This document shows positions 1 through 55,038 of a DNA stretch of 55,038 bases, piece by piece (the stretch's first letter is position 1; each line of letters begins with the position of its first letter). The position numbers were made by a program, and so were the translations under genes. The DNA lies in the NCBI GenBank assembly GCA_903927505.1, contig CAIYNF010000059.1, positions 1-55,038 of the forward strand, written 5' to 3'. Below the pieces are notes generated by a model. The model ran no database searches. It was not told where the DNA came from and was given only the letters and a program-made list of their open reading frames with translations. The DNA is from an uncultured Bacteroidota bacterium. GTDB lineage: Bacteria > Bacteroidota > Bacteroidia > UKL13-3.

Positions 1-365
1 AAGAAGTTGAAAATGCTTTGCGTTCTACTGGTCGTCACTTAAGTATTGACGCGCCGCTTACAGATGGTGAAGACAATACCTTATTGGGTATTTTAGATAC
101 CAATGATGAACCTCGTCCGGATGTTCAATTGATCAACGAATCTTTGCAAAAAGAAATCAACCGCGTAATTTCTACCTTGAGTGAAAAAGAACGCGATGTA
201 TTGAAATACTATTACGGTTTAGATGGTGGGCCTGCACATACCTTAGAAGACATTTCAGAGAAAATTGGCTTAACGCGTGAGCGTGTTCGTCAGATCAAAG
301 AAAAAGCCCTTCGCAGGTTACGTAAATCTAGCAAGAGTAAAATCTTAAAAGCGTATTTGGGATAG
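1..365 (+). CDS. rpoD: RNA polymerase sigma-70 factor RpoD, C-terminal part (5' end outside window)
   Basis: The frame is open from the window edge (codons start at nt 3: EVENALRSTGRHLSIDAPL...). The C-terminus ...EDISEKIGLTRERVRQIKEKALRRLR matches the sigma-70 region 4.2 HTH. Confidence 0.85.
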   Translation, partial: EVENALRSTGRHLSIDAPLTDGEDNTLLGILDTNDEPRPDVQLINESLQKEINRVISTLSEKERDVLKYYYGLDGGPAHTLEDISEKIGLTRERVRQIKEKALRRLRKSSKSKILKAYLG

Positions 366-412
366 TAAACTAGCTTCTAGCTTCTGGCCGCTGGCTTCTG
401 GCAAAATATTAA

Positions 413-448
413 ATGACTCAAAGTAATTTACTTTGGGTCATTTTTTTT
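413..448 (+). terminator. Intrinsic terminator after rpoD
   Basis: ATGACTCAAAGTA / TACTTTGGGTCAT forms a 13-bp stem (one G.U) with a 3-nt loop, followed by T8. It overlaps the 3' end of the convergent gene 428..913. Confidence 0.55.
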
Positions 449-913
449 GAGTGTTAGTATATTTTCTAACTCTTCTATATCCAATAAATCTTTAGGACGG
501 GCATTTGCTTTCTTTTCTTGAAGGAGTTGATTTATATGTAAAAAGGGTATATCAACGCCTTCAATATTTGCTATATAAGCCTTTTGGAAACATTCTTCAA
601 ATGATGATTGAGGGAAAGCTTTTAAATAAGTCATAATATCTAATTCAATGCCATGGCTTAAATAAATATTTGTCCAACCAGGAATAAATTCTGTTGTTTC
701 TAATTCTTCAAAATCACCGAGACCAATAGATGCTACCGCAATTCTAAATTTTCTTCTATTTTCTTTGTTGTCTTTTAACCAAATATCTACATCTTGGGTT
801 ATTCTTGAAACACCATGTAAAATGGAGGCAAATCCACCAACCATGATATATTCAACCTCGTTTGCAGCAAGAGATTTCCAAAACGCAATAATATTATCGT
901 CTAATATATCCAT
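428..913 (-). CDS. Pol-beta superfamily nucleotidyltransferase-fold protein, 161 aa
   Basis: The N-terminal motif MVGGFASILHGVSRITQDVDIWL fits the hG[GS]-x(9-13)-[DE]h[DE]h NTase signature. ATG start at 913. Confidence 0.6.
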   Translation of the reverse strand: MDILDDNIIAFWKSLAANEVEYIMVGGFASILHGVSRITQDVDIWLKDNKENRRKFRIAVASIGLGDFEELETTEFIPGWTNIYLSHGIELDIMTYLKAFPQSSFEECFQKAYIANIEGVDIPFLHINQLLQEKKANARPKDLLDIEELENILTLKKNDPK

Positions 914-1063
914 TTATGATTTTGGCTTAGTAATTTTAGCACTTTTCAATTGATGCAGGAGGCGAATAAATTTCATAGCAGATTTGTATCTCTCCTCATA
1001 ACTCATAGCAAGGCGTTTCTTGAGTTTGTCTTCTGCAGATAAATGTATCCTTGATTGCTCCAT
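914..1063 (-). CDS. Small 49-aa ORF abutting the nucleotidyltransferase gene (not in ORF track)
   Basis: Hand translation gives MEQSRIHLSAEDKLKKRLAMSYEERYKSAMKFIRLLHQLKSAKITKPKS. Its TAA (914-916) is directly followed by the ATG (913-911) of the NTase gene, forming a TAAATG junction. Confidence 0.4.
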   Translation of the reverse strand: MEQSRIHLSAEDKLKKRLAMSYEERYKSAMKFIRLLHQLKSAKITKPKS

Positions 1064-1273
1064 ATTTTCAAAGATATAGATTCTATAAAAATAATAGAAT
1101 TTAAATCCTTTTTAATAAAAGTATTTAATAAGGATGTCATTTCAGACTTCTTGAATTTATTTAGCGCAAAGGCACAGATTTATAAACCTTTAAATACAAG
1201 CGTGAATAAGTGGGAAAACTAATTTTTGGCTTTCGTTTGAATTGCTTAGAATTGACTAACAAAACAATACCCT

Positions 1274-2707
1274 ATGGCATTAAGTAGATTCTGGAGTTGG
1301 ATGATTGCAATTAGTGCGCTGTACATTTTTTATTTGCTCTTTGTAAATAGAATGTATTCACTCAATGGTTTGGTAAATGGGAAACAAAATGATCCTGTTT
1401 TGGTAGCGGAGTTTCCTTTGGCAAAATTTACCCAAGATACGGCCTTTATTGCTGCCTTAAATGCTAACAAAGCCAACGGTTTGGTTCGAACCGATACTAC
1501 CTATAAATTATTAGAAAATGGCATTGTTGAACTCAATATTGGCAAGCAAGCAGCCGATGGCATTTTCCCTACCTGCAAAAATACCATCATGGATATTTGG
1601 TTGCCCCTTATAGGATACCTTACCTTTTTTTGTGGCCTCCTCAATTTGCTCAATGATTCTAATGCCATTGGAAAATTAGCAGGGGTGATGGCGCCTTTCT
1701 TTGGTAAAATTTTTCCTGAATTGCCCAAAGGACACCCGGCTTATGGCTTTATGACCATGAACTTTGCCGCTAACTTTTTGGGATTAGACAATGCCGCCAC
1801 CCCATTTGGTTTAAAGGCCATGGAGAGTATGCAAGAAACCAATACGGATAAAGACAGGGCCTCCAATAGTCAGATTATGTTCTTGTGTTTGCATGCGGCC
1901 GGACTTACTTTAATACCTACTTCTATTATTGGTTACCGCGCGGCACAGCATGCAACAAATCCTGCCGATATTATGTTGCCCACCATTATTACTTCCTTTA
2001 TTGGCACTTTAGCAGCTTTGATTTTTGTGAGTATTAAACAAAAAATAAATTTAGTGAACCTGGTTGTTGTAAGCTTGGTAGCAGGTGTTTCGGCAATTAT
2101 AGCTTTGTTGTTGGTATACATAAACAAACTAGATGGCATTGAGAAATTTCACTTTACAGGAAATTTAAGCAATGGTGTTTTGTTGTTTATTATTTTATTG
2201 GTGGTGGGCTATTCTATCTACCAAGAAAAAATATTTAAAGCCAATCAAACCAATATTTTTGATTCGTTTGTAAATGGCGCCAAAGATGGATTTACCACAG
2301 GTGTACGCGTTTTACCTTACATGGTTGCCATGTTGGTGGCCTTGAGTATTTTTAGAAACTCTACCCTCATGAATATTGTTATGAATGGAATTGGATCGAG
2401 CCTAGGTATTTTTGGCGTAAGTCAAGAAATTATCAATGCCATTCCTGTTGCCATCATGCGACCATTTAGTGCGGGTGGGGCGCGTGGTTTTATGTTAGAT
2501 GCCATGAAAACCTATGGGCCAGATAGCCTTACAGGGCAATTGTCGTGCTTGTTTCAAGGCGCAGCCGAAACCACTTTTTATGTGGTAGCTTTGTATTTTG
2601 GTTCTGTAAATGTTAAAGATGCACGCTATACTTTAAGCATCATGTTACTGGTTGATTTGGTATGTGTAATCAGTGGTATTTTTATTGCTACCATGTATTT
2701 TAAATAA
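1274..2707 (+). CDS. Nucleoside-recognition (Gate) domain membrane protein, SpmA/SpmB-like fusion
   Basis: 477-aa polytopic membrane protein with two Gate-like halves (..NFAANFLGLDNAATPFGLKAME.. and ..AIMRPFSAGGARG..). Confidence 0.65.
   Translation: MALSRFWSWMIAISALYIFYLLFVNRMYSLNGLVNGKQNDPVLVAEFPLAKFTQDTAFIAALNANKANGLVRTDTTYKLLENGIVELNIGKQAADGIFPTCKNTIMDIWLPLIGYLTFFCGLLNLLNDSNAIGKLAGVMAPFFGKIFPELPKGHPAYGFMTMNFAANFLGLDNAATPFGLKAMESMQETNTDKDRASNSQIMFLCLHAAGLTLIPTSIIGYRAAQHATNPADIMLPTIITSFIGTLAALIFVSIKQKINLVNLVVVSLVAGVSAIIALLLVYINKLDGIEKFHFTGNLSNGVLLFIILLVVGYSIYQEKIFKANQTNIFDSFVNGAKDGFTTGVRVLPYMVAMLVALSIFRNSTLMNIVMNGIGSSLGIFGVSQEIINAIPVAIMRPFSAGGARGFMLDAMKTYGPDSLTGQLSCLFQGAAETTFYVVALYFGSVNVKDARYTLSIMLLVDLVCVISGIFIATMYFK
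1481..1494. repeat. Iterated palindrome copy TTGGTTCGAACCGA
   Basis: Exact GGTTCGAACC at 1483-1492 inside CDS 1274..2707, read as L-V-R-T. Confidence 0.9.
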
Positions 2708-2718
2708 ATAATGATAGC

Positions 2719-4581
2719 ATGGAAAAAATATTTTTTTGCTTCTTTCTATTCCTTGGTAGCTTTCAATTATTTGCCCAAAAACCGCAGGCCTACGAACAGT
2801 ATTTAATGGGCGTAGAGAATTATGAAAAAGGGCGTTACAAAATTGCCCTCGATTTATTCCTAGAAGCAGAAGAATTGGGCGTTCAAACCAATGCCTTGTA
2901 TAATTATTTGGGAATTTGCTACTACCATTTTTCCGATTATAAAATGGCTTTGTTGAATTACAATAAAGCCATTCGTTTAGAACCCAATGATTATGCTGCA
3001 ATTTCAAATAAATGCAATGCCTATTATGGTTTAAAAGAGTATAAAGCTGCCAAAGAAATTGCCAATCAATTGATAAAGAAAAAGCAATTTCGCGAGACTG
3101 CTTACAATACCCTTGGGAATATTTTATACGATAGCAAACAATACCTACAAGCCATAGAAAATTATAGAAAAGCAATTTACTATGATGGGCAACAAGCCTG
3201 CTCCTATTACAATATTGGCAATGCTTTCTTTCAATTAAAAATGTACGACACCGCTTTGGTGTATCACCTGCAGTCGCGAGAAATTAACCCCAATGATTTA
3301 AAGAACCTCAACAATATTTCTATGTGCTATTCCAATACCAAACGCATGCAAGAGAGTTTGGAAATGAGCAGGCATATTATAAGTATTGATTCAACTTATT
3401 ATGCGCCCTATGCAGAGATTGGCTATGTGTTAATGGACAATCCCAATTTTAATCCCAATGAGGTAATTCCCTATTTGTTAAAAGCCATTGAATTGGCCCC
3501 CGATATTGTATACTACAGTTATAACAATTTAGGAAACATATATGTGAAAATGGGTTTGCACGACAAGGCCTTGATTGCCTATAACAACGCCATTCGCATC
3601 AATCCGTATAATGTTAAGTCTTATTCTGGCAGAGCAGATATATACAGAGACAGCATGCAGTTTGACAAAGCCATTGCAGATTTTATGATGGCCATTAAAA
3701 TTGATTCTAATTACAATTATCCCAATATGTCTTTGGGTGGAATTATGTTGCGTTTGAACCAGCATGAACAATCTGAAGCCTACTACAAAAGGTATATTGA
3801 ACTCTCTGCAGATAAAAGAGACGCCTATAGAATTATGTACAATGCCAAAGCCTATAACCAATCATTGGTAGGGCAGTACGATAGTTGTTTAAAATACACC
3901 GCACTTTCCTTGGCGCTCGAACCAAAGTATGCGTATGCATGGAACAATAGGGGATTTGCATTGGCCAAAACCGGTAAAATAGACAGTGCATTTATCTGTT
4001 TGAATTACTCTCAAAAAATAGATCCTTATAACAGTTATGTATACCATAACCGCGCCTTTGCCTATGCCATAAACAATGAACCAGAGAAGGCATGTGAGGA
4101 ATTGCGATTGGCAAAGCAAATGCATTTTCCGGTGCAAATTGATCCCTTGTTATTGGAATTAAATGCCCGCAATTGTCATTTCGATTTTAACAGCAAAAAG
4201 GATACTATTATTACCAATATGCAAAGAGTTTACAGCAATTTAGATGGTTTGCAGAAAGTTTTGGAAACCACTTTACGTCCTGTTGAAAGTAATTTTGCCG
4301 AATCAAATGTGGTTATGGAAAAAACAGATTTGTTTCAGAATGTATATCCAAATCCTGCGCTTACAGATTTTGCCATTCAGTTAAAAGTCAAGCTGGATAA
4401 GCCTGCGCAGCTGCAAGTAATGAGCATGAATGCTTCGTTTCAAAAGACAATTACTTTGCAAGAAGGATTAAAATATACACAAAGCATTTCATGTGTCGAT
4501 TGGCCAAATGGAACTTATGTGTTAATTCTGAGTGTAGATGGAAAACAAATGGGAATTGGAAAAGTAGTGGTTTTACACTAA
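2719..4581 (+). CDS. TPR-repeat protein with signal peptide and T9SS type A C-terminal sorting domain
   Basis: N-terminus MEKIFFCFFLFLGSFQLFAQ, then many TPR-like 34-aa units. The C-terminus ..VYPNPALTDFAIQLKV..GTYVLILSVDGKQMGIGKVVVLH resembles the Por secretion tail. Confidence 0.75.
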   Translation: MEKIFFCFFLFLGSFQLFAQKPQAYEQYLMGVENYEKGRYKIALDLFLEAEELGVQTNALYNYLGICYYHFSDYKMALLNYNKAIRLEPNDYAAISNKCNAYYGLKEYKAAKEIANQLIKKKQFRETAYNTLGNILYDSKQYLQAIENYRKAIYYDGQQACSYYNIGNAFFQLKMYDTALVYHLQSREINPNDLKNLNNISMCYSNTKRMQESLEMSRHIISIDSTYYAPYAEIGYVLMDNPNFNPNEVIPYLLKAIELAPDIVYYSYNNLGNIYVKMGLHDKALIAYNNAIRINPYNVKSYSGRADIYRDSMQFDKAIADFMMAIKIDSNYNYPNMSLGGIMLRLNQHEQSEAYYKRYIELSADKRDAYRIMYNAKAYNQSLVGQYDSCLKYTALSLALEPKYAYAWNNRGFALAKTGKIDSAFICLNYSQKIDPYNSYVYHNRAFAYAINNEPEKACEELRLAKQMHFPVQIDPLLLELNARNCHFDFNSKKDTIITNMQRVYSNLDGLQKVLETTLRPVESNFAESNVVMEKTDLFQNVYPNPALTDFAIQLKVKLDKPAQLQVMSMNASFQKTITLQEGLKYTQSISCVDWPNGTYVLILSVDGKQMGIGKVVVLH

Positions 4582-5484
4582 TTAATTTTCGGGCACCAAT
4601 TGTAGGGATGCACCTATTTTTAATTGGTAGTTTGATCCCAAAATTAAACTTAAGTTGCGTGCTTCGTGCCCTGCCGGAATGCCAAATACCACGGGGTAAT
4701 TGTATTCCTTTACAGCCTCCAAAATTATTTCCTCTGCAGTTTTTCCAAATGGAACGGCATTGTCTTTCATGTCGCTCATTTGCCCAATTACAATACCTTT
4801 TAATTTGGCCAATTTACCTGCTCTTTTGAGGGCAATAAGCATGCGGTCTATATGGTAGAGGTATTCATCTAAGTCCTCTAAAAATAAAATTTTATCGCTA
4901 TAGTTTTGGTCGCTGTTCGAACCCAGAATAGCATACAATACAGATAGGTTTCCGCCAATGAGGCTACCTTTAATTTCTTGCAAATTAGTGTTAAGTGGAT
5001 GCGGCGCAAAGCTGATGGTTTGGGGCCCAGCGAACAAATTGTCTTTTAAGAAGTCTAAACTTTCTTGGTGTAATTTATCGGCTTGCCAATTGATAGGCAT
5101 GGGCGCGTGCAGGGTAGGTATCCCAAAGTTTTTCTCTATGTGCGCATGCAAAACAGTGATATCGCTATAGCCAATAATCCATTTAGGCGTTTTGCAAAAT
5201 TGCGTAAAATCTAATTGGTCTATCATGCGCACGGTACCATAGCCACCGCGTGCACAAAAGATGGCCTTAATTTTTGGATCGTCCAATAGCTTTTGAAAAG
5301 CCTGGCTGCGGTGATGGTCGCTGCCCGCATATTGGTTTTCTGCTGCGTATAAATCATCTGCCAAAACCACTTGTAAGCCCCAATTACTAAGAATGGCAAT
5401 GGCTGGCGCCATTTCTGCTGCACTAACTTTTCGGGCGGTTGCGGCAATGGCTACATAATCTCCTGCTTGCAGTTTTGCTATCAT
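4582..5484 (-). CDS. LD-carboxypeptidase (peptidase S66 family)
   Basis: Ser nucleophile context IIGYSDITVLH and C-terminal ..GIPAGHE.. The stop abuts the stop of the convergent TPR gene with zero spacer. Confidence 0.8.
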   Translation of the reverse strand: MIAKLQAGDYVAIAATARKVSAAEMAPAIAILSNWGLQVVLADDLYAAENQYAGSDHHRSQAFQKLLDDPKIKAIFCARGGYGTVRMIDQLDFTQFCKTPKWIIGYSDITVLHAHIEKNFGIPTLHAPMPINWQADKLHQESLDFLKDNLFAGPQTISFAPHPLNTNLQEIKGSLIGGNLSVLYAILGSNSDQNYSDKILFLEDLDEYLYHIDRMLIALKRAGKLAKLKGIVIGQMSDMKDNAVPFGKTAEEIILEAVKEYNYPVVFGIPAGHEARNLSLILGSNYQLKIGASLQLVPEN

Positions 5485-5496
5485 GGTTAAATATGA

Positions 5497-6591
5497 TTAG
5501 CTGTATTTCTCGCTGAATTTAATTTTAATATCTGTTGCTACTTCCTTTACCTCTTGCTCTTTGTTTTTATCACAAATGAGCAATACATCTGGGGTATCAA
5601 CTACAATAAGATCATTTACACTGTTAAGTACCACAATTTTCTGCCCCGGATTTTGGGAAGTATGCACCATACAGCCATTGGTATTGTATAACATGATGTT
5701 TTTTCCGGTGCTCACATTGTTGTGTTCGTCTTTTTGGGAGATTTCGTATAAAGAAGTCCATGTACCTAAATCGCTCCAACCAAAATCACTGGGAATAACA
5801 TAAACATTATTTGCTTTTTCCATGATGCCGTAATCAATAGAAATGCTGCGGGTTTGTTCGTAAATTCCTTGGATGGTATCACTTTCCTTTTCAGTAAAGT
5901 AAGAATCGAGGGCTTCATTAAACATAGAGAACTGTTCGTTTAAATGCTCCAAGAAGGCCGCTTTGATGCTGGCAATGCTCCAAATAAAAATGCCTGCGTT
6001 CCAAAGAAAATCTCCACTTTCAATAAAAGTATTGGCCAATTCTATGCTTGGTTTTTCTGTAAAGGTTTTTACTTTATGGATATCATCATTGCCGTTATCG
6101 TCGTGAAACTGAATATAGCCATAACCGGTATCTGGTCTGCTTGGCCTAATTCCTAAAGTAACCAAGGCAGGATTTTTTTCTGCAAAGGTCATGGCCAGGC
6201 TTACTTTGTCTAAGAAACCTTGTTCATCTAAAATAAGGTGATCGCTAGGGGCTACAATACAAACCCCTTCTGGGTTAATTTTGCTAATCTTTCCGCAAGC
6301 ATAGGCCACACAAGCTGCGGTATTTTTGCCAATTGGTTCGCCCAAAATTTGTTGCGCGTTAATACCTATTAATTGTTCTTTTACCAAGCCAACATAGGCA
6401 ACATTGGTAACGATATAGATGTTTTCTGGAAGAAAATGTTTTAAAAAGCGCTTATAAGTTTGCTGTAAAAGCGATGTTCCAGTTCCTAAAATATCTAAAA
6501 ATTGCTTGGGGTAATGGCTACGGCTACTTGGCCAAAACCTACTGCCAACGCCGCCTGCCATTATAATGGCGTAATGATTTTTATGATGCAT
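5497..6591 (-). CDS. Mannose-1-phosphate guanylyltransferase-type sugar nucleotidyltransferase
   Basis: N-terminal AIIMAGGVGSRFWPSSRSHYPKQFL motif; 364 aa. Confidence 0.8.
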   Translation of the reverse strand: MHHKNHYAIIMAGGVGSRFWPSSRSHYPKQFLDILGTGTSLLQQTYKRFLKHFLPENIYIVTNVAYVGLVKEQLIGINAQQILGEPIGKNTAACVAYACGKISKINPEGVCIVAPSDHLILDEQGFLDKVSLAMTFAEKNPALVTLGIRPSRPDTGYGYIQFHDDNGNDDIHKVKTFTEKPSIELANTFIESGDFLWNAGIFIWSIASIKAAFLEHLNEQFSMFNEALDSYFTEKESDTIQGIYEQTRSISIDYGIMEKANNVYVIPSDFGWSDLGTWTSLYEISQKDEHNNVSTGKNIMLYNTNGCMVHTSQNPGQKIVVLNSVNDLIVVDTPDVLLICDKNKEQEVKEVATDIKIKFSEKYS

Positions 6592-6724
6592 TTTGTTTCA
6601 AATTTCCAATTCGACTTAAGGGAAGGCAAATCTATTGCAATTAAATAAAGTTTTTCGTCTAATTAGTTTTATTTCCTCGATTTTTTGTGTTAAATTAGCC
6701 TACTTTTTCTAAAAAATCAGCGAT

Positions 6725-8944
6725 ATGGCGGCAGCGAAACGTGTAAAAGAAACATCCTTGGGAGAAATTCCAGATCTGAAAGAAGCTTTAAGAAATTATT
6801 TTGGGTTTGATAGTTTTAAGGGAGAACAAGAAACCATCATTCATAACCTTTTAAGTGGCAATGACAGTTTTGTAATTATGCCCACGGGCGGAGGTAAGTC
6901 AATTTGTTACCAATTGCCAGCGCTCATTATGCCTGGTACAGCCATTATCATTTCACCGCTTATTGCTTTAATGAAAAACCAAGTGGATGCCATTCGCTCC
7001 CTCTCTCATGATAGCGTGGCCCATTTTTTAAATTCCTCCCTCAACAAAGGTGAAATTACAGCTGTAAAAAAAGATATCAATACCGGAACTACCAAAATGC
7101 TTTACATAGCACCGGAAACATTGAAAAAAGACGAAACAATTGAATTTCTTAAAAGCATAGACATCTCTTTTGTGGCCGTAGATGAGGCACATTGTATTTC
7201 AGAGTGGGGGCATGATTTCCGCCCAGAATACAGGCGCATCAAACAAATGGTGAAGGAAATTAAGGATGTACCTATGATTGCCCTAACGGCAACGGCTACA
7301 CCTAAGGTGCAAAGCGATATTATCAAAAACCTGCAAATGACCGATGCAGTTGTTTTTAAATCATCTTTTAACCGTCCAAATCTTTATTACGAAGTACGCT
7401 CAAAAGGCAAAAAAGGCGAGGCCATCAAGGAAATTGTTTCCTACATTAAAGCGCGCCCCAATAAAACCGGTATTATCTATTGTTTGAGTCGTAAACGTGT
7501 TGACGAAATTGCAGGTATTTTAAAAGCAAATGGCATCAAGGCATTACCTTACCATGCTGGCCTAGATGCCAAGGTTAGGGCCGATCACCAAGATAAATTC
7601 TTAATGGAAGATGCCGATGTGATTGTGGCAACCATTGCCTTTGGGATGGGTATAGACAAGCCAGATGTACGTTTTGTAATCCATTATGATATTCCTAAAA
7701 GTATTGAAGGCTATTACCAAGAAACAGGTAGAGGCGGTAGAGATGGTTTGGAAGGGGAGTGTGTGTTGTTTTATAACCCTGCCGACATAGAAAAATTAGA
7801 GAAGTTTTTAAAAGATAAGCCTGTTGCCGAACGCGAAATTGGCGAGCTGCTAATTTTTGAAACCGAAGCTTTTGCAGAATCTGCTGCTTGTAGAAGAAAA
7901 TTCTTATTGCACTATTTTGGAGAGGAATTTCCAGAAAAAGATTGTGGCAAAATGTGCGACAATTGCAGACATCCTAAAGAAAAAGTGGATGGCCAAGCGG
8001 CTGCCATTGCTGCCCTTAAAATGATCAAAGAAATTAAGGGTAAATACAACCTAAAACATTGCGTTGATATTTTAATTGGCAGCAAAACCCATGAAGTGGC
8101 CATGAGCGGTCACCATGAAATAAGTAGCTTTGGCGTTGGCAAAGACCATGATGACAATTACTGGAAATCGGTTATCCGCCAATTGTTATTGCGCGGTCTG
8201 GTATCAAAAAATATTGAAAATTACGGCCTCATTGCAATTAATGAACTAGGGGAAGCCTTCTTGAAAAAACCGAGCACCTTTGAAATGTCTGTGGATAGGA
8301 AATTTGAGAAATTTACTGATACAGACGAAGACGATAGTCAGGTGGAAATAGTTTACGATGAGGTTTTATTTAGCATCCTAAAAGACCTTTGTAGAAAAGT
8401 TGCAAAGGCAAAAAATCTCCCTCCTTATATTGTTTTCCAAGAGCCATCTTTACAAGAAATGGCCTTTAAATACCCAATTACCTTAGATGAATTATCTAAG
8501 ATTACAGGGGTGAGCGCCGGTAAAGCAACTAAGTTTGGTAAAGATTTTTTAGCGGTTATTGAAAAATACGTTACGGAAAACAATATTGAACGAACCGAAG
8601 ATGTGACCATTAAATCGGTAGTGAATAAATCTGCACGTAAAATTGCCATTATAACCAATATTGATAAGCGCGTGTCACTTGACGACATTGCGCGTGGACA
8701 AGGCATCAAGAAAGAAGAACTCTTGGTAGAAATTGAAAATATTGTAAATAGCGGAACCAAACTTAATTTGAGCAGGTACGTAAATGAAGTTACTGAGGAG
8801 GAAATTGTGGAAGAGGTTATGGACTTCTTTAGAAAAACCAACGAAAATGTAATGGAAGCTGCCATGAAGGAATACGGCGAGGAGTTTAGCAAAGACGATT
8901 TGCATTTATTGCATGTTCATTTTATTAGTGAAATGGCAAATTAG
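6725..8944 (+). CDS. recQ: ATP-dependent DNA helicase RecQ
   Basis: Walker A PTGGGKS, DEAH box VAVDEAHCISEWGHDFRPEY, a Zn-binding Cys cluster (CRRK..CGKMCDNC) and a C-terminal HRDC-like region. Confidence 0.92.
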   Translation: MAAAKRVKETSLGEIPDLKEALRNYFGFDSFKGEQETIIHNLLSGNDSFVIMPTGGGKSICYQLPALIMPGTAIIISPLIALMKNQVDAIRSLSHDSVAHFLNSSLNKGEITAVKKDINTGTTKMLYIAPETLKKDETIEFLKSIDISFVAVDEAHCISEWGHDFRPEYRRIKQMVKEIKDVPMIALTATATPKVQSDIIKNLQMTDAVVFKSSFNRPNLYYEVRSKGKKGEAIKEIVSYIKARPNKTGIIYCLSRKRVDEIAGILKANGIKALPYHAGLDAKVRADHQDKFLMEDADVIVATIAFGMGIDKPDVRFVIHYDIPKSIEGYYQETGRGGRDGLEGECVLFYNPADIEKLEKFLKDKPVAEREIGELLIFETEAFAESAACRRKFLLHYFGEEFPEKDCGKMCDNCRHPKEKVDGQAAAIAALKMIKEIKGKYNLKHCVDILIGSKTHEVAMSGHHEISSFGVGKDHDDNYWKSVIRQLLLRGLVSKNIENYGLIAINELGEAFLKKPSTFEMSVDRKFEKFTDTDEDDSQVEIVYDEVLFSILKDLCRKVAKAKNLPPYIVFQEPSLQEMAFKYPITLDELSKITGVSAGKATKFGKDFLAVIEKYVTENNIERTEDVTIKSVVNKSARKIAIITNIDKRVSLDDIARGQGIKKEELLVEIENIVNSGTKLNLSRYVNEVTEEEIVEEVMDFFRKTNENVMEAAMKEYGEEFSKDDLHLLHVHFISEMAN

Positions 8945-9015
8945 GCCAATCAAATAATTTTACCTTTGCAATTAATTTCCTATTGATACATTTGTACTGA
9001 CATTATAAAACTTTT

Positions 9016-11007
9016 GTGAGCACACAACATAAAAATGGCCACGGCCACCTCGACTCTCTTACCATTGGAGGCCTGGTAATCGCTCTTGGAATCATATACG
9101 GCGATATTGGAACTTCTCCTTTGTACGTATTAAAAGCCATTATTGGCGATAAAATCATTAGTAAGGAACTCATTTACGGAGGGCTTAGTTGTATCTTTTG
9201 GACCCTTACCCTACAAACTACTGTAAAGTATGTGATCATTACCCTAAGGGCTGATAATAATGGTGAGGGTGGTATTTTTTCATTATACGCATTGGTAAAA
9301 AGGCGCAGGCCACATCTTATACTTCCTGCAATTATTGGCGGTTGTGCCCTCCTTGCCGATGGTGTAATTACTCCTCCCATTTCTGTTGCCTCTGCGGTAG
9401 AAGGTTTGCGCATTATTAGACCAGATATTCCAACTGTTCCAATTGTACTCTTTCTGATTACTTTGTTATTTTTAGTTCAGAGAGGTGGTACTAATTTGGT
9501 AGGTAAGGCATTTGGTCCAATTATGTTTATTTGGTTTGGTATGTTAGCTGTTTTAGGTATTGCCAATATACCCTTGCATGCAGATGTTTTAAATTGTTTG
9601 AATCCTTATTATGCCTATAACCTTTTGGTAAATTACCCACAAGGTTTTTGGATTTTAGGTGCCGTTTTCCTTTGTACAACTGGAGCGGAAGCATTGTACT
9701 CTGATTTGGGGCATTGCGGAAGAAAAAATATTCGTATCAGCTGGATTTTTGTAAAGTCGTGTTTGTTGTTAAACTACTTCGGCCAAGGCGCGCAAATGCT
9801 TACCATGGAAGGCCAGCCATTGGGAAAAGTAAATCCTTTTTATTCTTTAATGTCGCCAGAGTTTTTACCATACGGAATTGTAGTTGCTACTTTGGCCGCC
9901 ATTATTGCCAGTCAGGCTTTAATCAGTGGTTCATTTACATTAATTTCTGAAGCAGTACGTTTAAATGTATGGCCAAAAGTTGCTGTTAAATATCCTTCAG
10001 ATTTAAAAGGTCAGTTATATGTACCTAGCGCCAATTGGATACTTTGGGCTGGTTGTATGTGGGTAGTAATTTATTTTAGAGAATCTGCTAATATGGATGC
10101 AGCTTATGGTTTGGCCATTACCATTGCCATGCTTTCTACCACTTTATTGCTGGCCAATTATTTACTAAGTAGAAAAGTGAACCGCTTTTTTGTGGCTACA
10201 CTTTTACTTATTTATGTTACCATAGAAGGGTCATTCTTGGTAGCCAATTTAATCAAATTTGAGCACGGTGGTTGGTTCAGTTTGTTGCTCAGTAGCTTCT
10301 TCATTTTTGTAATGTGGGTTTGGTATAGAGGAAGAAAAATTAAAAACCGTTTAACAGAATTTGTGTCCCTTAAAACCTATATCCCTGTTTTAAAGCAATT
10401 GAGTGAAGACAATTCTATTTCAAAATATTCTACCCACTTGGTGTATTTAACCAGTGCCGATACTTTGTACGAAGTTGAATCAAAAGTGATGTATTCTATC
10501 TTGCAAAAACGTCCGAAACGCGCAGATATCTATTGGTTTGTGCATATTAACGTAGATGAAAAACCTTATACCATGGAGTATAAAGTAGAGCACATTGTTC
10601 CCAATGATATTATTAAAATAGATTTCAAATTGGGCTTTAGGATTGAACAAAAAATTAATTTCTATTTTAGAAAAGTGGTAGAAGAATTGGTTCGAAACAA
10701 AGAAGTGGATGTTACTTCAAGGTATACCTCTTTGCGCGAGCAAAATATTACGGGTGATTTCCGTTTTGTTGTATTAAAACGTCACCTCTCGCACGAAAAT
10801 GATTTGAGTGGTTATGAGCGTTGGATCATGGATGCTTACTTTGCCCTCGACCGCTTTAGCATTAGTGAGGAGAAGGCTTTTGGCCTAGATACCTCTTCTG
10901 TTACAGTAGAAAAAGTGCCTTTGGTGATTTCGCCAATGAAGGAATTTAAATTGAAACGCGTATACGAAGAAGCGGGTCATTACGATTTAAATGCAGAAGC
11001 TGTTTAA
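9016..11007 (+). CDS. kup: KUP/HAK/KT potassium uptake protein
   Basis: GTG start. ..ALGIIYGDIGTSPLYV.. and ..NNGEGGIFSLYAL.. are hallmark Kup motifs; 663 aa with about 12 TM segments and a cytoplasmic tail. Confidence 0.9.
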   Translation: MSTQHKNGHGHLDSLTIGGLVIALGIIYGDIGTSPLYVLKAIIGDKIISKELIYGGLSCIFWTLTLQTTVKYVIITLRADNNGEGGIFSLYALVKRRRPHLILPAIIGGCALLADGVITPPISVASAVEGLRIIRPDIPTVPIVLFLITLLFLVQRGGTNLVGKAFGPIMFIWFGMLAVLGIANIPLHADVLNCLNPYYAYNLLVNYPQGFWILGAVFLCTTGAEALYSDLGHCGRKNIRISWIFVKSCLLLNYFGQGAQMLTMEGQPLGKVNPFYSLMSPEFLPYGIVVATLAAIIASQALISGSFTLISEAVRLNVWPKVAVKYPSDLKGQLYVPSANWILWAGCMWVVIYFRESANMDAAYGLAITIAMLSTTLLLANYLLSRKVNRFFVATLLLIYVTIEGSFLVANLIKFEHGGWFSLLLSSFFIFVMWVWYRGRKIKNRLTEFVSLKTYIPVLKQLSEDNSISKYSTHLVYLTSADTLYEVESKVMYSILQKRPKRADIYWFVHINVDEKPYTMEYKVEHIVPNDIIKIDFKLGFRIEQKINFYFRKVVEELVRNKEVDVTSRYTSLREQNITGDFRFVVLKRHLSHENDLSGYERWIMDAYFALDRFSISEEKAFGLDTSSVTVEKVPLVISPMKEFKLKRVYEEAGHYDLNAEAV

Positions 11008-11027
11008 CAGCTTTTGCATTTAAATTT
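10989..11027. terminator. Hairpin shared by convergent kup and methyltransferase genes
   Basis: AAATGCAGAAGCTG / CAGCTTTTGCATTT forms a 14-bp stem (one G.U) spanning the kup stop codon. It is followed by AAATTTT. Confidence 0.5.
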
Positions 11028-11038
11028 TACACACAAAC

Positions 11039-11833
11039 TTATTTAATTTTTAATACGTAATAACAAGTTGTTGTTACAAAATCTCTGATCCAAGGGAGTG
11101 CGCTAATAAAGGCAAATTGTTTTCTTGGCTTAGCCCCAAACTTGTATTTATAGCTTGGGTTAATTAAGTAAAACTCTCTTTGGGCAATGCTAAATCCAGC
11201 AGCCTTGGTAATGCGTTCGAACCTATTGATGCTAATTTGGGTTTCTTTTACTTCAAGGGTATCAATAATTCTACCTTCAATTTCGCCAAAAGCTTTCATA
11301 ATGCCTCTGTAAATAGGTGTTGGCAAAATATGGAAGTAAGGTAATTTTTCTAAAAACTTGCTGTCTAAACTTTGTTGGTGACCGCCATAAGGCATCAACC
11401 AAGGTGGAAAGGCAAAGAAAATAACCCCGTTTGGTTTCAAGAATTTGATAATATGTTTTACAAACTGTGCTTGTCCATGGATATGTTCAATGGTATCTTT
11501 CAATAATATGATATCATATTTTTCTGGCAAGTCGGCATCTGGGTTAATATCATAAACGTTCTTAGCAATAATTTCGGCCGAACCATTTGCGATTTCTTCT
11601 TTTAAGAACTCTTTGGCAATGGCACTGGCATGGTCTAATAATTCAATACCGGTTACCTTGCAACCTGCATTGGTAAATGCTTTACAAACACCGCCATAGC
11701 CGCTTCCTACTTCTAAAAAGCGCATGCCTTTTTCAATTTTCTTTTCGCGTTCAATAAATGGAATAATAAATTCCACTGTGGTGTCAAATTGTTGTTGAAA
11801 ATACCTGCTGTGGTTGCCTTGTAATTCTATCAT
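11039..11833 (-). CDS. Class I SAM-dependent methyltransferase
   Basis: SAM-binding motif I FLEVGSGYGGVCKAF and post-I ..VTGIE..; 264 aa. Confidence 0.7.
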   Translation of the reverse strand: MIELQGNHSRYFQQQFDTTVEFIIPFIEREKKIEKGMRFLEVGSGYGGVCKAFTNAGCKVTGIELLDHASAIAKEFLKEEIANGSAEIIAKNVYDINPDADLPEKYDIILLKDTIEHIHGQAQFVKHIIKFLKPNGVIFFAFPPWLMPYGGHQQSLDSKFLEKLPYFHILPTPIYRGIMKAFGEIEGRIIDTLEVKETQISINRFERITKAAGFSIAQREFYLINPSYKYKFGAKPRKQFAFISALPWIRDFVTTTCYYVLKIK

Positions 11834-11989
11834 AATAATCTTGCTTGAGGCGAAAATAAGGAATTTCTGCTTTTCTCCTTTGGGTTTATTTGATTCCTTA
11901 CAAATAGAAATGTAAGATTACTGTTAAGTTGAGCTATGGGCTATATAAGAAGTAAATTTGTGGCGTTAAGTTCACAAAAATAAATAAAT

Positions 11990-12400
11990 ATGGACCGTAG
12001 AGATTTTTTATCAAGTATTGGCGTGGGAGCGGCGTTTGCCTTAACGGCCTCATGCCTGGGTTCTTGCAAAAAGCAAGATGTTACCCCAAGTAGCGTAGAT
12101 TTTACTGTTGACTTAACAGCTTCAAGCAATGCAGCCTTAAAAGTGAAAGGCGGATATATTATCCAAAACCAAGTGGTAATTGCCCAAACTTTAAGTGGTA
12201 CTTATGCAGCTGCAACGGTAATATGCAGCCACCAAGGTGAATCGCGGGTGGTATATGATAAAATTAATAACCAATGGTATTGCGGAGCCCATGGCGCCAC
12301 ATTTGCCATAAATGGTTCAGGCGTAAACAACAACGGCAAAAACGGTTTAACCGTTTATAAAACTACCTTAACAGGCAATAACTTGAGGGTTTATTCGTAG
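11990..12400 (+). CDS. Small Rieske [2Fe-2S] domain protein with Tat-like signal and lipobox
   Basis: MDRRDFLSSIGVGAAFALTASCLGSC at the N-terminus. Rieske ligands are C-S-H, then 16 residues, then C-G-A-H (CSHQGESRVVYDKINNQWYCGAHG). Confidence 0.7.
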   Translation: MDRRDFLSSIGVGAAFALTASCLGSCKKQDVTPSSVDFTVDLTASSNAALKVKGGYIIQNQVVIAQTLSGTYAAATVICSHQGESRVVYDKINNQWYCGAHGATFAINGSGVNNNGKNGLTVYKTTLTGNNLRVYS

Positions 12401-12474
12401 CAAAAATTCACTGGTTATTAAATATTTAGTGGCAATTGTTTACATAGAAAAGAAATAGTTTTGAAGCCTATAAA

Positions 12475-13080
12475 TTAATTCGAAGTGTTTAATTTAAGAA
12501 ATAGCATTTTCTTTTTCTCGGCATGATTTTCAATATACTTATTTATATGCTTTAAAGTTTTTTTCGAAAAAATGCCTAGAGATTTTTCCCATAGAACTAT
12601 AAAAATATAATCTGAATTTTCAATTCTACGGTTCAAGTTAATTCTTTGGTCTGAGGTTAAATTGATTAAGGACAAATCATTTTCCAGCTTTAAACTATTA
12701 TTGCAATACCTACTTTTAAAGGTAACAAGTGAATCAGGAGGAGAGGTTAATGGAAAGAAATGTTCAATTTTACCGAAACAAACCTCCCATCCTGAAACCA
12801 AATTTCCTAAATTGTCGTAAACTCTTACTTGAACTGGTGAAATGCTTTCCACCGTTGGGATTGAATCCAACTTGAATTTGTCAAAATTCAAAGAGTCGTA
12901 ATAGGTATGGTTAATTTTAAATACATCCTCATTTACTTGAATATTATTTTTCTTTAGGTAAATTAATTGCTCAGAAATACTTTCACTTTTAGGTTTCGTA
13001 ATTCCAAATAGAATATAATATGGAATAGCACAACTTGAAATGAAAATTAGTAAAAGAAAGCCTAGACTAGCCTTTCTCAT
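12475..13080 (-). CDS. Hypothetical lipoprotein
   Basis: Signal/lipobox MRKASLGFLLLIFISSC. AT-rich, with no recognisable motif. It starts 2 nt after the guaB stop. Confidence 0.45.
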   Translation of the reverse strand: MRKASLGFLLLIFISSCAIPYYILFGITKPKSESISEQLIYLKKNNIQVNEDVFKINHTYYDSLNFDKFKLDSIPTVESISPVQVRVYDNLGNLVSGWEVCFGKIEHFFPLTSPPDSLVTFKSRYCNNSLKLENDLSLINLTSDQRINLNRRIENSDYIFIVLWEKSLGIFSKKTLKHINKYIENHAEKKKMLFLKLNTSN

Positions 13081-13082
13081 AA

Positions 13083-14558
13083 TTAATTCCTGCTATAGTT
13101 TGGCGCTTCTTTGGTAATGGTAATATCATGGGCATGGCTCTCTTTAGAACCTGCGCTGGTTATTTTTATGAACTTACCATTTTCTTGCAATTCTTCCACC
13201 GTTTTGGCGCCGCAATAACCCATACCTGCGCGCAAGCCTCCCACAAATTGGTATACTACTTCTTTTAGCAATCCTTTGAAGGGCACAATACCAACAATTC
13301 CTTCTGGAACCAATTTGGCAATTTCGTCTTCGGCATCTTGGAAATAACGGTCTTTGCTGCCTTCTTTCATGGCCTCAATAGAACCCATACCACGGTACGA
13401 TTTAAACTTACGTCCTTCGTAGATAATAGTTTCCCCTGGACTTTCTTCCACACCGGCAAAAATAGAACCACTCATTACGGTGCTGGCACCTGCGGCAAGA
13501 GCTTTTACTAAATCGCCACTGTAACGGATACCACCATCTGCAATTACTGGAACGCCGCTGCCCTTAATGGCTTTGGCTGCTTCATATACGGCGGTTAATT
13601 GTGGTACACCAATACCTGCAATAATACGGGTAGTACAAATTGAACCTGGTCCAACACCTACTTTAACGGCATCTACGCCCATATCTACCAATGCCCTTGC
13701 GGCATCGCCCGTTGCAATATTACCGGCAATAATATCAATACCTGTAAAGGCTTGTCTGAGGCGTTTTACCTCGTTCATAACACCTCTTGAATGTCCGTGA
13801 GCTGTATCAATAATAACTACATCTACACCTGCTTTAACCAATGCCGTAATACGTGCTTCGGTTTCTGCCGCTACACCTACTGCCGCGCCAACTATTAATC
13901 TGCCGTGTTGGTCTTTGCAAGCCATAGGATGGTCTTTAATTTTAAGGATGTCTTTGTAGGTAATCAATCCTTTTAACTTGCCATCTTTATCTATTACAGG
14001 AAGTTTTTCAATTTTGTATTCTTGTAAAATACTTTCGGCCATTTTTAAATCAGTACCTTCTGGAGCCGTAACCAAATTGTCTTTGGTCATTATTTCGGTC
14101 ACTGATCTGTTTAAATCTTTTTCAAAACGTAAATCGCGGTTGGTTAAAATTCCTACCAATTTGCCATTGTCGTTTACAATTGGGATGCCACCAATTTTAT
14201 TTTCACTCATAATGCGGTGTGCATCTTTTAAAGTGGCACCATCATGAAGTGTAAGTGGGTCCAAAATCATTCCGCTTTCACTTCTTTTAACCCTGCGCAC
14301 TTCATCGGCTTGGCGGTCTATGCTCATGTTTTTATGCAAAATACCAACGCCTCCTTGTTGCGCCAAAGCAATGGCCAACTTAGATTCTGTAACGGTATCC
14401 ATAGCAGCAGACAACATAGGAATGTTGATGCGGATATTTCGTGATAATTGAGTGGAAGTAATTACTTCTCTAGGAAGCACTTCGGAATAAGCTGGTAAAA
14501 GCAATACGTCGTCGTATGTTAAACCTTCACCGAAAAATTTTTTGTTGTCTTGGAACAT
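13083..14558 (-). CDS. guaB: IMP dehydrogenase
   Basis: Catalytic loop [12 protein letters not shown], a CBS pair (..[15 protein letters not shown]..) and GGIRYSGD. Confidence 0.95.
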
Positions 14559-14585
14559 GGCAAATAATACCTTTTGTTATTTGCC
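14559..14585 (-). promoter_or_regulatory. Hairpin directly abutting the guaB start codon
   Basis: GGCAAATAA-N9-TTATTTGCC is a perfect 9-bp inverted repeat. It begins at the nucleotide next to the guaB ATG (14558-14556). Confidence 0.3.
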
Positions 14586-14756
14586 GTGCAAAGATAGTTT
14601 ACGGGGTACATAATACCAAAACAATTCCTGATGAGGCAATTGTAATACGTGGCAATGCCAATGGATAATGGCAATTTATAAATACAATTTTAAAATTTAA
14701 CATTGGCTTCGGGCAATTTTTAGGGGAGTATTCCTCAAAAACCCTTAACATTGAAT

Positions 14757-15248
14757 ATGGAAATTGTGAAACGTGAATCGCTTATTCAGCAATATGCTAG
14801 CCCATCGGAGTTGGTTCGAACCGACCAAGAATTACTGGAAGCAGCGAGAGGGGTAATGGAAAGTGCGTATGCGCCTTATTCACGCTTTTTAGTAGGATGT
14901 GCCTTGCGTTTACAAAACGGTGTCATCATAAAAGGGAGCAACCAAGAAAACATGGCCTTTCCGAGTGGTTTATGCGCCGAAAGGGTGGCCATATTTTATG
15001 CCGGAGCCAATTATCCGGATGTGCCAATAATAGAAATGGCCATTACTGCCCGGGCAATGGATTATGAATTAAAAGACCCCATTACTTGCTGTGGTGCCTG
15101 TTTGCAAAGTTTATCGGAATATGAATTGCGCTTTAAACAAACCATCAGAACAATATTGCAGGGGCATAATGGTCCGGTTTGGGTGGCAGAGGCAGGTATC
15201 AAAACCTTTTTGCCCTTTCAGTTTTATGTGCAAGAACTAAAAAAGTAA
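14757..15248 (+). CDS. cdd: Cytidine deaminase
   Basis: Zn ligand motifs CAERVAIF and CCGACLQ. The tracked ORF starts at TTG 14751; ATG 14757 is more likely. Confidence 0.8.
   Translation: MEIVKRESLIQQYASPSELVRTDQELLEAARGVMESAYAPYSRFLVGCALRLQNGVIIKGSNQENMAFPSGLCAERVAIFYAGANYPDVPIIEMAITARAMDYELKDPITCCGACLQSLSEYELRFKQTIRTILQGHNGPVWVAEAGIKTFLPFQFYVQELKK
14811..14824. repeat. Iterated palindrome copy TTGGTTCGAACCGA
   Basis: Exact GGTTCGAACC at 14813-14822 inside cdd, read as L-V-R-T. The 14-mer is identical to the copy at 1481. Confidence 0.9.
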
Positions 15249-15251
15249 GTC

Positions 15252-16853
15252 ATGCTGGTAAAAGGTCAATTAGTAGATATTGCAAACAAGAATATTTTTC
15301 CTGCGGCTGTTCACATAGAAAATGGAATTATTCAATCAATAGAAGAACTGGCAGAGGCCCCGCAAAGGTTTATAATGCCAGGCTTTATAGATGCGCATGT
15401 GCATATTGAAAGTTCGCTCATGGCGCCTTCGCAATTTGCAAGGATGGCGCTAACACATGGCACCATTGCCAGTATCAGCGACCCACATGAAATAGCCAAT
15501 GTGCTTGGTTTGAAAGGCGTTGAATTTATGATTGAAAATGGAAATACGGTTCCGTTTTATTTCAATTTTGGGGCACCCTCTTGTGTACCAGCCACCACTT
15601 TTGAAACGGCTGGCGCCACTTTAAATGCGCAGGAAGTTGCTGCCTTATTAGAAAATCCAAACATTCTATACCTTACAGAAATGATGAATTTTCCGGGCGT
15701 AATTTATGACGATCCAGAAGTTCATGAGAAAATAAAAGCGGCCCATAGATTGGGAAAACCCATTGATGGCCATGCACCTGGACTTAGTGGTGAAGCGTTG
15801 CGTAAATATGTGGCTGCAGGAATAAGTACCGACCATGAATGTTTTACCCTTGAAGAGGCCTTGGAGAAGTTGAAATTGGGTATGAAAATTTTGATCCGTG
15901 AAGGAAGTGCCGCTAGAAATTTTGAAACCCTAATTCCATTGATGGATTTGCATTTCGCAAACCTCATGTTTTGTAGCGACGACAAACACCCAGATTCTTT
16001 ATTGGCAGGACATATCAATCAATTGGTGGCAAGGGCTGTGGCAAAGGGCAATGATTTGTTTAAAGTTTTACAAGTGGCCTGTCTCAACCCAATAGAACAT
16101 TACCAAATGAAACATGGTGCCTTGCAAGTGGGCGATGCCGCAGACTTTATTGTGGTAGAAGATTTGGTAAATTTTAAAGTAAGCGAAACTTTTATCAAAG
16201 GAAACAAAGTAGCCGAAAATAGAAATTGCTTGTTTGAAAGTGAAGCCTTTGAATGCATCAATAATTTTACGGCCGAACCAATAATTGCAAGTGATTTGGC
16301 TTACAGCCCCAATGCGCAAGAGCCTGTAATTGTTTGTTTGGATGGACAATTAATTACCGATAAAATTTTTGTTGCACCGCATGAAATTGGCTGCGAAAAT
16401 GATATTTTAAAACTGGTGGTTTTAAACCGCTACCAAAACAGCAAACCTGCTATTGCCTTTATCAAAAATTTTGGCCTAAAAACGGGTGCCATTGCCGGTT
16501 CTGTTGCACATGACAGTCATAATATTATTGCAGTAGGGACCAACGACGAACAAATTTGTGCAGCCATTAATCAGGTTATTTATAATAAAGGAGCCTTGGT
16601 GGCTTGCAACGAAAAAGAAAGCCATGTTATTCCTTTGCCTTTAGCGGGTTTAATGAGCAACCAAGAGGCGTGGCAGCTTGCAAAAGATTATATTGCTTTG
16701 GATCAGTTTAGTAAAAAAGAGCTTGGTTCGACCCTAAAAGCGCCTTTTATGAGTTTGTCTTTTATGGCTTTATTGGTTATTCCACACCTGAAATTGAGCG
16801 ATAAAGGCTTGTTTGATGGCGATACCTTTTCTTTTGTGCATCAAATTTCCTAA
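15252..16853 (+). CDS. ade: Adenine deaminase (amidohydrolase family)
   Basis: Metal motif [13 protein letters not shown]; 533 aa. It starts 3 nt after the cdd stop. Confidence 0.85.
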
Positions 16854-17009
16854 GCCCCGTTTTGAATTTAACGTAATATTTTTTTCTTTTGGCTTATTCT
16901 TGTTTTTATTTTGAAACTAATAATTACGCATAACAATACCCCTTTGCCCAACGTTAATGATCCGTTACGTAGCATTTATGTATATAAACTAAAAACTGTT
17001 TAAGAGATC

Positions 17010-20000
17010 ATGTTGCCTAACCAATTACTTCTTCAGAAACTTGATGCGTTTATCAGGAAATATTATAAGAATCTCCTCTTAAAAGGCAGTATCATTTTTT
17101 TGGGATTATTTGTTGCTGTGTTTTTGCTTATTTCTTTGTTGGAATATTTTGGAAGGTATACCAGCGGCGTGCGAGAAATATTATTTTTTAGCTTGTTGTT
17201 TTTGTCCCTTGTTTTGTTGGTAAAGTTTGTAATTATTCCGCTAGCGCATCTATTAAAAATTGGCAAACAAATTTCACATGAACAGGCTGCAAGCATTATA
17301 GGAAAGCACTTTAGCGGCATTTCAGATAAATTAACCAATACCTTGCAATTGTTAAAAGAAGTTGGTTCGAACCAAGACTTGTTGCTAGCGGCCATTGCGC
17401 AAAAATCTGAAAATCTTTCGCCCATTCCGTTTACTGCAGCAGTAGATTACAAGGCAAATTTAAAATATGCGCGTTGGGCAATTGTTCCAGTTGTCTTTTT
17501 ATTGCTGTTGTTAATTGTATCGCCAAGTTTGGTGAGCGATGGTGCCACACGCGTGTTTCAATATAAAACAGTATTTAAAGTTCCGGCGCCATTTAATTTT
17601 CAAATAGAAAACAAAGCGCTAAAGGCAAATCAGTACCAAGATTTTGAGTTAAAAGTAAATGTAAGTGGAAAGGAAATTCCCAATGAAGTTTTTATTCATT
17701 ACAATAAGCAAACCTTGCATTTAGAAAAAATGGATGCCACGCATTTTTCGTTTGTTTTTAGAAATGTACAAAACAGTTTTCCTTTTTATTTAGAGGCCTT
17801 GGGTTTTGAAGATGCAGAACAAGTTTTGGAGGTAAAAGCAAAACCTGTGATGTTAAACTATTCTGTTAGCTTACAATTTCCCAGTTATTTGCATCAAAAG
17901 GAGGAGCTAATTGTTAATCCTGGTGATATATCTATTCCGGCTGGAACTACTGTAAAATGGCAGTTTTTGAGCAAGCAAACTGATGAAATTTTGCTTCAAT
18001 TTAACCAATTATTGGCGCATGCCAATTCAAAAGATTTTGCTCATTTTACTTATAGCAGAAAATTCTTTTTAGCAGATTCATATACCATTAAATTAGGAAA
18101 GGAAAAGGAGTTAAATGGTGATTCATTGCATTTTCATATTGAGGTGATTCCAGATGCTTTTCCAGCTATACAAATGGAAGAACAAAAAGATACCCTTAGT
18201 GGAAAGTTCATTTATTTTGGTGGTGAAGCTTCAGACGATCATGGATTGAGTAAACTTAGTTTTAATTACCGCTTTTTAAAATCGAGTGTCAAACAAAAAA
18301 CAGACAAAGGATTGCAATCGCAAAATTTGCCAATTGCTTTGGATAAAAATTTAAATATCAACCATGTTTTTAATTTGTATGAAATAGACTTTGCCCAAGG
18401 TGATGAATTGGAATACTATTTTGAAATTTGGGACAATGATGGGGTGCATGGGCCAAAAAGCACGAGAAGCAAAGTATTTGCTGTAAAAGCGCCAGACAAA
18501 GCCCAAATAAAGGAAGACGCAGCATCTAACAGCAAAGCTTTAGAAGAAAAAATGGAGGCCACCCTCAAGGAATCAAAAGATTTGGCAAAGGAGTTAAAAG
18601 AGATTCAGAAAAAGCTTAAAACGCAACAACCACTTACTTGGGAAGAAAAGAAAAAGTTAGAAAACATTACGCAACGCCAGAAAGATTTGGCGCAAAAAAT
18701 GGAAGAACTTCAAAAAGATTTTAAAGTTAAAAATCAAAAAGAACAATCTTTCAAAGAAGAAGACCAACGCATTTTAGAAAAGCAAAAAGAATTGCAAAAA
18801 ATGTATGAGGAATTGCTTACCGACGACATGAAAAAGTTGATGAAGCAATTGGAAGATATGATGAAGGTGCAAAACAAAGACCTCATTAAAAAGGAACTCG
18901 ATAAGATGGAAATGAACAACAAAGATGTGGAGAAGGAACTCGACAGAATGTTGGAAATGTATAAGAATTTGGAAGTGGAAAAGAAGATGGAGGAAGTGAA
19001 GAAAAATTTAGATGATTTAGCCCAAAAACAAAAGGACCTTGCCAAAGAAACGGAAGATAAATCTAGCAATAAGGAAGCGCTTAAACAGAAGCAGGACGAG
19101 CTAAGTAAGGATTTTAAAGACCTGCAAAAAGACTTGCAAGATTTAGCTAAAAAGAACCAAGAATTGGAAACGCCAAAAGAGTTGGCGGATACCAAAGAAC
19201 AAGAAAAAAAGATTGCAGATAAAATGCAAAACAGCAGTGAGGAATTGCAAAAAGGAAATAACAAGAAAAGTTCCAAAGAACAGCAGGAAGCTGCTGACGA
19301 AATGGAGCAAATGAGTCAGAAAATGCAAGACCAACAAGAAAAAGAAGAGGAAGAAAAGGCGGAGGTAGATGAAAAGGCTTTGCGTGAAATTTTAGAGAAC
19401 TTGATTCAGCTGAGTAAAGACCAAGAAAAATTGATGACACAAATGCAAAGTATCAATGGATACAATCCGCAATTTGTGAAATTGGCACAAGAGCAAAAGG
19501 TATTGAAAGACAATGCCAAAATGATTGAAGATAGCCTTTTGGCTTTGAGTAAAAATGTTCCCGAAATTAAGGCTTTTGTAAACAGAGAAGTTACCAAAAT
19601 GAACAATCATTTGGAAAATGCCAATACCAATTATTCTATCCGAAATACGCAAGAAATAAGGGTTCAACAGCAATATGCCATGACCCGCATGAATAACTTG
19701 GGTGTGATGTTGAGCGATGCATTGCAGCAATTGCAGCAGCAAATGCAAGAGAAAAAACAAGGTAAAAGCAAAGGCAATAAAGGTAAACCACAAAAGAAGC
19801 CTGGTGCAGGAAAATCTAGCATGAGTCAGTTAAAGAAAATGCAAGAGGAAATGAACAAGCAAATGCGCGAAGGGATGAATAAAAATGGTACGGGCGAAAA
19901 AGGAAAATCTGGCAGCGAACAATTTGCACGTATGTCTGCGCAACAAATGGCCATTAGGCAACAAATGCAAAAAATGCTGAGCCAAATGGATGCTTTGGAG

Positions 20001-20339
20001 AAAGAAAAATTAGGAGGTGGCAAGCAATTGGGTGATTTGCAAAAACTGATGGAAGAAACAGAAAAGGATTTGGTAAATAAACGTCTTACCCAAGAAACTT
20101 TGATGCGCCAACAAGAAATATTAACACGTTTATTGGAACACGAAAAGGCTGAGAAAAAACAAGAAGAAGAACAAACCCGTGAGGCTACCCAAGGCAAAGA
20201 AATCCCTAAACCCAGTCCTAAATACTTAGAACAATTTAAGCGTAAGACACGCAACAATACCGAGCTTTTGGAAATGCTTCCAGTTGAATTACAGCCTTAT
20301 TACAAAGAAAAAGCCAAGGAGTATTTAGAGCGCGAATAA
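17010..20339 (+). CDS. Large membrane-anchored coiled-coil protein (DUF4175-like)
   Basis: 1109 aa. N-terminal TM helices are followed by about 450 aa of mixed/beta-rich sequence. The last roughly 600 aa are an extremely K/E/Q-rich heptad-like region. Confidence 0.65.
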   Translation: MLPNQLLLQKLDAFIRKYYKNLLLKGSIIFLGLFVAVFLLISLLEYFGRYTSGVREILFFSLLFLSLVLLVKFVIIPLAHLLKIGKQISHEQAASIIGKHFSGISDKLTNTLQLLKEVGSNQDLLLAAIAQKSENLSPIPFTAAVDYKANLKYARWAIVPVVFLLLLLIVSPSLVSDGATRVFQYKTVFKVPAPFNFQIENKALKANQYQDFELKVNVSGKEIPNEVFIHYNKQTLHLEKMDATHFSFVFRNVQNSFPFYLEALGFEDAEQVLEVKAKPVMLNYSVSLQFPSYLHQKEELIVNPGDISIPAGTTVKWQFLSKQTDEILLQFNQLLAHANSKDFAHFTYSRKFFLADSYTIKLGKEKELNGDSLHFHIEVIPDAFPAIQMEEQKDTLSGKFIYFGGEASDDHGLSKLSFNYRFLKSSVKQKTDKGLQSQNLPIALDKNLNINHVFNLYEIDFAQGDELEYYFEIWDNDGVHGPKSTRSKVFAVKAPDKAQIKEDAASNSKALEEKMEATLKESKDLAKELKEIQKKLKTQQPLTWEEKKKLENITQRQKDLAQKMEELQKDFKVKNQKEQSFKEEDQRILEKQKELQKMYEELLTDDMKKLMKQLEDMMKVQNKDLIKKELDKMEMNNKDVEKELDRMLEMYKNLEVEKKMEEVKKNLDDLAQKQKDLAKETEDKSSNKEALKQKQDELSKDFKDLQKDLQDLAKKNQELETPKELADTKEQEKKIADKMQNSSEELQKGNNKKSSKEQQEAADEMEQMSQKMQDQQEKEEEEKAEVDEKALREILENLIQLSKDQEKLMTQMQSINGYNPQFVKLAQEQKVLKDNAKMIEDSLLALSKNVPEIKAFVNREVTKMNNHLENANTNYSIRNTQEIRVQQQYAMTRMNNLGVMLSDALQQLQQQMQEKKQGKSKGNKGKPQKKPGAGKSSMSQLKKMQEEMNKQMREGMNKNGTGEKGKSGSEQFARMSAQQMAIRQQMQKMLSQMDALEKEKLGGGKQLGDLQKLMEETEKDLVNKRLTQETLMRQQEILTRLLEHEKAEKKQEEEQTREATQGKEIPKPSPKYLEQFKRKTRNNTELLEMLPVELQPYYKEKAKEYLERE
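17362..17375. repeat. Iterated palindrome copy TTGGTTCGAACCAA (perfect 14-nt palindrome)
   Basis: Exact GGTTCGAACC at 17364-17373 inside CDS 17010..20339, read as G-S-N. Confidence 0.9.
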
Positions 20340-20499
20340 GTATGAGCGGCTTACTATAGCAATGTATTTTTTCTCCTTGTTTCAAAAATAAAATGGCTTT
20401 TGATTCTTGCCAAGCTTTGGCGTATGCTATCCAGAAGAAATTGGTAGACGAATACCAAAAATATGCTAAGGATGATTTGGCTTAATTTATTTAATTTTT

Positions 20500-20523
20500 A
20501 TGGGTAATTTTTTAATTACCCAT
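20500..20523. terminator. Perfect hairpin between the convergent DUF4175-like and toxin genes
   Basis: ATGGGTAATT-TTTT-AATTACCCAT is a 10-bp perfect stem. It overlaps the toxin stop codon (20516-20518). Confidence 0.4.
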
Positions 20524-20770
20524 AAATTTCTTTTCTGTGTCCAAGGTCAATAATATCAATTATTAATGTTTCGTCAAAAATCTCATAAATGATGCGATAA
20601 TGTGCTACTCTAATGCGAAAAGCATCTCTTCCTTTTAATTTTTTAAAACCATTAGGTCTAGGATTATGTGACAACCCGATTATTGCCTTTTTTATTGGGG
20701 AATAATAAGGTTCATTTATTTTTTCAAGTGCTTTAAGTGCTCTTTTTTTAATGGAAATTTGATAAACCAT
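20516..20770 (-). CDS. Type II toxin, RelE/ParE family
   Basis: MVYQISIKKRALKALEKI..KKLKGRDAFRIRVAHYRIIYEIFDETLIIDIIDLGHRKEIY is a typical RelE/StbE-like fold sequence. The ATG at 20770 lies 4 nt after the antitoxin stop; the tracked ORF begins at an upstream TTG. Confidence 0.75.
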   Translation of the reverse strand: MVYQISIKKRALKALEKINEPYYSPIKKAIIGLSHNPRPNGFKKLKGRDAFRIRVAHYRIIYEIFDETLIIDIIDLGHRKEIYG

Positions 20771-20774
20771 TTTT

Positions 20775-20978
20775 TTATTTCCGCTTAGCTTCAATCATCT
20801 TAAATGCTTCTTCTATAGGGAATGAAACCTCGTTTGATTTTTTTGCTTCATCATAAAGCTTAATATCTTCAAGCTCCTCTAGCTCCTCAATAATTGCTTC
20901 GAAATCTCTCATAGGAAGCACTACAGATATTTTTTTACCTGCCTTATTTGTAATATATTTTGGATTTACTGTGAGCAT
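20775..20978 (-). CDS. Cognate antitoxin, 67 aa
   Basis: Small acidic protein immediately upstream of the RelE-like gene (..ISVVLPMRDFEAIIEELEELEDIKLYDEAK..). Confidence 0.6.
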   Translation of the reverse strand: MLTVNPKYITNKAGKKISVVLPMRDFEAIIEELEELEDIKLYDEAKKSNEVSFPIEEAFKMIEAKRK

Positions 20979-21037
20979 TTTATTTCGATAATTAATTCCT
21001 TACACAAAAATATAGCAATTAATTTTAAAATTACAAG

Positions 21038-21781
21038 TTAATTATTCTTGTTGTCATATTCAACCTTAGTTAAAAAAAGGCCTTGTGCGGGAACACTTGC
21101 GCCGGCCTCACTGCGGTTTTTGCTTTCCAATATTTTTTGAAAATCTGTTAAGTTCAATTTTCCTTTTCCAATCTCCAATAAAGTACCTACAATAGCCCTC
21201 ACCATATTGCGTAAAAAGCGGTCGGCCCTAATGGTAAATACCAATTGCTCCTTTTCTTTCCATTCCCATTTGGCATAACTAATGTTGCAATTAAATGTTT
21301 TTACATCGGTATGTACTTTGCTAAAGCATTCAAAATCGGTATAACTTAGCAGTAATGCTGCTGCCTCATTCATAGCCAACACATCCAGTTCTTTGGTATA
21401 TAAAAAGCTTAATTCATTGTAAAATGGGGTAGGTTTTGTGGCGATCCAATACTCGTATTCGCGCAATTTGGCATCGAACCTGGCATGCAAATTTGCTGCT
21501 ACTGGAAAAACAGCATGTACCACAATGTCTTTGGGCAAAATGCCATTGAGTTTATAAGCCAAAGCAGCGGTATCTATTTCAGCTTCACTTTCAAAGTGCG
21601 CAAAATAGTCTTTCGCATGCACGCCGGTGTCGGTTCGGCCACAACCAACAATTTCTATGGGTTCTTTTAAGAGGATGGTAAATTTATTTTCTAGTTCGCC
21701 CTGAACGCTATGTGCATTTGGCTGTTTTTGCCAGCCATGGTATAATTTACCATTGTAAGCTAATTGAATGAAATAACGCAT
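21038..21781 (-). CDS. truA: tRNA pseudouridine(38-40) synthase
   Basis: Catalytic motif GCGRTDTGVHA; 247 aa. Confidence 0.9.
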   Translation of the reverse strand: MRYFIQLAYNGKLYHGWQKQPNAHSVQGELENKFTILLKEPIEIVGCGRTDTGVHAKDYFAHFESEAEIDTAALAYKLNGILPKDIVVHAVFPVAANLHARFDAKLREYEYWIATKPTPFYNELSFLYTKELDVLAMNEAAALLLSYTDFECFSKVHTDVKTFNCNISYAKWEWKEKEQLVFTIRADRFLRNMVRAIVGTLLEIGKGKLNLTDFQKILESKNRSEAGASVPAQGLFLTKVEYDNKNN

Positions 21782-21849
21782 ACGAGAATTAGAAATAGCG
21801 GCATATTTGTTTCTTAATAGTCTTGCCGCTGAATGCGAAAATAAGGAAA

Positions 21850-22596
21850 TTAATTTTCTAGTGTCAATTTCATCAGCTCAAAAGTTTTTTGAGCGGCCAT
21901 TTGTTCTGCTTTTTTCTTAGAAGTATGTTGCGCATTGCCTTTTTCTTCGCCGTCAAATTTTACGGTAATTTGGTAAATTTTATTTTTACCATCTAAGGTT
22001 TCCAACACTTCAAAATCAATAGGTTTATTGTTTTTCTGCGCGTATTCAATGAGCCTGCCTTTGTAATTGGTTTCAGTAAATTGAAGTTTATCTACATCAA
22101 TATGGAAGCGCAATAAATTATCTACAATAAATTTCTTGCAACCATCAAATCCAGCATCCAAAAATATTGCACCAATAAAAGCTTCCAAGGCATTCCCAAA
22201 AATACTGTTACGCAAATTGATGTTTTGCATGGCCTTGCGGTCATATTCTACCAATAAGTTTAAATGAATTTTTATGGCAAGGTCGTTTAAGCTTTCCCTG
22301 CTAACAATTTTAGAGCGCAATTGGGTGAGGAAGCCTTCGTCTTTAAAGGGGTATTTTTTAAAAAGAAACTCGGCTACTATAGCATTAAGCATGGCATCGC
22401 CAAGGTATTCCAGGCGTTCGTTGCTGTCTTTGTAACCATTGTGGTGAATGGTTCTAGAAACGGAATGGTGGCGCAAAGCCTGCTCATAAGCAATCAATCC
22501 ATTGGGCATATAGCCTGTAATGGATTTTATCTTTCGTGCTAATGCGCGTTGCTCCGCGTTGCGCGGCTTAAGGAGTGTTAGGATTTTTCTGAACAA
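21850..22596 (-). CDS. rnc: Ribonuclease III
   Basis: Signature NERLEYLGDAML and a C-terminal dsRBD. TTG start 2 nt after the fabF stop; there is no in-frame ATG before residue 30. Confidence 0.88.
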   Translation of the reverse strand: MFRKILTLLKPRNAEQRALARKIKSITGYMPNGLIAYEQALRHHSVSRTIHHNGYKDSNERLEYLGDAMLNAIVAEFLFKKYPFKDEGFLTQLRSKIVSRESLNDLAIKIHLNLLVEYDRKAMQNINLRNSIFGNALEAFIGAIFLDAGFDGCKKFIVDNLLRFHIDVDKLQFTETNYKGRLIEYAQKNNKPIDFEVLETLDGKNKIYQITVKFDGEEKGNAQHTSKKKAEQMAAQKTFELMKLTLEN

Positions 22597-22598
22597 AA

Positions 22599-23849
22599 TT
22601 ATTCAGCAAATTTTTTCACAATCACCGAGGCGTTGTGACCACCAAAACCAAAGGTGTTACTGATAGCTGCATTTACTTCGCGGTGTTGCGCCTTGTTAAA
22701 GGTTAGGTTCAAAGCTGGATCAAAAGCAGGGTCATCCGTAAAATGGTTGATGGTAGGAGGAACGATACCTTTGTGCAATGCCAAAATACAGGCAATTGTT
22801 TCAACAGCACCGGCACCACCTAATAAGTGACCAGTCATAGATTTGGTAGAACTGATGTTCATTTTATAGGCATGGTCGCCAAAAACCGACATGATTGCCT
22901 TAATTTCTTGAGGATCTCCTAATGGTGTAGATGTACCATGTACATTTACATAGTCAATATCTTCAGGTTTCATACCGGCATCTTCCAAAGCATACTTCAT
23001 TACATTGGTAGCTCCCAAACCTTCAGGATGTGGGGCTGTCATGTGGTAAGCATCTGCCGAAAGGCCGCAACCCATTATTTCGCAGTAAATTTTTGCACCA
23101 CGCGCTTTGGCATGTTCGTATTCTTCTAGGATCAATGCACCAGCACCTTCTCCTAATACAAAGCCATCACGGTCGAGGTCGAAAGGTCTTGAAGCAGTTG
23201 CAGGATCATCGTTTCTTTCGCTTAAAGCTTTCATGGCATTGAAACCACCAATGGCGGCCTCATTTACACAAGCCTCCGAACCACCTGTAACAATTACATC
23301 TGCTTTGTTTAAGCGGATATAGTTAAAAGCGTCGGCAATAGCGTTTGAAGAAGATGCACAAGCGGCAACTGTTACAAAATTTGGTCCACGGTATCCATGT
23401 CGGATAGAGACCATACCCGCAGAAATATCCCCAATCATCATGGGAATAAAGAATGGGCTAAATCTAGGCGTACCATCACCTTTGACGAATTCGCGCACCT
23501 CATGTAAAAACGTATGAAGTCCGCCAATACCTGTTCCCCAAATAACGCCTACGCGGTCTTTGTTTAAGGTATCGTTGAAAGCTGCATCTTTAATCGCTTC
23601 ATCAGTTGACACAATGGCAAACTGGGTGAAACGGTCCATGCGACGGGCTTCTTTTTTGTCAATAAATTGGGTGGGGTCGAAATTCTTAACTTCGCAAGAA
23701 AATTTGGTTTTAAACTTGGATGTATCAAATTGGGTAGTGAGCGCGCAGCCACTAACCCCATTTGATAATCCATCCCAATAGTCTTGTAAGGTGTTTCCGA
23801 TTGGCGTAATAGCACCTAGGCCTGTTACTACAACTCTGCGGGAAAGCAT
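22599..23849 (-). CDS. fabF: 3-oxoacyl-ACP synthase II
   Basis: Active-site ACASSSNAI, with the His pair in HGTSTPLGD and GHLLGGAG. Confidence 0.93.
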   Translation of the reverse strand: MLSRRVVVTGLGAITPIGNTLQDYWDGLSNGVSGCALTTQFDTSKFKTKFSCEVKNFDPTQFIDKKEARRMDRFTQFAIVSTDEAIKDAAFNDTLNKDRVGVIWGTGIGGLHTFLHEVREFVKGDGTPRFSPFFIPMMIGDISAGMVSIRHGYRGPNFVTVAACASSSNAIADAFNYIRLNKADVIVTGGSEACVNEAAIGGFNAMKALSERNDDPATASRPFDLDRDGFVLGEGAGALILEEYEHAKARGAKIYCEIMGCGLSADAYHMTAPHPEGLGATNVMKYALEDAGMKPEDIDYVNVHGTSTPLGDPQEIKAIMSVFGDHAYKMNISSTKSMTGHLLGGAGAVETIACILALHKGIVPPTINHFTDDPAFDPALNLTFNKAQHREVNAAISNTFGFGGHNASVIVKKFAE

Positions 23850-23863
23850 TAGTGATTAATAAA

Positions 23864-24103
23864 TTAACCTTTTACGTTTTGCTCGATGTAGGAAACAGCT
23901 TGTCCAACGGTGCCAATCTTTTCAGCTTGGTCGTCTGGAATAGCAATGTTGAATTCTTTTTCAAATTCCATGATTAACTCAACGGTATCCAATGAATCGG
24001 CACCTAAGTCGTTCGTAAAACTTGCATCATCGTTGATTTCACTTTCCTCAACGCCAAGTTTGTCCATAATGATGGTCTTAACTCTTCCTTTGATATCTGA
24101 CAT
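23864..24103 (-). CDS. acpP: Acyl carrier protein
   Basis: Phosphopantetheine site [11 protein letters not shown]; 79 aa. Confidence 0.95.
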
Positions 24104-24254
24104 TTTCTTAAGATTTAATAGGTTGCAAATAAACTACTTTTTGTAAATAAAAACCAAGTTTTCCTGTAATCGCTTCATTTATATGCTGTTTTTTTGATTT
24201 TTGATGTTAAAAAATTGATTTTTTGAGCAATTTTAAGGCAAAATACCTTACTTT

Positions 24255-24680
24255 GTGGACTTGAAAAAACTTCAATTAGAGGTAGAAGAAGATTTAGCAT
24301 TTATGCTATTTGGCTTTGTTTCAGGACATAAGGCTAGCAAACTTTGCTTTTTCCTGAACCAAATGGCTTCTTTTGAGTTTGAAAGGGTGGCAGATCTCAA
24401 ATTGCCCGACTTTAATCCCAAATCTGAAACAAGTTTTTCGAAATTTGCTTTTCAGGACGAAGAAAACCACCTGGATTTCTATTTATTAGCCAATAAAGAA
24501 TTTGGAATGACCTTGTTTCCAGAACTCAAGCAGTTTGATTATCTCCTGATTGTAAGAGGAGGTCTAGAATTTTTTGACGCTGGGGCTTTTTCCCGTGAAG
24601 GCATGAAAATCAATGGTGTTCAGCTAATTGCACCTATTGAAGCAGGAAAAATAAAATCGAAAATTAGCTGGATTATATAA
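24255..24680 (+). CDS. Conserved hypothetical protein (possibly IPExxxVDY family)
   Basis: GTG or TTG start. The N-terminal pattern ..FMLFGFVSGHKASKLCFFLNQ.. recalls the Bacteroidota family. This family assignment is from memory only. Confidence 0.45.
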   Translation: MDLKKLQLEVEEDLAFMLFGFVSGHKASKLCFFLNQMASFEFERVADLKLPDFNPKSETSFSKFAFQDEENHLDFYLLANKEFGMTLFPELKQFDYLLIVRGGLEFFDAGAFSREGMKINGVQLIAPIEAGKIKSKISWII

Positions 24681-24684
24681 AATT

Positions 24685-26121
24685 ATGAGTGAACTACAAT
24701 TTAACCGAACAAAAATTATTGCCACCATCGGTCCGGCAACCAGCAGCTACGAAAGTTTAAAGGCTATTGTAAAAGAGGGGGTAGATGTTTGTAGGCTTAA
24801 CTTTTCGCACGGCGCCTACGAAGACCATCAAAAGGTAATTGACAATATCAATAAGTTAAACGACGAATTGGGAACACATGTGGCCATGCTCCTGGATTTG
24901 CAAGGTCCAAAATTGCGTGTGGGTGAAATGGAAAATGGTAAAATAGAACTCAAAACAGGTGCTATTTTAGAAGTTACTACGGAAAAATGTATCGGTTCGG
25001 CCGAAAGAATTTATGTAAACTTTGAAAACCTGCCCAAAGATGTAAATAAAGGTGAACGCATTCTACTAGATGATGGTAAATTGGAACTGCGCGTTTTGGA
25101 AACCAATAAAAAGGACCTCATAAAAACAGAGGTAATTGTAGGTGGCTTTTTAACCAATAAAAAAGGGTTTAACCTACCCAATACCAAAATGTCTATTCCT
25201 AGCATGACGCAAAAAGACCTTGACGATTTGAAATTTGGATTGGAACAAAAAGTAGAATGGGTTGCTTTGAGCTTCGTTAGAAATGCTGATGATGTTATTT
25301 ATATTAAAAATATAATTGAACGCAATGAATGGAAACCGCGTGTGGTTGCCAAAATTGAAAAGCCAGAAGCAATTGTAAATATTGATAGAATTATTCAGGT
25401 TTCGGATGGCATAATGGTGGCGCGTGGCGATTTGGGCGTAGAAATGCCTATGGAGGAAGTGCCCGTGCTACAGAAAATGATTGTTAAGAAATGTATTGAA
25501 GCGTCTAAACCGGTAATAATTGCAACCCAAATGATGGAAAGCATGATTACCAGTCCGGTGCCAACCCGAGCCGAAGTGAATGACGTGGCCAATGCCGTAA
25601 TGGATGGCGCAGATGCCGTTATGTTAAGTGCTGAAACCTCTGTGGGTGCCTTTCCAGAACAATGTGTGCGTGCCATGCAAAAAACCATTGCACAAGTAGA
25701 ACAAAAAACCAATGCGCCTTATTTTAAAGGCAAACGTCCTGATGAAATTTCTCCAACCTTTATTTCGGATGAAATATTATTTACTGCCGTGCGTATTTCT
25801 GATCACTTGAAAGCAAAAGCGGTAGTGGGTATGACCTTCTCTGGTTATTCTGCTTATCGTTTATCTAGTTACAGACCAAAGGCGGCTATTTTTATTTTTA
25901 CTACCAATCCGCGTTTGTTAAAAACCATGAGCTTGGTTTGGGGTGTAAGAGGTTTCTTGTACCGTGGTTTTGAAAGTACAGATCAATCTATCCAAGATAT
26001 CAACGACCAACTACAAGAAATGGGGTATTTGAAATCGGGTGATATTGTAATTAATACGGCAAGTATGCCAATTACAGAAAGATCAAGAACCAATGCTATT
26101 AAAATTAGCGAAATAAAATAA
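24685..26121 (+). CDS. pyk: Pyruvate kinase
   Basis: KIIATIGPA, CRLNFSHG, IMVARGDLGVE and ATQMMESM motifs. Confidence 0.93.
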   Translation: MSELQFNRTKIIATIGPATSSYESLKAIVKEGVDVCRLNFSHGAYEDHQKVIDNINKLNDELGTHVAMLLDLQGPKLRVGEMENGKIELKTGAILEVTTEKCIGSAERIYVNFENLPKDVNKGERILLDDGKLELRVLETNKKDLIKTEVIVGGFLTNKKGFNLPNTKMSIPSMTQKDLDDLKFGLEQKVEWVALSFVRNADDVIYIKNIIERNEWKPRVVAKIEKPEAIVNIDRIIQVSDGIMVARGDLGVEMPMEEVPVLQKMIVKKCIEASKPVIIATQMMESMITSPVPTRAEVNDVANAVMDGADAVMLSAETSVGAFPEQCVRAMQKTIAQVEQKTNAPYFKGKRPDEISPTFISDEILFTAVRISDHLKAKAVVGMTFSGYSAYRLSSYRPKAAIFIFTTNPRLLKTMSLVWGVRGFLYRGFESTDQSIQDINDQLQEMGYLKSGDIVINTASMPITERSRTNAIKISEIK

Positions 26122-26146
26122 ATTGCAAGCATTCTAATTTGAGCCA

Positions 26147-26536
26147 ATGAAAAATAATTTATTACTTCTAAGTTTTGTCTTAGCACTTTTTGCAGCTTGT
26201 ACCAAAACAGATACAGGAAACAGCAACAACAATGGAAATACCATCGTAACCATTGACAGCTCTGAGTTTAATGGAAGGTTGTATGTAGAAACTTACGATT
26301 ATCTATTAGGCACAAAAATTTCTGGTGCCGATGTGTTTTTATATACCAATTATGAAGATATTCAAAGAGGCATTTATTTGTTTTATCAAAAGGGAAATAC
26401 CGCTGGAGAGGCAGATTTTGGGTACCTCTTACAAGGCAATTATTATTTGGTTTCCAAAACAATTTTAAAAGCAGATACCAGCTTGGTGCAAGTGCTTAGC
26501 AAGCGCACTGTTCATAGAAATGTGTATTTAAAATGA
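26147..26536 (+). CDS. Hypothetical lipoprotein
   Basis: Lipobox MKNNLLLLSFVLALFAAC. Its stop overlaps the next start (ATGA). Confidence 0.5.
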   Translation: MKNNLLLLSFVLALFAACTKTDTGNSNNNGNTIVTIDSSEFNGRLYVETYDYLLGTKISGADVFLYTNYEDIQRGIYLFYQKGNTAGEADFGYLLQGNYYLVSKTILKADTSLVQVLSKRTVHRNVYLK

Positions 26537-27042
26537 GCACAGAACCCATAGAAAATAAAATAGCCAATGCAGGGTTAATAACCCTCAACCTGGAAGATTA
26601 TTTTGATACTGCCGACAGGGTTTTATTTGATATTAAACCTTGGTTGTTTAGGGAGCTTATTTTAAAAGAAAAAGATTTTAAGGAGTTTGTGAAGGCGCAT
26701 GATTGGTTGCAATACAGCGGAAAAATTGTGAGTTTTTATTGCAGCGCAGATGCCATTGTGCCCGTATGGGCTTACATGCTATTAGGAGTTGCCGCACAGC
26801 CATTTGCCAAGCGTTATTTTTTCGGTTCGAACCATGAAACAGAAAGCATTTTGTTTCAAGAAGCATTGGCCAAAATAGATTTTACAGCCTACCAAGACCA
26901 ACGAATTATTGTGAAAGGTTGTGGCGAAATACCTATTCCTACGAGTGCTTACCTTGAAATTACTTCCAAACTTTTGCCTTATGCTAAGAGCATTATGTAC
27001 GGCGAAGCTTGCAGCAATGTGCCTATTTTTAAACGAAAATAA
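26533..27042 (+). CDS. Conserved hypothetical protein (DUF2480-like)
   Basis: 169 aa. ..LITLNLEDYF..IKPWLFRELILKEKDFKEF.. resembles the Bacteroidota DUF2480 family (from memory). Confidence 0.55.
   Translation: MSTEPIENKIANAGLITLNLEDYFDTADRVLFDIKPWLFRELILKEKDFKEFVKAHDWLQYSGKIVSFYCSADAIVPVWAYMLLGVAAQPFAKRYFFGSNHETESILFQEALAKIDFTAYQDQRIIVKGCGEIPIPTSAYLEITSKLLPYAKSIMYGEACSNVPIFKRK
26822..26835. repeat. Iterated palindrome copy TCGGTTCGAACCAT
   Basis: Exact GGTTCGAACC at 26824-26833 inside CDS 26533..27042, read as G-S-N. Confidence 0.9.
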
Positions 27043-27135
27043 ATATGGGTATTTGTCATTTCTTAACGGCATAATTAAATTACTTTTGCCCCGCTCAATC
27101 AATTCGTTCCTTGCCTCATTATTCATACTATATAG

Positions 27136-27747
27136 ATGGAAACAGCCGTAAAAATTAAACTCAGTCCTATTACCAATTTATCGGATGCGCGCTTTGCGGC
27201 TGCAGAGGGAATTGCCTATATGGGCTTTTGTTTTGATCCAAGTTCAGTAGATTTTTTACTGCCCATTAAAGCCAAGGAAATCATAGATTGGACCACTGGT
27301 TCATTAACCGTGGGAGAGTTTGGCGAACAGGGCTTAGAAGAGATTTCGGAGCTCAGTGAATTGTTGCAATTGGAAGTGGTTTTAATAAAAAATGCGATAC
27401 CCGCGAAAGACCTTTCTCAAATTGGAAAACCCATCATAAAAAGTTTGGATATTGACAATATGGAGGCAGTTGAATTGGCCAATACCTTGTGTGCTTATGC
27501 GCCCTATGCAGACGCTTTTCAATTAAATGGAAGCCTTGCCATTGCAGCTAGAGCCGACGAATTAAAAGAGATCTGTTTGCAATACAAAATTATTTGGAAT
27601 TTGCCTTTTAATCTTTCCAGCGTTCCAGAAGTAATTGCACAATTTAATCCATACGCCATTTGCCTTTTGGCCGGTTCGGAAGAAAAAACGGGTATGAAAG
27701 AGTACGAAGAATTGTATGCGCTTTTGGATGTAATTGCAGCTAAATAA
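27136..27747 (+). CDS. Phosphoribosylanthranilate isomerase-like protein (divergent TrpF fold)
   Basis: The N-terminus VKIKLSPITNLSDARFAAAEGIAYMGFCF aligns with TrpF KICGIT..A..AGAD..GF.F, but with Ser where the catalytic Cys sits. There are no trp genes nearby. Confidence 0.45.
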   Translation: METAVKIKLSPITNLSDARFAAAEGIAYMGFCFDPSSVDFLLPIKAKEIIDWTTGSLTVGEFGEQGLEEISELSELLQLEVVLIKNAIPAKDLSQIGKPIIKSLDIDNMEAVELANTLCAYAPYADAFQLNGSLAIAARADELKEICLQYKIIWNLPFNLSSVPEVIAQFNPYAICLLAGSEEKTGMKEYEELYALLDVIAAK

Positions 27748-27753
27748 TAGTGC

Positions 27754-29040
27754 TTATTGGCACTCCTTTCTTACCAATTCAATAAAGCGATCCACTTCTT
27801 GTGTATTGTTGTAAATATGGGTGGAAACACGCACAGAATTGAGCCCGTTTTCTTGCACCATTCTAATGCGCACTTTGGCATCGGCACATTTGCCATAGAA
27901 TTTGCTAAAATCAAAACCTTTAATTCTAAAGCCATTCACCGCGCAGCGTGAGCGTTCTTCTGTAGGGGTAATTAATTCTATTTTTTCTCCTAAGGAAAGC
28001 AATTGGTCTTGGGTATATTTCCCCAAATAACTTATTCTATTGTGTATGTTTTTAAGTCCAATGGTTTCAATAAAATCTATGGCGGCATCTACACCTTTAT
28101 AAAGGCCTAAATTTTGCGTGCCACCATAATACCTGTGGGCAGAATCTGCGTATGTTCCTGTTGCAATTGGCACACTGGCCATATTCCATTTGCCATTATC
28201 ACTTCCACCTCCAACAAAATAGGTTTGTAAAGTACTCTGAAAATCTTTGCGCACATAAAGGAATCCTGTGCCTTTTGGCCCAAGCATCCATTTGTGGCTG
28301 CAGCTGGCGTAGGCATCGCAGCCCATATCGTGGAGGTCTATTTCTAATTGACCAGGGCCATGGGCGCCATCAATAAAAGCAAAAATATTATTTGCTTTGG
28401 CCCAAGTGCAAATTTCTTTTACGGGTAAAATTTGTCCTTGTGTGCAAGGAATATGCGGCACGGCAATGGCCCGTGTTTTTTTTGTATAGAGTGCTTTTAT
28501 TCTATTGAGGGTTTCTTCTGCTGTAGCGGCAGGTGTAAAAACTTTTACCACAATGCCATGCAGCATTTGACGGTTGAGCCAAGGAAAGGCATTTCCAACA
28601 TGCTCGTGCGTGGTCATAATAACTTCATCGCCTTTTTTAAGAGGCAATCCCCAACAAACAATATTTATGCCATCGGTAACATTATGGGTGAGGGCAATTT
28701 CATTTTCATTGGCACCAACAAATTTGGCCAATTTAGCCGAGGTAGCTTCCCAGCCGCCATAGTTGCCAAATTGATCGCCATCCATCATGCCTTTTCTAAC
28801 GGCTTCAATAACGGGGTAGGGAGAGGGACCCATGGTGCCATTGTTGAGGTAGGCCCAGTCTTTGGTTAAAGGGAATTGTTGTCGAACCAATTGCCAATAG
28901 GTTTCATCTGTTGGCAATATTTCACCACTTATATTTGGCAAAGGGCTGGCTTGGATATTTTCCATTAAGTTAGGAATTGCCATAGCGCCCAGCAATGCCG
29001 CCGAACCCTGCTTGATAAAATTTCTTCTGTTTGCACTCAT
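27754..29040 (-). CDS. Class V aminotransferase-fold PLP enzyme with twin-arginine signal
   Basis: MSANRRNFIKQGSAALLGAMAIP is a Tat-type leader. PLP-lysine context ASCSHKWMLGPKGTG. ATG at 29040; the tracked ORF starts at an upstream TTG. Confidence 0.75.
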   Translation of the reverse strand: MSANRRNFIKQGSAALLGAMAIPNLMENIQASPLPNISGEILPTDETYWQLVRQQFPLTKDWAYLNNGTMGPSPYPVIEAVRKGMMDGDQFGNYGGWEATSAKLAKFVGANENEIALTHNVTDGINIVCWGLPLKKGDEVIMTTHEHVGNAFPWLNRQMLHGIVVKVFTPAATAEETLNRIKALYTKKTRAIAVPHIPCTQGQILPVKEICTWAKANNIFAFIDGAHGPGQLEIDLHDMGCDAYASCSHKWMLGPKGTGFLYVRKDFQSTLQTYFVGGGSDNGKWNMASVPIATGTYADSAHRYYGGTQNLGLYKGVDAAIDFIETIGLKNIHNRISYLGKYTQDQLLSLGEKIELITPTEERSRCAVNGFRIKGFDFSKFYGKCADAKVRIRMVQENGLNSVRVSTHIYNNTQEVDRFIELVRKECQ

Positions 29041-29122
29041 ATACCTGTTATTTAAATACAAGTTAAGGATTGTATGTTATACAAACAAAAATTTTCTAGA
29101 AGGCTTTTTAACCTTATCTTTT

Positions 29123-29422
29123 TTATTTTAATAAATAGTCGCTTGGATTTTGGTAAGCGTGAATAACGGCAAGTATTACAATTTGCTGTTTAGATTCCTC
29201 AACAAGGTAGTGAATATGATATGGAAATTGTTTTAACAGCAAGGTTCTAACGCCATTGTATTTAATTTGAAAACTGAGAGGAGAACTTGCTGTTTATGTT
29301 TTAGCCTCGCGCAGGCGGAACAAAAATTGTTTTGCTAGTTGCGGATTAATGTTTTTATAAAAATCAGTTGCATTAATAATATCAATTCTTACTTCAGGCC
29401 TATTTAGGATAGAAAATTTCAT
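29123..29422 (-). pseudogene. RelE/ParE-family toxin gene interrupted by an in-frame TAA
   Basis: Hand translation gives MKFSILNRPEVRIDIINATDFYKNINPQLAKQFLFRLREAKT*TASSPLSFQIKYNGVRTLLLKQFPYHIHYLVEESKQQIVILAVIHAYQNPSDYLLK*. The internal stop is at 29294-29296. The ATG overlaps the antitoxin stop (ATGA). Confidence 0.7.
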
Positions 29423-29661
29423 AGTGAATTTTCAATATCATCAATGGTTTTATCAAAATCAACAATTTCGGTAGTGTTTTTGTAATAGTCGCTCATGCGT
29501 TCATTAATAATATTTTTTTGCCATGTAGCAAGTTCACCTATGTTTTCTATTTCTTCAATTTGCAAATCGCTGTATTTGGTTTTAAGTGTTTGCCAATCCT
29601 CAATAGGAATAAAAACACCAGTAGTGTTACCCCTGATATCATGAATAAATTGAAGTGTCAT
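29419..29661 (-). CDS. Addiction-module antitoxin-like protein, 80 aa, intact
   Basis: ..ELATWQKNIINERMSDYYKNTTEIVDFDKTIDDIE.. resembles the addiction-module component family that pairs with ParE/RelE toxins. Confidence 0.6.
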   Translation of the reverse strand: MTLQFIHDIRGNTTGVFIPIEDWQTLKTKYSDLQIEEIENIGELATWQKNIINERMSDYYKNTTEIVDFDKTIDDIENSL

Positions 29662-29893
29662 GGTTTTAAATTAAATTTTTGGAAATTTGTTTTTTGCAGG
29701 ATTTTTTTGGAATTAAAGAATGAACTACTTTAAGACTTAATTTAATTCATTATACAATTATAAGTTCCTTAATCGATAAATTAAAATGGTAAAAAGTGAA
29801 TTACAAGATTTTTGTCGTAGGTATTTGGTTCATTTTTTAAGACCTTATTTCACTTAAAACCTATAAATTCGTTGGCGAAATTTTGCTTTGAAG

Positions 29894-30973
29894 ATGAAAG
29901 AAAAATACCAGGTAATTGGCTTAATGAGTGGAAGCTCTATGGATGGGGTAGATTTGGCCTGCTGTGTATTTAATTGGCAAGGCGCCAATTGGGCTTATGA
30001 AATCCGTTGTGCCGAAACAATTCCCTATAGCGATATGTGGTTGGCGCGTTTGCAAGATTTACCCCAACAAAGCATGGAAGTTTTACCTAAAACAAATGCT
30101 TTTTATGGGCGTTATTTGGGGCAATTAATCAATCAATTTATTGCAAAAAATAAACTTCATGTAGATTTGATTGCCTCGCATGGCCATACCATTTTTCACC
30201 AACCTGAATCCGGGTTTACCCTTCAAATTGGAGATGGTGCGGCCATTGCTGCAGAAACAAATTTGCCAGTGGTGAGTGATTTTAGAAATATGGACATTGC
30301 CCTTGGAGGGCAAGGCGCACCATTGGTGCCCATGGGAGATATGCTGCTTTTTTCTGAATACGAGGCCTGCCTAAATTTGGGGGGTATTTCTAATATTTCC
30401 TTTTCTAAATTAGACAAAACCCTGGCATTTGATATTTCTCCTTGCAACAGCATATTAAATACCATGGCCAATCAATTGGGTAGAACCTACGACGATGAAG
30501 GAAAGATGGCTGCAAGTGGCATCTGCCAAGAAGATTTATTGGATGCGCTCAATCAATTGCCTTATTACCAAAAAAAGGGTGCAAAATCATTGGGAAGGGA
30601 GTGGATCCAGGCAGAATTTTGGCCAGTGCTCAAAAATTTTTCTTCACTAAATGAAATAGATATTTTGGCAACTTTCTCGCAACATATTGCCATGCAAATT
30701 GCGGCATGCCTTAACCAATATACTATTAGCAGCGTTTTGGTAACGGGTGGAGGAGCCTTCAACACCTTTTTAATTCAACAAATTCAAGAAAAAACGAAAG
30801 TAAAATTAGTGATTCCAAAAACAGAATTGGTTCAATATAAAGAGGCGCTTATCTTTGCCTTCCTTGGTTTGCAAAGGTTAGGCAATGAAATAAATGTACT
30901 TGCTTCAGTTACAGGTGCTAAAAGAGATCATGTGTCGGGCGCACTTCATGGAAATTTTGCCTCCTTACTTTAA
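29894..30973 (+). CDS. anmK: Anhydro-N-acetylmuramic acid kinase
   Basis: N-terminal GLMSGSSMDGVD and GGGAFN motifs. ATG at 29894; the tracked ORF starts at TTG 29888. Confidence 0.88.
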   Translation: MKEKYQVIGLMSGSSMDGVDLACCVFNWQGANWAYEIRCAETIPYSDMWLARLQDLPQQSMEVLPKTNAFYGRYLGQLINQFIAKNKLHVDLIASHGHTIFHQPESGFTLQIGDGAAIAAETNLPVVSDFRNMDIALGGQGAPLVPMGDMLLFSEYEACLNLGGISNISFSKLDKTLAFDISPCNSILNTMANQLGRTYDDEGKMAASGICQEDLLDALNQLPYYQKKGAKSLGREWIQAEFWPVLKNFSSLNEIDILATFSQHIAMQIAACLNQYTISSVLVTGGGAFNTFLIQQIQEKTKVKLVIPKTELVQYKEALIFAFLGLQRLGNEINVLASVTGAKRDHVSGALHGNFASLL

Positions 30974-30990
30974 AAGAATAATAAGATTAT

Positions 30991-32227
30991 ATGCAATTAG
31001 AGAAATTAATTAAAAAATACGAAGACAAACAACCTGAAATTGTATTTGAATGGAAAGACACGGAAACAGAAGCGGAAGGTTGGATCGTAATAAATTCTTT
31101 GCGTGGTGGTGCTGCAGGTGGCGGTACACGTATGCGCAAAGGATTAAACAAGCATGAGGTTACTTCTTTGGCTAAAACCATGGAAATAAAATTTACAGTG
31201 GCTGGTCCTGCCATTGGTGGTGCAAAATCTGGTATTAATTTTGATCCGGCTGATCCTAGAAAAAAAGGTGTTTTGGAGCGCTGGTACAAAGCGGTATATC
31301 CAATTCTTAAAAACTATTATGGAACTGGTGGCGATTTAAACGTAGATGAAATACATGAGGTAATTCCAATTACTGAAAAGTTGGGTTTATTGCATCCGCA
31401 AGAGGGGGGTGGTGAATGGCCATTTTCAGGTGGATGAAAACCAAAAACACTTACGCATTGATAATCTAAGAATAGGTGTTTCTAAGGTATTAAATGATGA
31501 GCGTTTTACGCCAGAAGTAGCGCGCAATTATTTAGTGGCCGATATGATTACAGGTTTTGGCGTTGCCGAAGCGGTTCGTCATTATTACAGCATTTGGGGT
31601 GGAAATGTTAATTTTAAACGTGCCATTATTCAAGGCTGGGGTAATGTAGGTGCAGCAGCAGCGTATTACTTAAGTTTATATGGTGTAATTATTGTTGGAA
31701 TTATTGACCGCAATGGCGGTGTATTAAAGCCTACAGGCTTTACCAAGGAAGAAATAAAAGACATGTTTTTGAGCAAGCAAGGAAATACTTTGGTGCATCC
31801 AGACATGATGTCGTATGAAGAAATTAATGAGAAAATTTGGGAGGTAGGAGCAGAAATTTTTGTACCTGCTGCTGCTTCAAGATTGGTTACCCAAGACAAT
31901 ATTGATAAAATGCGCGCCAACGATTTAGAAGTAATTAGTTGTGGTGCCAATGTGCCGTTTGCAGATCAAGAAATTTTCTTAGGACCCATTGCAAATTATA
32001 CAGATGACCATGTAGCCATTATTCCAGATTATATTGCCAATTGTGGCATGGCACGTGTGTTTGCTTATTGCATGAGCAATGATGAAGTAGAATTAACAGA
32101 CGAAGCGATTTTTAAAGATACTTCAAAAACCATTTGGCAAGGACTAATGCGTTTGCATCAGTTTAATCCGAAGCACAAAGGTTTATTGAAAAAAGGCTTA
32201 GAAATGGCCTTGGTTAATTTGGTTTAA
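30991..32227 (+). pseudogene. Glu/Leu/Phe/Val dehydrogenase family gene split by a +1 frameshift in a G6 run
   Basis: ORFs 30991..31437 and 31409..32227 are the N- and C-terminal parts of one dehydrogenase (GGAAGGGTRM.., ..AIGGAKSGI.., Rossmann IQGWGNVGAAAA). Removing one G from 31404-31409 restores ..HPQEGVVNGHFQ.. and a protein of about 411 aa. Confidence 0.8.
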
Positions 32228-32247
32228 AATTAATAAATTTGGTAGAA

Positions 32248-33336
32248 ATGGACAGTTCAATTTTGTTAGAAACTTATTTGGGCAATCCACTTTTAAAGTG
32301 GCTGCTTTGCGGCGGTATTATTGCTTTAACGCTTATATTTAACCGAATGATAGCCATTTTGGCATCAAGGATTTCTTACAGGATTTTCAAAAATGTATCC
32401 AAAGCGCAATTTTACGATGAATTCAGCCGTTTGTTCAATAGGCCATTCATGAATTTGATTAATTTATTGGCCATTTATTCTGCCTTTTCTTTGCTCAATT
32501 TTCCTGCAGAATGGGAATTGGTAAACGCAGATGAATTGGGCTTACGTTGGTTTATTCATACTGTTTTTGTGGTAGCTTTTATTTGGTATATCACTGCCTT
32601 GTTTTTGCATGCTACTGTATTTTTAGAATATGTATACCACAATTTAGAAAATGCCACTATTAGCAAAGATTTGGCTACTTTTTTAAAGGAATTGGGTCGT
32701 GTATTAATTTACACTGCAGGCTTCTTTGCCATACTGGCCAAAGCCTTTGAGGTAAATATAACTGCCTTGGTAACCAGTTTGGGAATTGGAGGTTTGGCCA
32801 TTGCTTTGGCGGCGCAAGATACATTGGCCAACTTAATTGGTTCGTTCATTATCTATTTGGATAAGCCTTTTCAAGTAGGTGAAATTGTTGAATTAGGAGA
32901 CATCAAAGGCACTGTAGAAAAAATTGGTTTCCGCACTACACGTATTCGCACCGTGGATAGGTCGTTGTTAATTGTACCCAACAAAAAAATCATTGATTCT
33001 AACCTCAATAATATTAGCCAAAGTTCGCAACGTAGGGTGCGTTTTCATATTATGCTTACCTACCAAAGCGACCCTAAAAACATTTTAGGGATTATAGAGG
33101 ACGTAAAGCAGGCAGTATGGGCCGAGGCGCCAAGAACTGCCGAAGAATGTACGGTACGTTTTGCAGATTTTGATAGCAGTTCATTGAACCTCATTGTTAT
33201 TTATTATGTGAATTCCAATGAATGGGAAGACATGATAGCTGTGAAGGAAACGATTAACATAAAAATAATGGAAATTGTAGCTAAATATGCTTGTGAATTT
33301 GCCTATCCTTCTCAAACGGTGTTTTTATCTAAATAG
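32248..33336 (+). CDS. Small-conductance mechanosensitive channel (MscS family)
   Basis: TM helices, then ..LGIGGLAIALAAQDTLANLIGS..DKPFQVGEIVELGDIKGTVEKIGFRTTRIRT.. ATG at 32248. Confidence 0.8.
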   Translation: MDSSILLETYLGNPLLKWLLCGGIIALTLIFNRMIAILASRISYRIFKNVSKAQFYDEFSRLFNRPFMNLINLLAIYSAFSLLNFPAEWELVNADELGLRWFIHTVFVVAFIWYITALFLHATVFLEYVYHNLENATISKDLATFLKELGRVLIYTAGFFAILAKAFEVNITALVTSLGIGGLAIALAAQDTLANLIGSFIIYLDKPFQVGEIVELGDIKGTVEKIGFRTTRIRTVDRSLLIVPNKKIIDSNLNNISQSSQRRVRFHIMLTYQSDPKNILGIIEDVKQAVWAEAPRTAEECTVRFADFDSSSLNLIVIYYVNSNEWEDMIAVKETINIKIMEIVAKYACEFAYPSQTVFLSK

Positions 33337-33412
33337 CCTCAAATTTCAATTAAAATAACGCAATTGGCGTGTTTCAAATCAAACTTATTAATGTACTTTT
33401 GCTGTTCCTTTT

Positions 33413-35308
33413 ATGAGTGATCCAATAAAACATGAGTGCGGAATTGCAATGATCCGCCTTCTTAAGCCATTAAGTTTTTACGAAGAAAAATATGGCTCGG
33501 CATTATATGGTTTAAAGAAATTGTATCTCCTGATGGAGAAACAACACAACCGCGGCCAAGATGGTGCTGGGGTTGGGGTAATCAAATTTGATCCAGAACC
33601 AGGTGAATCTTTTATTTTTAGGCAACGTGCAAATGGCAGCAATGCCATTGCTGAAATATTTGATAGAATTAGCTCCAAGATAGACCGTTCTGGCAGCAAA
33701 GAAGAGATTACGAGCAGCGATTATTTAAAAAAACATGCTCCCTTTGTAGGTGAATTGTACTTAGGACATTTGCGCTATGGAACACATGGTGGCAATAGCA
33801 AAGACCTTTGTCATCCCTTTTTGCGTGAAAACAATTGGATGAGTCGTAACTTAATGTTGGCAGGTAATTTTAACCTTACCAATGTTGATGAGTTGTTTGA
33901 ATTACTAATTGAATTAGGACAGCACCCCCGCGAAAAAGCAGACACGGTTACCATGTTAGAAAAAATGGGCCATTTCTTGGATGAGGAAGTGCAAAGAAAT
34001 TTCACACGTTTTAAATTAGAAGGGCATTCCAACAGAGATATCAGCCATTTTATGTCGCACCATGTAAATGTAGAAACTATTTTAAAACGCTCTTTGCGTG
34101 ATGCAGATGGAGGCTATGTAATGGCGGGTATGTTAGGACATGGCGATGCGTTTGTGGTGCGCGATCCTAATGGTATTCGTCCTTGTTTCTATTACAAAAA
34201 TGATGAAGTAGTAATTGTAACAAGTGAAAAGCCAGCTATCATGACAGGCTTTAATATTGCTTACAATGATATCAAAGAGTTAGGTATTGGAAATGCCATG
34301 ATTATTAAAAAGAATGGCGATATAGAAGAGGTAAATATTCAAACACCAGGTGAGCGTAAATCTTGTTCATTTGAACGTATTTATTTCTCGCGTGGTAACG
34401 ACCGTGAAATTTATAAAGAGCGTAAAATGTTGGGTCATTTATTGGCGCCAAAAATTATGGAAGCGGTTGGTTATGATTTTAAAAACACTGTTTTTTCTTA
34501 TATTCCCAATACTGCTGCTGTGGCTTTCTATGGCATGATTGAAGGGGTAAATGAATTATTGGATACATGGAAGGTAGAGGAGATTGCTAATTTAGGGGCA
34601 CATCCAGATCGTGAAGATTTAAGAAGAATTATGGCTGTTCACCCGCGCAGGGAAAGAGTAGCTGTTAAGGATGCAAAATTAAGAACCTTTATCACAGATG
34701 ATGCGCACCGTGAGGATATGGTAGCACACGTGTATGATGTAACCTATGGTTTAATAAATAACAATGTTGATACATTGGTTGTAATTGACGATTCTATTGT
34801 ACGTGGTACAACTTTAAAAACCAGTATACTTAGGATATTGGATCGTTTGCATCCAAAGAAAATAATTATTGTTTCTTCTTCGCCGCAAATTCGTTACCCA
34901 GATTGTTATGGAATTGACATGAGCAGAATGAAAGATTTTGTGGCTTTTCAGGCCATGGTTTCTTTGCTTAAATCAAGTAACAAAGAGGCATTGCTCACAG
35001 AGGTTTACCAAAAATGTAAAGCACAAGAAAACTTGCCTAAAGAAGAAATGGTAAACTACGTAAAGGAATTATATGCGCAATTTTCTGCCGATCAAATTAG
35101 CAAGCGCATTGCAGAAATTGTTACCCCAGATGATATACATGCGGAGGTAGATGTGATTTACCAAAGCATTGAAAACTTACACCAATCTTGTCCTAACCAT
35201 TTAGGCGATTGGTATTTTACAGGAAATTACCCAACACCAGGAGGAAATAAAGTAGTGAATAAAGCGTTTATCAATTTCATGGAGGGCAATTCGGGTAGAG
35301 CCTATTAA
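33413..35308 (+). CDS. purF: Amidophosphoribosyltransferase (long form)
   Basis: Ntn-type N-terminus ..KHECGIAMI.. and PRPP-binding loop LVVIDDSIVRGTT; 631 aa. Confidence 0.88.
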   Translation: MSDPIKHECGIAMIRLLKPLSFYEEKYGSALYGLKKLYLLMEKQHNRGQDGAGVGVIKFDPEPGESFIFRQRANGSNAIAEIFDRISSKIDRSGSKEEITSSDYLKKHAPFVGELYLGHLRYGTHGGNSKDLCHPFLRENNWMSRNLMLAGNFNLTNVDELFELLIELGQHPREKADTVTMLEKMGHFLDEEVQRNFTRFKLEGHSNRDISHFMSHHVNVETILKRSLRDADGGYVMAGMLGHGDAFVVRDPNGIRPCFYYKNDEVVIVTSEKPAIMTGFNIAYNDIKELGIGNAMIIKKNGDIEEVNIQTPGERKSCSFERIYFSRGNDREIYKERKMLGHLLAPKIMEAVGYDFKNTVFSYIPNTAAVAFYGMIEGVNELLDTWKVEEIANLGAHPDREDLRRIMAVHPRRERVAVKDAKLRTFITDDAHREDMVAHVYDVTYGLINNNVDTLVVIDDSIVRGTTLKTSILRILDRLHPKKIIIVSSSPQIRYPDCYGIDMSRMKDFVAFQAMVSLLKSSNKEALLTEVYQKCKAQENLPKEEMVNYVKELYAQFSADQISKRIAEIVTPDDIHAEVDVIYQSIENLHQSCPNHLGDWYFTGNYPTPGGNKVVNKAFINFMEGNSGRAY

Positions 35309-35317
35309 ATTTATAAA

Positions 35318-36040
35318 ATGATTTTAAGAAGCGAAAATCTTGTGAAGCGTTATAAAAAGCGCACCGTGGTAAATAATGTATCTATAGAGGTACACCAAGG
35401 AGAATGTGTTGGTTTGCTTGGGCCAAATGGCGCAGGAAAAACTACTACCTTTTACATGACGGTTGGCCTTATTAAACCAGATGAAGGTGAGGTATATTTA
35501 AATGAGGAGAAAATAACCGATTTGCCTATGTATAAAAGGGCACAAAAAGGATTGGGTTATTTGGCACAAGAAGCTTCAATTTTTAGAACACTTAGCGTAG
35601 AAGACAATATCAAATCTGTATTGGAAATGACTTCCTTGAATAAGGCAGATCAAAATGAGCGTTTAGAAACGCTTATGGAAGAGTTTGGTTTGAACCGTGT
35701 GCGCAAGAGTATGGGAAATGTATTAAGCGGGGGAGAAAGGCGCAGAACGGAGATTGCAAGGGCTTTGGCCGTTAATCCTAAATTTATTTTATTGGATGAA
35801 CCATTTGCGGGTATTGATCCAATTGCGGTAGAAGATATTCAGCAAATTGTTGCCAAACTGAAACATAAAAATATTGGTATCCTAATTACAGACCACAATG
35901 TGCATGAAACATTGTCTATTGTAGACCGTGCTTATTTGTTGTTTGAAGGAAAGATTTTGAAAGGTGGTACCGCGCAAGAATTGGCCGATGATGAAATGGT
36001 AAGGAAAGTTTATTTGGGTCAAAACTTTGTGTTAAGGTAA
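35318..36040 (+). CDS. lptB: LPS export ABC transporter ATP-binding protein
   Basis: Walker [10 protein letters not shown], signature LSGGERRR and Walker B ILLDEP; 240 aa. Confidence 0.9.
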
Positions 36041-36080
36041 TTTATTTTGTAGTTTAGCGTTTGAATTAATAATTATAGAT

Positions 36081-36287
36081 ATGAAGAAGTTGCTATTAAT
36101 TTTAGTTGCAGTTGCTATTTTTACAGCTTGTAACGAGGAGCAAAAGCTCAATCAAACAGAAGAAAATGCGGTTCAATCACAATTGAATTCAGACCAAAAG
36201 GCCATGGATTCATTGGAGGCTGCTATACAAGCCCAGATGGATGTTATTAACGCAGATAGTGCTGGCATGGACAGTTTAGCTGATTAG
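36081..36287 (+). CDS. Small hypothetical lipoprotein, 68 aa
   Basis: Lipobox MKKLLLILVAVAIFTAC, followed by an acidic low-complexity tail. Confidence 0.45.
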   Translation: MKKLLLILVAVAIFTACNEEQKLNQTEENAVQSQLNSDQKAMDSLEAAIQAQMDVINADSAGMDSLAD

Positions 36288-36307
36288 AATTAAAAATTTT
36301 TTTACAT

Positions 36308-36341
36308 AAAAAAAGCGCTTCAAATTTGAAGCGCTTTTTTT
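36308..36341. terminator. Bidirectional intrinsic terminator
   Basis: A-run, then the perfect 22-nt palindrome AGCGCTTCAAATTTGAAGCGCT, then a T-run. It sits between convergent genes 36081..36287 and 36346..39081. Confidence 0.7.
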
Positions 36342-36345
36342 GTTG

Positions 36346-39081
36346 CTATCGGTTCGAACCAACTATTTTTACTGTTATACTTACCCTTCTTTCTTTGGAT
36401 GCTCTGATTCCAAATACGGAGAGGTCTAATTGCGCATAATCGCTTGAGATGTCTTTTGGTGCTTCTAGTTCACCCAATGAATGTTCCCAGAAAGTAATTC
36501 TATTGCTTTCTATGGCATCCCATAAAGCGCCATCGTTCCATTTTTTAAGGTAACGTGTAACAGATACTATTCTGCGACTAGAAAGCTTGTTATTGTATTC
36601 TGTTGAGGCAATTGGGCTACAATAAGCAGAAACAGAAATCTCTACTTGTACGCCTTTGTTTAATTGCTCTTGAACAATTTCTAATATTTGGTTCAAGTTG
36701 TCGTATCCACCTTCTACATTTCTAATGAAGAAAGTATCTAAACCAACTTTGCTATCTGATGAGCGTTTATAAAACTCTTCCATTTGTTTCATATAAGAAT
36801 CAAATGAATTTTGGTAGGTAAACGCTGGGCGGTATAGTTGGATTGGTCTAGGTTCGTCGTTATGGAAATAAATAACGGTATTTTCAGTTTTAAGAAGCGT
36901 GCTATTTTTAGCAATTCTTCCTGGAATTTGGTCTGCAGTTCTAACCACTATGCTCACATTGGCTTGGCCAAATTGGTCTCTGTTGCCTCTTTCCATTAAA
37001 TCATAGCTTACTTGGTAGGTTCCAGGTTCAATGCCTTTTTTAACAGTAATGACACCTGTTTTGCGGTTCAAAGTAATATTTGGGTTATCACTTTTTTCGT
37101 TTCTAATTAAGGTATTTCTTTGGGTAGCTTTTTTCCCATCAATTTTATCATTGTTGCGCACGTTAAGCAAATAACCGCCATTGGTGGTTGTAAAGCCATT
37201 ATCGTCTTTGGCTACAATTCCCGCAACAATTGGTAAGCTTGGTTTATTGTTTAAGCGCGGCTTGTAGGCACTTGCCATTGGCACAGTTTCATTGGTTTCA
37301 CCTTTGTTTTGATTTTCAGCAATAGCAACCGATCTAATTACAATAGTAACTTGAGCGGTATCGCATAAACTTGGTGCAGTAACGCTGCAAATAGCATAAT
37401 TAAATTTATACGTTCCAGCTGTAGCTCCTGCGGCTACTTTAATTTCACCATCTTTGCTATCTAAATTTAAATATCCTTCTAATGGATTACTAATAATATG
37501 AATGCTTATATCACTTTCTTTTACCAAAACACCATTTAAGGAGTCGTTTTCTAGGATACTTGAAAGTTTTATGCTGCGTTGGTTATTTTCAATGAGGTAT
37601 TGGTTATCACCTGCAAAAATAGGGTTGTGTACTAAGTAAATTTCCTTTATGAGCTTGCCATCTTTAATAATATAATCATTGTTGGTTTGGTCATAATTAA
37701 GGTATCCATCTTTGCTGGCAAAAATATGCATGGTTTTCCTTGCATCTGCTGTGTCTTTAATTACAATGTTATTGCTCCCAAATGAGGTGCTTAATTCTCC
37801 TGTATAAGTGCCGTCTTCATTTGAAAAAGACACTTTCGCTTGATCTAATTCTTCTTTTGAATTAGCGTCAAATACTTTTACAAAAAGAGATTGTTTTTCT
37901 GGCTCGCTTAAAGTAAAGTGGTAAATGTTGTCATCAAATTTATTGGAGAATCGGTTGGAAGAAAAATAGCCTTCTTTTTTGTTCTTAAACATCACGCCAA
38001 AATCGTCGTAAATAGAGTTAAATGGTTCGTTCAACAAATACCTGTTTCCATTGCTAAACAAAACAATATCTAATCCACCTGTGGTTTCAATATGGTTACT
38101 TGCATACATTAATTCTCCATCTAGGGTAATGCTTGGGAAAACCTCATCGTATTCGGAATTAACGTCTTCTCCTAAATTAATAGGAGGGGTCCATTCACTG
38201 CCATTCCAATTTGTTTTGTATAAATCGAACCCACCGCTACCGCCGGGCATATCTGAAGAGAAGTAAAGTGTTTTATCAGCTTCATTGTAAAAGGGATGTT
38301 GCGCTGAGAAACCCGGTTTGCAGAAATTAACCAATCTAGCTGGCGACCAATTTCCACGCTCATTTCTAATAAAATAAACCAATGAAAGATTTTGTATGCT
38401 CTTGCTGTTTTCATGGGTATAATTGCGCGACAATACTATTAAGTTGGTGTCTTGAGATATGGCAATAGGACCATCATGTTTTTTAGAATTAATGCTTTTA
38501 GGCAAATAGCTTGGATAGGGAATACGTGTGCCTTTTTCAGTAAATGGATAAATATCTAAATAAGGTTGTTTGTTGTATACATCACCAAAGTTTTTGTTGT
38601 TACTGCTGGTTGTTCTAGAGGTAGTAACAAACAATAATTCTTTCCAATAAAATGCTGCAAAATCTTCATTCGCCGAGTTGCCTTGAAAGGTGTCAATCAC
38701 AGTATAGAGGAAGTAATTATTTTTAAAGTAATTGGTCTTTTTGTAGTAAGGCGATTTTTCACGCATCATGGTAGAAGCATACACATAATTTCTACGTGCA
38801 TTGGCTGTTTGAATGATGCCACTTTTATCGGCAATCTTATAATAATACAAAGCTTGCGGATATTTTCCTTGCAAGTATAAGGCCTCTGCCAATTGCAATA
38901 CCATGGTGTCGTTGAGCTCATTGGAATGGCTCATGAGAAACTTTTCTGCACGCTCATAGTCAAAATAGTAGGCGTATTTAATTGCCTTGTCTACTTGTGC
39001 TTGTGCTTGGTTGAAGCGCATGAAAAGTAGGCATCCCAAGATCAACAAATGGAGATGTTTGTTAAACGTATATTTTTTCAT
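36346..39081 (-). CDS. OmpA-family outer-membrane/peptidoglycan-associated protein with TPR, TolB-like propeller region and two adhesin-type modules
   Basis: 911 aa with signal peptide and TPR-like N-terminus. PD40/TolB-like segments follow (..LYFSSDMPGGSGGFDLYK..). Two roughly 95-aa modules (aa 489-583 and 619-713) are homologous to the adhesin repeat. The tail is OmpA-like (..VSAYCSPIASTEYNNKLSSRRIVSVTRYL..). Confidence 0.8.
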   Translation of the reverse strand: MKKYTFNKHLHLLILGCLLFMRFNQAQAQVDKAIKYAYYFDYERAEKFLMSHSNELNDTMVLQLAEALYLQGKYPQALYYYKIADKSGIIQTANARRNYVYASTMMREKSPYYKKTNYFKNNYFLYTVIDTFQGNSANEDFAAFYWKELLFVTTSRTTSSNNKNFGDVYNKQPYLDIYPFTEKGTRIPYPSYLPKSINSKKHDGPIAISQDTNLIVLSRNYTHENSKSIQNLSLVYFIRNERGNWSPARLVNFCKPGFSAQHPFYNEADKTLYFSSDMPGGSGGFDLYKTNWNGSEWTPPINLGEDVNSEYDEVFPSITLDGELMYASNHIETTGGLDIVLFSNGNRYLLNEPFNSIYDDFGVMFKNKKEGYFSSNRFSNKFDDNIYHFTLSEPEKQSLFVKVFDANSKEELDQAKVSFSNEDGTYTGELSTSFGSNNIVIKDTADARKTMHIFASKDGYLNYDQTNNDYIIKDGKLIKEIYLVHNPIFAGDNQYLIENNQRSIKLSSILENDSLNGVLVKESDISIHIISNPLEGYLNLDSKDGEIKVAAGATAGTYKFNYAICSVTAPSLCDTAQVTIVIRSVAIAENQNKGETNETVPMASAYKPRLNNKPSLPIVAGIVAKDDNGFTTTNGGYLLNVRNNDKIDGKKATQRNTLIRNEKSDNPNITLNRKTGVITVKKGIEPGTYQVSYDLMERGNRDQFGQANVSIVVRTADQIPGRIAKNSTLLKTENTVIYFHNDEPRPIQLYRPAFTYQNSFDSYMKQMEEFYKRSSDSKVGLDTFFIRNVEGGYDNLNQILEIVQEQLNKGVQVEISVSAYCSPIASTEYNNKLSSRRIVSVTRYLKKWNDGALWDAIESNRITFWEHSLGELEAPKDISSDYAQLDLSVFGIRASKERRVSITVKIVGSNR
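36349..36362. repeat. Iterated palindrome copy TCGGTTCGAACCAA (reverse complement TTGGTTCGAACCGA)
   Basis: Exact GGTTCGAACC at 36351-36360, covering the last codons (G-S-N-R-stop) of the OmpA-family gene. Confidence 0.9.
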
Positions 39082-39130
39082 TCGACTTGACTTTAATCTT
39101 TAGAGTTTGATAAAAACGATTGCTTATACA

Positions 39131-40045
39131 TTATAGAAAATACCTTGGAGATCTAACCTGTGTTTTATATTTAGAAACCCAACTCATTCTCAATGTTATT
39201 TCATGTGTTTGTTTAGACGCCATTTGTATATCGCTCAATGGGTATTCATACATGTAACCTGCATAGAAATTTGGTGAAATTTTATAGCCAACCAGTATTC
39301 CAAATGCATCGTTGTAGCGCAACATTGGGCCAAAATCGATTATATTTTTGTAGTTAAACATAAAGTTTAAATCTAAAGCCATAGGGGCATTAGCTGTAGT
39401 TCTTACCAATACACTTGGCGTTACCATTAAATCTTCACTCACTTTTACATTGGCTCCTCCATAAATATTCAAATGATTTTGAATACTTAATACGGTAGTG
39501 TTTCCATCCTTCATTTCACGCGAGAACAAGCGTGGCATAGCTGCTCCCACAAAGAATCTTTCGCTGTAAACCAATAAACCTCCACCTAAATTTAAATTAA
39601 ATCCTGAATTGTAGTTATTGCTAAAATTAGGATCCGAAGATTGGTTTGTTGGCAGGGTGGTAAGATTTGCTTTGGTATTAGATCCCATTAACCTAATACC
39701 TGCAGACATGGTCCACTTATCGTTGAGACGAATATGAGAAGCAATGTCGCCTTGCAAGGTAACCGTGTTAATTGGTCCAACTTGGTCGGTATAGATACCA
39801 CCTGCAAAACCGAGATTTTTTTGCAAACGGGTATTTACATATATAGAATTGGTGCTAGGTGCACCTTCCATGCCTACCCATTGTCTTCTTGCCAATACGC
39901 CAATTTGGTTCGCCTCTTGCACCCCTGCTTGCGCTGGGTTTATGATGGACGAATTAAAAATATACTGACCAAATGTTGGGTCTTGTTGCGCAAATAGTTG
40001 GAATGTTCCCAAGAAAAAACTCAAACTGATTATTATACGTTTCAT
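39131..40045 (-). CDS. Type IX secretion system membrane protein, PorP/SprF family
   Basis: Signal MKRIIISLSFFLGTFQLFAQQDPTFGQYIFN..INPA is the canonical PorP/SprF N-terminus, followed by a beta-barrel-like alternating pattern. The ATG at 40045 lies 19 nt after the adhesin stop. Confidence 0.85.
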   Translation of the reverse strand: MKRIIISLSFFLGTFQLFAQQDPTFGQYIFNSSIINPAQAGVQEANQIGVLARRQWVGMEGAPSTNSIYVNTRLQKNLGFAGGIYTDQVGPINTVTLQGDIASHIRLNDKWTMSAGIRLMGSNTKANLTTLPTNQSSDPNFSNNYNSGFNLNLGGGLLVYSERFFVGAAMPRLFSREMKDGNTTVLSIQNHLNIYGGANVKVSEDLMVTPSVLVRTTANAPMALDLNFMFNYKNIIDFGPMLRYNDAFGILVGYKISPNFYAGYMYEYPLSDIQMASKQTHEITLRMSWVSKYKTQVRSPRYFL

Positions 40046-40064
40046 TTTTTTAGTTCCAATTATA

Positions 40065-43000
40065 TTATTTACTAATGAATGTGTATCCGGTGATTGGTTT
40101 TGCATCAGCATTTAGTTGCAATACATAGTAATAGGTGCCGCCTGGCAATGCATCCGTGCCGCTCGTGCTGCCTGCATCGTAGGTTCCTTTCCAAGTGTTT
40201 TTATAAGCTTGCTCTTCAAATACCAAGCCTCCCCAACGGTTGTATACCCTAAGGTAATTATCAGGGAATTTTTCAATGCCTTCAATTTTAAATACATCAT
40301 TAACACCATCGTCGTCTGGAGAAAATCCTTTAGGGATAAATACATCCTGCTCGCATTTGTCTTTGCTGTAATTTACCACATAATTTCCAGTTACATCACA
40401 AGCATTAGAATCTTTGATGATAATGTTGTAATTACCATCAGTAATATTACTCAAGTTAAGCGTGGTGCTTCCTTGGTTCCATAAGTAGGTATATGGTTTT
40501 GTTCCGCCGCTCACACTTAAGTTAATGCTACCTTCCTTGGTTGATTTACAAATTACATCTACAATGTTTGTAACTGCCACACTGAGTGGTGCAGGTTCTG
40601 CCAATACATAGTTTTTATTTACGGTACATCCATTTGTATCGCTAACAGTTACGGCATATGTTCCAGCGTTTATTTTGTCTAATTTGTTCAAGATGCTTCC
40701 ATTGTTCCAGAAGTATCTGTATGGTGCTGTGCCACCTGTAGTAGTTAGGTCTATGCTAGCGTTAAAATCGCCATAACATTTAGGTTTCACAATAGTACTT
40801 ACCACATTTATGGAAGCAGCAGGTTGTTTCACTGTAAATGTAAACGAGGCAGAATCGTTGTTGGCATCTTTTACTTTAGCGGTATAGCTTGCAGCTTTTA
40901 AGTTTTTAGCCAAACTATCGGTTTGAACCGGCGTTGTATTCCAAGTAATACTATAAGGCGCTAATCCACCTTGCACTGCTATTAGGATCGAACCTATTGA
41001 ATCTCCGTAGCATTTGTTATCTATGATAGTACTGCTAATTAAGCTTATGCTATCCATGGTATGAATAACAATGAAACTTGTATCGCACAATACGGGAATC
41101 ATCCCTGAATCACAAATAGAATAGTACAAGGTATCGTAGCCACTCCAAGTTGAATCTGGCGTATAAGTGATAGTACCTGCAATAGTATCTGCTGTAGCTT
41201 TTCCATGCAATGGACCAGTATAAATATGTAAGCTAGAGATATTAATATTGGTATCAATATCGTAATCATTGCTTATTGGATTTATTGTTACCAATTTCTT
41301 GGCAGAGGTGCTTGCAAAATCTGGATTGGCAATTGGTCCAACTGCATATACATTAATGGTTGCAATGGCAGAGTCTTGGTTCGACAAGTCTATAGTATCT
41401 GTTAATAGGTAGGTGATGGCATATACGCCTGCAGGCGTTCTAGCAGCAACCGAGATATTTCCGCTTAAAGTATCTAAGCTTACATTGGTGTTACTTGCAG
41501 GACTTAACACAGTAATTTTAACTTGAGGAGCGGTAATGACTGCGCCATTTAAACTGTCGTTGCTCAATACATTTATTAAGTTGCTCATACCTTTGTAACC
41601 ATTTACACTGCTGCTATCTGCTTGCGTAAACAAGTTGGCCGGGGTAACTTCTATAAACACCCAAGCGGTATCGCAATTACCAGGGTTTAAGGTGTCGCAA
41701 ATGCGGTATTGCATGGTATACATGCCAGGAGCTGTTCCCGCTAATACACTTACTTTGGCCGTAATTGAATCGAGGATTACACCTGCATTTCCAGATTTTT
41801 GTAATACGCTAAACCAAACATTGCTGGTGTTAGCTACTTGTCCGTTTATGCTATCGTTGCTTAATGCGTTGATTAAATTTGCTATGCCAATTGATCCATT
41901 TGCTTTTGCGCTGTCGTCTATGGCAATAATAAATGGTGTGGTAACTGTAATAACAATTGAAGCGGTATCACAATTGCTTGGGTTCAAAGTATCGCAAATG
42001 CGGTAGCTGAGGGTGTAAACACCCGCTGCTAGCGGACTAGTAAAGCTTACTTTTCCAGAAATGGTATCTAAACCAAAAGCAGCATTTCCAAATGGTGTAA
42101 TTACATGCAACTTGGTATTGCTTGATGTTGCTCTAATTCCATTGATGCTGTCGTTGCTAAAAATATTTAACAAGTTGGCATTGCCATTAGCACCGTTTAC
42201 AGATGCAGAATCATTTGTTGCAATAATGCTAGGCGCAATTACATGAATGCTTACTAAAGCGGTATCACAACTGCTGGGATTAATGGTATCACATACGCGG
42301 TAAACCATATAATAAATTCCAGCTGGTGTTCCTGGGAATACACTAATTTGGCCATTGCTTGTATTTAAAATGATGTTAGCATTTCCAGTACCTGTTACCA
42401 ATGTCATAAATACTTTTGCTGGCGTTAAGATGGCACTGTTTAAACTGTCATTTAACAATACGTTTCCTACATTTAAATTACCTGGATAGCTATAAACCAT
42501 AAAGCTATCTGGATTGGCATAGATTGGTGGAGGTGAAATTTGAATATAAAGAATACCCGTATCACAATTATTTGCATTTAAGGTATCACAAATAATATAA
42601 GAGATGGTGTAATTTCCTGAAGGTGTATTTGGCAATACGCTTAAGTAAGCACTTGCCGAATCAAGCGTAATATCTGGCCTTCCAGACGGGATATATACCC
42701 TAAATTTAACATTACTAAGGTTGGCAGTAATACCATTGATACTGTCGTTTGGCAATACATTGTATACGCCGCTTGTGCCATTGTAACCATTTACTTTGGC
42801 AGTATCGTTTACAGCAATAATTGGAGGCGCAGCTACATGAATAACTACATAGGCCGTATCACAATTACCTGTATTTAAAGTATCGCAAATTTGGTATTGA
42901 ATGGTATATACACCCGCAGCAACTCTTGAATCGAGCCTAACATTACCCGTTGTATCATTTAATACAATACCTGCTACGCTTGCAGGACTTAAAGTAGTTA

Positions 43001-46000
43001 ATTTTACACCACCAGCAATAACTGCTGCTCCATTAATGCTATCGTTGCCTAATACATTGATGAGGGTGCTATAAGAATTGTAACCATTGGCATTCACACT
43101 GTCGTTAGTGGCAATTACCAATGGGCCAACAACTGTGATGCTATCTGTAGTGGTATCACAATTTGTTGTGTTTAAGGTATCACAAATGCGGTAAGTTATG
43201 GTATACAAACCAACTGGTGTCATAGGTGCTACCTTAACAATACCTGTAGTATCGTTTAAGCTTACACCCAAGTTACTTGCAGGTGTAATTAGTTTTAATA
43301 TTACGCCACCAATGCTGGCTACCTGACCATTGATACTATCATTGTTTAATACGTTAAAAACACTGGTGTCTCCATTGTAACTGTTTACGTTTGCTAGATC
43401 TGTAGTTGCAATAATGTTTGGTGCGTTTATGTAAATATAAGCAGTAGCAGTATCTGTATTGTTTGCGTTTAAAGTATCTGTAATGCTATAGGCAATGCTG
43501 TAATTGCCAGCTAGGGTCATAGGTGCTACTGCAATTATTCCTGTTGCTGTGTCTAAAGTTACACCGGCATTACTTGCGGCAGTAATTAATCTAATTACTA
43601 CTGCAGCATTTGCAATGGTATCATTATTAAGGCTATCGTTTGTAATTACAGTTATTGCATTTATTGCGCCATTATAACTGTTTACATGTGCAGTATCGTT
43701 TACGGCTAAAATGCTTGGTGCTGTTACATGAATGGTAACAATACCAGAATCACAATTAGATACATTTAAGGTATCACAAATTTTGTAATGGATGCTGTAA
43801 TTACCAGCTGGCGTTCTTGGCGCAACACTAATAAATCCATTACTGGTATTTAAAGTAATATTTGCATTGCTGGCAGTTTGACTCACACTTAAGTATGCCG
43901 CACCTAATGCTATGGTATCATTGTTTAAACTATCATTTGCTAAAACATATAAAATATTGTTGCCTCCAGTAAATCCGTTGATATTAACACTATCGTTGCT
44001 GGCATTAATAACAGGCGCTGTTACCGTAATGTATACCATTGCGGTATCGCAATTACCTGTATTCAAGGTATCGCATAAACGGTAAATTAAATTATAGGCC
44101 CCTGCCTGTGTGCTTGGTGCCACTGAAACAATACCTGTTGCAGTATCTAAACTTATTCCCGCAATTGAGGCCGGATTAATTAGTTTACAAAGAATACCAC
44201 TTGCACTTACGCTGCCACCATTGAGGCTATCGTTGCTAAAAATGTTTAATAAACTAGCATTTCCACTTGCACCATTTACTGAGCCATGATCTGCGTTAGC
44301 CAATAAACTTGGTGCGGTAACTGTAATACTAATAAGCGCGCTATCACAATTACCTATATTTAAGGTATCACAAATTTTGTAGCGTATGGTATATATTCCT
44401 GCTGGAATATAGGCAGCTACACTTACATTTCCTGTAGTGAGGTTAAGACTAATTCCAGCATTATTTGCCGTATCTAAAATGCTAAGGTTAACCCTTCCAA
44501 CTGTTATTAAGGTGCCGTTCAATGAATCGTTGGCGAAAATATTCAGTAAGTTACTATTTCCATTGTAGCTATTGGCCGAACCATTATCGGCACGTGCAAC
44601 AATTACTGGCTGACTAACATTTACAGTGATGCTAGCAGAATCACAATTTCCTGGATTTAAGGTATCACAAATCTTATAGTTGATGGTATATAAACCAGCT
44701 GGTGTTCCTATAGCTACGCTTACTTGCCCATTGCTTAAATTTAGAGCTACACCTGGATGTGTTGCTAGGCTAATGATGCTTAAATTAACTTGGGTAATAT
44801 TGGTTCCTTTATTGTTTAAACTATCGTTGCTAAATACATTTAGCAAGTTTGCATTTCCATTGTATCCATTGGCCGAACCATTGTCGTTATTGGCATTAAT
44901 AACTGGAGCCAACACATTTACTGTAACCAATGCGGTATCACAATTACTTGTATTTAAGGTGTCACAAATGCGGTATTCAAAATAATATACGCCAGCAGGT
45001 GTATATGGAAACACACTAATTTTTCCTGTGCTTGCATTAATAATTACACCTGGTTCACTTGGTGAAGATAGCACAGTTAATGCTACTCTTCCGCTAGCAG
45101 CAACTATAGAATTGATGCTGTCGTTTAAGTAAACATTTAAAACATTTAAACTTCCATTGTAACCATTTACGGCAACATAATCTGCATTGGCAATAATAGC
45201 TGGTGCGCTCACAGCAATAGAAACACTAGCGGTATCGCAATTGCTATTGTTAAGTGAATCGCAAATGCGGTAAATTAGGGTATAGTTTCCGGCATGTAAG
45301 CCCGCAGCTACACTTATATTTCCAGTGCTTAGGTTCAAACTAATTTTTGGGCTGCTTGTACTAACAACGCTTAATACAACTGGACCAATTGCTGCTGCTT
45401 GGTTATTAAAGCTGTCGTTGCTAATTACATTAAGTATGTTGGCATTACTAGGATAGCCATTGATGCTAGCAGATTCGCCGTTTGCTAAAATACTTGGTGT
45501 GGTAATAGTTACAGAAATAATTGCTGTATCGCAATTACCCGGATTAAGTGTATCACAATTTTTGTATACAATGGTATAGTTTCCTGCAGGTGTTAATGGC
45601 GCAACGCTTACTATTCCAGTGCTGGTGTTTAGGGTAATGCCGGTATTACTAGCAGCTGTAACTATACTGGTAGTTACAGATCCAATTGTTACTGCGTTGC
45701 CATTGATACTGTCGTTGTTTAATACATTTAATAAATTATTGTTTCCTTCAATACTTGCGCAGGTTCCTGCTTCGTCACTTGTAATAATTGAAGGTGCTGT
45801 TGCAGTAATACTTGCCATTGCTGAAGCACAATTGGCAACATTAAAGGTATCACAAATTTGGTAAGTAAATGTATAAATGCCCGCAGCTAAACCAGCAGTT
45901 ATAGCTACATTTCCTGTGGCAGTATCAACGCTAATATGTGAATTACTAGGAGCAACTGTAATAGTAGTTTTTAGAGCTGAAGCCGAAACCGTTGCACCAT

Positions 46001-47183
46001 TTAAGGAGTCGTTATTGAGGAAGTTTAATAAACTAGTGCTTGAGCTGTAACCATTGATTGATGCAGCGTCTGCATTTGCAACAATTAATGGCGCAGTAAC
46101 AGTAATGCTAGCCGTTGCGGTATCGCAATTGGTGGTGTTTAGCGTATCACAATTATTATAAGTTATGGTATATAATGCAGCTGGTGTATAAGCAGCCACA
46201 CTAATTATTCCTGTGCTGGTATTTAATGAAATGCCAGGGTGACTAGCAGCTGTAACAATAGATGTATTTACTGAACCACCTGTAACAGTAATTCCATTAA
46301 TTAAATCATTGGTGTAAATATTTATTGTATTTGGGTTGCCTATTATTCCATTTACACTTGCACTTTCACTGTTTGCACTAATTATTGGTGCTGAAACAGT
46401 TATTGTAACCGTTGCACTGCTACAATTGGCAGTATTAAAGGTGTCGCAAATTTGGTAGGTAAAGTTGTAAACGCCTGCAATTATACCTGCAGTAATTGCT
46501 ACATTTCCATTTGCAGTATTAAATACAATATGGGCGTTAGAAGGTGCAACAAGCAGCGTTGTGTTTAGTGCCGAACCAATTGCTGCTGAATTGTTTAATG
46601 AATCATTGCTAAAAACATTTAACAAGTTTGCGTTTGATGTGTATCCATTAATTGATGCAGCATCTGCATTTGCTTTAATAGCTGGCGCATTCACATGCAC
46701 AAAAGCATAAGCGCTTGCAAAATTTGTTGGATCTAATGGATCCTCAATTGTGTATGGTATGTTGTAGTCTCCTGAAGGCGTAAACGCCGAAACGCCTAAC
46801 ACACCAGTAAGGGTATCAATACTAAAATGCGCATTGGGTAAACTAATTGTTAGTTTGGTATTGGCACCAATGAGCGGTAGTAGGTTAAATGAATCGTTTG
46901 CGTATATGTTGAGCAAACTTGCATTTCCTGCATAGCCATTTACTATTCCAGAGTCTGGTTTAGCATCAAAATAGGCCGTTGGAGGCGCCATTAAGTTGGT
47001 ACGTTTTGGATTTGCCCAATTGCCAGAATGTTTAATTCCAGGCTTCATTTTTGCATTTCTTTCAGAATTGGTTCGCGCAAAACTTGGATTCATGGCTGCA
47101 GTAAATAGCAGCACAAATGCGGTAAAGGCTAAAAACTTTTTCTGTTTGAAAAGTCGATATTCCATATCAGTAATTGTATTCAT
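40065..47183 (-). CDS. Giant cell-surface adhesin with T9SS type B (gliding-motility-associated) C-terminal sorting domain
   Basis: 2372 aa with a signal peptide ([30 protein letters not shown]). It has 19 tandem 98-99-aa modules plus 1 divergent cadherin-like module. Three SprB-type repeats and a 96-aa CTD follow. Confidence 0.9.
   Translation of the reverse strand: [2372 protein letters not shown]
40068..40355 (-). other. T9SS type B sorting domain (CHU_C / gliding motility-associated C-terminal domain)
   Basis: [57 protein letters not shown] matches the TIGR04131-type pattern. Confidence 0.85.
40356..41057 (-). repeat. Three SprB-type repeats (coding)
   Basis: [48 protein letters not shown] and [24 protein letters not shown]. 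Confidence 0.75.
41349..46988 (-). repeat. Array of 19 tandem 98-99-aa (about 297-nt) coding modules
   Basis: Consensus ..AP.I.AN.D...VNGY.[14 protein letters not shown]......V.L......S..GISLN..TG.ISVA..TPAG.YTI.Y.ICDTLN..NCDTA.V.ITV. Boundaries were placed by hand (aa 66-1945). Confidence 0.85.
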
Positions 47184-47342
47184 GTGAGAGTATGGCTTTG
47201 TATTTCAAGTGCGTAAAGGTATCTGCAGTTTTTAAAAAATTAAAGAAATCCCTGCATAAACCTTCATGCAAGTTAAGTAAAATGTGGATAACTTGTTAAA
47301 TTGTTTTTAATTCATTTTAAGGTCAATAATGACCAATTAATT

Positions 47343-47350
47343 CAAAAATA
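47343..47350 (-). promoter_or_regulatory. Candidate Bacteroidota -7 box (TAnnTTTG) for the adhesin operon
   Basis: The minus strand reads TATTTTTG. It is part of the palindrome CAAAAATATTTTTG (47343-47356), about 160 nt upstream of the adhesin ATG. Confidence 0.2.
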
Positions 47351-47714
47351 TTTTTGTAATTAAATGAAATACAGTTTGTTTCGTATCAAACCATCTTGGA
47401 CTAGATTTCAGTGAAGTCTTGTTTTTCAATAGTTTATTTCCTTCAATGGTGGGGTTTATTCCATTTTACATGGAATATATTGATAATCGTTTTGACCCAT
47501 GTGAAGACTTGCCAGATGGCTTACCTGGCATAGGAATGAGGCAAATTTTTATTGAGTAATAATTACCATCTGAAAATTAGAATAGGGCAAAGTGTAAAGT
47601 TTATAGGATAATGAACACAACAAATTATTGTAGCTACTGCAATCCAAAGAGAATGTCGCACTTGCGAAAACCAAATTTTGTTTGTTTTTGCCAATTAAAG
47701 CAAGCGCAGTGTAA

Positions 47715-48092
47715 TTATGAGCTTAAAATTTCCTTGTTTATTTCCGAGTTATTTTCGCTTTGCGTAGGGAATATTTTTTTAAGAAGCTTGATGACCAATT
47801 TGGAAAGCAAAACACTGGCTATTTTTCCAGCACTTTGTTTAATGTTGTTTTTTGTTTGTTCGCCGCCAATAAAGGGGAGCACGGCATTTTCTAAAAGCGA
47901 ATAATAGAAAGAGAAATTTGAATTGGTTTTTTCGCTAAACGGGTTTATTTGCGCCCAAAGTATACCTATTTTGTTTTCACTAAAATAGGAATTCATAGAT
48001 TTCATCTTTGATTTTCTTTCTTCTATTTGGCTGCGTAAATTTTCTTTTTTTGCCAACAATTCCTCTAAATTTTTTATTCCTTCTGTATTCAT
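47715..48092 (-). CDS. Hypothetical protein, 125 aa
   Basis: Last gene of a tight three-gene minus-strand cluster, with a coiled N-terminus. No motif recognised. Confidence 0.45.
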   Translation of the reverse strand: MNTEGIKNLEELLAKKENLRSQIEERKSKMKSMNSYFSENKIGILWAQINPFSEKTNSNFSFYYSLLENAVLPFIGGEQTKNNIKQSAGKIASVLLSKLVIKLLKKIFPTQSENNSEINKEILSS

Positions 48093-48125
48093 TTTTTTTC
48101 TGTTTTTTTAGGAGTAAAATTGCTG

Positions 48126-48503
48126 TTAATTTTTAGAAGAATTTTGACCTGTTAATAATTGTTTAATTAACAAATTAATAATAGGCTTTTCTAATTTTCT
48201 TTTGAATAAAAAAGCAAATAGGCTCAAACCAATATAAATAGCCGCAACAATTAAAAAACCAGTAAAATTACTCTGGTAAATTTCACCTAAATAAAGGCCA
48301 AGTACAATGCTGGCAAAAAAGAAAGAAATCATGAAGAATGCTATAATTACAATACCTGTTATTAATTTAGCAGTGAGAATGGATGTTTTTTCAACCACTG
48401 TTAATTGCATTAATTCTACTCTTTCTTCTAAATATTCCAATAATATATTTTTATAGGAATCGAAGAAATTTTCGTTTAAATTTTCATTATTTTCTTCGTT
48501 CAT
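48126..48503 (-). CDS. Small two-TM membrane protein (holin-X / DUF1469-like)
   Basis: MNEENNENLNENFF.. then two hydrophobic helices (ITGIVIIAFFMISFFFASIVLGL and FLIVAAIYIGLSLFAFLF). The ATG at 48503 lies 1 nt after the upstream stop. Confidence 0.5.
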   Translation of the reverse strand: MNEENNENLNENFFDSYKNILLEYLEERVELMQLTVVEKTSILTAKLITGIVIIAFFMISFFFASIVLGLYLGEIYQSNFTGFLIVAAIYIGLSLFAFLFKRKLEKPIINLLIKQLLTGQNSSKN

Positions 48504-48504
48504 T

Positions 48505-48708
48505 TTATTGGGTATTATTTGAGCTATCAACGTCATTTGTTGTCTTATTGTTTTTAGGTAAAATTTCTTCAAAAATATTGCCTAATTTTTCCTTCATTTT
48601 TTGCATGGTTTTTTTACCCTCTTCACTACTTACTAACCAAGTAACAACAGCAGCACTGGCAGCACCTAAAATAAAGGGAATTAATTTATTGTTTTTGTTG
48701 TTGGGCAT
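48505..48708 (-). CDS. YtxH-like small membrane-anchored protein
   Basis: LIPFILGAASAAVVTWLVSSEEGKKTMQKMKEKLGNIFE is a typical YtxH N-terminal helix followed by a charged helix. Confidence 0.55.
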   Translation of the reverse strand: MPNNKNNKLIPFILGAASAAVVTWLVSSEEGKKTMQKMKEKLGNIFEEILPKNNKTTNDVDSSNNTQ

Positions 48709-48853
48709 TACATTTAAATTGAGTTACAAATATACGATTGGGAGTGAATGAAATGGCAAAATTTAGCATTGCTACTAGAAATTATGATTCTTATGGCAAT
48801 ATTTTATAAATTGGATAAATATCTGGAGATGCATAACTTGCAAAAAATATATT

Positions 48854-51751
48854 TTGAAAAAAAAGCTGTCAATTTTATTGCTGTATTTGATCCTCTATTT
48901 GCTTGTATACGCAAATTGCCTTCAAGCACAGGGAAATAAAATTGTTTTAAAAGCAGGAAAGGATTATGTTTTATATTCAGAAAAGGATGGCCTTGCTGGC
49001 AACTTGATTTCTGATGTAGCTTCCGATTTAACAGGGTATACTTGGATGGCAACCAATAAGGGCTTGTCACGATGTGATGGCTTGCATTTTGTAAATTTCC
49101 CTTTAGATAGTAATACTACATTTTTTAGTGATAGGCAAGTCAATAAATTGTACCTCTATCAAAACTATTTGTATTTAATTTCATATACACAGGGATGCAT
49201 ACGTTTGGATTTGAATACGTATCATTTTTCTTGGGTTTCTAAAATTGGTGTCAAAGACCTTTTTCACCTTACACCTACTAATTTTGCCTTAATACATACC
49301 AATGGTGTTATGCAACTTTTCAATAATGGGGAAGTTTTTCAGAGAAAATTTGGAAGAGAGGTTAATGCTGCCATTACTGGAAGAAATGCGTTTTTTTATG
49401 TTGGTTTACCGGGCTTAGGTATATTTAAATATGCCGCAGCAAATTTAAAGTTGATTAAGCGGGCTCGAACCCAATTTAATGCCTCAGTTCCCAAGTTGTT
49501 ATGGACAAAAGACAATAAGATTAATTTTAGAGGTGGGTTTGGAAATTATTTATTTGATGAGAATTTAACAATTGAAAAGCATTTGTCTACTTTAACAAAT
49601 GCTACATATATTAATTCTTTTTCATGGAATAGCACAGGCGATTTTTATTCAATTATTAATGGAGTTGATTTTAATATTCATTTAAACGGGAAAGATTTTC
49701 CAGTTTCTTTTGATGGATTTGTTAATGCAGAATTGCGCTGTATAGTTCATTCTAAAGAGCCTTATTATTGGATTGGTACCAATCAAGGTATTTTAAAAGT
49801 AAAGGAACTTTCCTCGTCAATTAAGGTGATAGACGACAATCATTTATTTAACAATAAGGTTATTCGTGTTCGGCGTAAAATAATTGAAGCGCCAAATAAA
49901 GATTTATTCTTTTTAGGATATCCAAATATTATCCTTAAAAGAGCAGGTGAATTAACAAAAATTTCTCACCCTCCAATTTCTAGTTATGATGGTTTTTTAT
50001 TTAGAAATCAATTATTTTTTGTTGCTGAGGAGAATTTATTTTGCAGATTAAACATTGCAGATTTTTCCTATGATTTTCAGAAAGTTCCTGCCAAATTACA
50101 TAATGGAAATTTGTTTTCAATATGTTTAATGGATTCTACGCATATCTTATTGGGCGGCGCTAAGGGTATTTTTACTTACCATATTCCAAGTAATTCCTTT
50201 TCAAAAATTAATACACAAGAAACCACTTTAAATGATATCAATATTTATAGTATTATTTCTTATAAAGAGAATTATTTTATAAGTAGTAATAAAGGATTGT
50301 TTGTTGTTAATTTTAGTAAGAATAAGGTTTCTAGTAAAGATTTTACTATCTCTAATATTTTAAAAATTCCCTTACAAACGGATCTAGTTAAAAGTGTTTT
50401 AATTGTTGCAGATTACTCGCAGTTGTGGGTGGCAACAACTAATGGGATAGAAATTCTTAATTTAATTAATTATTCACCTATTCAGCTTTTAAATGAGGAA
50501 AATGGTTTGCCAAGCAAATTAGTAACCGAAATGATACGTGATGATAAATCACGTGTTTGGATTTCTACCTACAAAGGAATTACCTCTATGTCAATAGCGT
50601 CAAAAACGTATTTTAATTTAACAAATGAATTGGGTTGTAGTAATTATGAATACAATTACAAATCGGGAATAAGGCTTTCAAACGGTAAAATTATTTTTGG
50701 CGGATTAAATGCTTATGATGAAATTAATCCAAAATTGTTTGACAATAAAAAAAGAACAAGAAAATTATCTCTTACCTCTTATACGCAGAATAATAAAAAT
50801 AGCAAAGAGGTATTTGTGCAATCAGTTTTAAATACACAAATTCATTATCTATTTGGTGCTAACTATTTGCAATTATTTTTTAGTCCATTTGACTATATGC
50901 ATTCGGATGGGTATCAATATGAATACAGCATTGATGGCAATGATTGGATAAAAATGAATAAGGATGGAAGCTTAATTTTAACCAATTTAGAGCCTGGCTT
51001 GCATTATGTTTATTCCCGCTCAATTGACCCAAATGGGGCTTATATCTTTGGTTCTTTTGCCATACCTGTTTTGGTAGAAATTGAGTTTTATAAAGAAAAG
51101 TGGTTTTTATTGCTTTTGCTTTATTTGATTATTATTCTTGGCATCGTTTTTATTATTTCTTTGCTATTAAGCAAACGCAAAGAGGCACGACTAAAGAGTA
51201 GAATTAGTATGGATTTGCATGATGAAATTGGAACCATCATAAATAGATCCTTGATGATGTTAAATAATCAATCTGATACTGCCAAGGTTGTTTCTAATTT
51301 ATATGAGGCCTTGTTTGCCTTGCGTATTTATATAAAAACACTCAAGCACAAACAGTATCCTTTTTCCGAATTAAATGATGATTTGCAGCATTTTTTAACT
51401 GGATTTTTTGACAATTCAAGTTATATGTTAAATTTTATCAATTATGTGCCAGATAACCTTGAGATAAGTTCTGAATTATTTAGAGATATTCGCCTGTGTG
51501 TTTATGAGGCTTCAAATAATACCCTGAAATATGCAAATGGGAATATGGTTACATTTACTATGGCTATTATAAATAATGAGTTATATGTTCGCTTTTCTGA
51601 TAATGGCAAATTATTGGATGTTAATACTATTTTTGCCAAAGGAAACGGCATTTCAAATATTGGGAAACGCGTTAAACGAAATGCTGGTAAATTAGATTTT
51701 TCGGTTAATAATACTCATGGCTTACTTCTACAAATGTGCTTTAAATTATGA
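48854..51751 (+). CDS. Sensor histidine kinase with large extracytoplasmic beta-propeller/Y_Y_Y-type domain
   Basis: TTG start and signal peptide. About 730 aa are propeller-like, then comes a Y_Y_Y-like segment (..YQYEYSIDGNDWIKM..). After a TM helix (WFLLLLLYLIIILGIVFIISLLL) there is a HisKA_3 H-box (ISMDLHDEIGT) and a HATPase tail. Confidence 0.8.
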   Translation: MKKKLSILLLYLILYLLVYANCLQAQGNKIVLKAGKDYVLYSEKDGLAGNLISDVASDLTGYTWMATNKGLSRCDGLHFVNFPLDSNTTFFSDRQVNKLYLYQNYLYLISYTQGCIRLDLNTYHFSWVSKIGVKDLFHLTPTNFALIHTNGVMQLFNNGEVFQRKFGREVNAAITGRNAFFYVGLPGLGIFKYAAANLKLIKRARTQFNASVPKLLWTKDNKINFRGGFGNYLFDENLTIEKHLSTLTNATYINSFSWNSTGDFYSIINGVDFNIHLNGKDFPVSFDGFVNAELRCIVHSKEPYYWIGTNQGILKVKELSSSIKVIDDNHLFNNKVIRVRRKIIEAPNKDLFFLGYPNIILKRAGELTKISHPPISSYDGFLFRNQLFFVAEENLFCRLNIADFSYDFQKVPAKLHNGNLFSICLMDSTHILLGGAKGIFTYHIPSNSFSKINTQETTLNDINIYSIISYKENYFISSNKGLFVVNFSKNKVSSKDFTISNILKIPLQTDLVKSVLIVADYSQLWVATTNGIEILNLINYSPIQLLNEENGLPSKLVTEMIRDDKSRVWISTYKGITSMSIASKTYFNLTNELGCSNYEYNYKSGIRLSNGKIIFGGLNAYDEINPKLFDNKKRTRKLSLTSYTQNNKNSKEVFVQSVLNTQIHYLFGANYLQLFFSPFDYMHSDGYQYEYSIDGNDWIKMNKDGSLILTNLEPGLHYVYSRSIDPNGAYIFGSFAIPVLVEIEFYKEKWFLLLLLYLIIILGIVFIISLLLSKRKEARLKSRISMDLHDEIGTIINRSLMMLNNQSDTAKVVSNLYEALFALRIYIKTLKHKQYPFSELNDDLQHFLTGFFDNSSYMLNFINYVPDNLEISSELFRDIRLCVYEASNNTLKYANGNMVTFTMAIINNELYVRFSDNGKLLDVNTIFAKGNGISNIGKRVKRNAGKLDFSVNNTHGLLLQMCFKL

Positions 51752-52353
51752 AAACAATTGCCATCATTGATGATGATTTTACCTTGGGTGAAATTTTAGA
51801 GAAACGTGTTAATGATTCAAGTGCATTTACTTCTTTAGGTGCTTTTTTGGGGCCACTTTCCTTTTTAGAGGCTCAGATTAAAGTTGATTTTATTTTGTTG
51901 GATATTACCATGGGAGAAATGAATGGCATTGATGCTATACCTTTAATTTTAGCAAAATATCCGAATACGCAAATAGTAATGAATTCTATTATTGACGATA
52001 CTGAAGTGATCTTAAAAGCCTTGCAATTAGGTGCTGTTGGTTATATAGACAAACAAAGTACCGATATAGATATTATCAATGGGGTGCATACTATTTCCAA
52101 GGGTGGCGCTTATATGACACCAGCCATTGCCCGTAAAGTGGTTAATTATTTTGGCCAACGCAGTAATTTATTAGAAGATTTAACCAACCGTGAGAAAGAA
52201 GTAGCGAAGGGCGTTTTGGATGGATTAAGTTATAAATTGATTGCAGATAAATTGCATATTTCAATTGATACAGTGCGCATGCACATTAAGAAGATTTACA
52301 GAAAATTAAATATAAACAGCAAATCTGAATTGTTTCATTTTATAAATAAATAG
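51748..52353 (+). CDS. NarL/LuxR-family response regulator
   Basis: Receiver domain (IIDDD.., phospho-Asp context FILLDITM) and a C-terminal LuxR HTH (LTNREKEVAKGVLDGLSYKLIADKLHISIDTVRMHIKKIYRKL). The ATGA overlaps the kinase stop. Confidence 0.88.
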   Translation: MKTIAIIDDDFTLGEILEKRVNDSSAFTSLGAFLGPLSFLEAQIKVDFILLDITMGEMNGIDAIPLILAKYPNTQIVMNSIIDDTEVILKALQLGAVGYIDKQSTDIDIINGVHTISKGGAYMTPAIARKVVNYFGQRSNLLEDLTNREKEVAKGVLDGLSYKLIADKLHISIDTVRMHIKKIYRKLNINSKSELFHFINK

Positions 52354-52392
52354 TTTATTTCTATTATTTGATTTATTAAGATTTAAGTAAAA

Positions 52393-52425
52393 AAATGGCG
52401 CCTTATTGGGTGCCATTTTTGTTTC
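52393..52425 (+). terminator. Intrinsic terminator after the response regulator
   Basis: AAATGGCGCC-TTATT-GGGTGCCATTT forms a 10-bp stem (one G.U), followed by TTGTTT. Confidence 0.6.
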
Positions 52426-52474
52426 TATTAGCTGTTATTCACTACCTTTTTATTTAACATACATGGCCCAAAAT

Positions 52475-52490
52475 ACACATGAACATGTGT
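52475..52490. promoter_or_regulatory. Inverted repeat ACACATG-N2-CATGTGT upstream of the FG-GAP adhesin gene
   Basis: Perfect 7-bp half-sites in the 384-nt intergenic region. This is a candidate operator. Confidence 0.25.
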
Positions 52491-52737
52491 AGGGGAAGCC
52501 TTGTCTGTGGGCGCTCGCGAGGGTACTTTCGTTCATTGAAAAAATACCCCACTTATGAAAAATAATGCATTCTCTTTTTCTCTGTTAATGAGACGATTGA
52601 CAATTGTTTCCTACAATCAATCCACACAAATTTTCCCCAGCTAAATTGAAACTTCAATTTGCCAATTTCCTTTTTGGCAACTCATAAACTCCTTGTCCGC
52701 TGCAAAGGAAAGGAAATAGACATTTAAAAAAATTGAC

Positions 52738-55038
52738 ATGAATCATATAAACCCAATTATGGAAAAACTTAAAAGCTTTGGTTTGAATTTCAAAAAACTA
52801 CTGCCCTTATTTTTACTAATTATTCTTAGCGAATTTGTTACTGCGCAAACGTGTGTTGCGCCATATAATGCAACGCCCGCGAGTAATTGGGGAATAAAAA
52901 GATTGTTTCAATCCTCCGCCGTAATTTGGAATGGTGGAACACCAACTGCTGCCGATTTAAACGCAGATGGTATTTCTGAAATCCTTGTGCCCGCTAGTGA
53001 TTACACTGGGTTTTATGTGTATAAAGGTAATGGTACAAATGCAAGTACTGCTACCAAACAATATGTAATAGCAACTTCCTCTGCGCGATCTGTTCAGCCT
53101 GCCATTGCCAATATTATTGGAAATGCTACTTCTGCCCCTGAAGTAGTAATGGTAAATACTACTGGTTTTGTTTATATTTTTAATAATGTTGGTGGTACTG
53201 AATTAAGTTATTTGTATAAATCTACAACAGCTTCCCAATATACCAATACAGCAACTCCCTATATTGTAGATATAGATGAAGATGGACAAGCAGAAATAGT
53301 TTTAGGAAATGATATTTTTGGAATTGTAAGCGGGGCATTGGTTAAACGTGTTGCTGGTCCTGCCTTGGGTTATGTTGGCGTTTCTGCTGGAAATACTGGT
53401 TGTCCTGTAGATGTTATTGTTGCAGATATTTTAACATCCAACCCTGGTAAAGAAATTATTTTTGGATCAAAAGTATATGGGGTTAATCTTTCTACAGGTG
53501 TTACCACCGTTTTAAAAGATTTAAGTACAGTTGTAGGGTCGGGCATTACAGCAAATGATAATGGCCCAACAGCAGTTGGCGACATGAATTTAGATGGGAA
53601 ATTAGATATCGTATACAATGGTTCGGCCTTTGTTGTTATCTGGGATCCCAATGGAACAAGTTTGGCAAATACTTTATTGTTAAAAAGAAATCCACCTAGT
53701 TTTAATTATGGGGCAAGAGGTTTGCCTTTAATTGCCAATGTATACAATGATAAGACAACAGGTGGTAAAACCACAGATTTTCCTGAAGCTGTTATCATCA
53801 ATTCTGTAAATGCAACGGCTGGAATTGTAACTGCCTATAATTTAAATTATAATACCACTGCAGGTACTACCAGTCAATATATTTGGTCAATAGCAACCAA
53901 TGATATGTCGGGTTGTACTGGAATTACTGCTTTTGACTTTGATGGCAATGGAATGCGTGAAATAGTTTACCGCGATCAAAGTAACTTAAGGATTATTAAT
54001 GGTAATTTGGCAGTACCGGTAAATTACGTTTCTTACCCAGTTATTTCTGCTACTTGGGGTGAATACCCAATTGTAGCAGATTTAAACAATGATGGAGAAG
54101 CAGAAATTGCTGTTACTGGAAACAGTACATTGCAAGTATTTGCGCGTGATACCAATTCAGTTGCATGGAAAGGAGCGCCAAACTATTGGAATCAGCGTAA
54201 TTATAGAATTGTAAATATCAACAGTAATTTAACTGTTCCAACTACAGAAATTAATGCTGCTATTTCTGCTGCTTATAATAACAATGAAGCCCAACTACAA
54301 TTATCAGATGCTTTAGGTGCGGGTGTACCATACGGCTATGCCTATGCCCCAGATGCGAGCATTGCTATTAATTCGCTTAATGGAACTTGCCCAACTATTG
54401 CAATAGCTGTTACAATTAGTAACAGCGGAAGCGCTGTATTGCCTATTGGTACCAATGTTTCTATATATGATGCCAATCCTACCACAACAGCAGCATTGTT
54501 AGTTGGTACTTACCAAACCACTGCTGCTATTGCTGTGGGTTCAAGTATAAATGCTACTATGTCTGCAACATTATTACGCAGTGGAAGTGCCATTTATGTA
54601 GTAGTAAATGATATGGGTACCACAGCCACGCCATTTAATTTTAGCACTTGGGCTCCCAATACAAATGTGAATGAATGTAGTTATACCAATAATATGGTTT
54701 CTAGTTTGTCTACCTGTTTAGATTTTGACATTGATGGGGTTGCAGATTTTATTGATATAGATGATGACAATGATGGTGTGTTGGATGTAAAAGAACAAAA
54801 TTGTATTTTAACTTCTATGAGTAAAACGGGTGTTAACGTAACATCAACAGTTAATTGGACTTTTCAAAATGCACCAACGGGTTTAAATGCTTTATTGGAT
54901 GGAACCTTGATACAACAAATGTATCCAACAGATGTATCGTTAAATGGAAAAACAATTTTCCAATTTAATTTACCAGCACCAAAATTACTTACTCTAATAG
55001 AGTTGGCCAATAATGCCAGTCAAACGCCATTCATTGCA
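52738..55038 (+). CDS. Large FG-GAP/integrin-alpha-like propeller surface protein, 5' part (3' end outside window)
   Basis: Not in the ORF track because no stop lies in the window. I translated 767 consecutive open codons. There is a signal peptide (..LLPLFLLIILSEFVTAQ). FG-GAP Ca-loop motifs repeat (DLNADGISEILV, DIDEDGQAEIVL, DMNLDGKLDIVY, DFDGNGMREIVY, DLNNDGEAEIAV). A TSP3-like segment DFDIDGVADFIDIDDDNDGVLD follows. Confidence 0.8.
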   Translation, partial: MNHINPIMEKLKSFGLNFKKLLPLFLLIILSEFVTAQTCVAPYNATPASNWGIKRLFQSSAVIWNGGTPTAADLNADGISEILVPASDYTGFYVYKGNGTNASTATKQYVIATSSARSVQPAIANIIGNATSAPEVVMVNTTGFVYIFNNVGGTELSYLYKSTTASQYTNTATPYIVDIDEDGQAEIVLGNDIFGIVSGALVKRVAGPALGYVGVSAGNTGCPVDVIVADILTSNPGKEIIFGSKVYGVNLSTGVTTVLKDLSTVVGSGITANDNGPTAVGDMNLDGKLDIVYNGSAFVVIWDPNGTSLANTLLLKRNPPSFNYGARGLPLIANVYNDKTTGGKTTDFPEAVIINSVNATAGIVTAYNLNYNTTAGTTSQYIWSIATNDMSGCTGITAFDFDGNGMREIVYRDQSNLRIINGNLAVPVNYVSYPVISATWGEYPIVADLNNDGEAEIAVTGNSTLQVFARDTNSVAWKGAPNYWNQRNYRIVNINSNLTVPTTEINAAISAAYNNNEAQLQLSDALGAGVPYGYAYAPDASIAINSLNGTCPTIAIAVTISNSGSAVLPIGTNVSIYDANPTTTAALLVGTYQTTAAIAVGSSINATMSATLLRSGSAIYVVVNDMGTTATPFNFSTWAPNTNVNECSYTNNMVSSLSTCLDFDIDGVADFIDIDDDNDGVLDVKEQNCILTSMSKTGVNVTSTVNWTFQNAPTGLNALLDGTLIQQMYPTDVSLNGKTIFQFNLPAPKLLTLIELANNASQTPFIA

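Follow-up and report, generated by a model that had tools for sequence, protein, structure and literature searches.

A lineage-restricted palindromic DNA word, TYGGTTCGAACCRA, scattered over unrelated genes in a shallow clade of uncultured freshwater Bacteroidota

HIP1 (GCGATCGC) and the alternative HIPs of cyanobacteria are perfect palindromes which are over-represented relative to composition-aware null models, arise by substitution, occur in all phases within genes as well as between genes and are accompanied by enriched one-off variants; they have a CpG-containing core, which is symmetrically extended in some genomes, and lineage-specific replacement variants. The palindrome TYGGTTCGAACCRA described in this work resembles them in all these features. 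It differs from HIP1 in sequence and phylum, in length (14 bp versus 8–10 bp), in density (about 90–100 per Mb versus 300–2700 per Mb, PMC4390886), in its restriction to a genus-level clade instead of phylum-wide occurrence, and in its fast turnover, whereas HIP1 sites are conserved between species; in addition, no cognate methyltransferase is known for TYGGTTCGAACCRA.

The uptake sequences of Neisseriaceae (DUS, Neisseria) and Pasteurellaceae (USS, Haemophilus) are likewise short intragenic words built by point mutation, which prefer poorly conserved residues, alter tripeptide usage, show “dialects” in which sister lineages differ by a single base, and are missing from relatives. They are, however, asymmetric and about 10 times denser than the present palindrome (about one per 10 kb), and for them an uptake bias has been demonstrated and a receptor is known (ComP in the case of DUS); the word reported here is palindromic. 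The Noc NBS, SlmA SBS, MatP matS and parS sites are also two-fold symmetric sites of 12–16 bp in coding sequences with dimeric recognisers, but these sets comprise tens of regionally restricted sites per genome that are conserved over families or wider, compared to some 300 extrapolated sites, rapid turnover and a very shallow clade here. REP/BIME and MITE-type repeats share with the word only that they are repeated palindromic DNA; they lie outside genes, are longer and imperfect and multiply by insertion, while the 14-bp words are made within open reading frames without indels. On these comparisons, we consider TYGGTTCGAACCRA to be a HIP- or uptake-sequence-like word, and the parallel with HIP1 drawn in a preliminary description of this DNA stands with regard to substitution origin within and between genes, enrichment of one-mismatch forms and lineage specificity. 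Full-text literature searches found no description of this word and, as the same description had supposed, no equivalent in Bacteroidota.

The window, i.e. the whole stretch of DNA analysed, comprises 55,038 nucleotides from an uncultured member of the Bacteroidota and contains five exact copies of the 10-mer GGTTCGAACC, starting at positions 1483, 14813, 17364, 26824 and 36351, and eight one-mismatch copies (Table 1). Dinucleotide shuffles gave a mean of 0.01 exact copies, with none of 100 reaching five, and 0.72 one-mismatch copies, and Markov models of orders 1–4 predicted 0.008–0.08 exact copies. Under a codon-preserving null, in which synonymous codons were permuted within genes, the mean was 0.145, and none of 1000 permutations reached five exact copies, eight one-mismatch copies or seven occurrences of GTTCGAAC. 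The enrichment is graded, with 5, 8 and 15 occurrences at zero, one and two mismatches versus 0.01, 0.72 and about 9.6 expected, and the 14-mer with up to two mismatches occurs nine times versus 0.34. The hexamer TTCGAA itself is at chance level (12 versus 11.45 expected), although eight of the 12 lie within one mismatch of the 10-mer context.

Table 1. Copies and near-copies of the word in the window
Form	Positions	Gene (coordinates, strand)	Codons and peptide
Exact, TTGGTTCGAACCGA	1481..1494	Gate-domain gene (1274-2707, +)	codons 70-73, L-V-R-T
Exact, TTGGTTCGAACCGA	14811..14824	cytidine deaminase (14757-15248, +)	codons 19-22, L-V-R-T
Exact, perfect 14-bp palindrome TTGGTTCGAACCAA	17362..17375	1109-aa gene (17010-20339, +)	codons 119-122, G-S-N-Q
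Exact 10-mer (TCGGTTCGAACCAT)	26822..26835	DUF2480 gene (26533-27042, +)	codons 98-101, G-S-N-H
Exact, TCGGTTCGAACCAA (reverse complement of TTGGTTCGAACCGA)	36349..36362	911-aa gene (36346-39081, -)	last four codons, G-S-N-R-stop
One mismatch, TGTTCGAACC	4914..4923	LD-carboxypeptidase gene (4582-5484, -)	G-S-N-S
One mismatch, GGTTCGAAAC	10689..10698	K+ transporter gene (9016-11007, +)	L-V-R-N
One mismatch, CGTTCGAACC	11214..11223	class I methyltransferase gene (11039-11833, -)	R-F-E-R
One mismatch, GGTTCGACCC	16725..16734	adenine deaminase (15252-16853, +)	G-S-T-L
CpG transition, GGTTTGAACC	35687..35696	ABC ATPase gene (35318-36040, +)	G-L-N-R
CpG transition, GGTTTGAACC, flanks TC..GG	40920..40929	SprB/CHU_C adhesin gene (40065-47183, -)	
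One mismatch, GGATCGAACC	40985..40994	SprB/CHU_C adhesin gene (40065-47183, -)	
One mismatch, GGCTCGAACC	49462..49471	965-aa gene (48854-51751, +)	

A recount thus reproduced the five exact copies, the 8/12 share of TTCGAA and the 14-mers of the preliminary description (TTGGTTCGAACCGA at 1481 and 14811 and reversed at 36349, the perfect palindrome TTGGTTCGAACCAA at 17362), while its list of one-mismatch copies was right for six (4914, 10689, 11214, 16725, 40985 and 49462) but had overlooked those at 35687 and 40920, both GGTTTGAACC. Its view that the pattern is not due to chance holds against the shuffle, Markov and codon-preserving nulls. The peptides it had listed in three phases (LVRT twice, GSN three times, RFE in the near-copy at 11214) were all found on checking, and a shared peptide fails as an explanation, as it had argued, because the genes concerned are unrelated, all three phases are represented and the codons used are rare ones (CGA, which accounts for 5% of Arg codons, and TCG, for 8% of Ser codons). 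Even so, the word encodes five of the eight peptides that are compatible with it (two of four xVRT and three of four GSN[LPHQR]).

Among 11 independent sites, position -2 is T in all and +2 is A in ten, -1 is Y and +1 is R in ten, and no common sequence was found past about +/-3. What is conserved is the 14-bp palindrome TYGGTTCGAACCRA. Exact copies are found in one shallow clade of freshwater MAGs, with 13 (11 of them independent) in 213 kb versus 0.048 expected (O/E about 270), and there are none in the sister clade or in the other low-GC relatives (805 kb). Since the clade sample of about 0.2 Mb comes nearly all from one syntenic region, the genome-wide abundance of about 300 copies is an extrapolation from the density in the sampled DNA. 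The same sites are present in independent NCBI, ENA and Logan assemblies. A second, separate lineage is represented by the Bacteroidota contig L087 (GC 45%), where a single gene, coding for an M4-peptidase/PKD/CHU_C protein, carries four exact copies that span 1.4 kb and occupy three phases. We are highly confident that TYGGTTCGAACCRA, which recurs in unrelated genes of the uncultured lake Bacteroidota of this one clade, is a genuine, lineage-restricted and hyper-abundant palindromic DNA word.

Comparison with orthologues shows that the copies were made in place by point substitution. Where the protein is under constraint the changes are synonymous, and where a few positions can vary freely they alter amino acids. 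The alignments are ungapped at the copies, with substitutions the sole differences, and the exact copies mostly lie in locally hypervariable peptide patches. At the 1481 site the orthologues L125 and L127 have FEHI (TGAGCATATA), without an indel; in the cytidine deaminase a conserved Leu is followed by three residues which are different in each relative (GSA, SVS, AEV, SDV, SEE and others); and the copy at 17362 occupies a four-residue hypervariable patch with conserved flanks on either side. Near-copies moved toward the word via synonymous or conservative changes, and the same pattern was described for uptake sequences by Findlay & Redfield (PMC2817400). At 4914 relatives have GSAS, which implies a change from Ala GCC to Asn AAC toward the word, and at 10689 six of six relatives have LVKN, which implies a change from Lys AAA to the rare Arg CGA in this species only. 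At 11214 the peptide is conserved and synonymous changes bring the window and L122 to nine of ten matches, relatives having TTCAAA or CTCAAA; at the site orthologous to 16725, L122 has an exact copy (L122:7847).

Copies persist at 93–99.9% nucleotide identity, both between strains of the species and in a sister species with 93% identity, whereas most are gone at 72–77%. Those at 1481 and 36349 are identical in strains L321–L324 and in L325 and L326, respectively, the one at 14811 is kept in the sister species L121, and the one at 17362 is kept only there. Copies are thus lost again as species of a genus diverge.

Among the 16 GGTTNNAACC words, only those with CG (13) and TG/CA (11 versus 0.56 expected) in the centre are enriched, the TA centre having the highest background (0.73 expected) and one occurrence. 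Two basal subclades (L125–L130) of a single-gene NJ tree without support values contain only the single-transition GGTTYRAACC (TG or CA, never TA), with no CG and five TG/CA copies (P=3e-6). This points to the TG/CA form as one-hit C-to-T decay at the central CpG, and as the main loss product, or as an asymmetric dialect, the latter because the most parsimonious path to the CA form at L126:4153 bypasses CG.

Our leading reading, with a probability of somewhat under 0.4, is that a clade-specific dimeric recogniser biases uptake and/or recombination of conspecific DNA. The two-fold symmetry of the 14-bp site would call for a clade-specific homodimeric DNA-recognising component, which would give word-carrying DNA a transmission advantage in uptake and/or recombination, as for DUS and USS and, as recent experiments suggest, for methylated HIP1. 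Fixation would then favour substitutions that create or improve the word over those that destroy it, and such a bias would amount to molecular drive, with purifying selection on the proteins as a filter. Cytosine methylation of the central CpG is probable and would account for TG/CA as the dominant decay form as well as for the two subclades with only TG/CA. Methylated HIP1 was reported to boost natural transformation more than 100-fold (bioRxiv 10.1101/2024.09.10.611283), DNA-uptake genes co-vary with HIP1 abundance (bioRxiv 10.64898/2026.06.24.733823), and within the Bacteroidota the naturally competent Riemerella columbina shows a preference for its own DNA (PMC7965970). Neither the window nor the 213 kb of clade DNA was found to encode a recognising protein, a methyltransferase or a competence apparatus.

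It is possible, though we consider it rather unlikely, that the copies are instead selected binding sites of a clade-specific nucleoid-organising or nucleoid-occlusion-type protein on the Noc, SlmA or MatP model of 12–16-bp intragenic palindromes; density and not exact position would be selected, and the sites could therefore turn over. The 14-bp two-fold symmetry typical of a dimeric HTH-type binder, the intragenic location regardless of phase and the graded enrichment of near-matches are all consistent with this, but the extrapolated number of copies per genome is several-fold above the known Noc, SlmA and MatP site sets, sites are poorly conserved at 72–77% identity, and no candidate protein was found in the DNA searched. 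The shallow range would also demand a recent, rapid build-up of hundreds of sites with amino-acid changes and rare codons, even if a role in chromosome structure was argued for HIP1 by Xu et al. (PMC5861425). That there is no DNA-level phenomenon at all, the copies being due to chance, to codon usage, to a peptide or paralogous domain common to the genes, to a miniature mobile element or to an artefact of assembly, could draw on the near-copy at 35687, which may be a chance near-match since its G-L-N-R is conserved and the outgroup has GGTTTAAACA. This explanation is already refuted at window scale, and we give it practically no weight: all three types of null are exceeded, the assemblies agree, and the three phases, the unrelated genes and the absence of indels and of similarity past about 16 bp rule out a peptide repeat or a mobile element.

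The word might also be a functionless by-product of methylation-linked biased repair that converts near-matches to the methylated word, through either Elhai's mismatch-repair ratchet or Vsr-type T:G repair together with a cytosine methyltransferase whose target is TTCGAA or TCGA, but we regard this as improbable. Its specificity would have to span 14 bp, against the 4–8 bp of Type II methyltransferase sites; total TTCGAA is at chance, CpG O/E is equal between clades, and a motif search of the 213 kb of clade DNA revealed no DNA methyltransferase. The dominance of the CpG-to-TpG/CpA variant without enrichment of the double-transition form would fit biased repair, as would the two TG/CA-only subclades, which resemble loss of repair with methylation retained, and one-mismatch forms are enriched as in HIP1, yet under Elhai's proposal a site grows by one base on each side (PMC4390886). 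TTCGAA outside the motif is at 0.4–0.5 of expectation versus 0.65–1.0 in controls, a weak and ambiguous depletion, so that the earlier remark on avoidance of TTCGAA as a restriction target lacks clear support; a restriction-site effect is ruled out as an account of TYGGTTCGAACCRA. A tie to DNA phosphorothioation, with the word as a preferred or protected Dnd modification site, comes from a literature lead, as GGTTCGAACC consists of two abutting GTTC/GAAC units matching the consensus described for Dnd systems (PMC6435447, PMC4507180). We judge it highly improbable, as dnd or ssp genes were not seen in the window or the clade DNA examined, and the CpG-specific variants and the conserved T/A at +/-2 would be left without explanation. 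Nor are Dnd systems known to us to enrich longer palindromes.

HIP1 in cyanobacteria is itself an unexplained word. The lake Bacteroidota described here have close relatives without TYGGTTCGAACCRA, and comparison with them could identify the machinery behind such words.

The palindrome GGTTCGAACC is found exactly five times in the window of 55,038 bp, at the same starts as in the preliminary description, and the 14-mers reported around it are also as described there. All six one-mismatch copies named earlier are present, with two more, both of them GGTTTGAACC, having been overlooked, which brings the total to eight compared to 0.72 expected; two-mismatch copies number 15 against approximately 9.6 expected. 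The initial rough estimate that far less than one exact copy should arise by chance is supported both by dinucleotide-preserving shuffles, which average 0.01 copies and never reach five in 100 trials, and by Markov models of orders 1–4, which predict 0.008–0.08 copies and place the observed-to-expected (O/E) ratio at about 60–600. Markov models of order 5 or of maximal order are uninformative on 55 kb, since the 6- to 9-mers in a stretch of this size that bear on the word come mostly from the word itself and absorb the signal.

The over-representation also withstands the codon-preserving shuffle proposed in the preliminary description, in which synonymous codons were permuted within each of 42 coding segments representing 92% of the window, the gene coordinates being those of the source-contig gene calls, verified by translation. 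The mean was 0.145 exact copies over 1000 permutations (O/E about 35), and not a single permutation reached five exact copies, eight one-mismatch copies or seven copies of GTTCGAAC. This null is conservative because the rare codons of the word itself are recycled by the permutation: CGA accounts for 5% of the arginine codons and TCG for 8% of the serine codons in the window, and despite that the word spells two of the four x-V-R-T peptides and three of the four G-S-N-[LPHQR] peptides. All 13 exact and one-mismatch copies of the window are located in coding sequence, in three phases and in at least 10 unrelated genes, so a shared peptide does not explain them, as had been argued. The hexamer TTCGAA as such is at chance level (12 copies, 11.45 expected), with 8 of the 12 lying within the extended context of the word, the same proportion as counted before; outside GTTCGAAC it is found five times against about 12 expected, a deficit that is ambiguous, as control ratios also go down to 0.65.

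Positions of copies of the word and of other features in the window and in related or collected contigs
Sequence	Position	Strand	Feature	Observation
Window	1483		exact GGTTCGAACC	
Window	4914		one-mismatch copy	Ala GCC changed to Asn AAC
Window	10689		one-mismatch copy	Lys AAA, kept in six relatives, changed to Arg CGA in the window only
Window	11214		one-mismatch copy	TTCGAA in the window and L122, TTCAAA or CTCAAA in relatives; R-F-E-R peptide the same
Window	13083–14558	minus	IMPDH gene	used to fetch the loci of relatives
Window	14813		exact GGTTCGAACC	
Window	16725		near-copy	exact copy in L122
Window	17364		exact GGTTCGAACC	
Window	20516–20978	minus	ParE-toxin and RelB-like antitoxin pair	between the 1109-aa gene and truA; no palindrome
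Window	26824		exact GGTTCGAACC	
Window	30991–32227		glutamate dehydrogenase	two overlapping ORFs, 30991–31437 and 31409–32227
Window	about 31403–31408		run of six G	site of the frameshift in glutamate dehydrogenase
Window	35687		one-mismatch copy	GGTTTGAACC
Window	36351		exact GGTTCGAACC	
Window	40920		one-mismatch copy	GGTTTGAACC
L321 (conspecific strain)	762		exact copy	intergenic, between two called genes, upstream of feoA
L087 (IMG/VR contig)	12552–13920		four exact GGTTCGAACC	within 1.4 kb, flanks as in the clade sites
L232 (metagenome contig)	4713–10246		one exact copy and three GGTTCAAACC	
L105 (viral-collection contig)	2400–3600		81-nt (27-codon) tandem coding repeat	at least 11 units
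L126 (relative)	4153		CA form	shortest path from the inferred ancestor has no CG step

The window is a portion of a 67.8-kb contig from the lake metagenome-assembled genome ERZ1426833. The same proteins and sites are present in independent assemblies, namely GCA_040403785.1 (NCBI), ERZ18638357 (ENA) and the Logan assemblies SRR27216470, SRR10607542, SRR8942266 and ERR4195117, and their recurrence at 95–99.9% nucleotide identity excludes an assembly artefact. The conspecific locus L321 adds 9.8 kb of new upstream sequence with one further exact copy and one near-copy. In GCA_040403785.1, the interval separating the sigma-70 gene from the Gate-domain gene is longer than in the window by about 5.5 kb; this additional stretch includes three ORFs (286, 684 and 605 aa) and has no copy of the word. 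Glutamate dehydrogenase, frameshifted in the window, is called in the source contig as a single 411-aa product, and the coordinates of the flanking genes are offset by one base, a sign that the window probably differs from the deposited contig by a 1-nt indel in a homopolymer.

The genes of the window code for housekeeping and surface proteins, namely a FeoB-like Gate protein, RecQ, Kup, IMPDH, cytidine and adenine deaminases, FabF/ACP, pyruvate kinase, an SprB-type adhesin, PorP/SprF and a ParE/RelB pair. None of them codes for a DNA methyltransferase, a restriction enzyme or Vsr, and dnd genes are absent as well. When the clade loci, together with a small number of further contigs, were scanned for methyltransferase motifs (m5C PCQ.FS; N6/N4 [DNS]PP[YFW]), none was detected in the clade loci, the sole matching ORF (NPPY) being in an outgroup locus. 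Upstream of the window, at a distance of about 5 kb from its position 1, the source contig carries a ComM/YifB-type gene (ChlI, Mg_chelatase, Mg_chelatase_C) and feoAB; ComM-type genes are widespread.

In an alignment of the 11 independent exact sites, taken from the window together with its relatives, T is found at position −2 in all 11 and A at +2 in 10, with Y at −1 and R at +1 in 10 sites each; A/T is favoured more weakly at ±3, and the likeness does not extend further out. The flanks therefore define the repeated unit as a 14-bp palindrome, TYGGTTCGAACCRA, which is found with up to two mismatches nine times in the window against 0.34 expected, and the likeness among copies ends at about 16 bp.

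The range of the word was assessed in 80 loci fetched via IMPDH from GTDB species representatives, nearly all of them uncultured freshwater Bacteroidota, with IMPDH protein identities from 100% to 66%. Exact copies are present only in L121, a sister species 93% identical to the window, and in L122, L123 and L135, the IMPDH of all four being at least 94% identical to that of the window. In a neighbour-joining tree of this single gene, calculated without support values and the sole basis of the subclade structure, the window, L121–L130 and L135 form one clade. Its 213 kb contain 13 exact copies compared to 0.048 expected (O/E about 270), of which 11 are independent and two, in L121, have orthologues among the window sites; all 13 lie in the 135 kb of subclade 1. 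Where they are present at all in the clade, one-mismatch forms show a 5- to 40-fold enrichment. The sister clade, represented by L131–L134 and L158 (87–89% IMPDH identity), has no exact copy and one-mismatch forms at background, as have the other relatives with a GC content below 45% (805 kb, 0.23 exact copies expected). The count suggested earlier for related genomes, made here in these loci, places the exact word in one clade and not in its sister. About 0.27 Mb of relevant DNA, mostly syntenic to the window, was covered, and a genome-wide number of about 300 copies per 3–4 Mb genome is an extrapolation from it.

Two other palindromes were noted in these loci. GAAGTACTTC, seemingly enriched in the sister clade, was rejected as it represents one orthologous site inside IMPDH, the very gene used to fetch the loci, which makes the enrichment an ascertainment artefact. 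ATGGCCAT has 17 copies in L124–L130 against 3.6 expected, a count that includes orthologous duplicates and may be inflated; it is also over-represented in the window, L121, L122 and L135, and its density is 1–2.6 per 10 kb in most loci of these two sets compared to about 0.5–0.9 in most other relatives.

Alignments of orthologues at the word sites are ungapped, with substitutions the only differences. At the protein level, the exact copies sit in short hypervariable patches flanked by conserved residues. The three residues following a conserved leucine of cytidine deaminase vary in every relative, with VRT only in the window and L121; four residues of the 1109-aa gene, GSNQ in the window, are variable in all relatives; and FEHI has become LVRT in the Gate-domain gene. 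Near-copies at constrained peptides have been shifted toward the word via synonymous or conservative steps (see the table). Uptake sequences of Haemophilus and Neisseria are likewise placed preferentially at poorly conserved residues (PMC2817400). Conspecific strains and the sister species, which is 93% identical, have kept the sites. At 72–77% identity most of them are not kept, and relatives carry their own copies elsewhere. Individual HIP1 sites of cyanobacteria are more conserved between species than control words (PMC5861425); here, motif bases at 93–95% identity show one change in 70 against about 3.9 expected by hand arithmetic from mean identities, an underpowered and non-significant difference. 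Chance, codon usage, a shared peptide, a mobile element and artefact are excluded as causes at the scale of the window.

Two subclades differ in the central dinucleotide. Their loci, L125–L130 (78 kb), contain no exact copy, although about eight would be expected at the enrichment of the window's subclade, and have five copies of GGTTCAAACC or GGTTTGAACC instead of the 0.21 expected (P = 3e-6), at species-specific positions and with the T-Y...R-A flanks of the exact sites. Among the 16 possible GGTTNNAACC centres, only two are enriched in the clade, CG with 13 copies and TG/CA, the single-transition form, with 11 (0.56 expected), and the double-transition TA, despite having the highest background expectation (0.73), is seen once. 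No G-to-A changes at the outer G/C positions were found in the clade counts. This pattern fits a one-hit C-to-T loss at CpG, a second hit being missing because the CpG is gone after the first, and such hypermutability would be expected of 5-methylcytosine; the pattern argues against a merely relaxed Y/R preference of a symmetric binder. It is also possible that the TG/CA form is an asymmetric dialect and not a product of decay, in agreement with the path by which the CA form at L126:4153 appears to have arisen. Global CpG O/E does not differ between the clades.

Outside the clade, the word is found again in L087 (IMGVR_UViG_3300038391_000041), a 37.5-kb contig with a GC content of 45% filed as viral. 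Its four copies are in three phases (LVRT, GSN, RFEP, LVRT) of one gene, whose M4 peptidase, PKD and type IX secretion CHU_C domains identify the contig as Bacteroidota; L087 is host-like DNA and a second, denser instance of the word in another lineage of this phylum. The 11 kb upstream of the word-rich gene, including an S24 repressor-like gene, contain no copy. Two scans of viral collections returned approximately chance numbers of matches, those with multiple copies being a tandem coding repeat, duplicated segments and L087. The repeat (L105, also L081 and L112) was rejected as a dispersed word; some of its units contain TTGGTTCGAACCAA. A metagenome scan with TTGGTTCGAACCGA gave at least 120 matches, mostly single chance matches in high-GC contigs, and among the matches listed only L232, L258 and L315, which have low GC and extra TG/CA copies each, look like the same phenomenon. 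Together with the viral-collection contigs L374 and L436, all five being ascertained via one exact 14-mer, they have seven further TG/CA and no further exact copies. L232 (Ga0070374_10000983; 12 kb, 38% GC) probably belongs to a genome of the TG/CA-rich kind.

In the majority of features that could be examined on sequence, the word behaves like HIP1 and the DNA uptake sequences (DUS/USS). The likeness to HIP1 suggested in the preliminary description holds for over-representation against Markov and codon-aware expectations and for occurrence within unrelated genes in all phases as well as between genes (L321), but not for density, which is about 90–100 per Mb (5 copies in 55 kb, 13 in 135 kb of subclade 1) compared to 300–2700 per Mb for HIP1 (PMC4390886). 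The HIP1 core contains the target of resident (orphan) DNA methyltransferases; no DNA methyltransferase is encoded in the window or the clade loci. With DUS/USS the word shares accumulation by point mutation, mainly at poorly conserved residues. Close lineages with DUS/USS carry single-base dialects and more distant ones none; here, TG/CA-only L125–L130 stand next to a word-free sister clade, a pattern that fits dialects and CpG decay alike. DUS/USS are asymmetric and recognised depending on orientation, whereas the word is palindromic over all of its 10 bp and symmetric in its flanks. DUS/USS are also defined by preferential uptake into competent cells and a dedicated receptor; the word is known here from uncultured metagenome-assembled genomes. 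Unlike REP and MITE elements, which are extragenic and insertional with likeness over tens of bases, it is in coding sequence at 13 of 13 window sites, ungapped and limited to about 16 bp at most; and unlike Chi and KOPS, which are asymmetric and strand-skewed, it has no orientation. As to restriction targets, for which depletion would be expected, the hexamer is at chance level overall, with the ambiguous deficit outside the word noted above. Full-text literature searches found neither a paper treating GGTTCGAACC as an iterated genomic word nor any HIP-like or uptake-sequence word described for Bacteroidota, in agreement with the earlier statement that no described equivalent was known in the phylum.

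It is secure that the word is lineage-restricted and hyper-abundant and is kept by a directional process acting on DNA and not on peptides. As to the process, we estimate at roughly 0.35–0.4 the probability that the word is an uptake or recombination "self tag", which molecular drive would spread; a site with two-fold symmetry along its 14 bp points to a recogniser that would be dimeric. The "self tag" is favoured because the copies are at tolerant residues and use costly codons, because their distribution is young and narrow with a possible dialect, and because the word is apparently absent from the putatively foreign DNA beside the word-rich host gene of L087. It is also favoured because, on recent evidence, methylated HIP1 boosts natural transformation (bioRxiv 10.1101/2024.09.10.611283; 10.64898/2026.06.24.733823) and a competent member of Bacteroidota prefers self-DNA (PMC7965970).

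That the copies are selected binding sites of a nucleoid-organising protein (compare PMC5861425) is unlikely, if still worth weighing beside the "self tag", and a methylation-linked repair ratchet (PMC4390886), which is weakened by the specificity extending over 14 bp, is clearly less probable. A link to GAAC/GTTC phosphorothioation (PMC6435447), which would be a matter of resemblance only, is very improbable.

Returning to the "self tag", its fuller form, which we put forward tentatively, would be a 14-bp palindrome of recent, genus-level origin whose CpG is methylated and whose dimeric recogniser biases uptake, recombination or chromosome organisation, and it would still be spreading. If so, the gene or genes responsible could be found by presence or absence, as sister lineages are without the word or have it only in a CpG-decayed form.

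Few features of bacterial genomes reveal drive or selection at the DNA level as clearly as hyper-abundant short words such as HIP1, DUS and USS, and what HIP1 does is a matter of debate even after three decades. Because these systems are ancient and extend across a whole phylum or family, the machinery that causes them is difficult to isolate. In the present case, a signal of this kind is found in a different phylum, is evolutionarily young and is limited to a handful of species, with the two subclades possibly representing an intermediate or decayed state, so that the comparison of a word-bearing clade with its word-free sister makes the question directly testable. For annotators, it is a warning that a DNA-level process can impose local rare codons and odd replacements in variable loops. 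Should the "self tag" reading be true, this would be the first HIP- or uptake-sequence-like system outside cyanobacteria and Proteobacteria, and it could inform a question that has stood for 30 years, namely what purpose HIP-type words serve.
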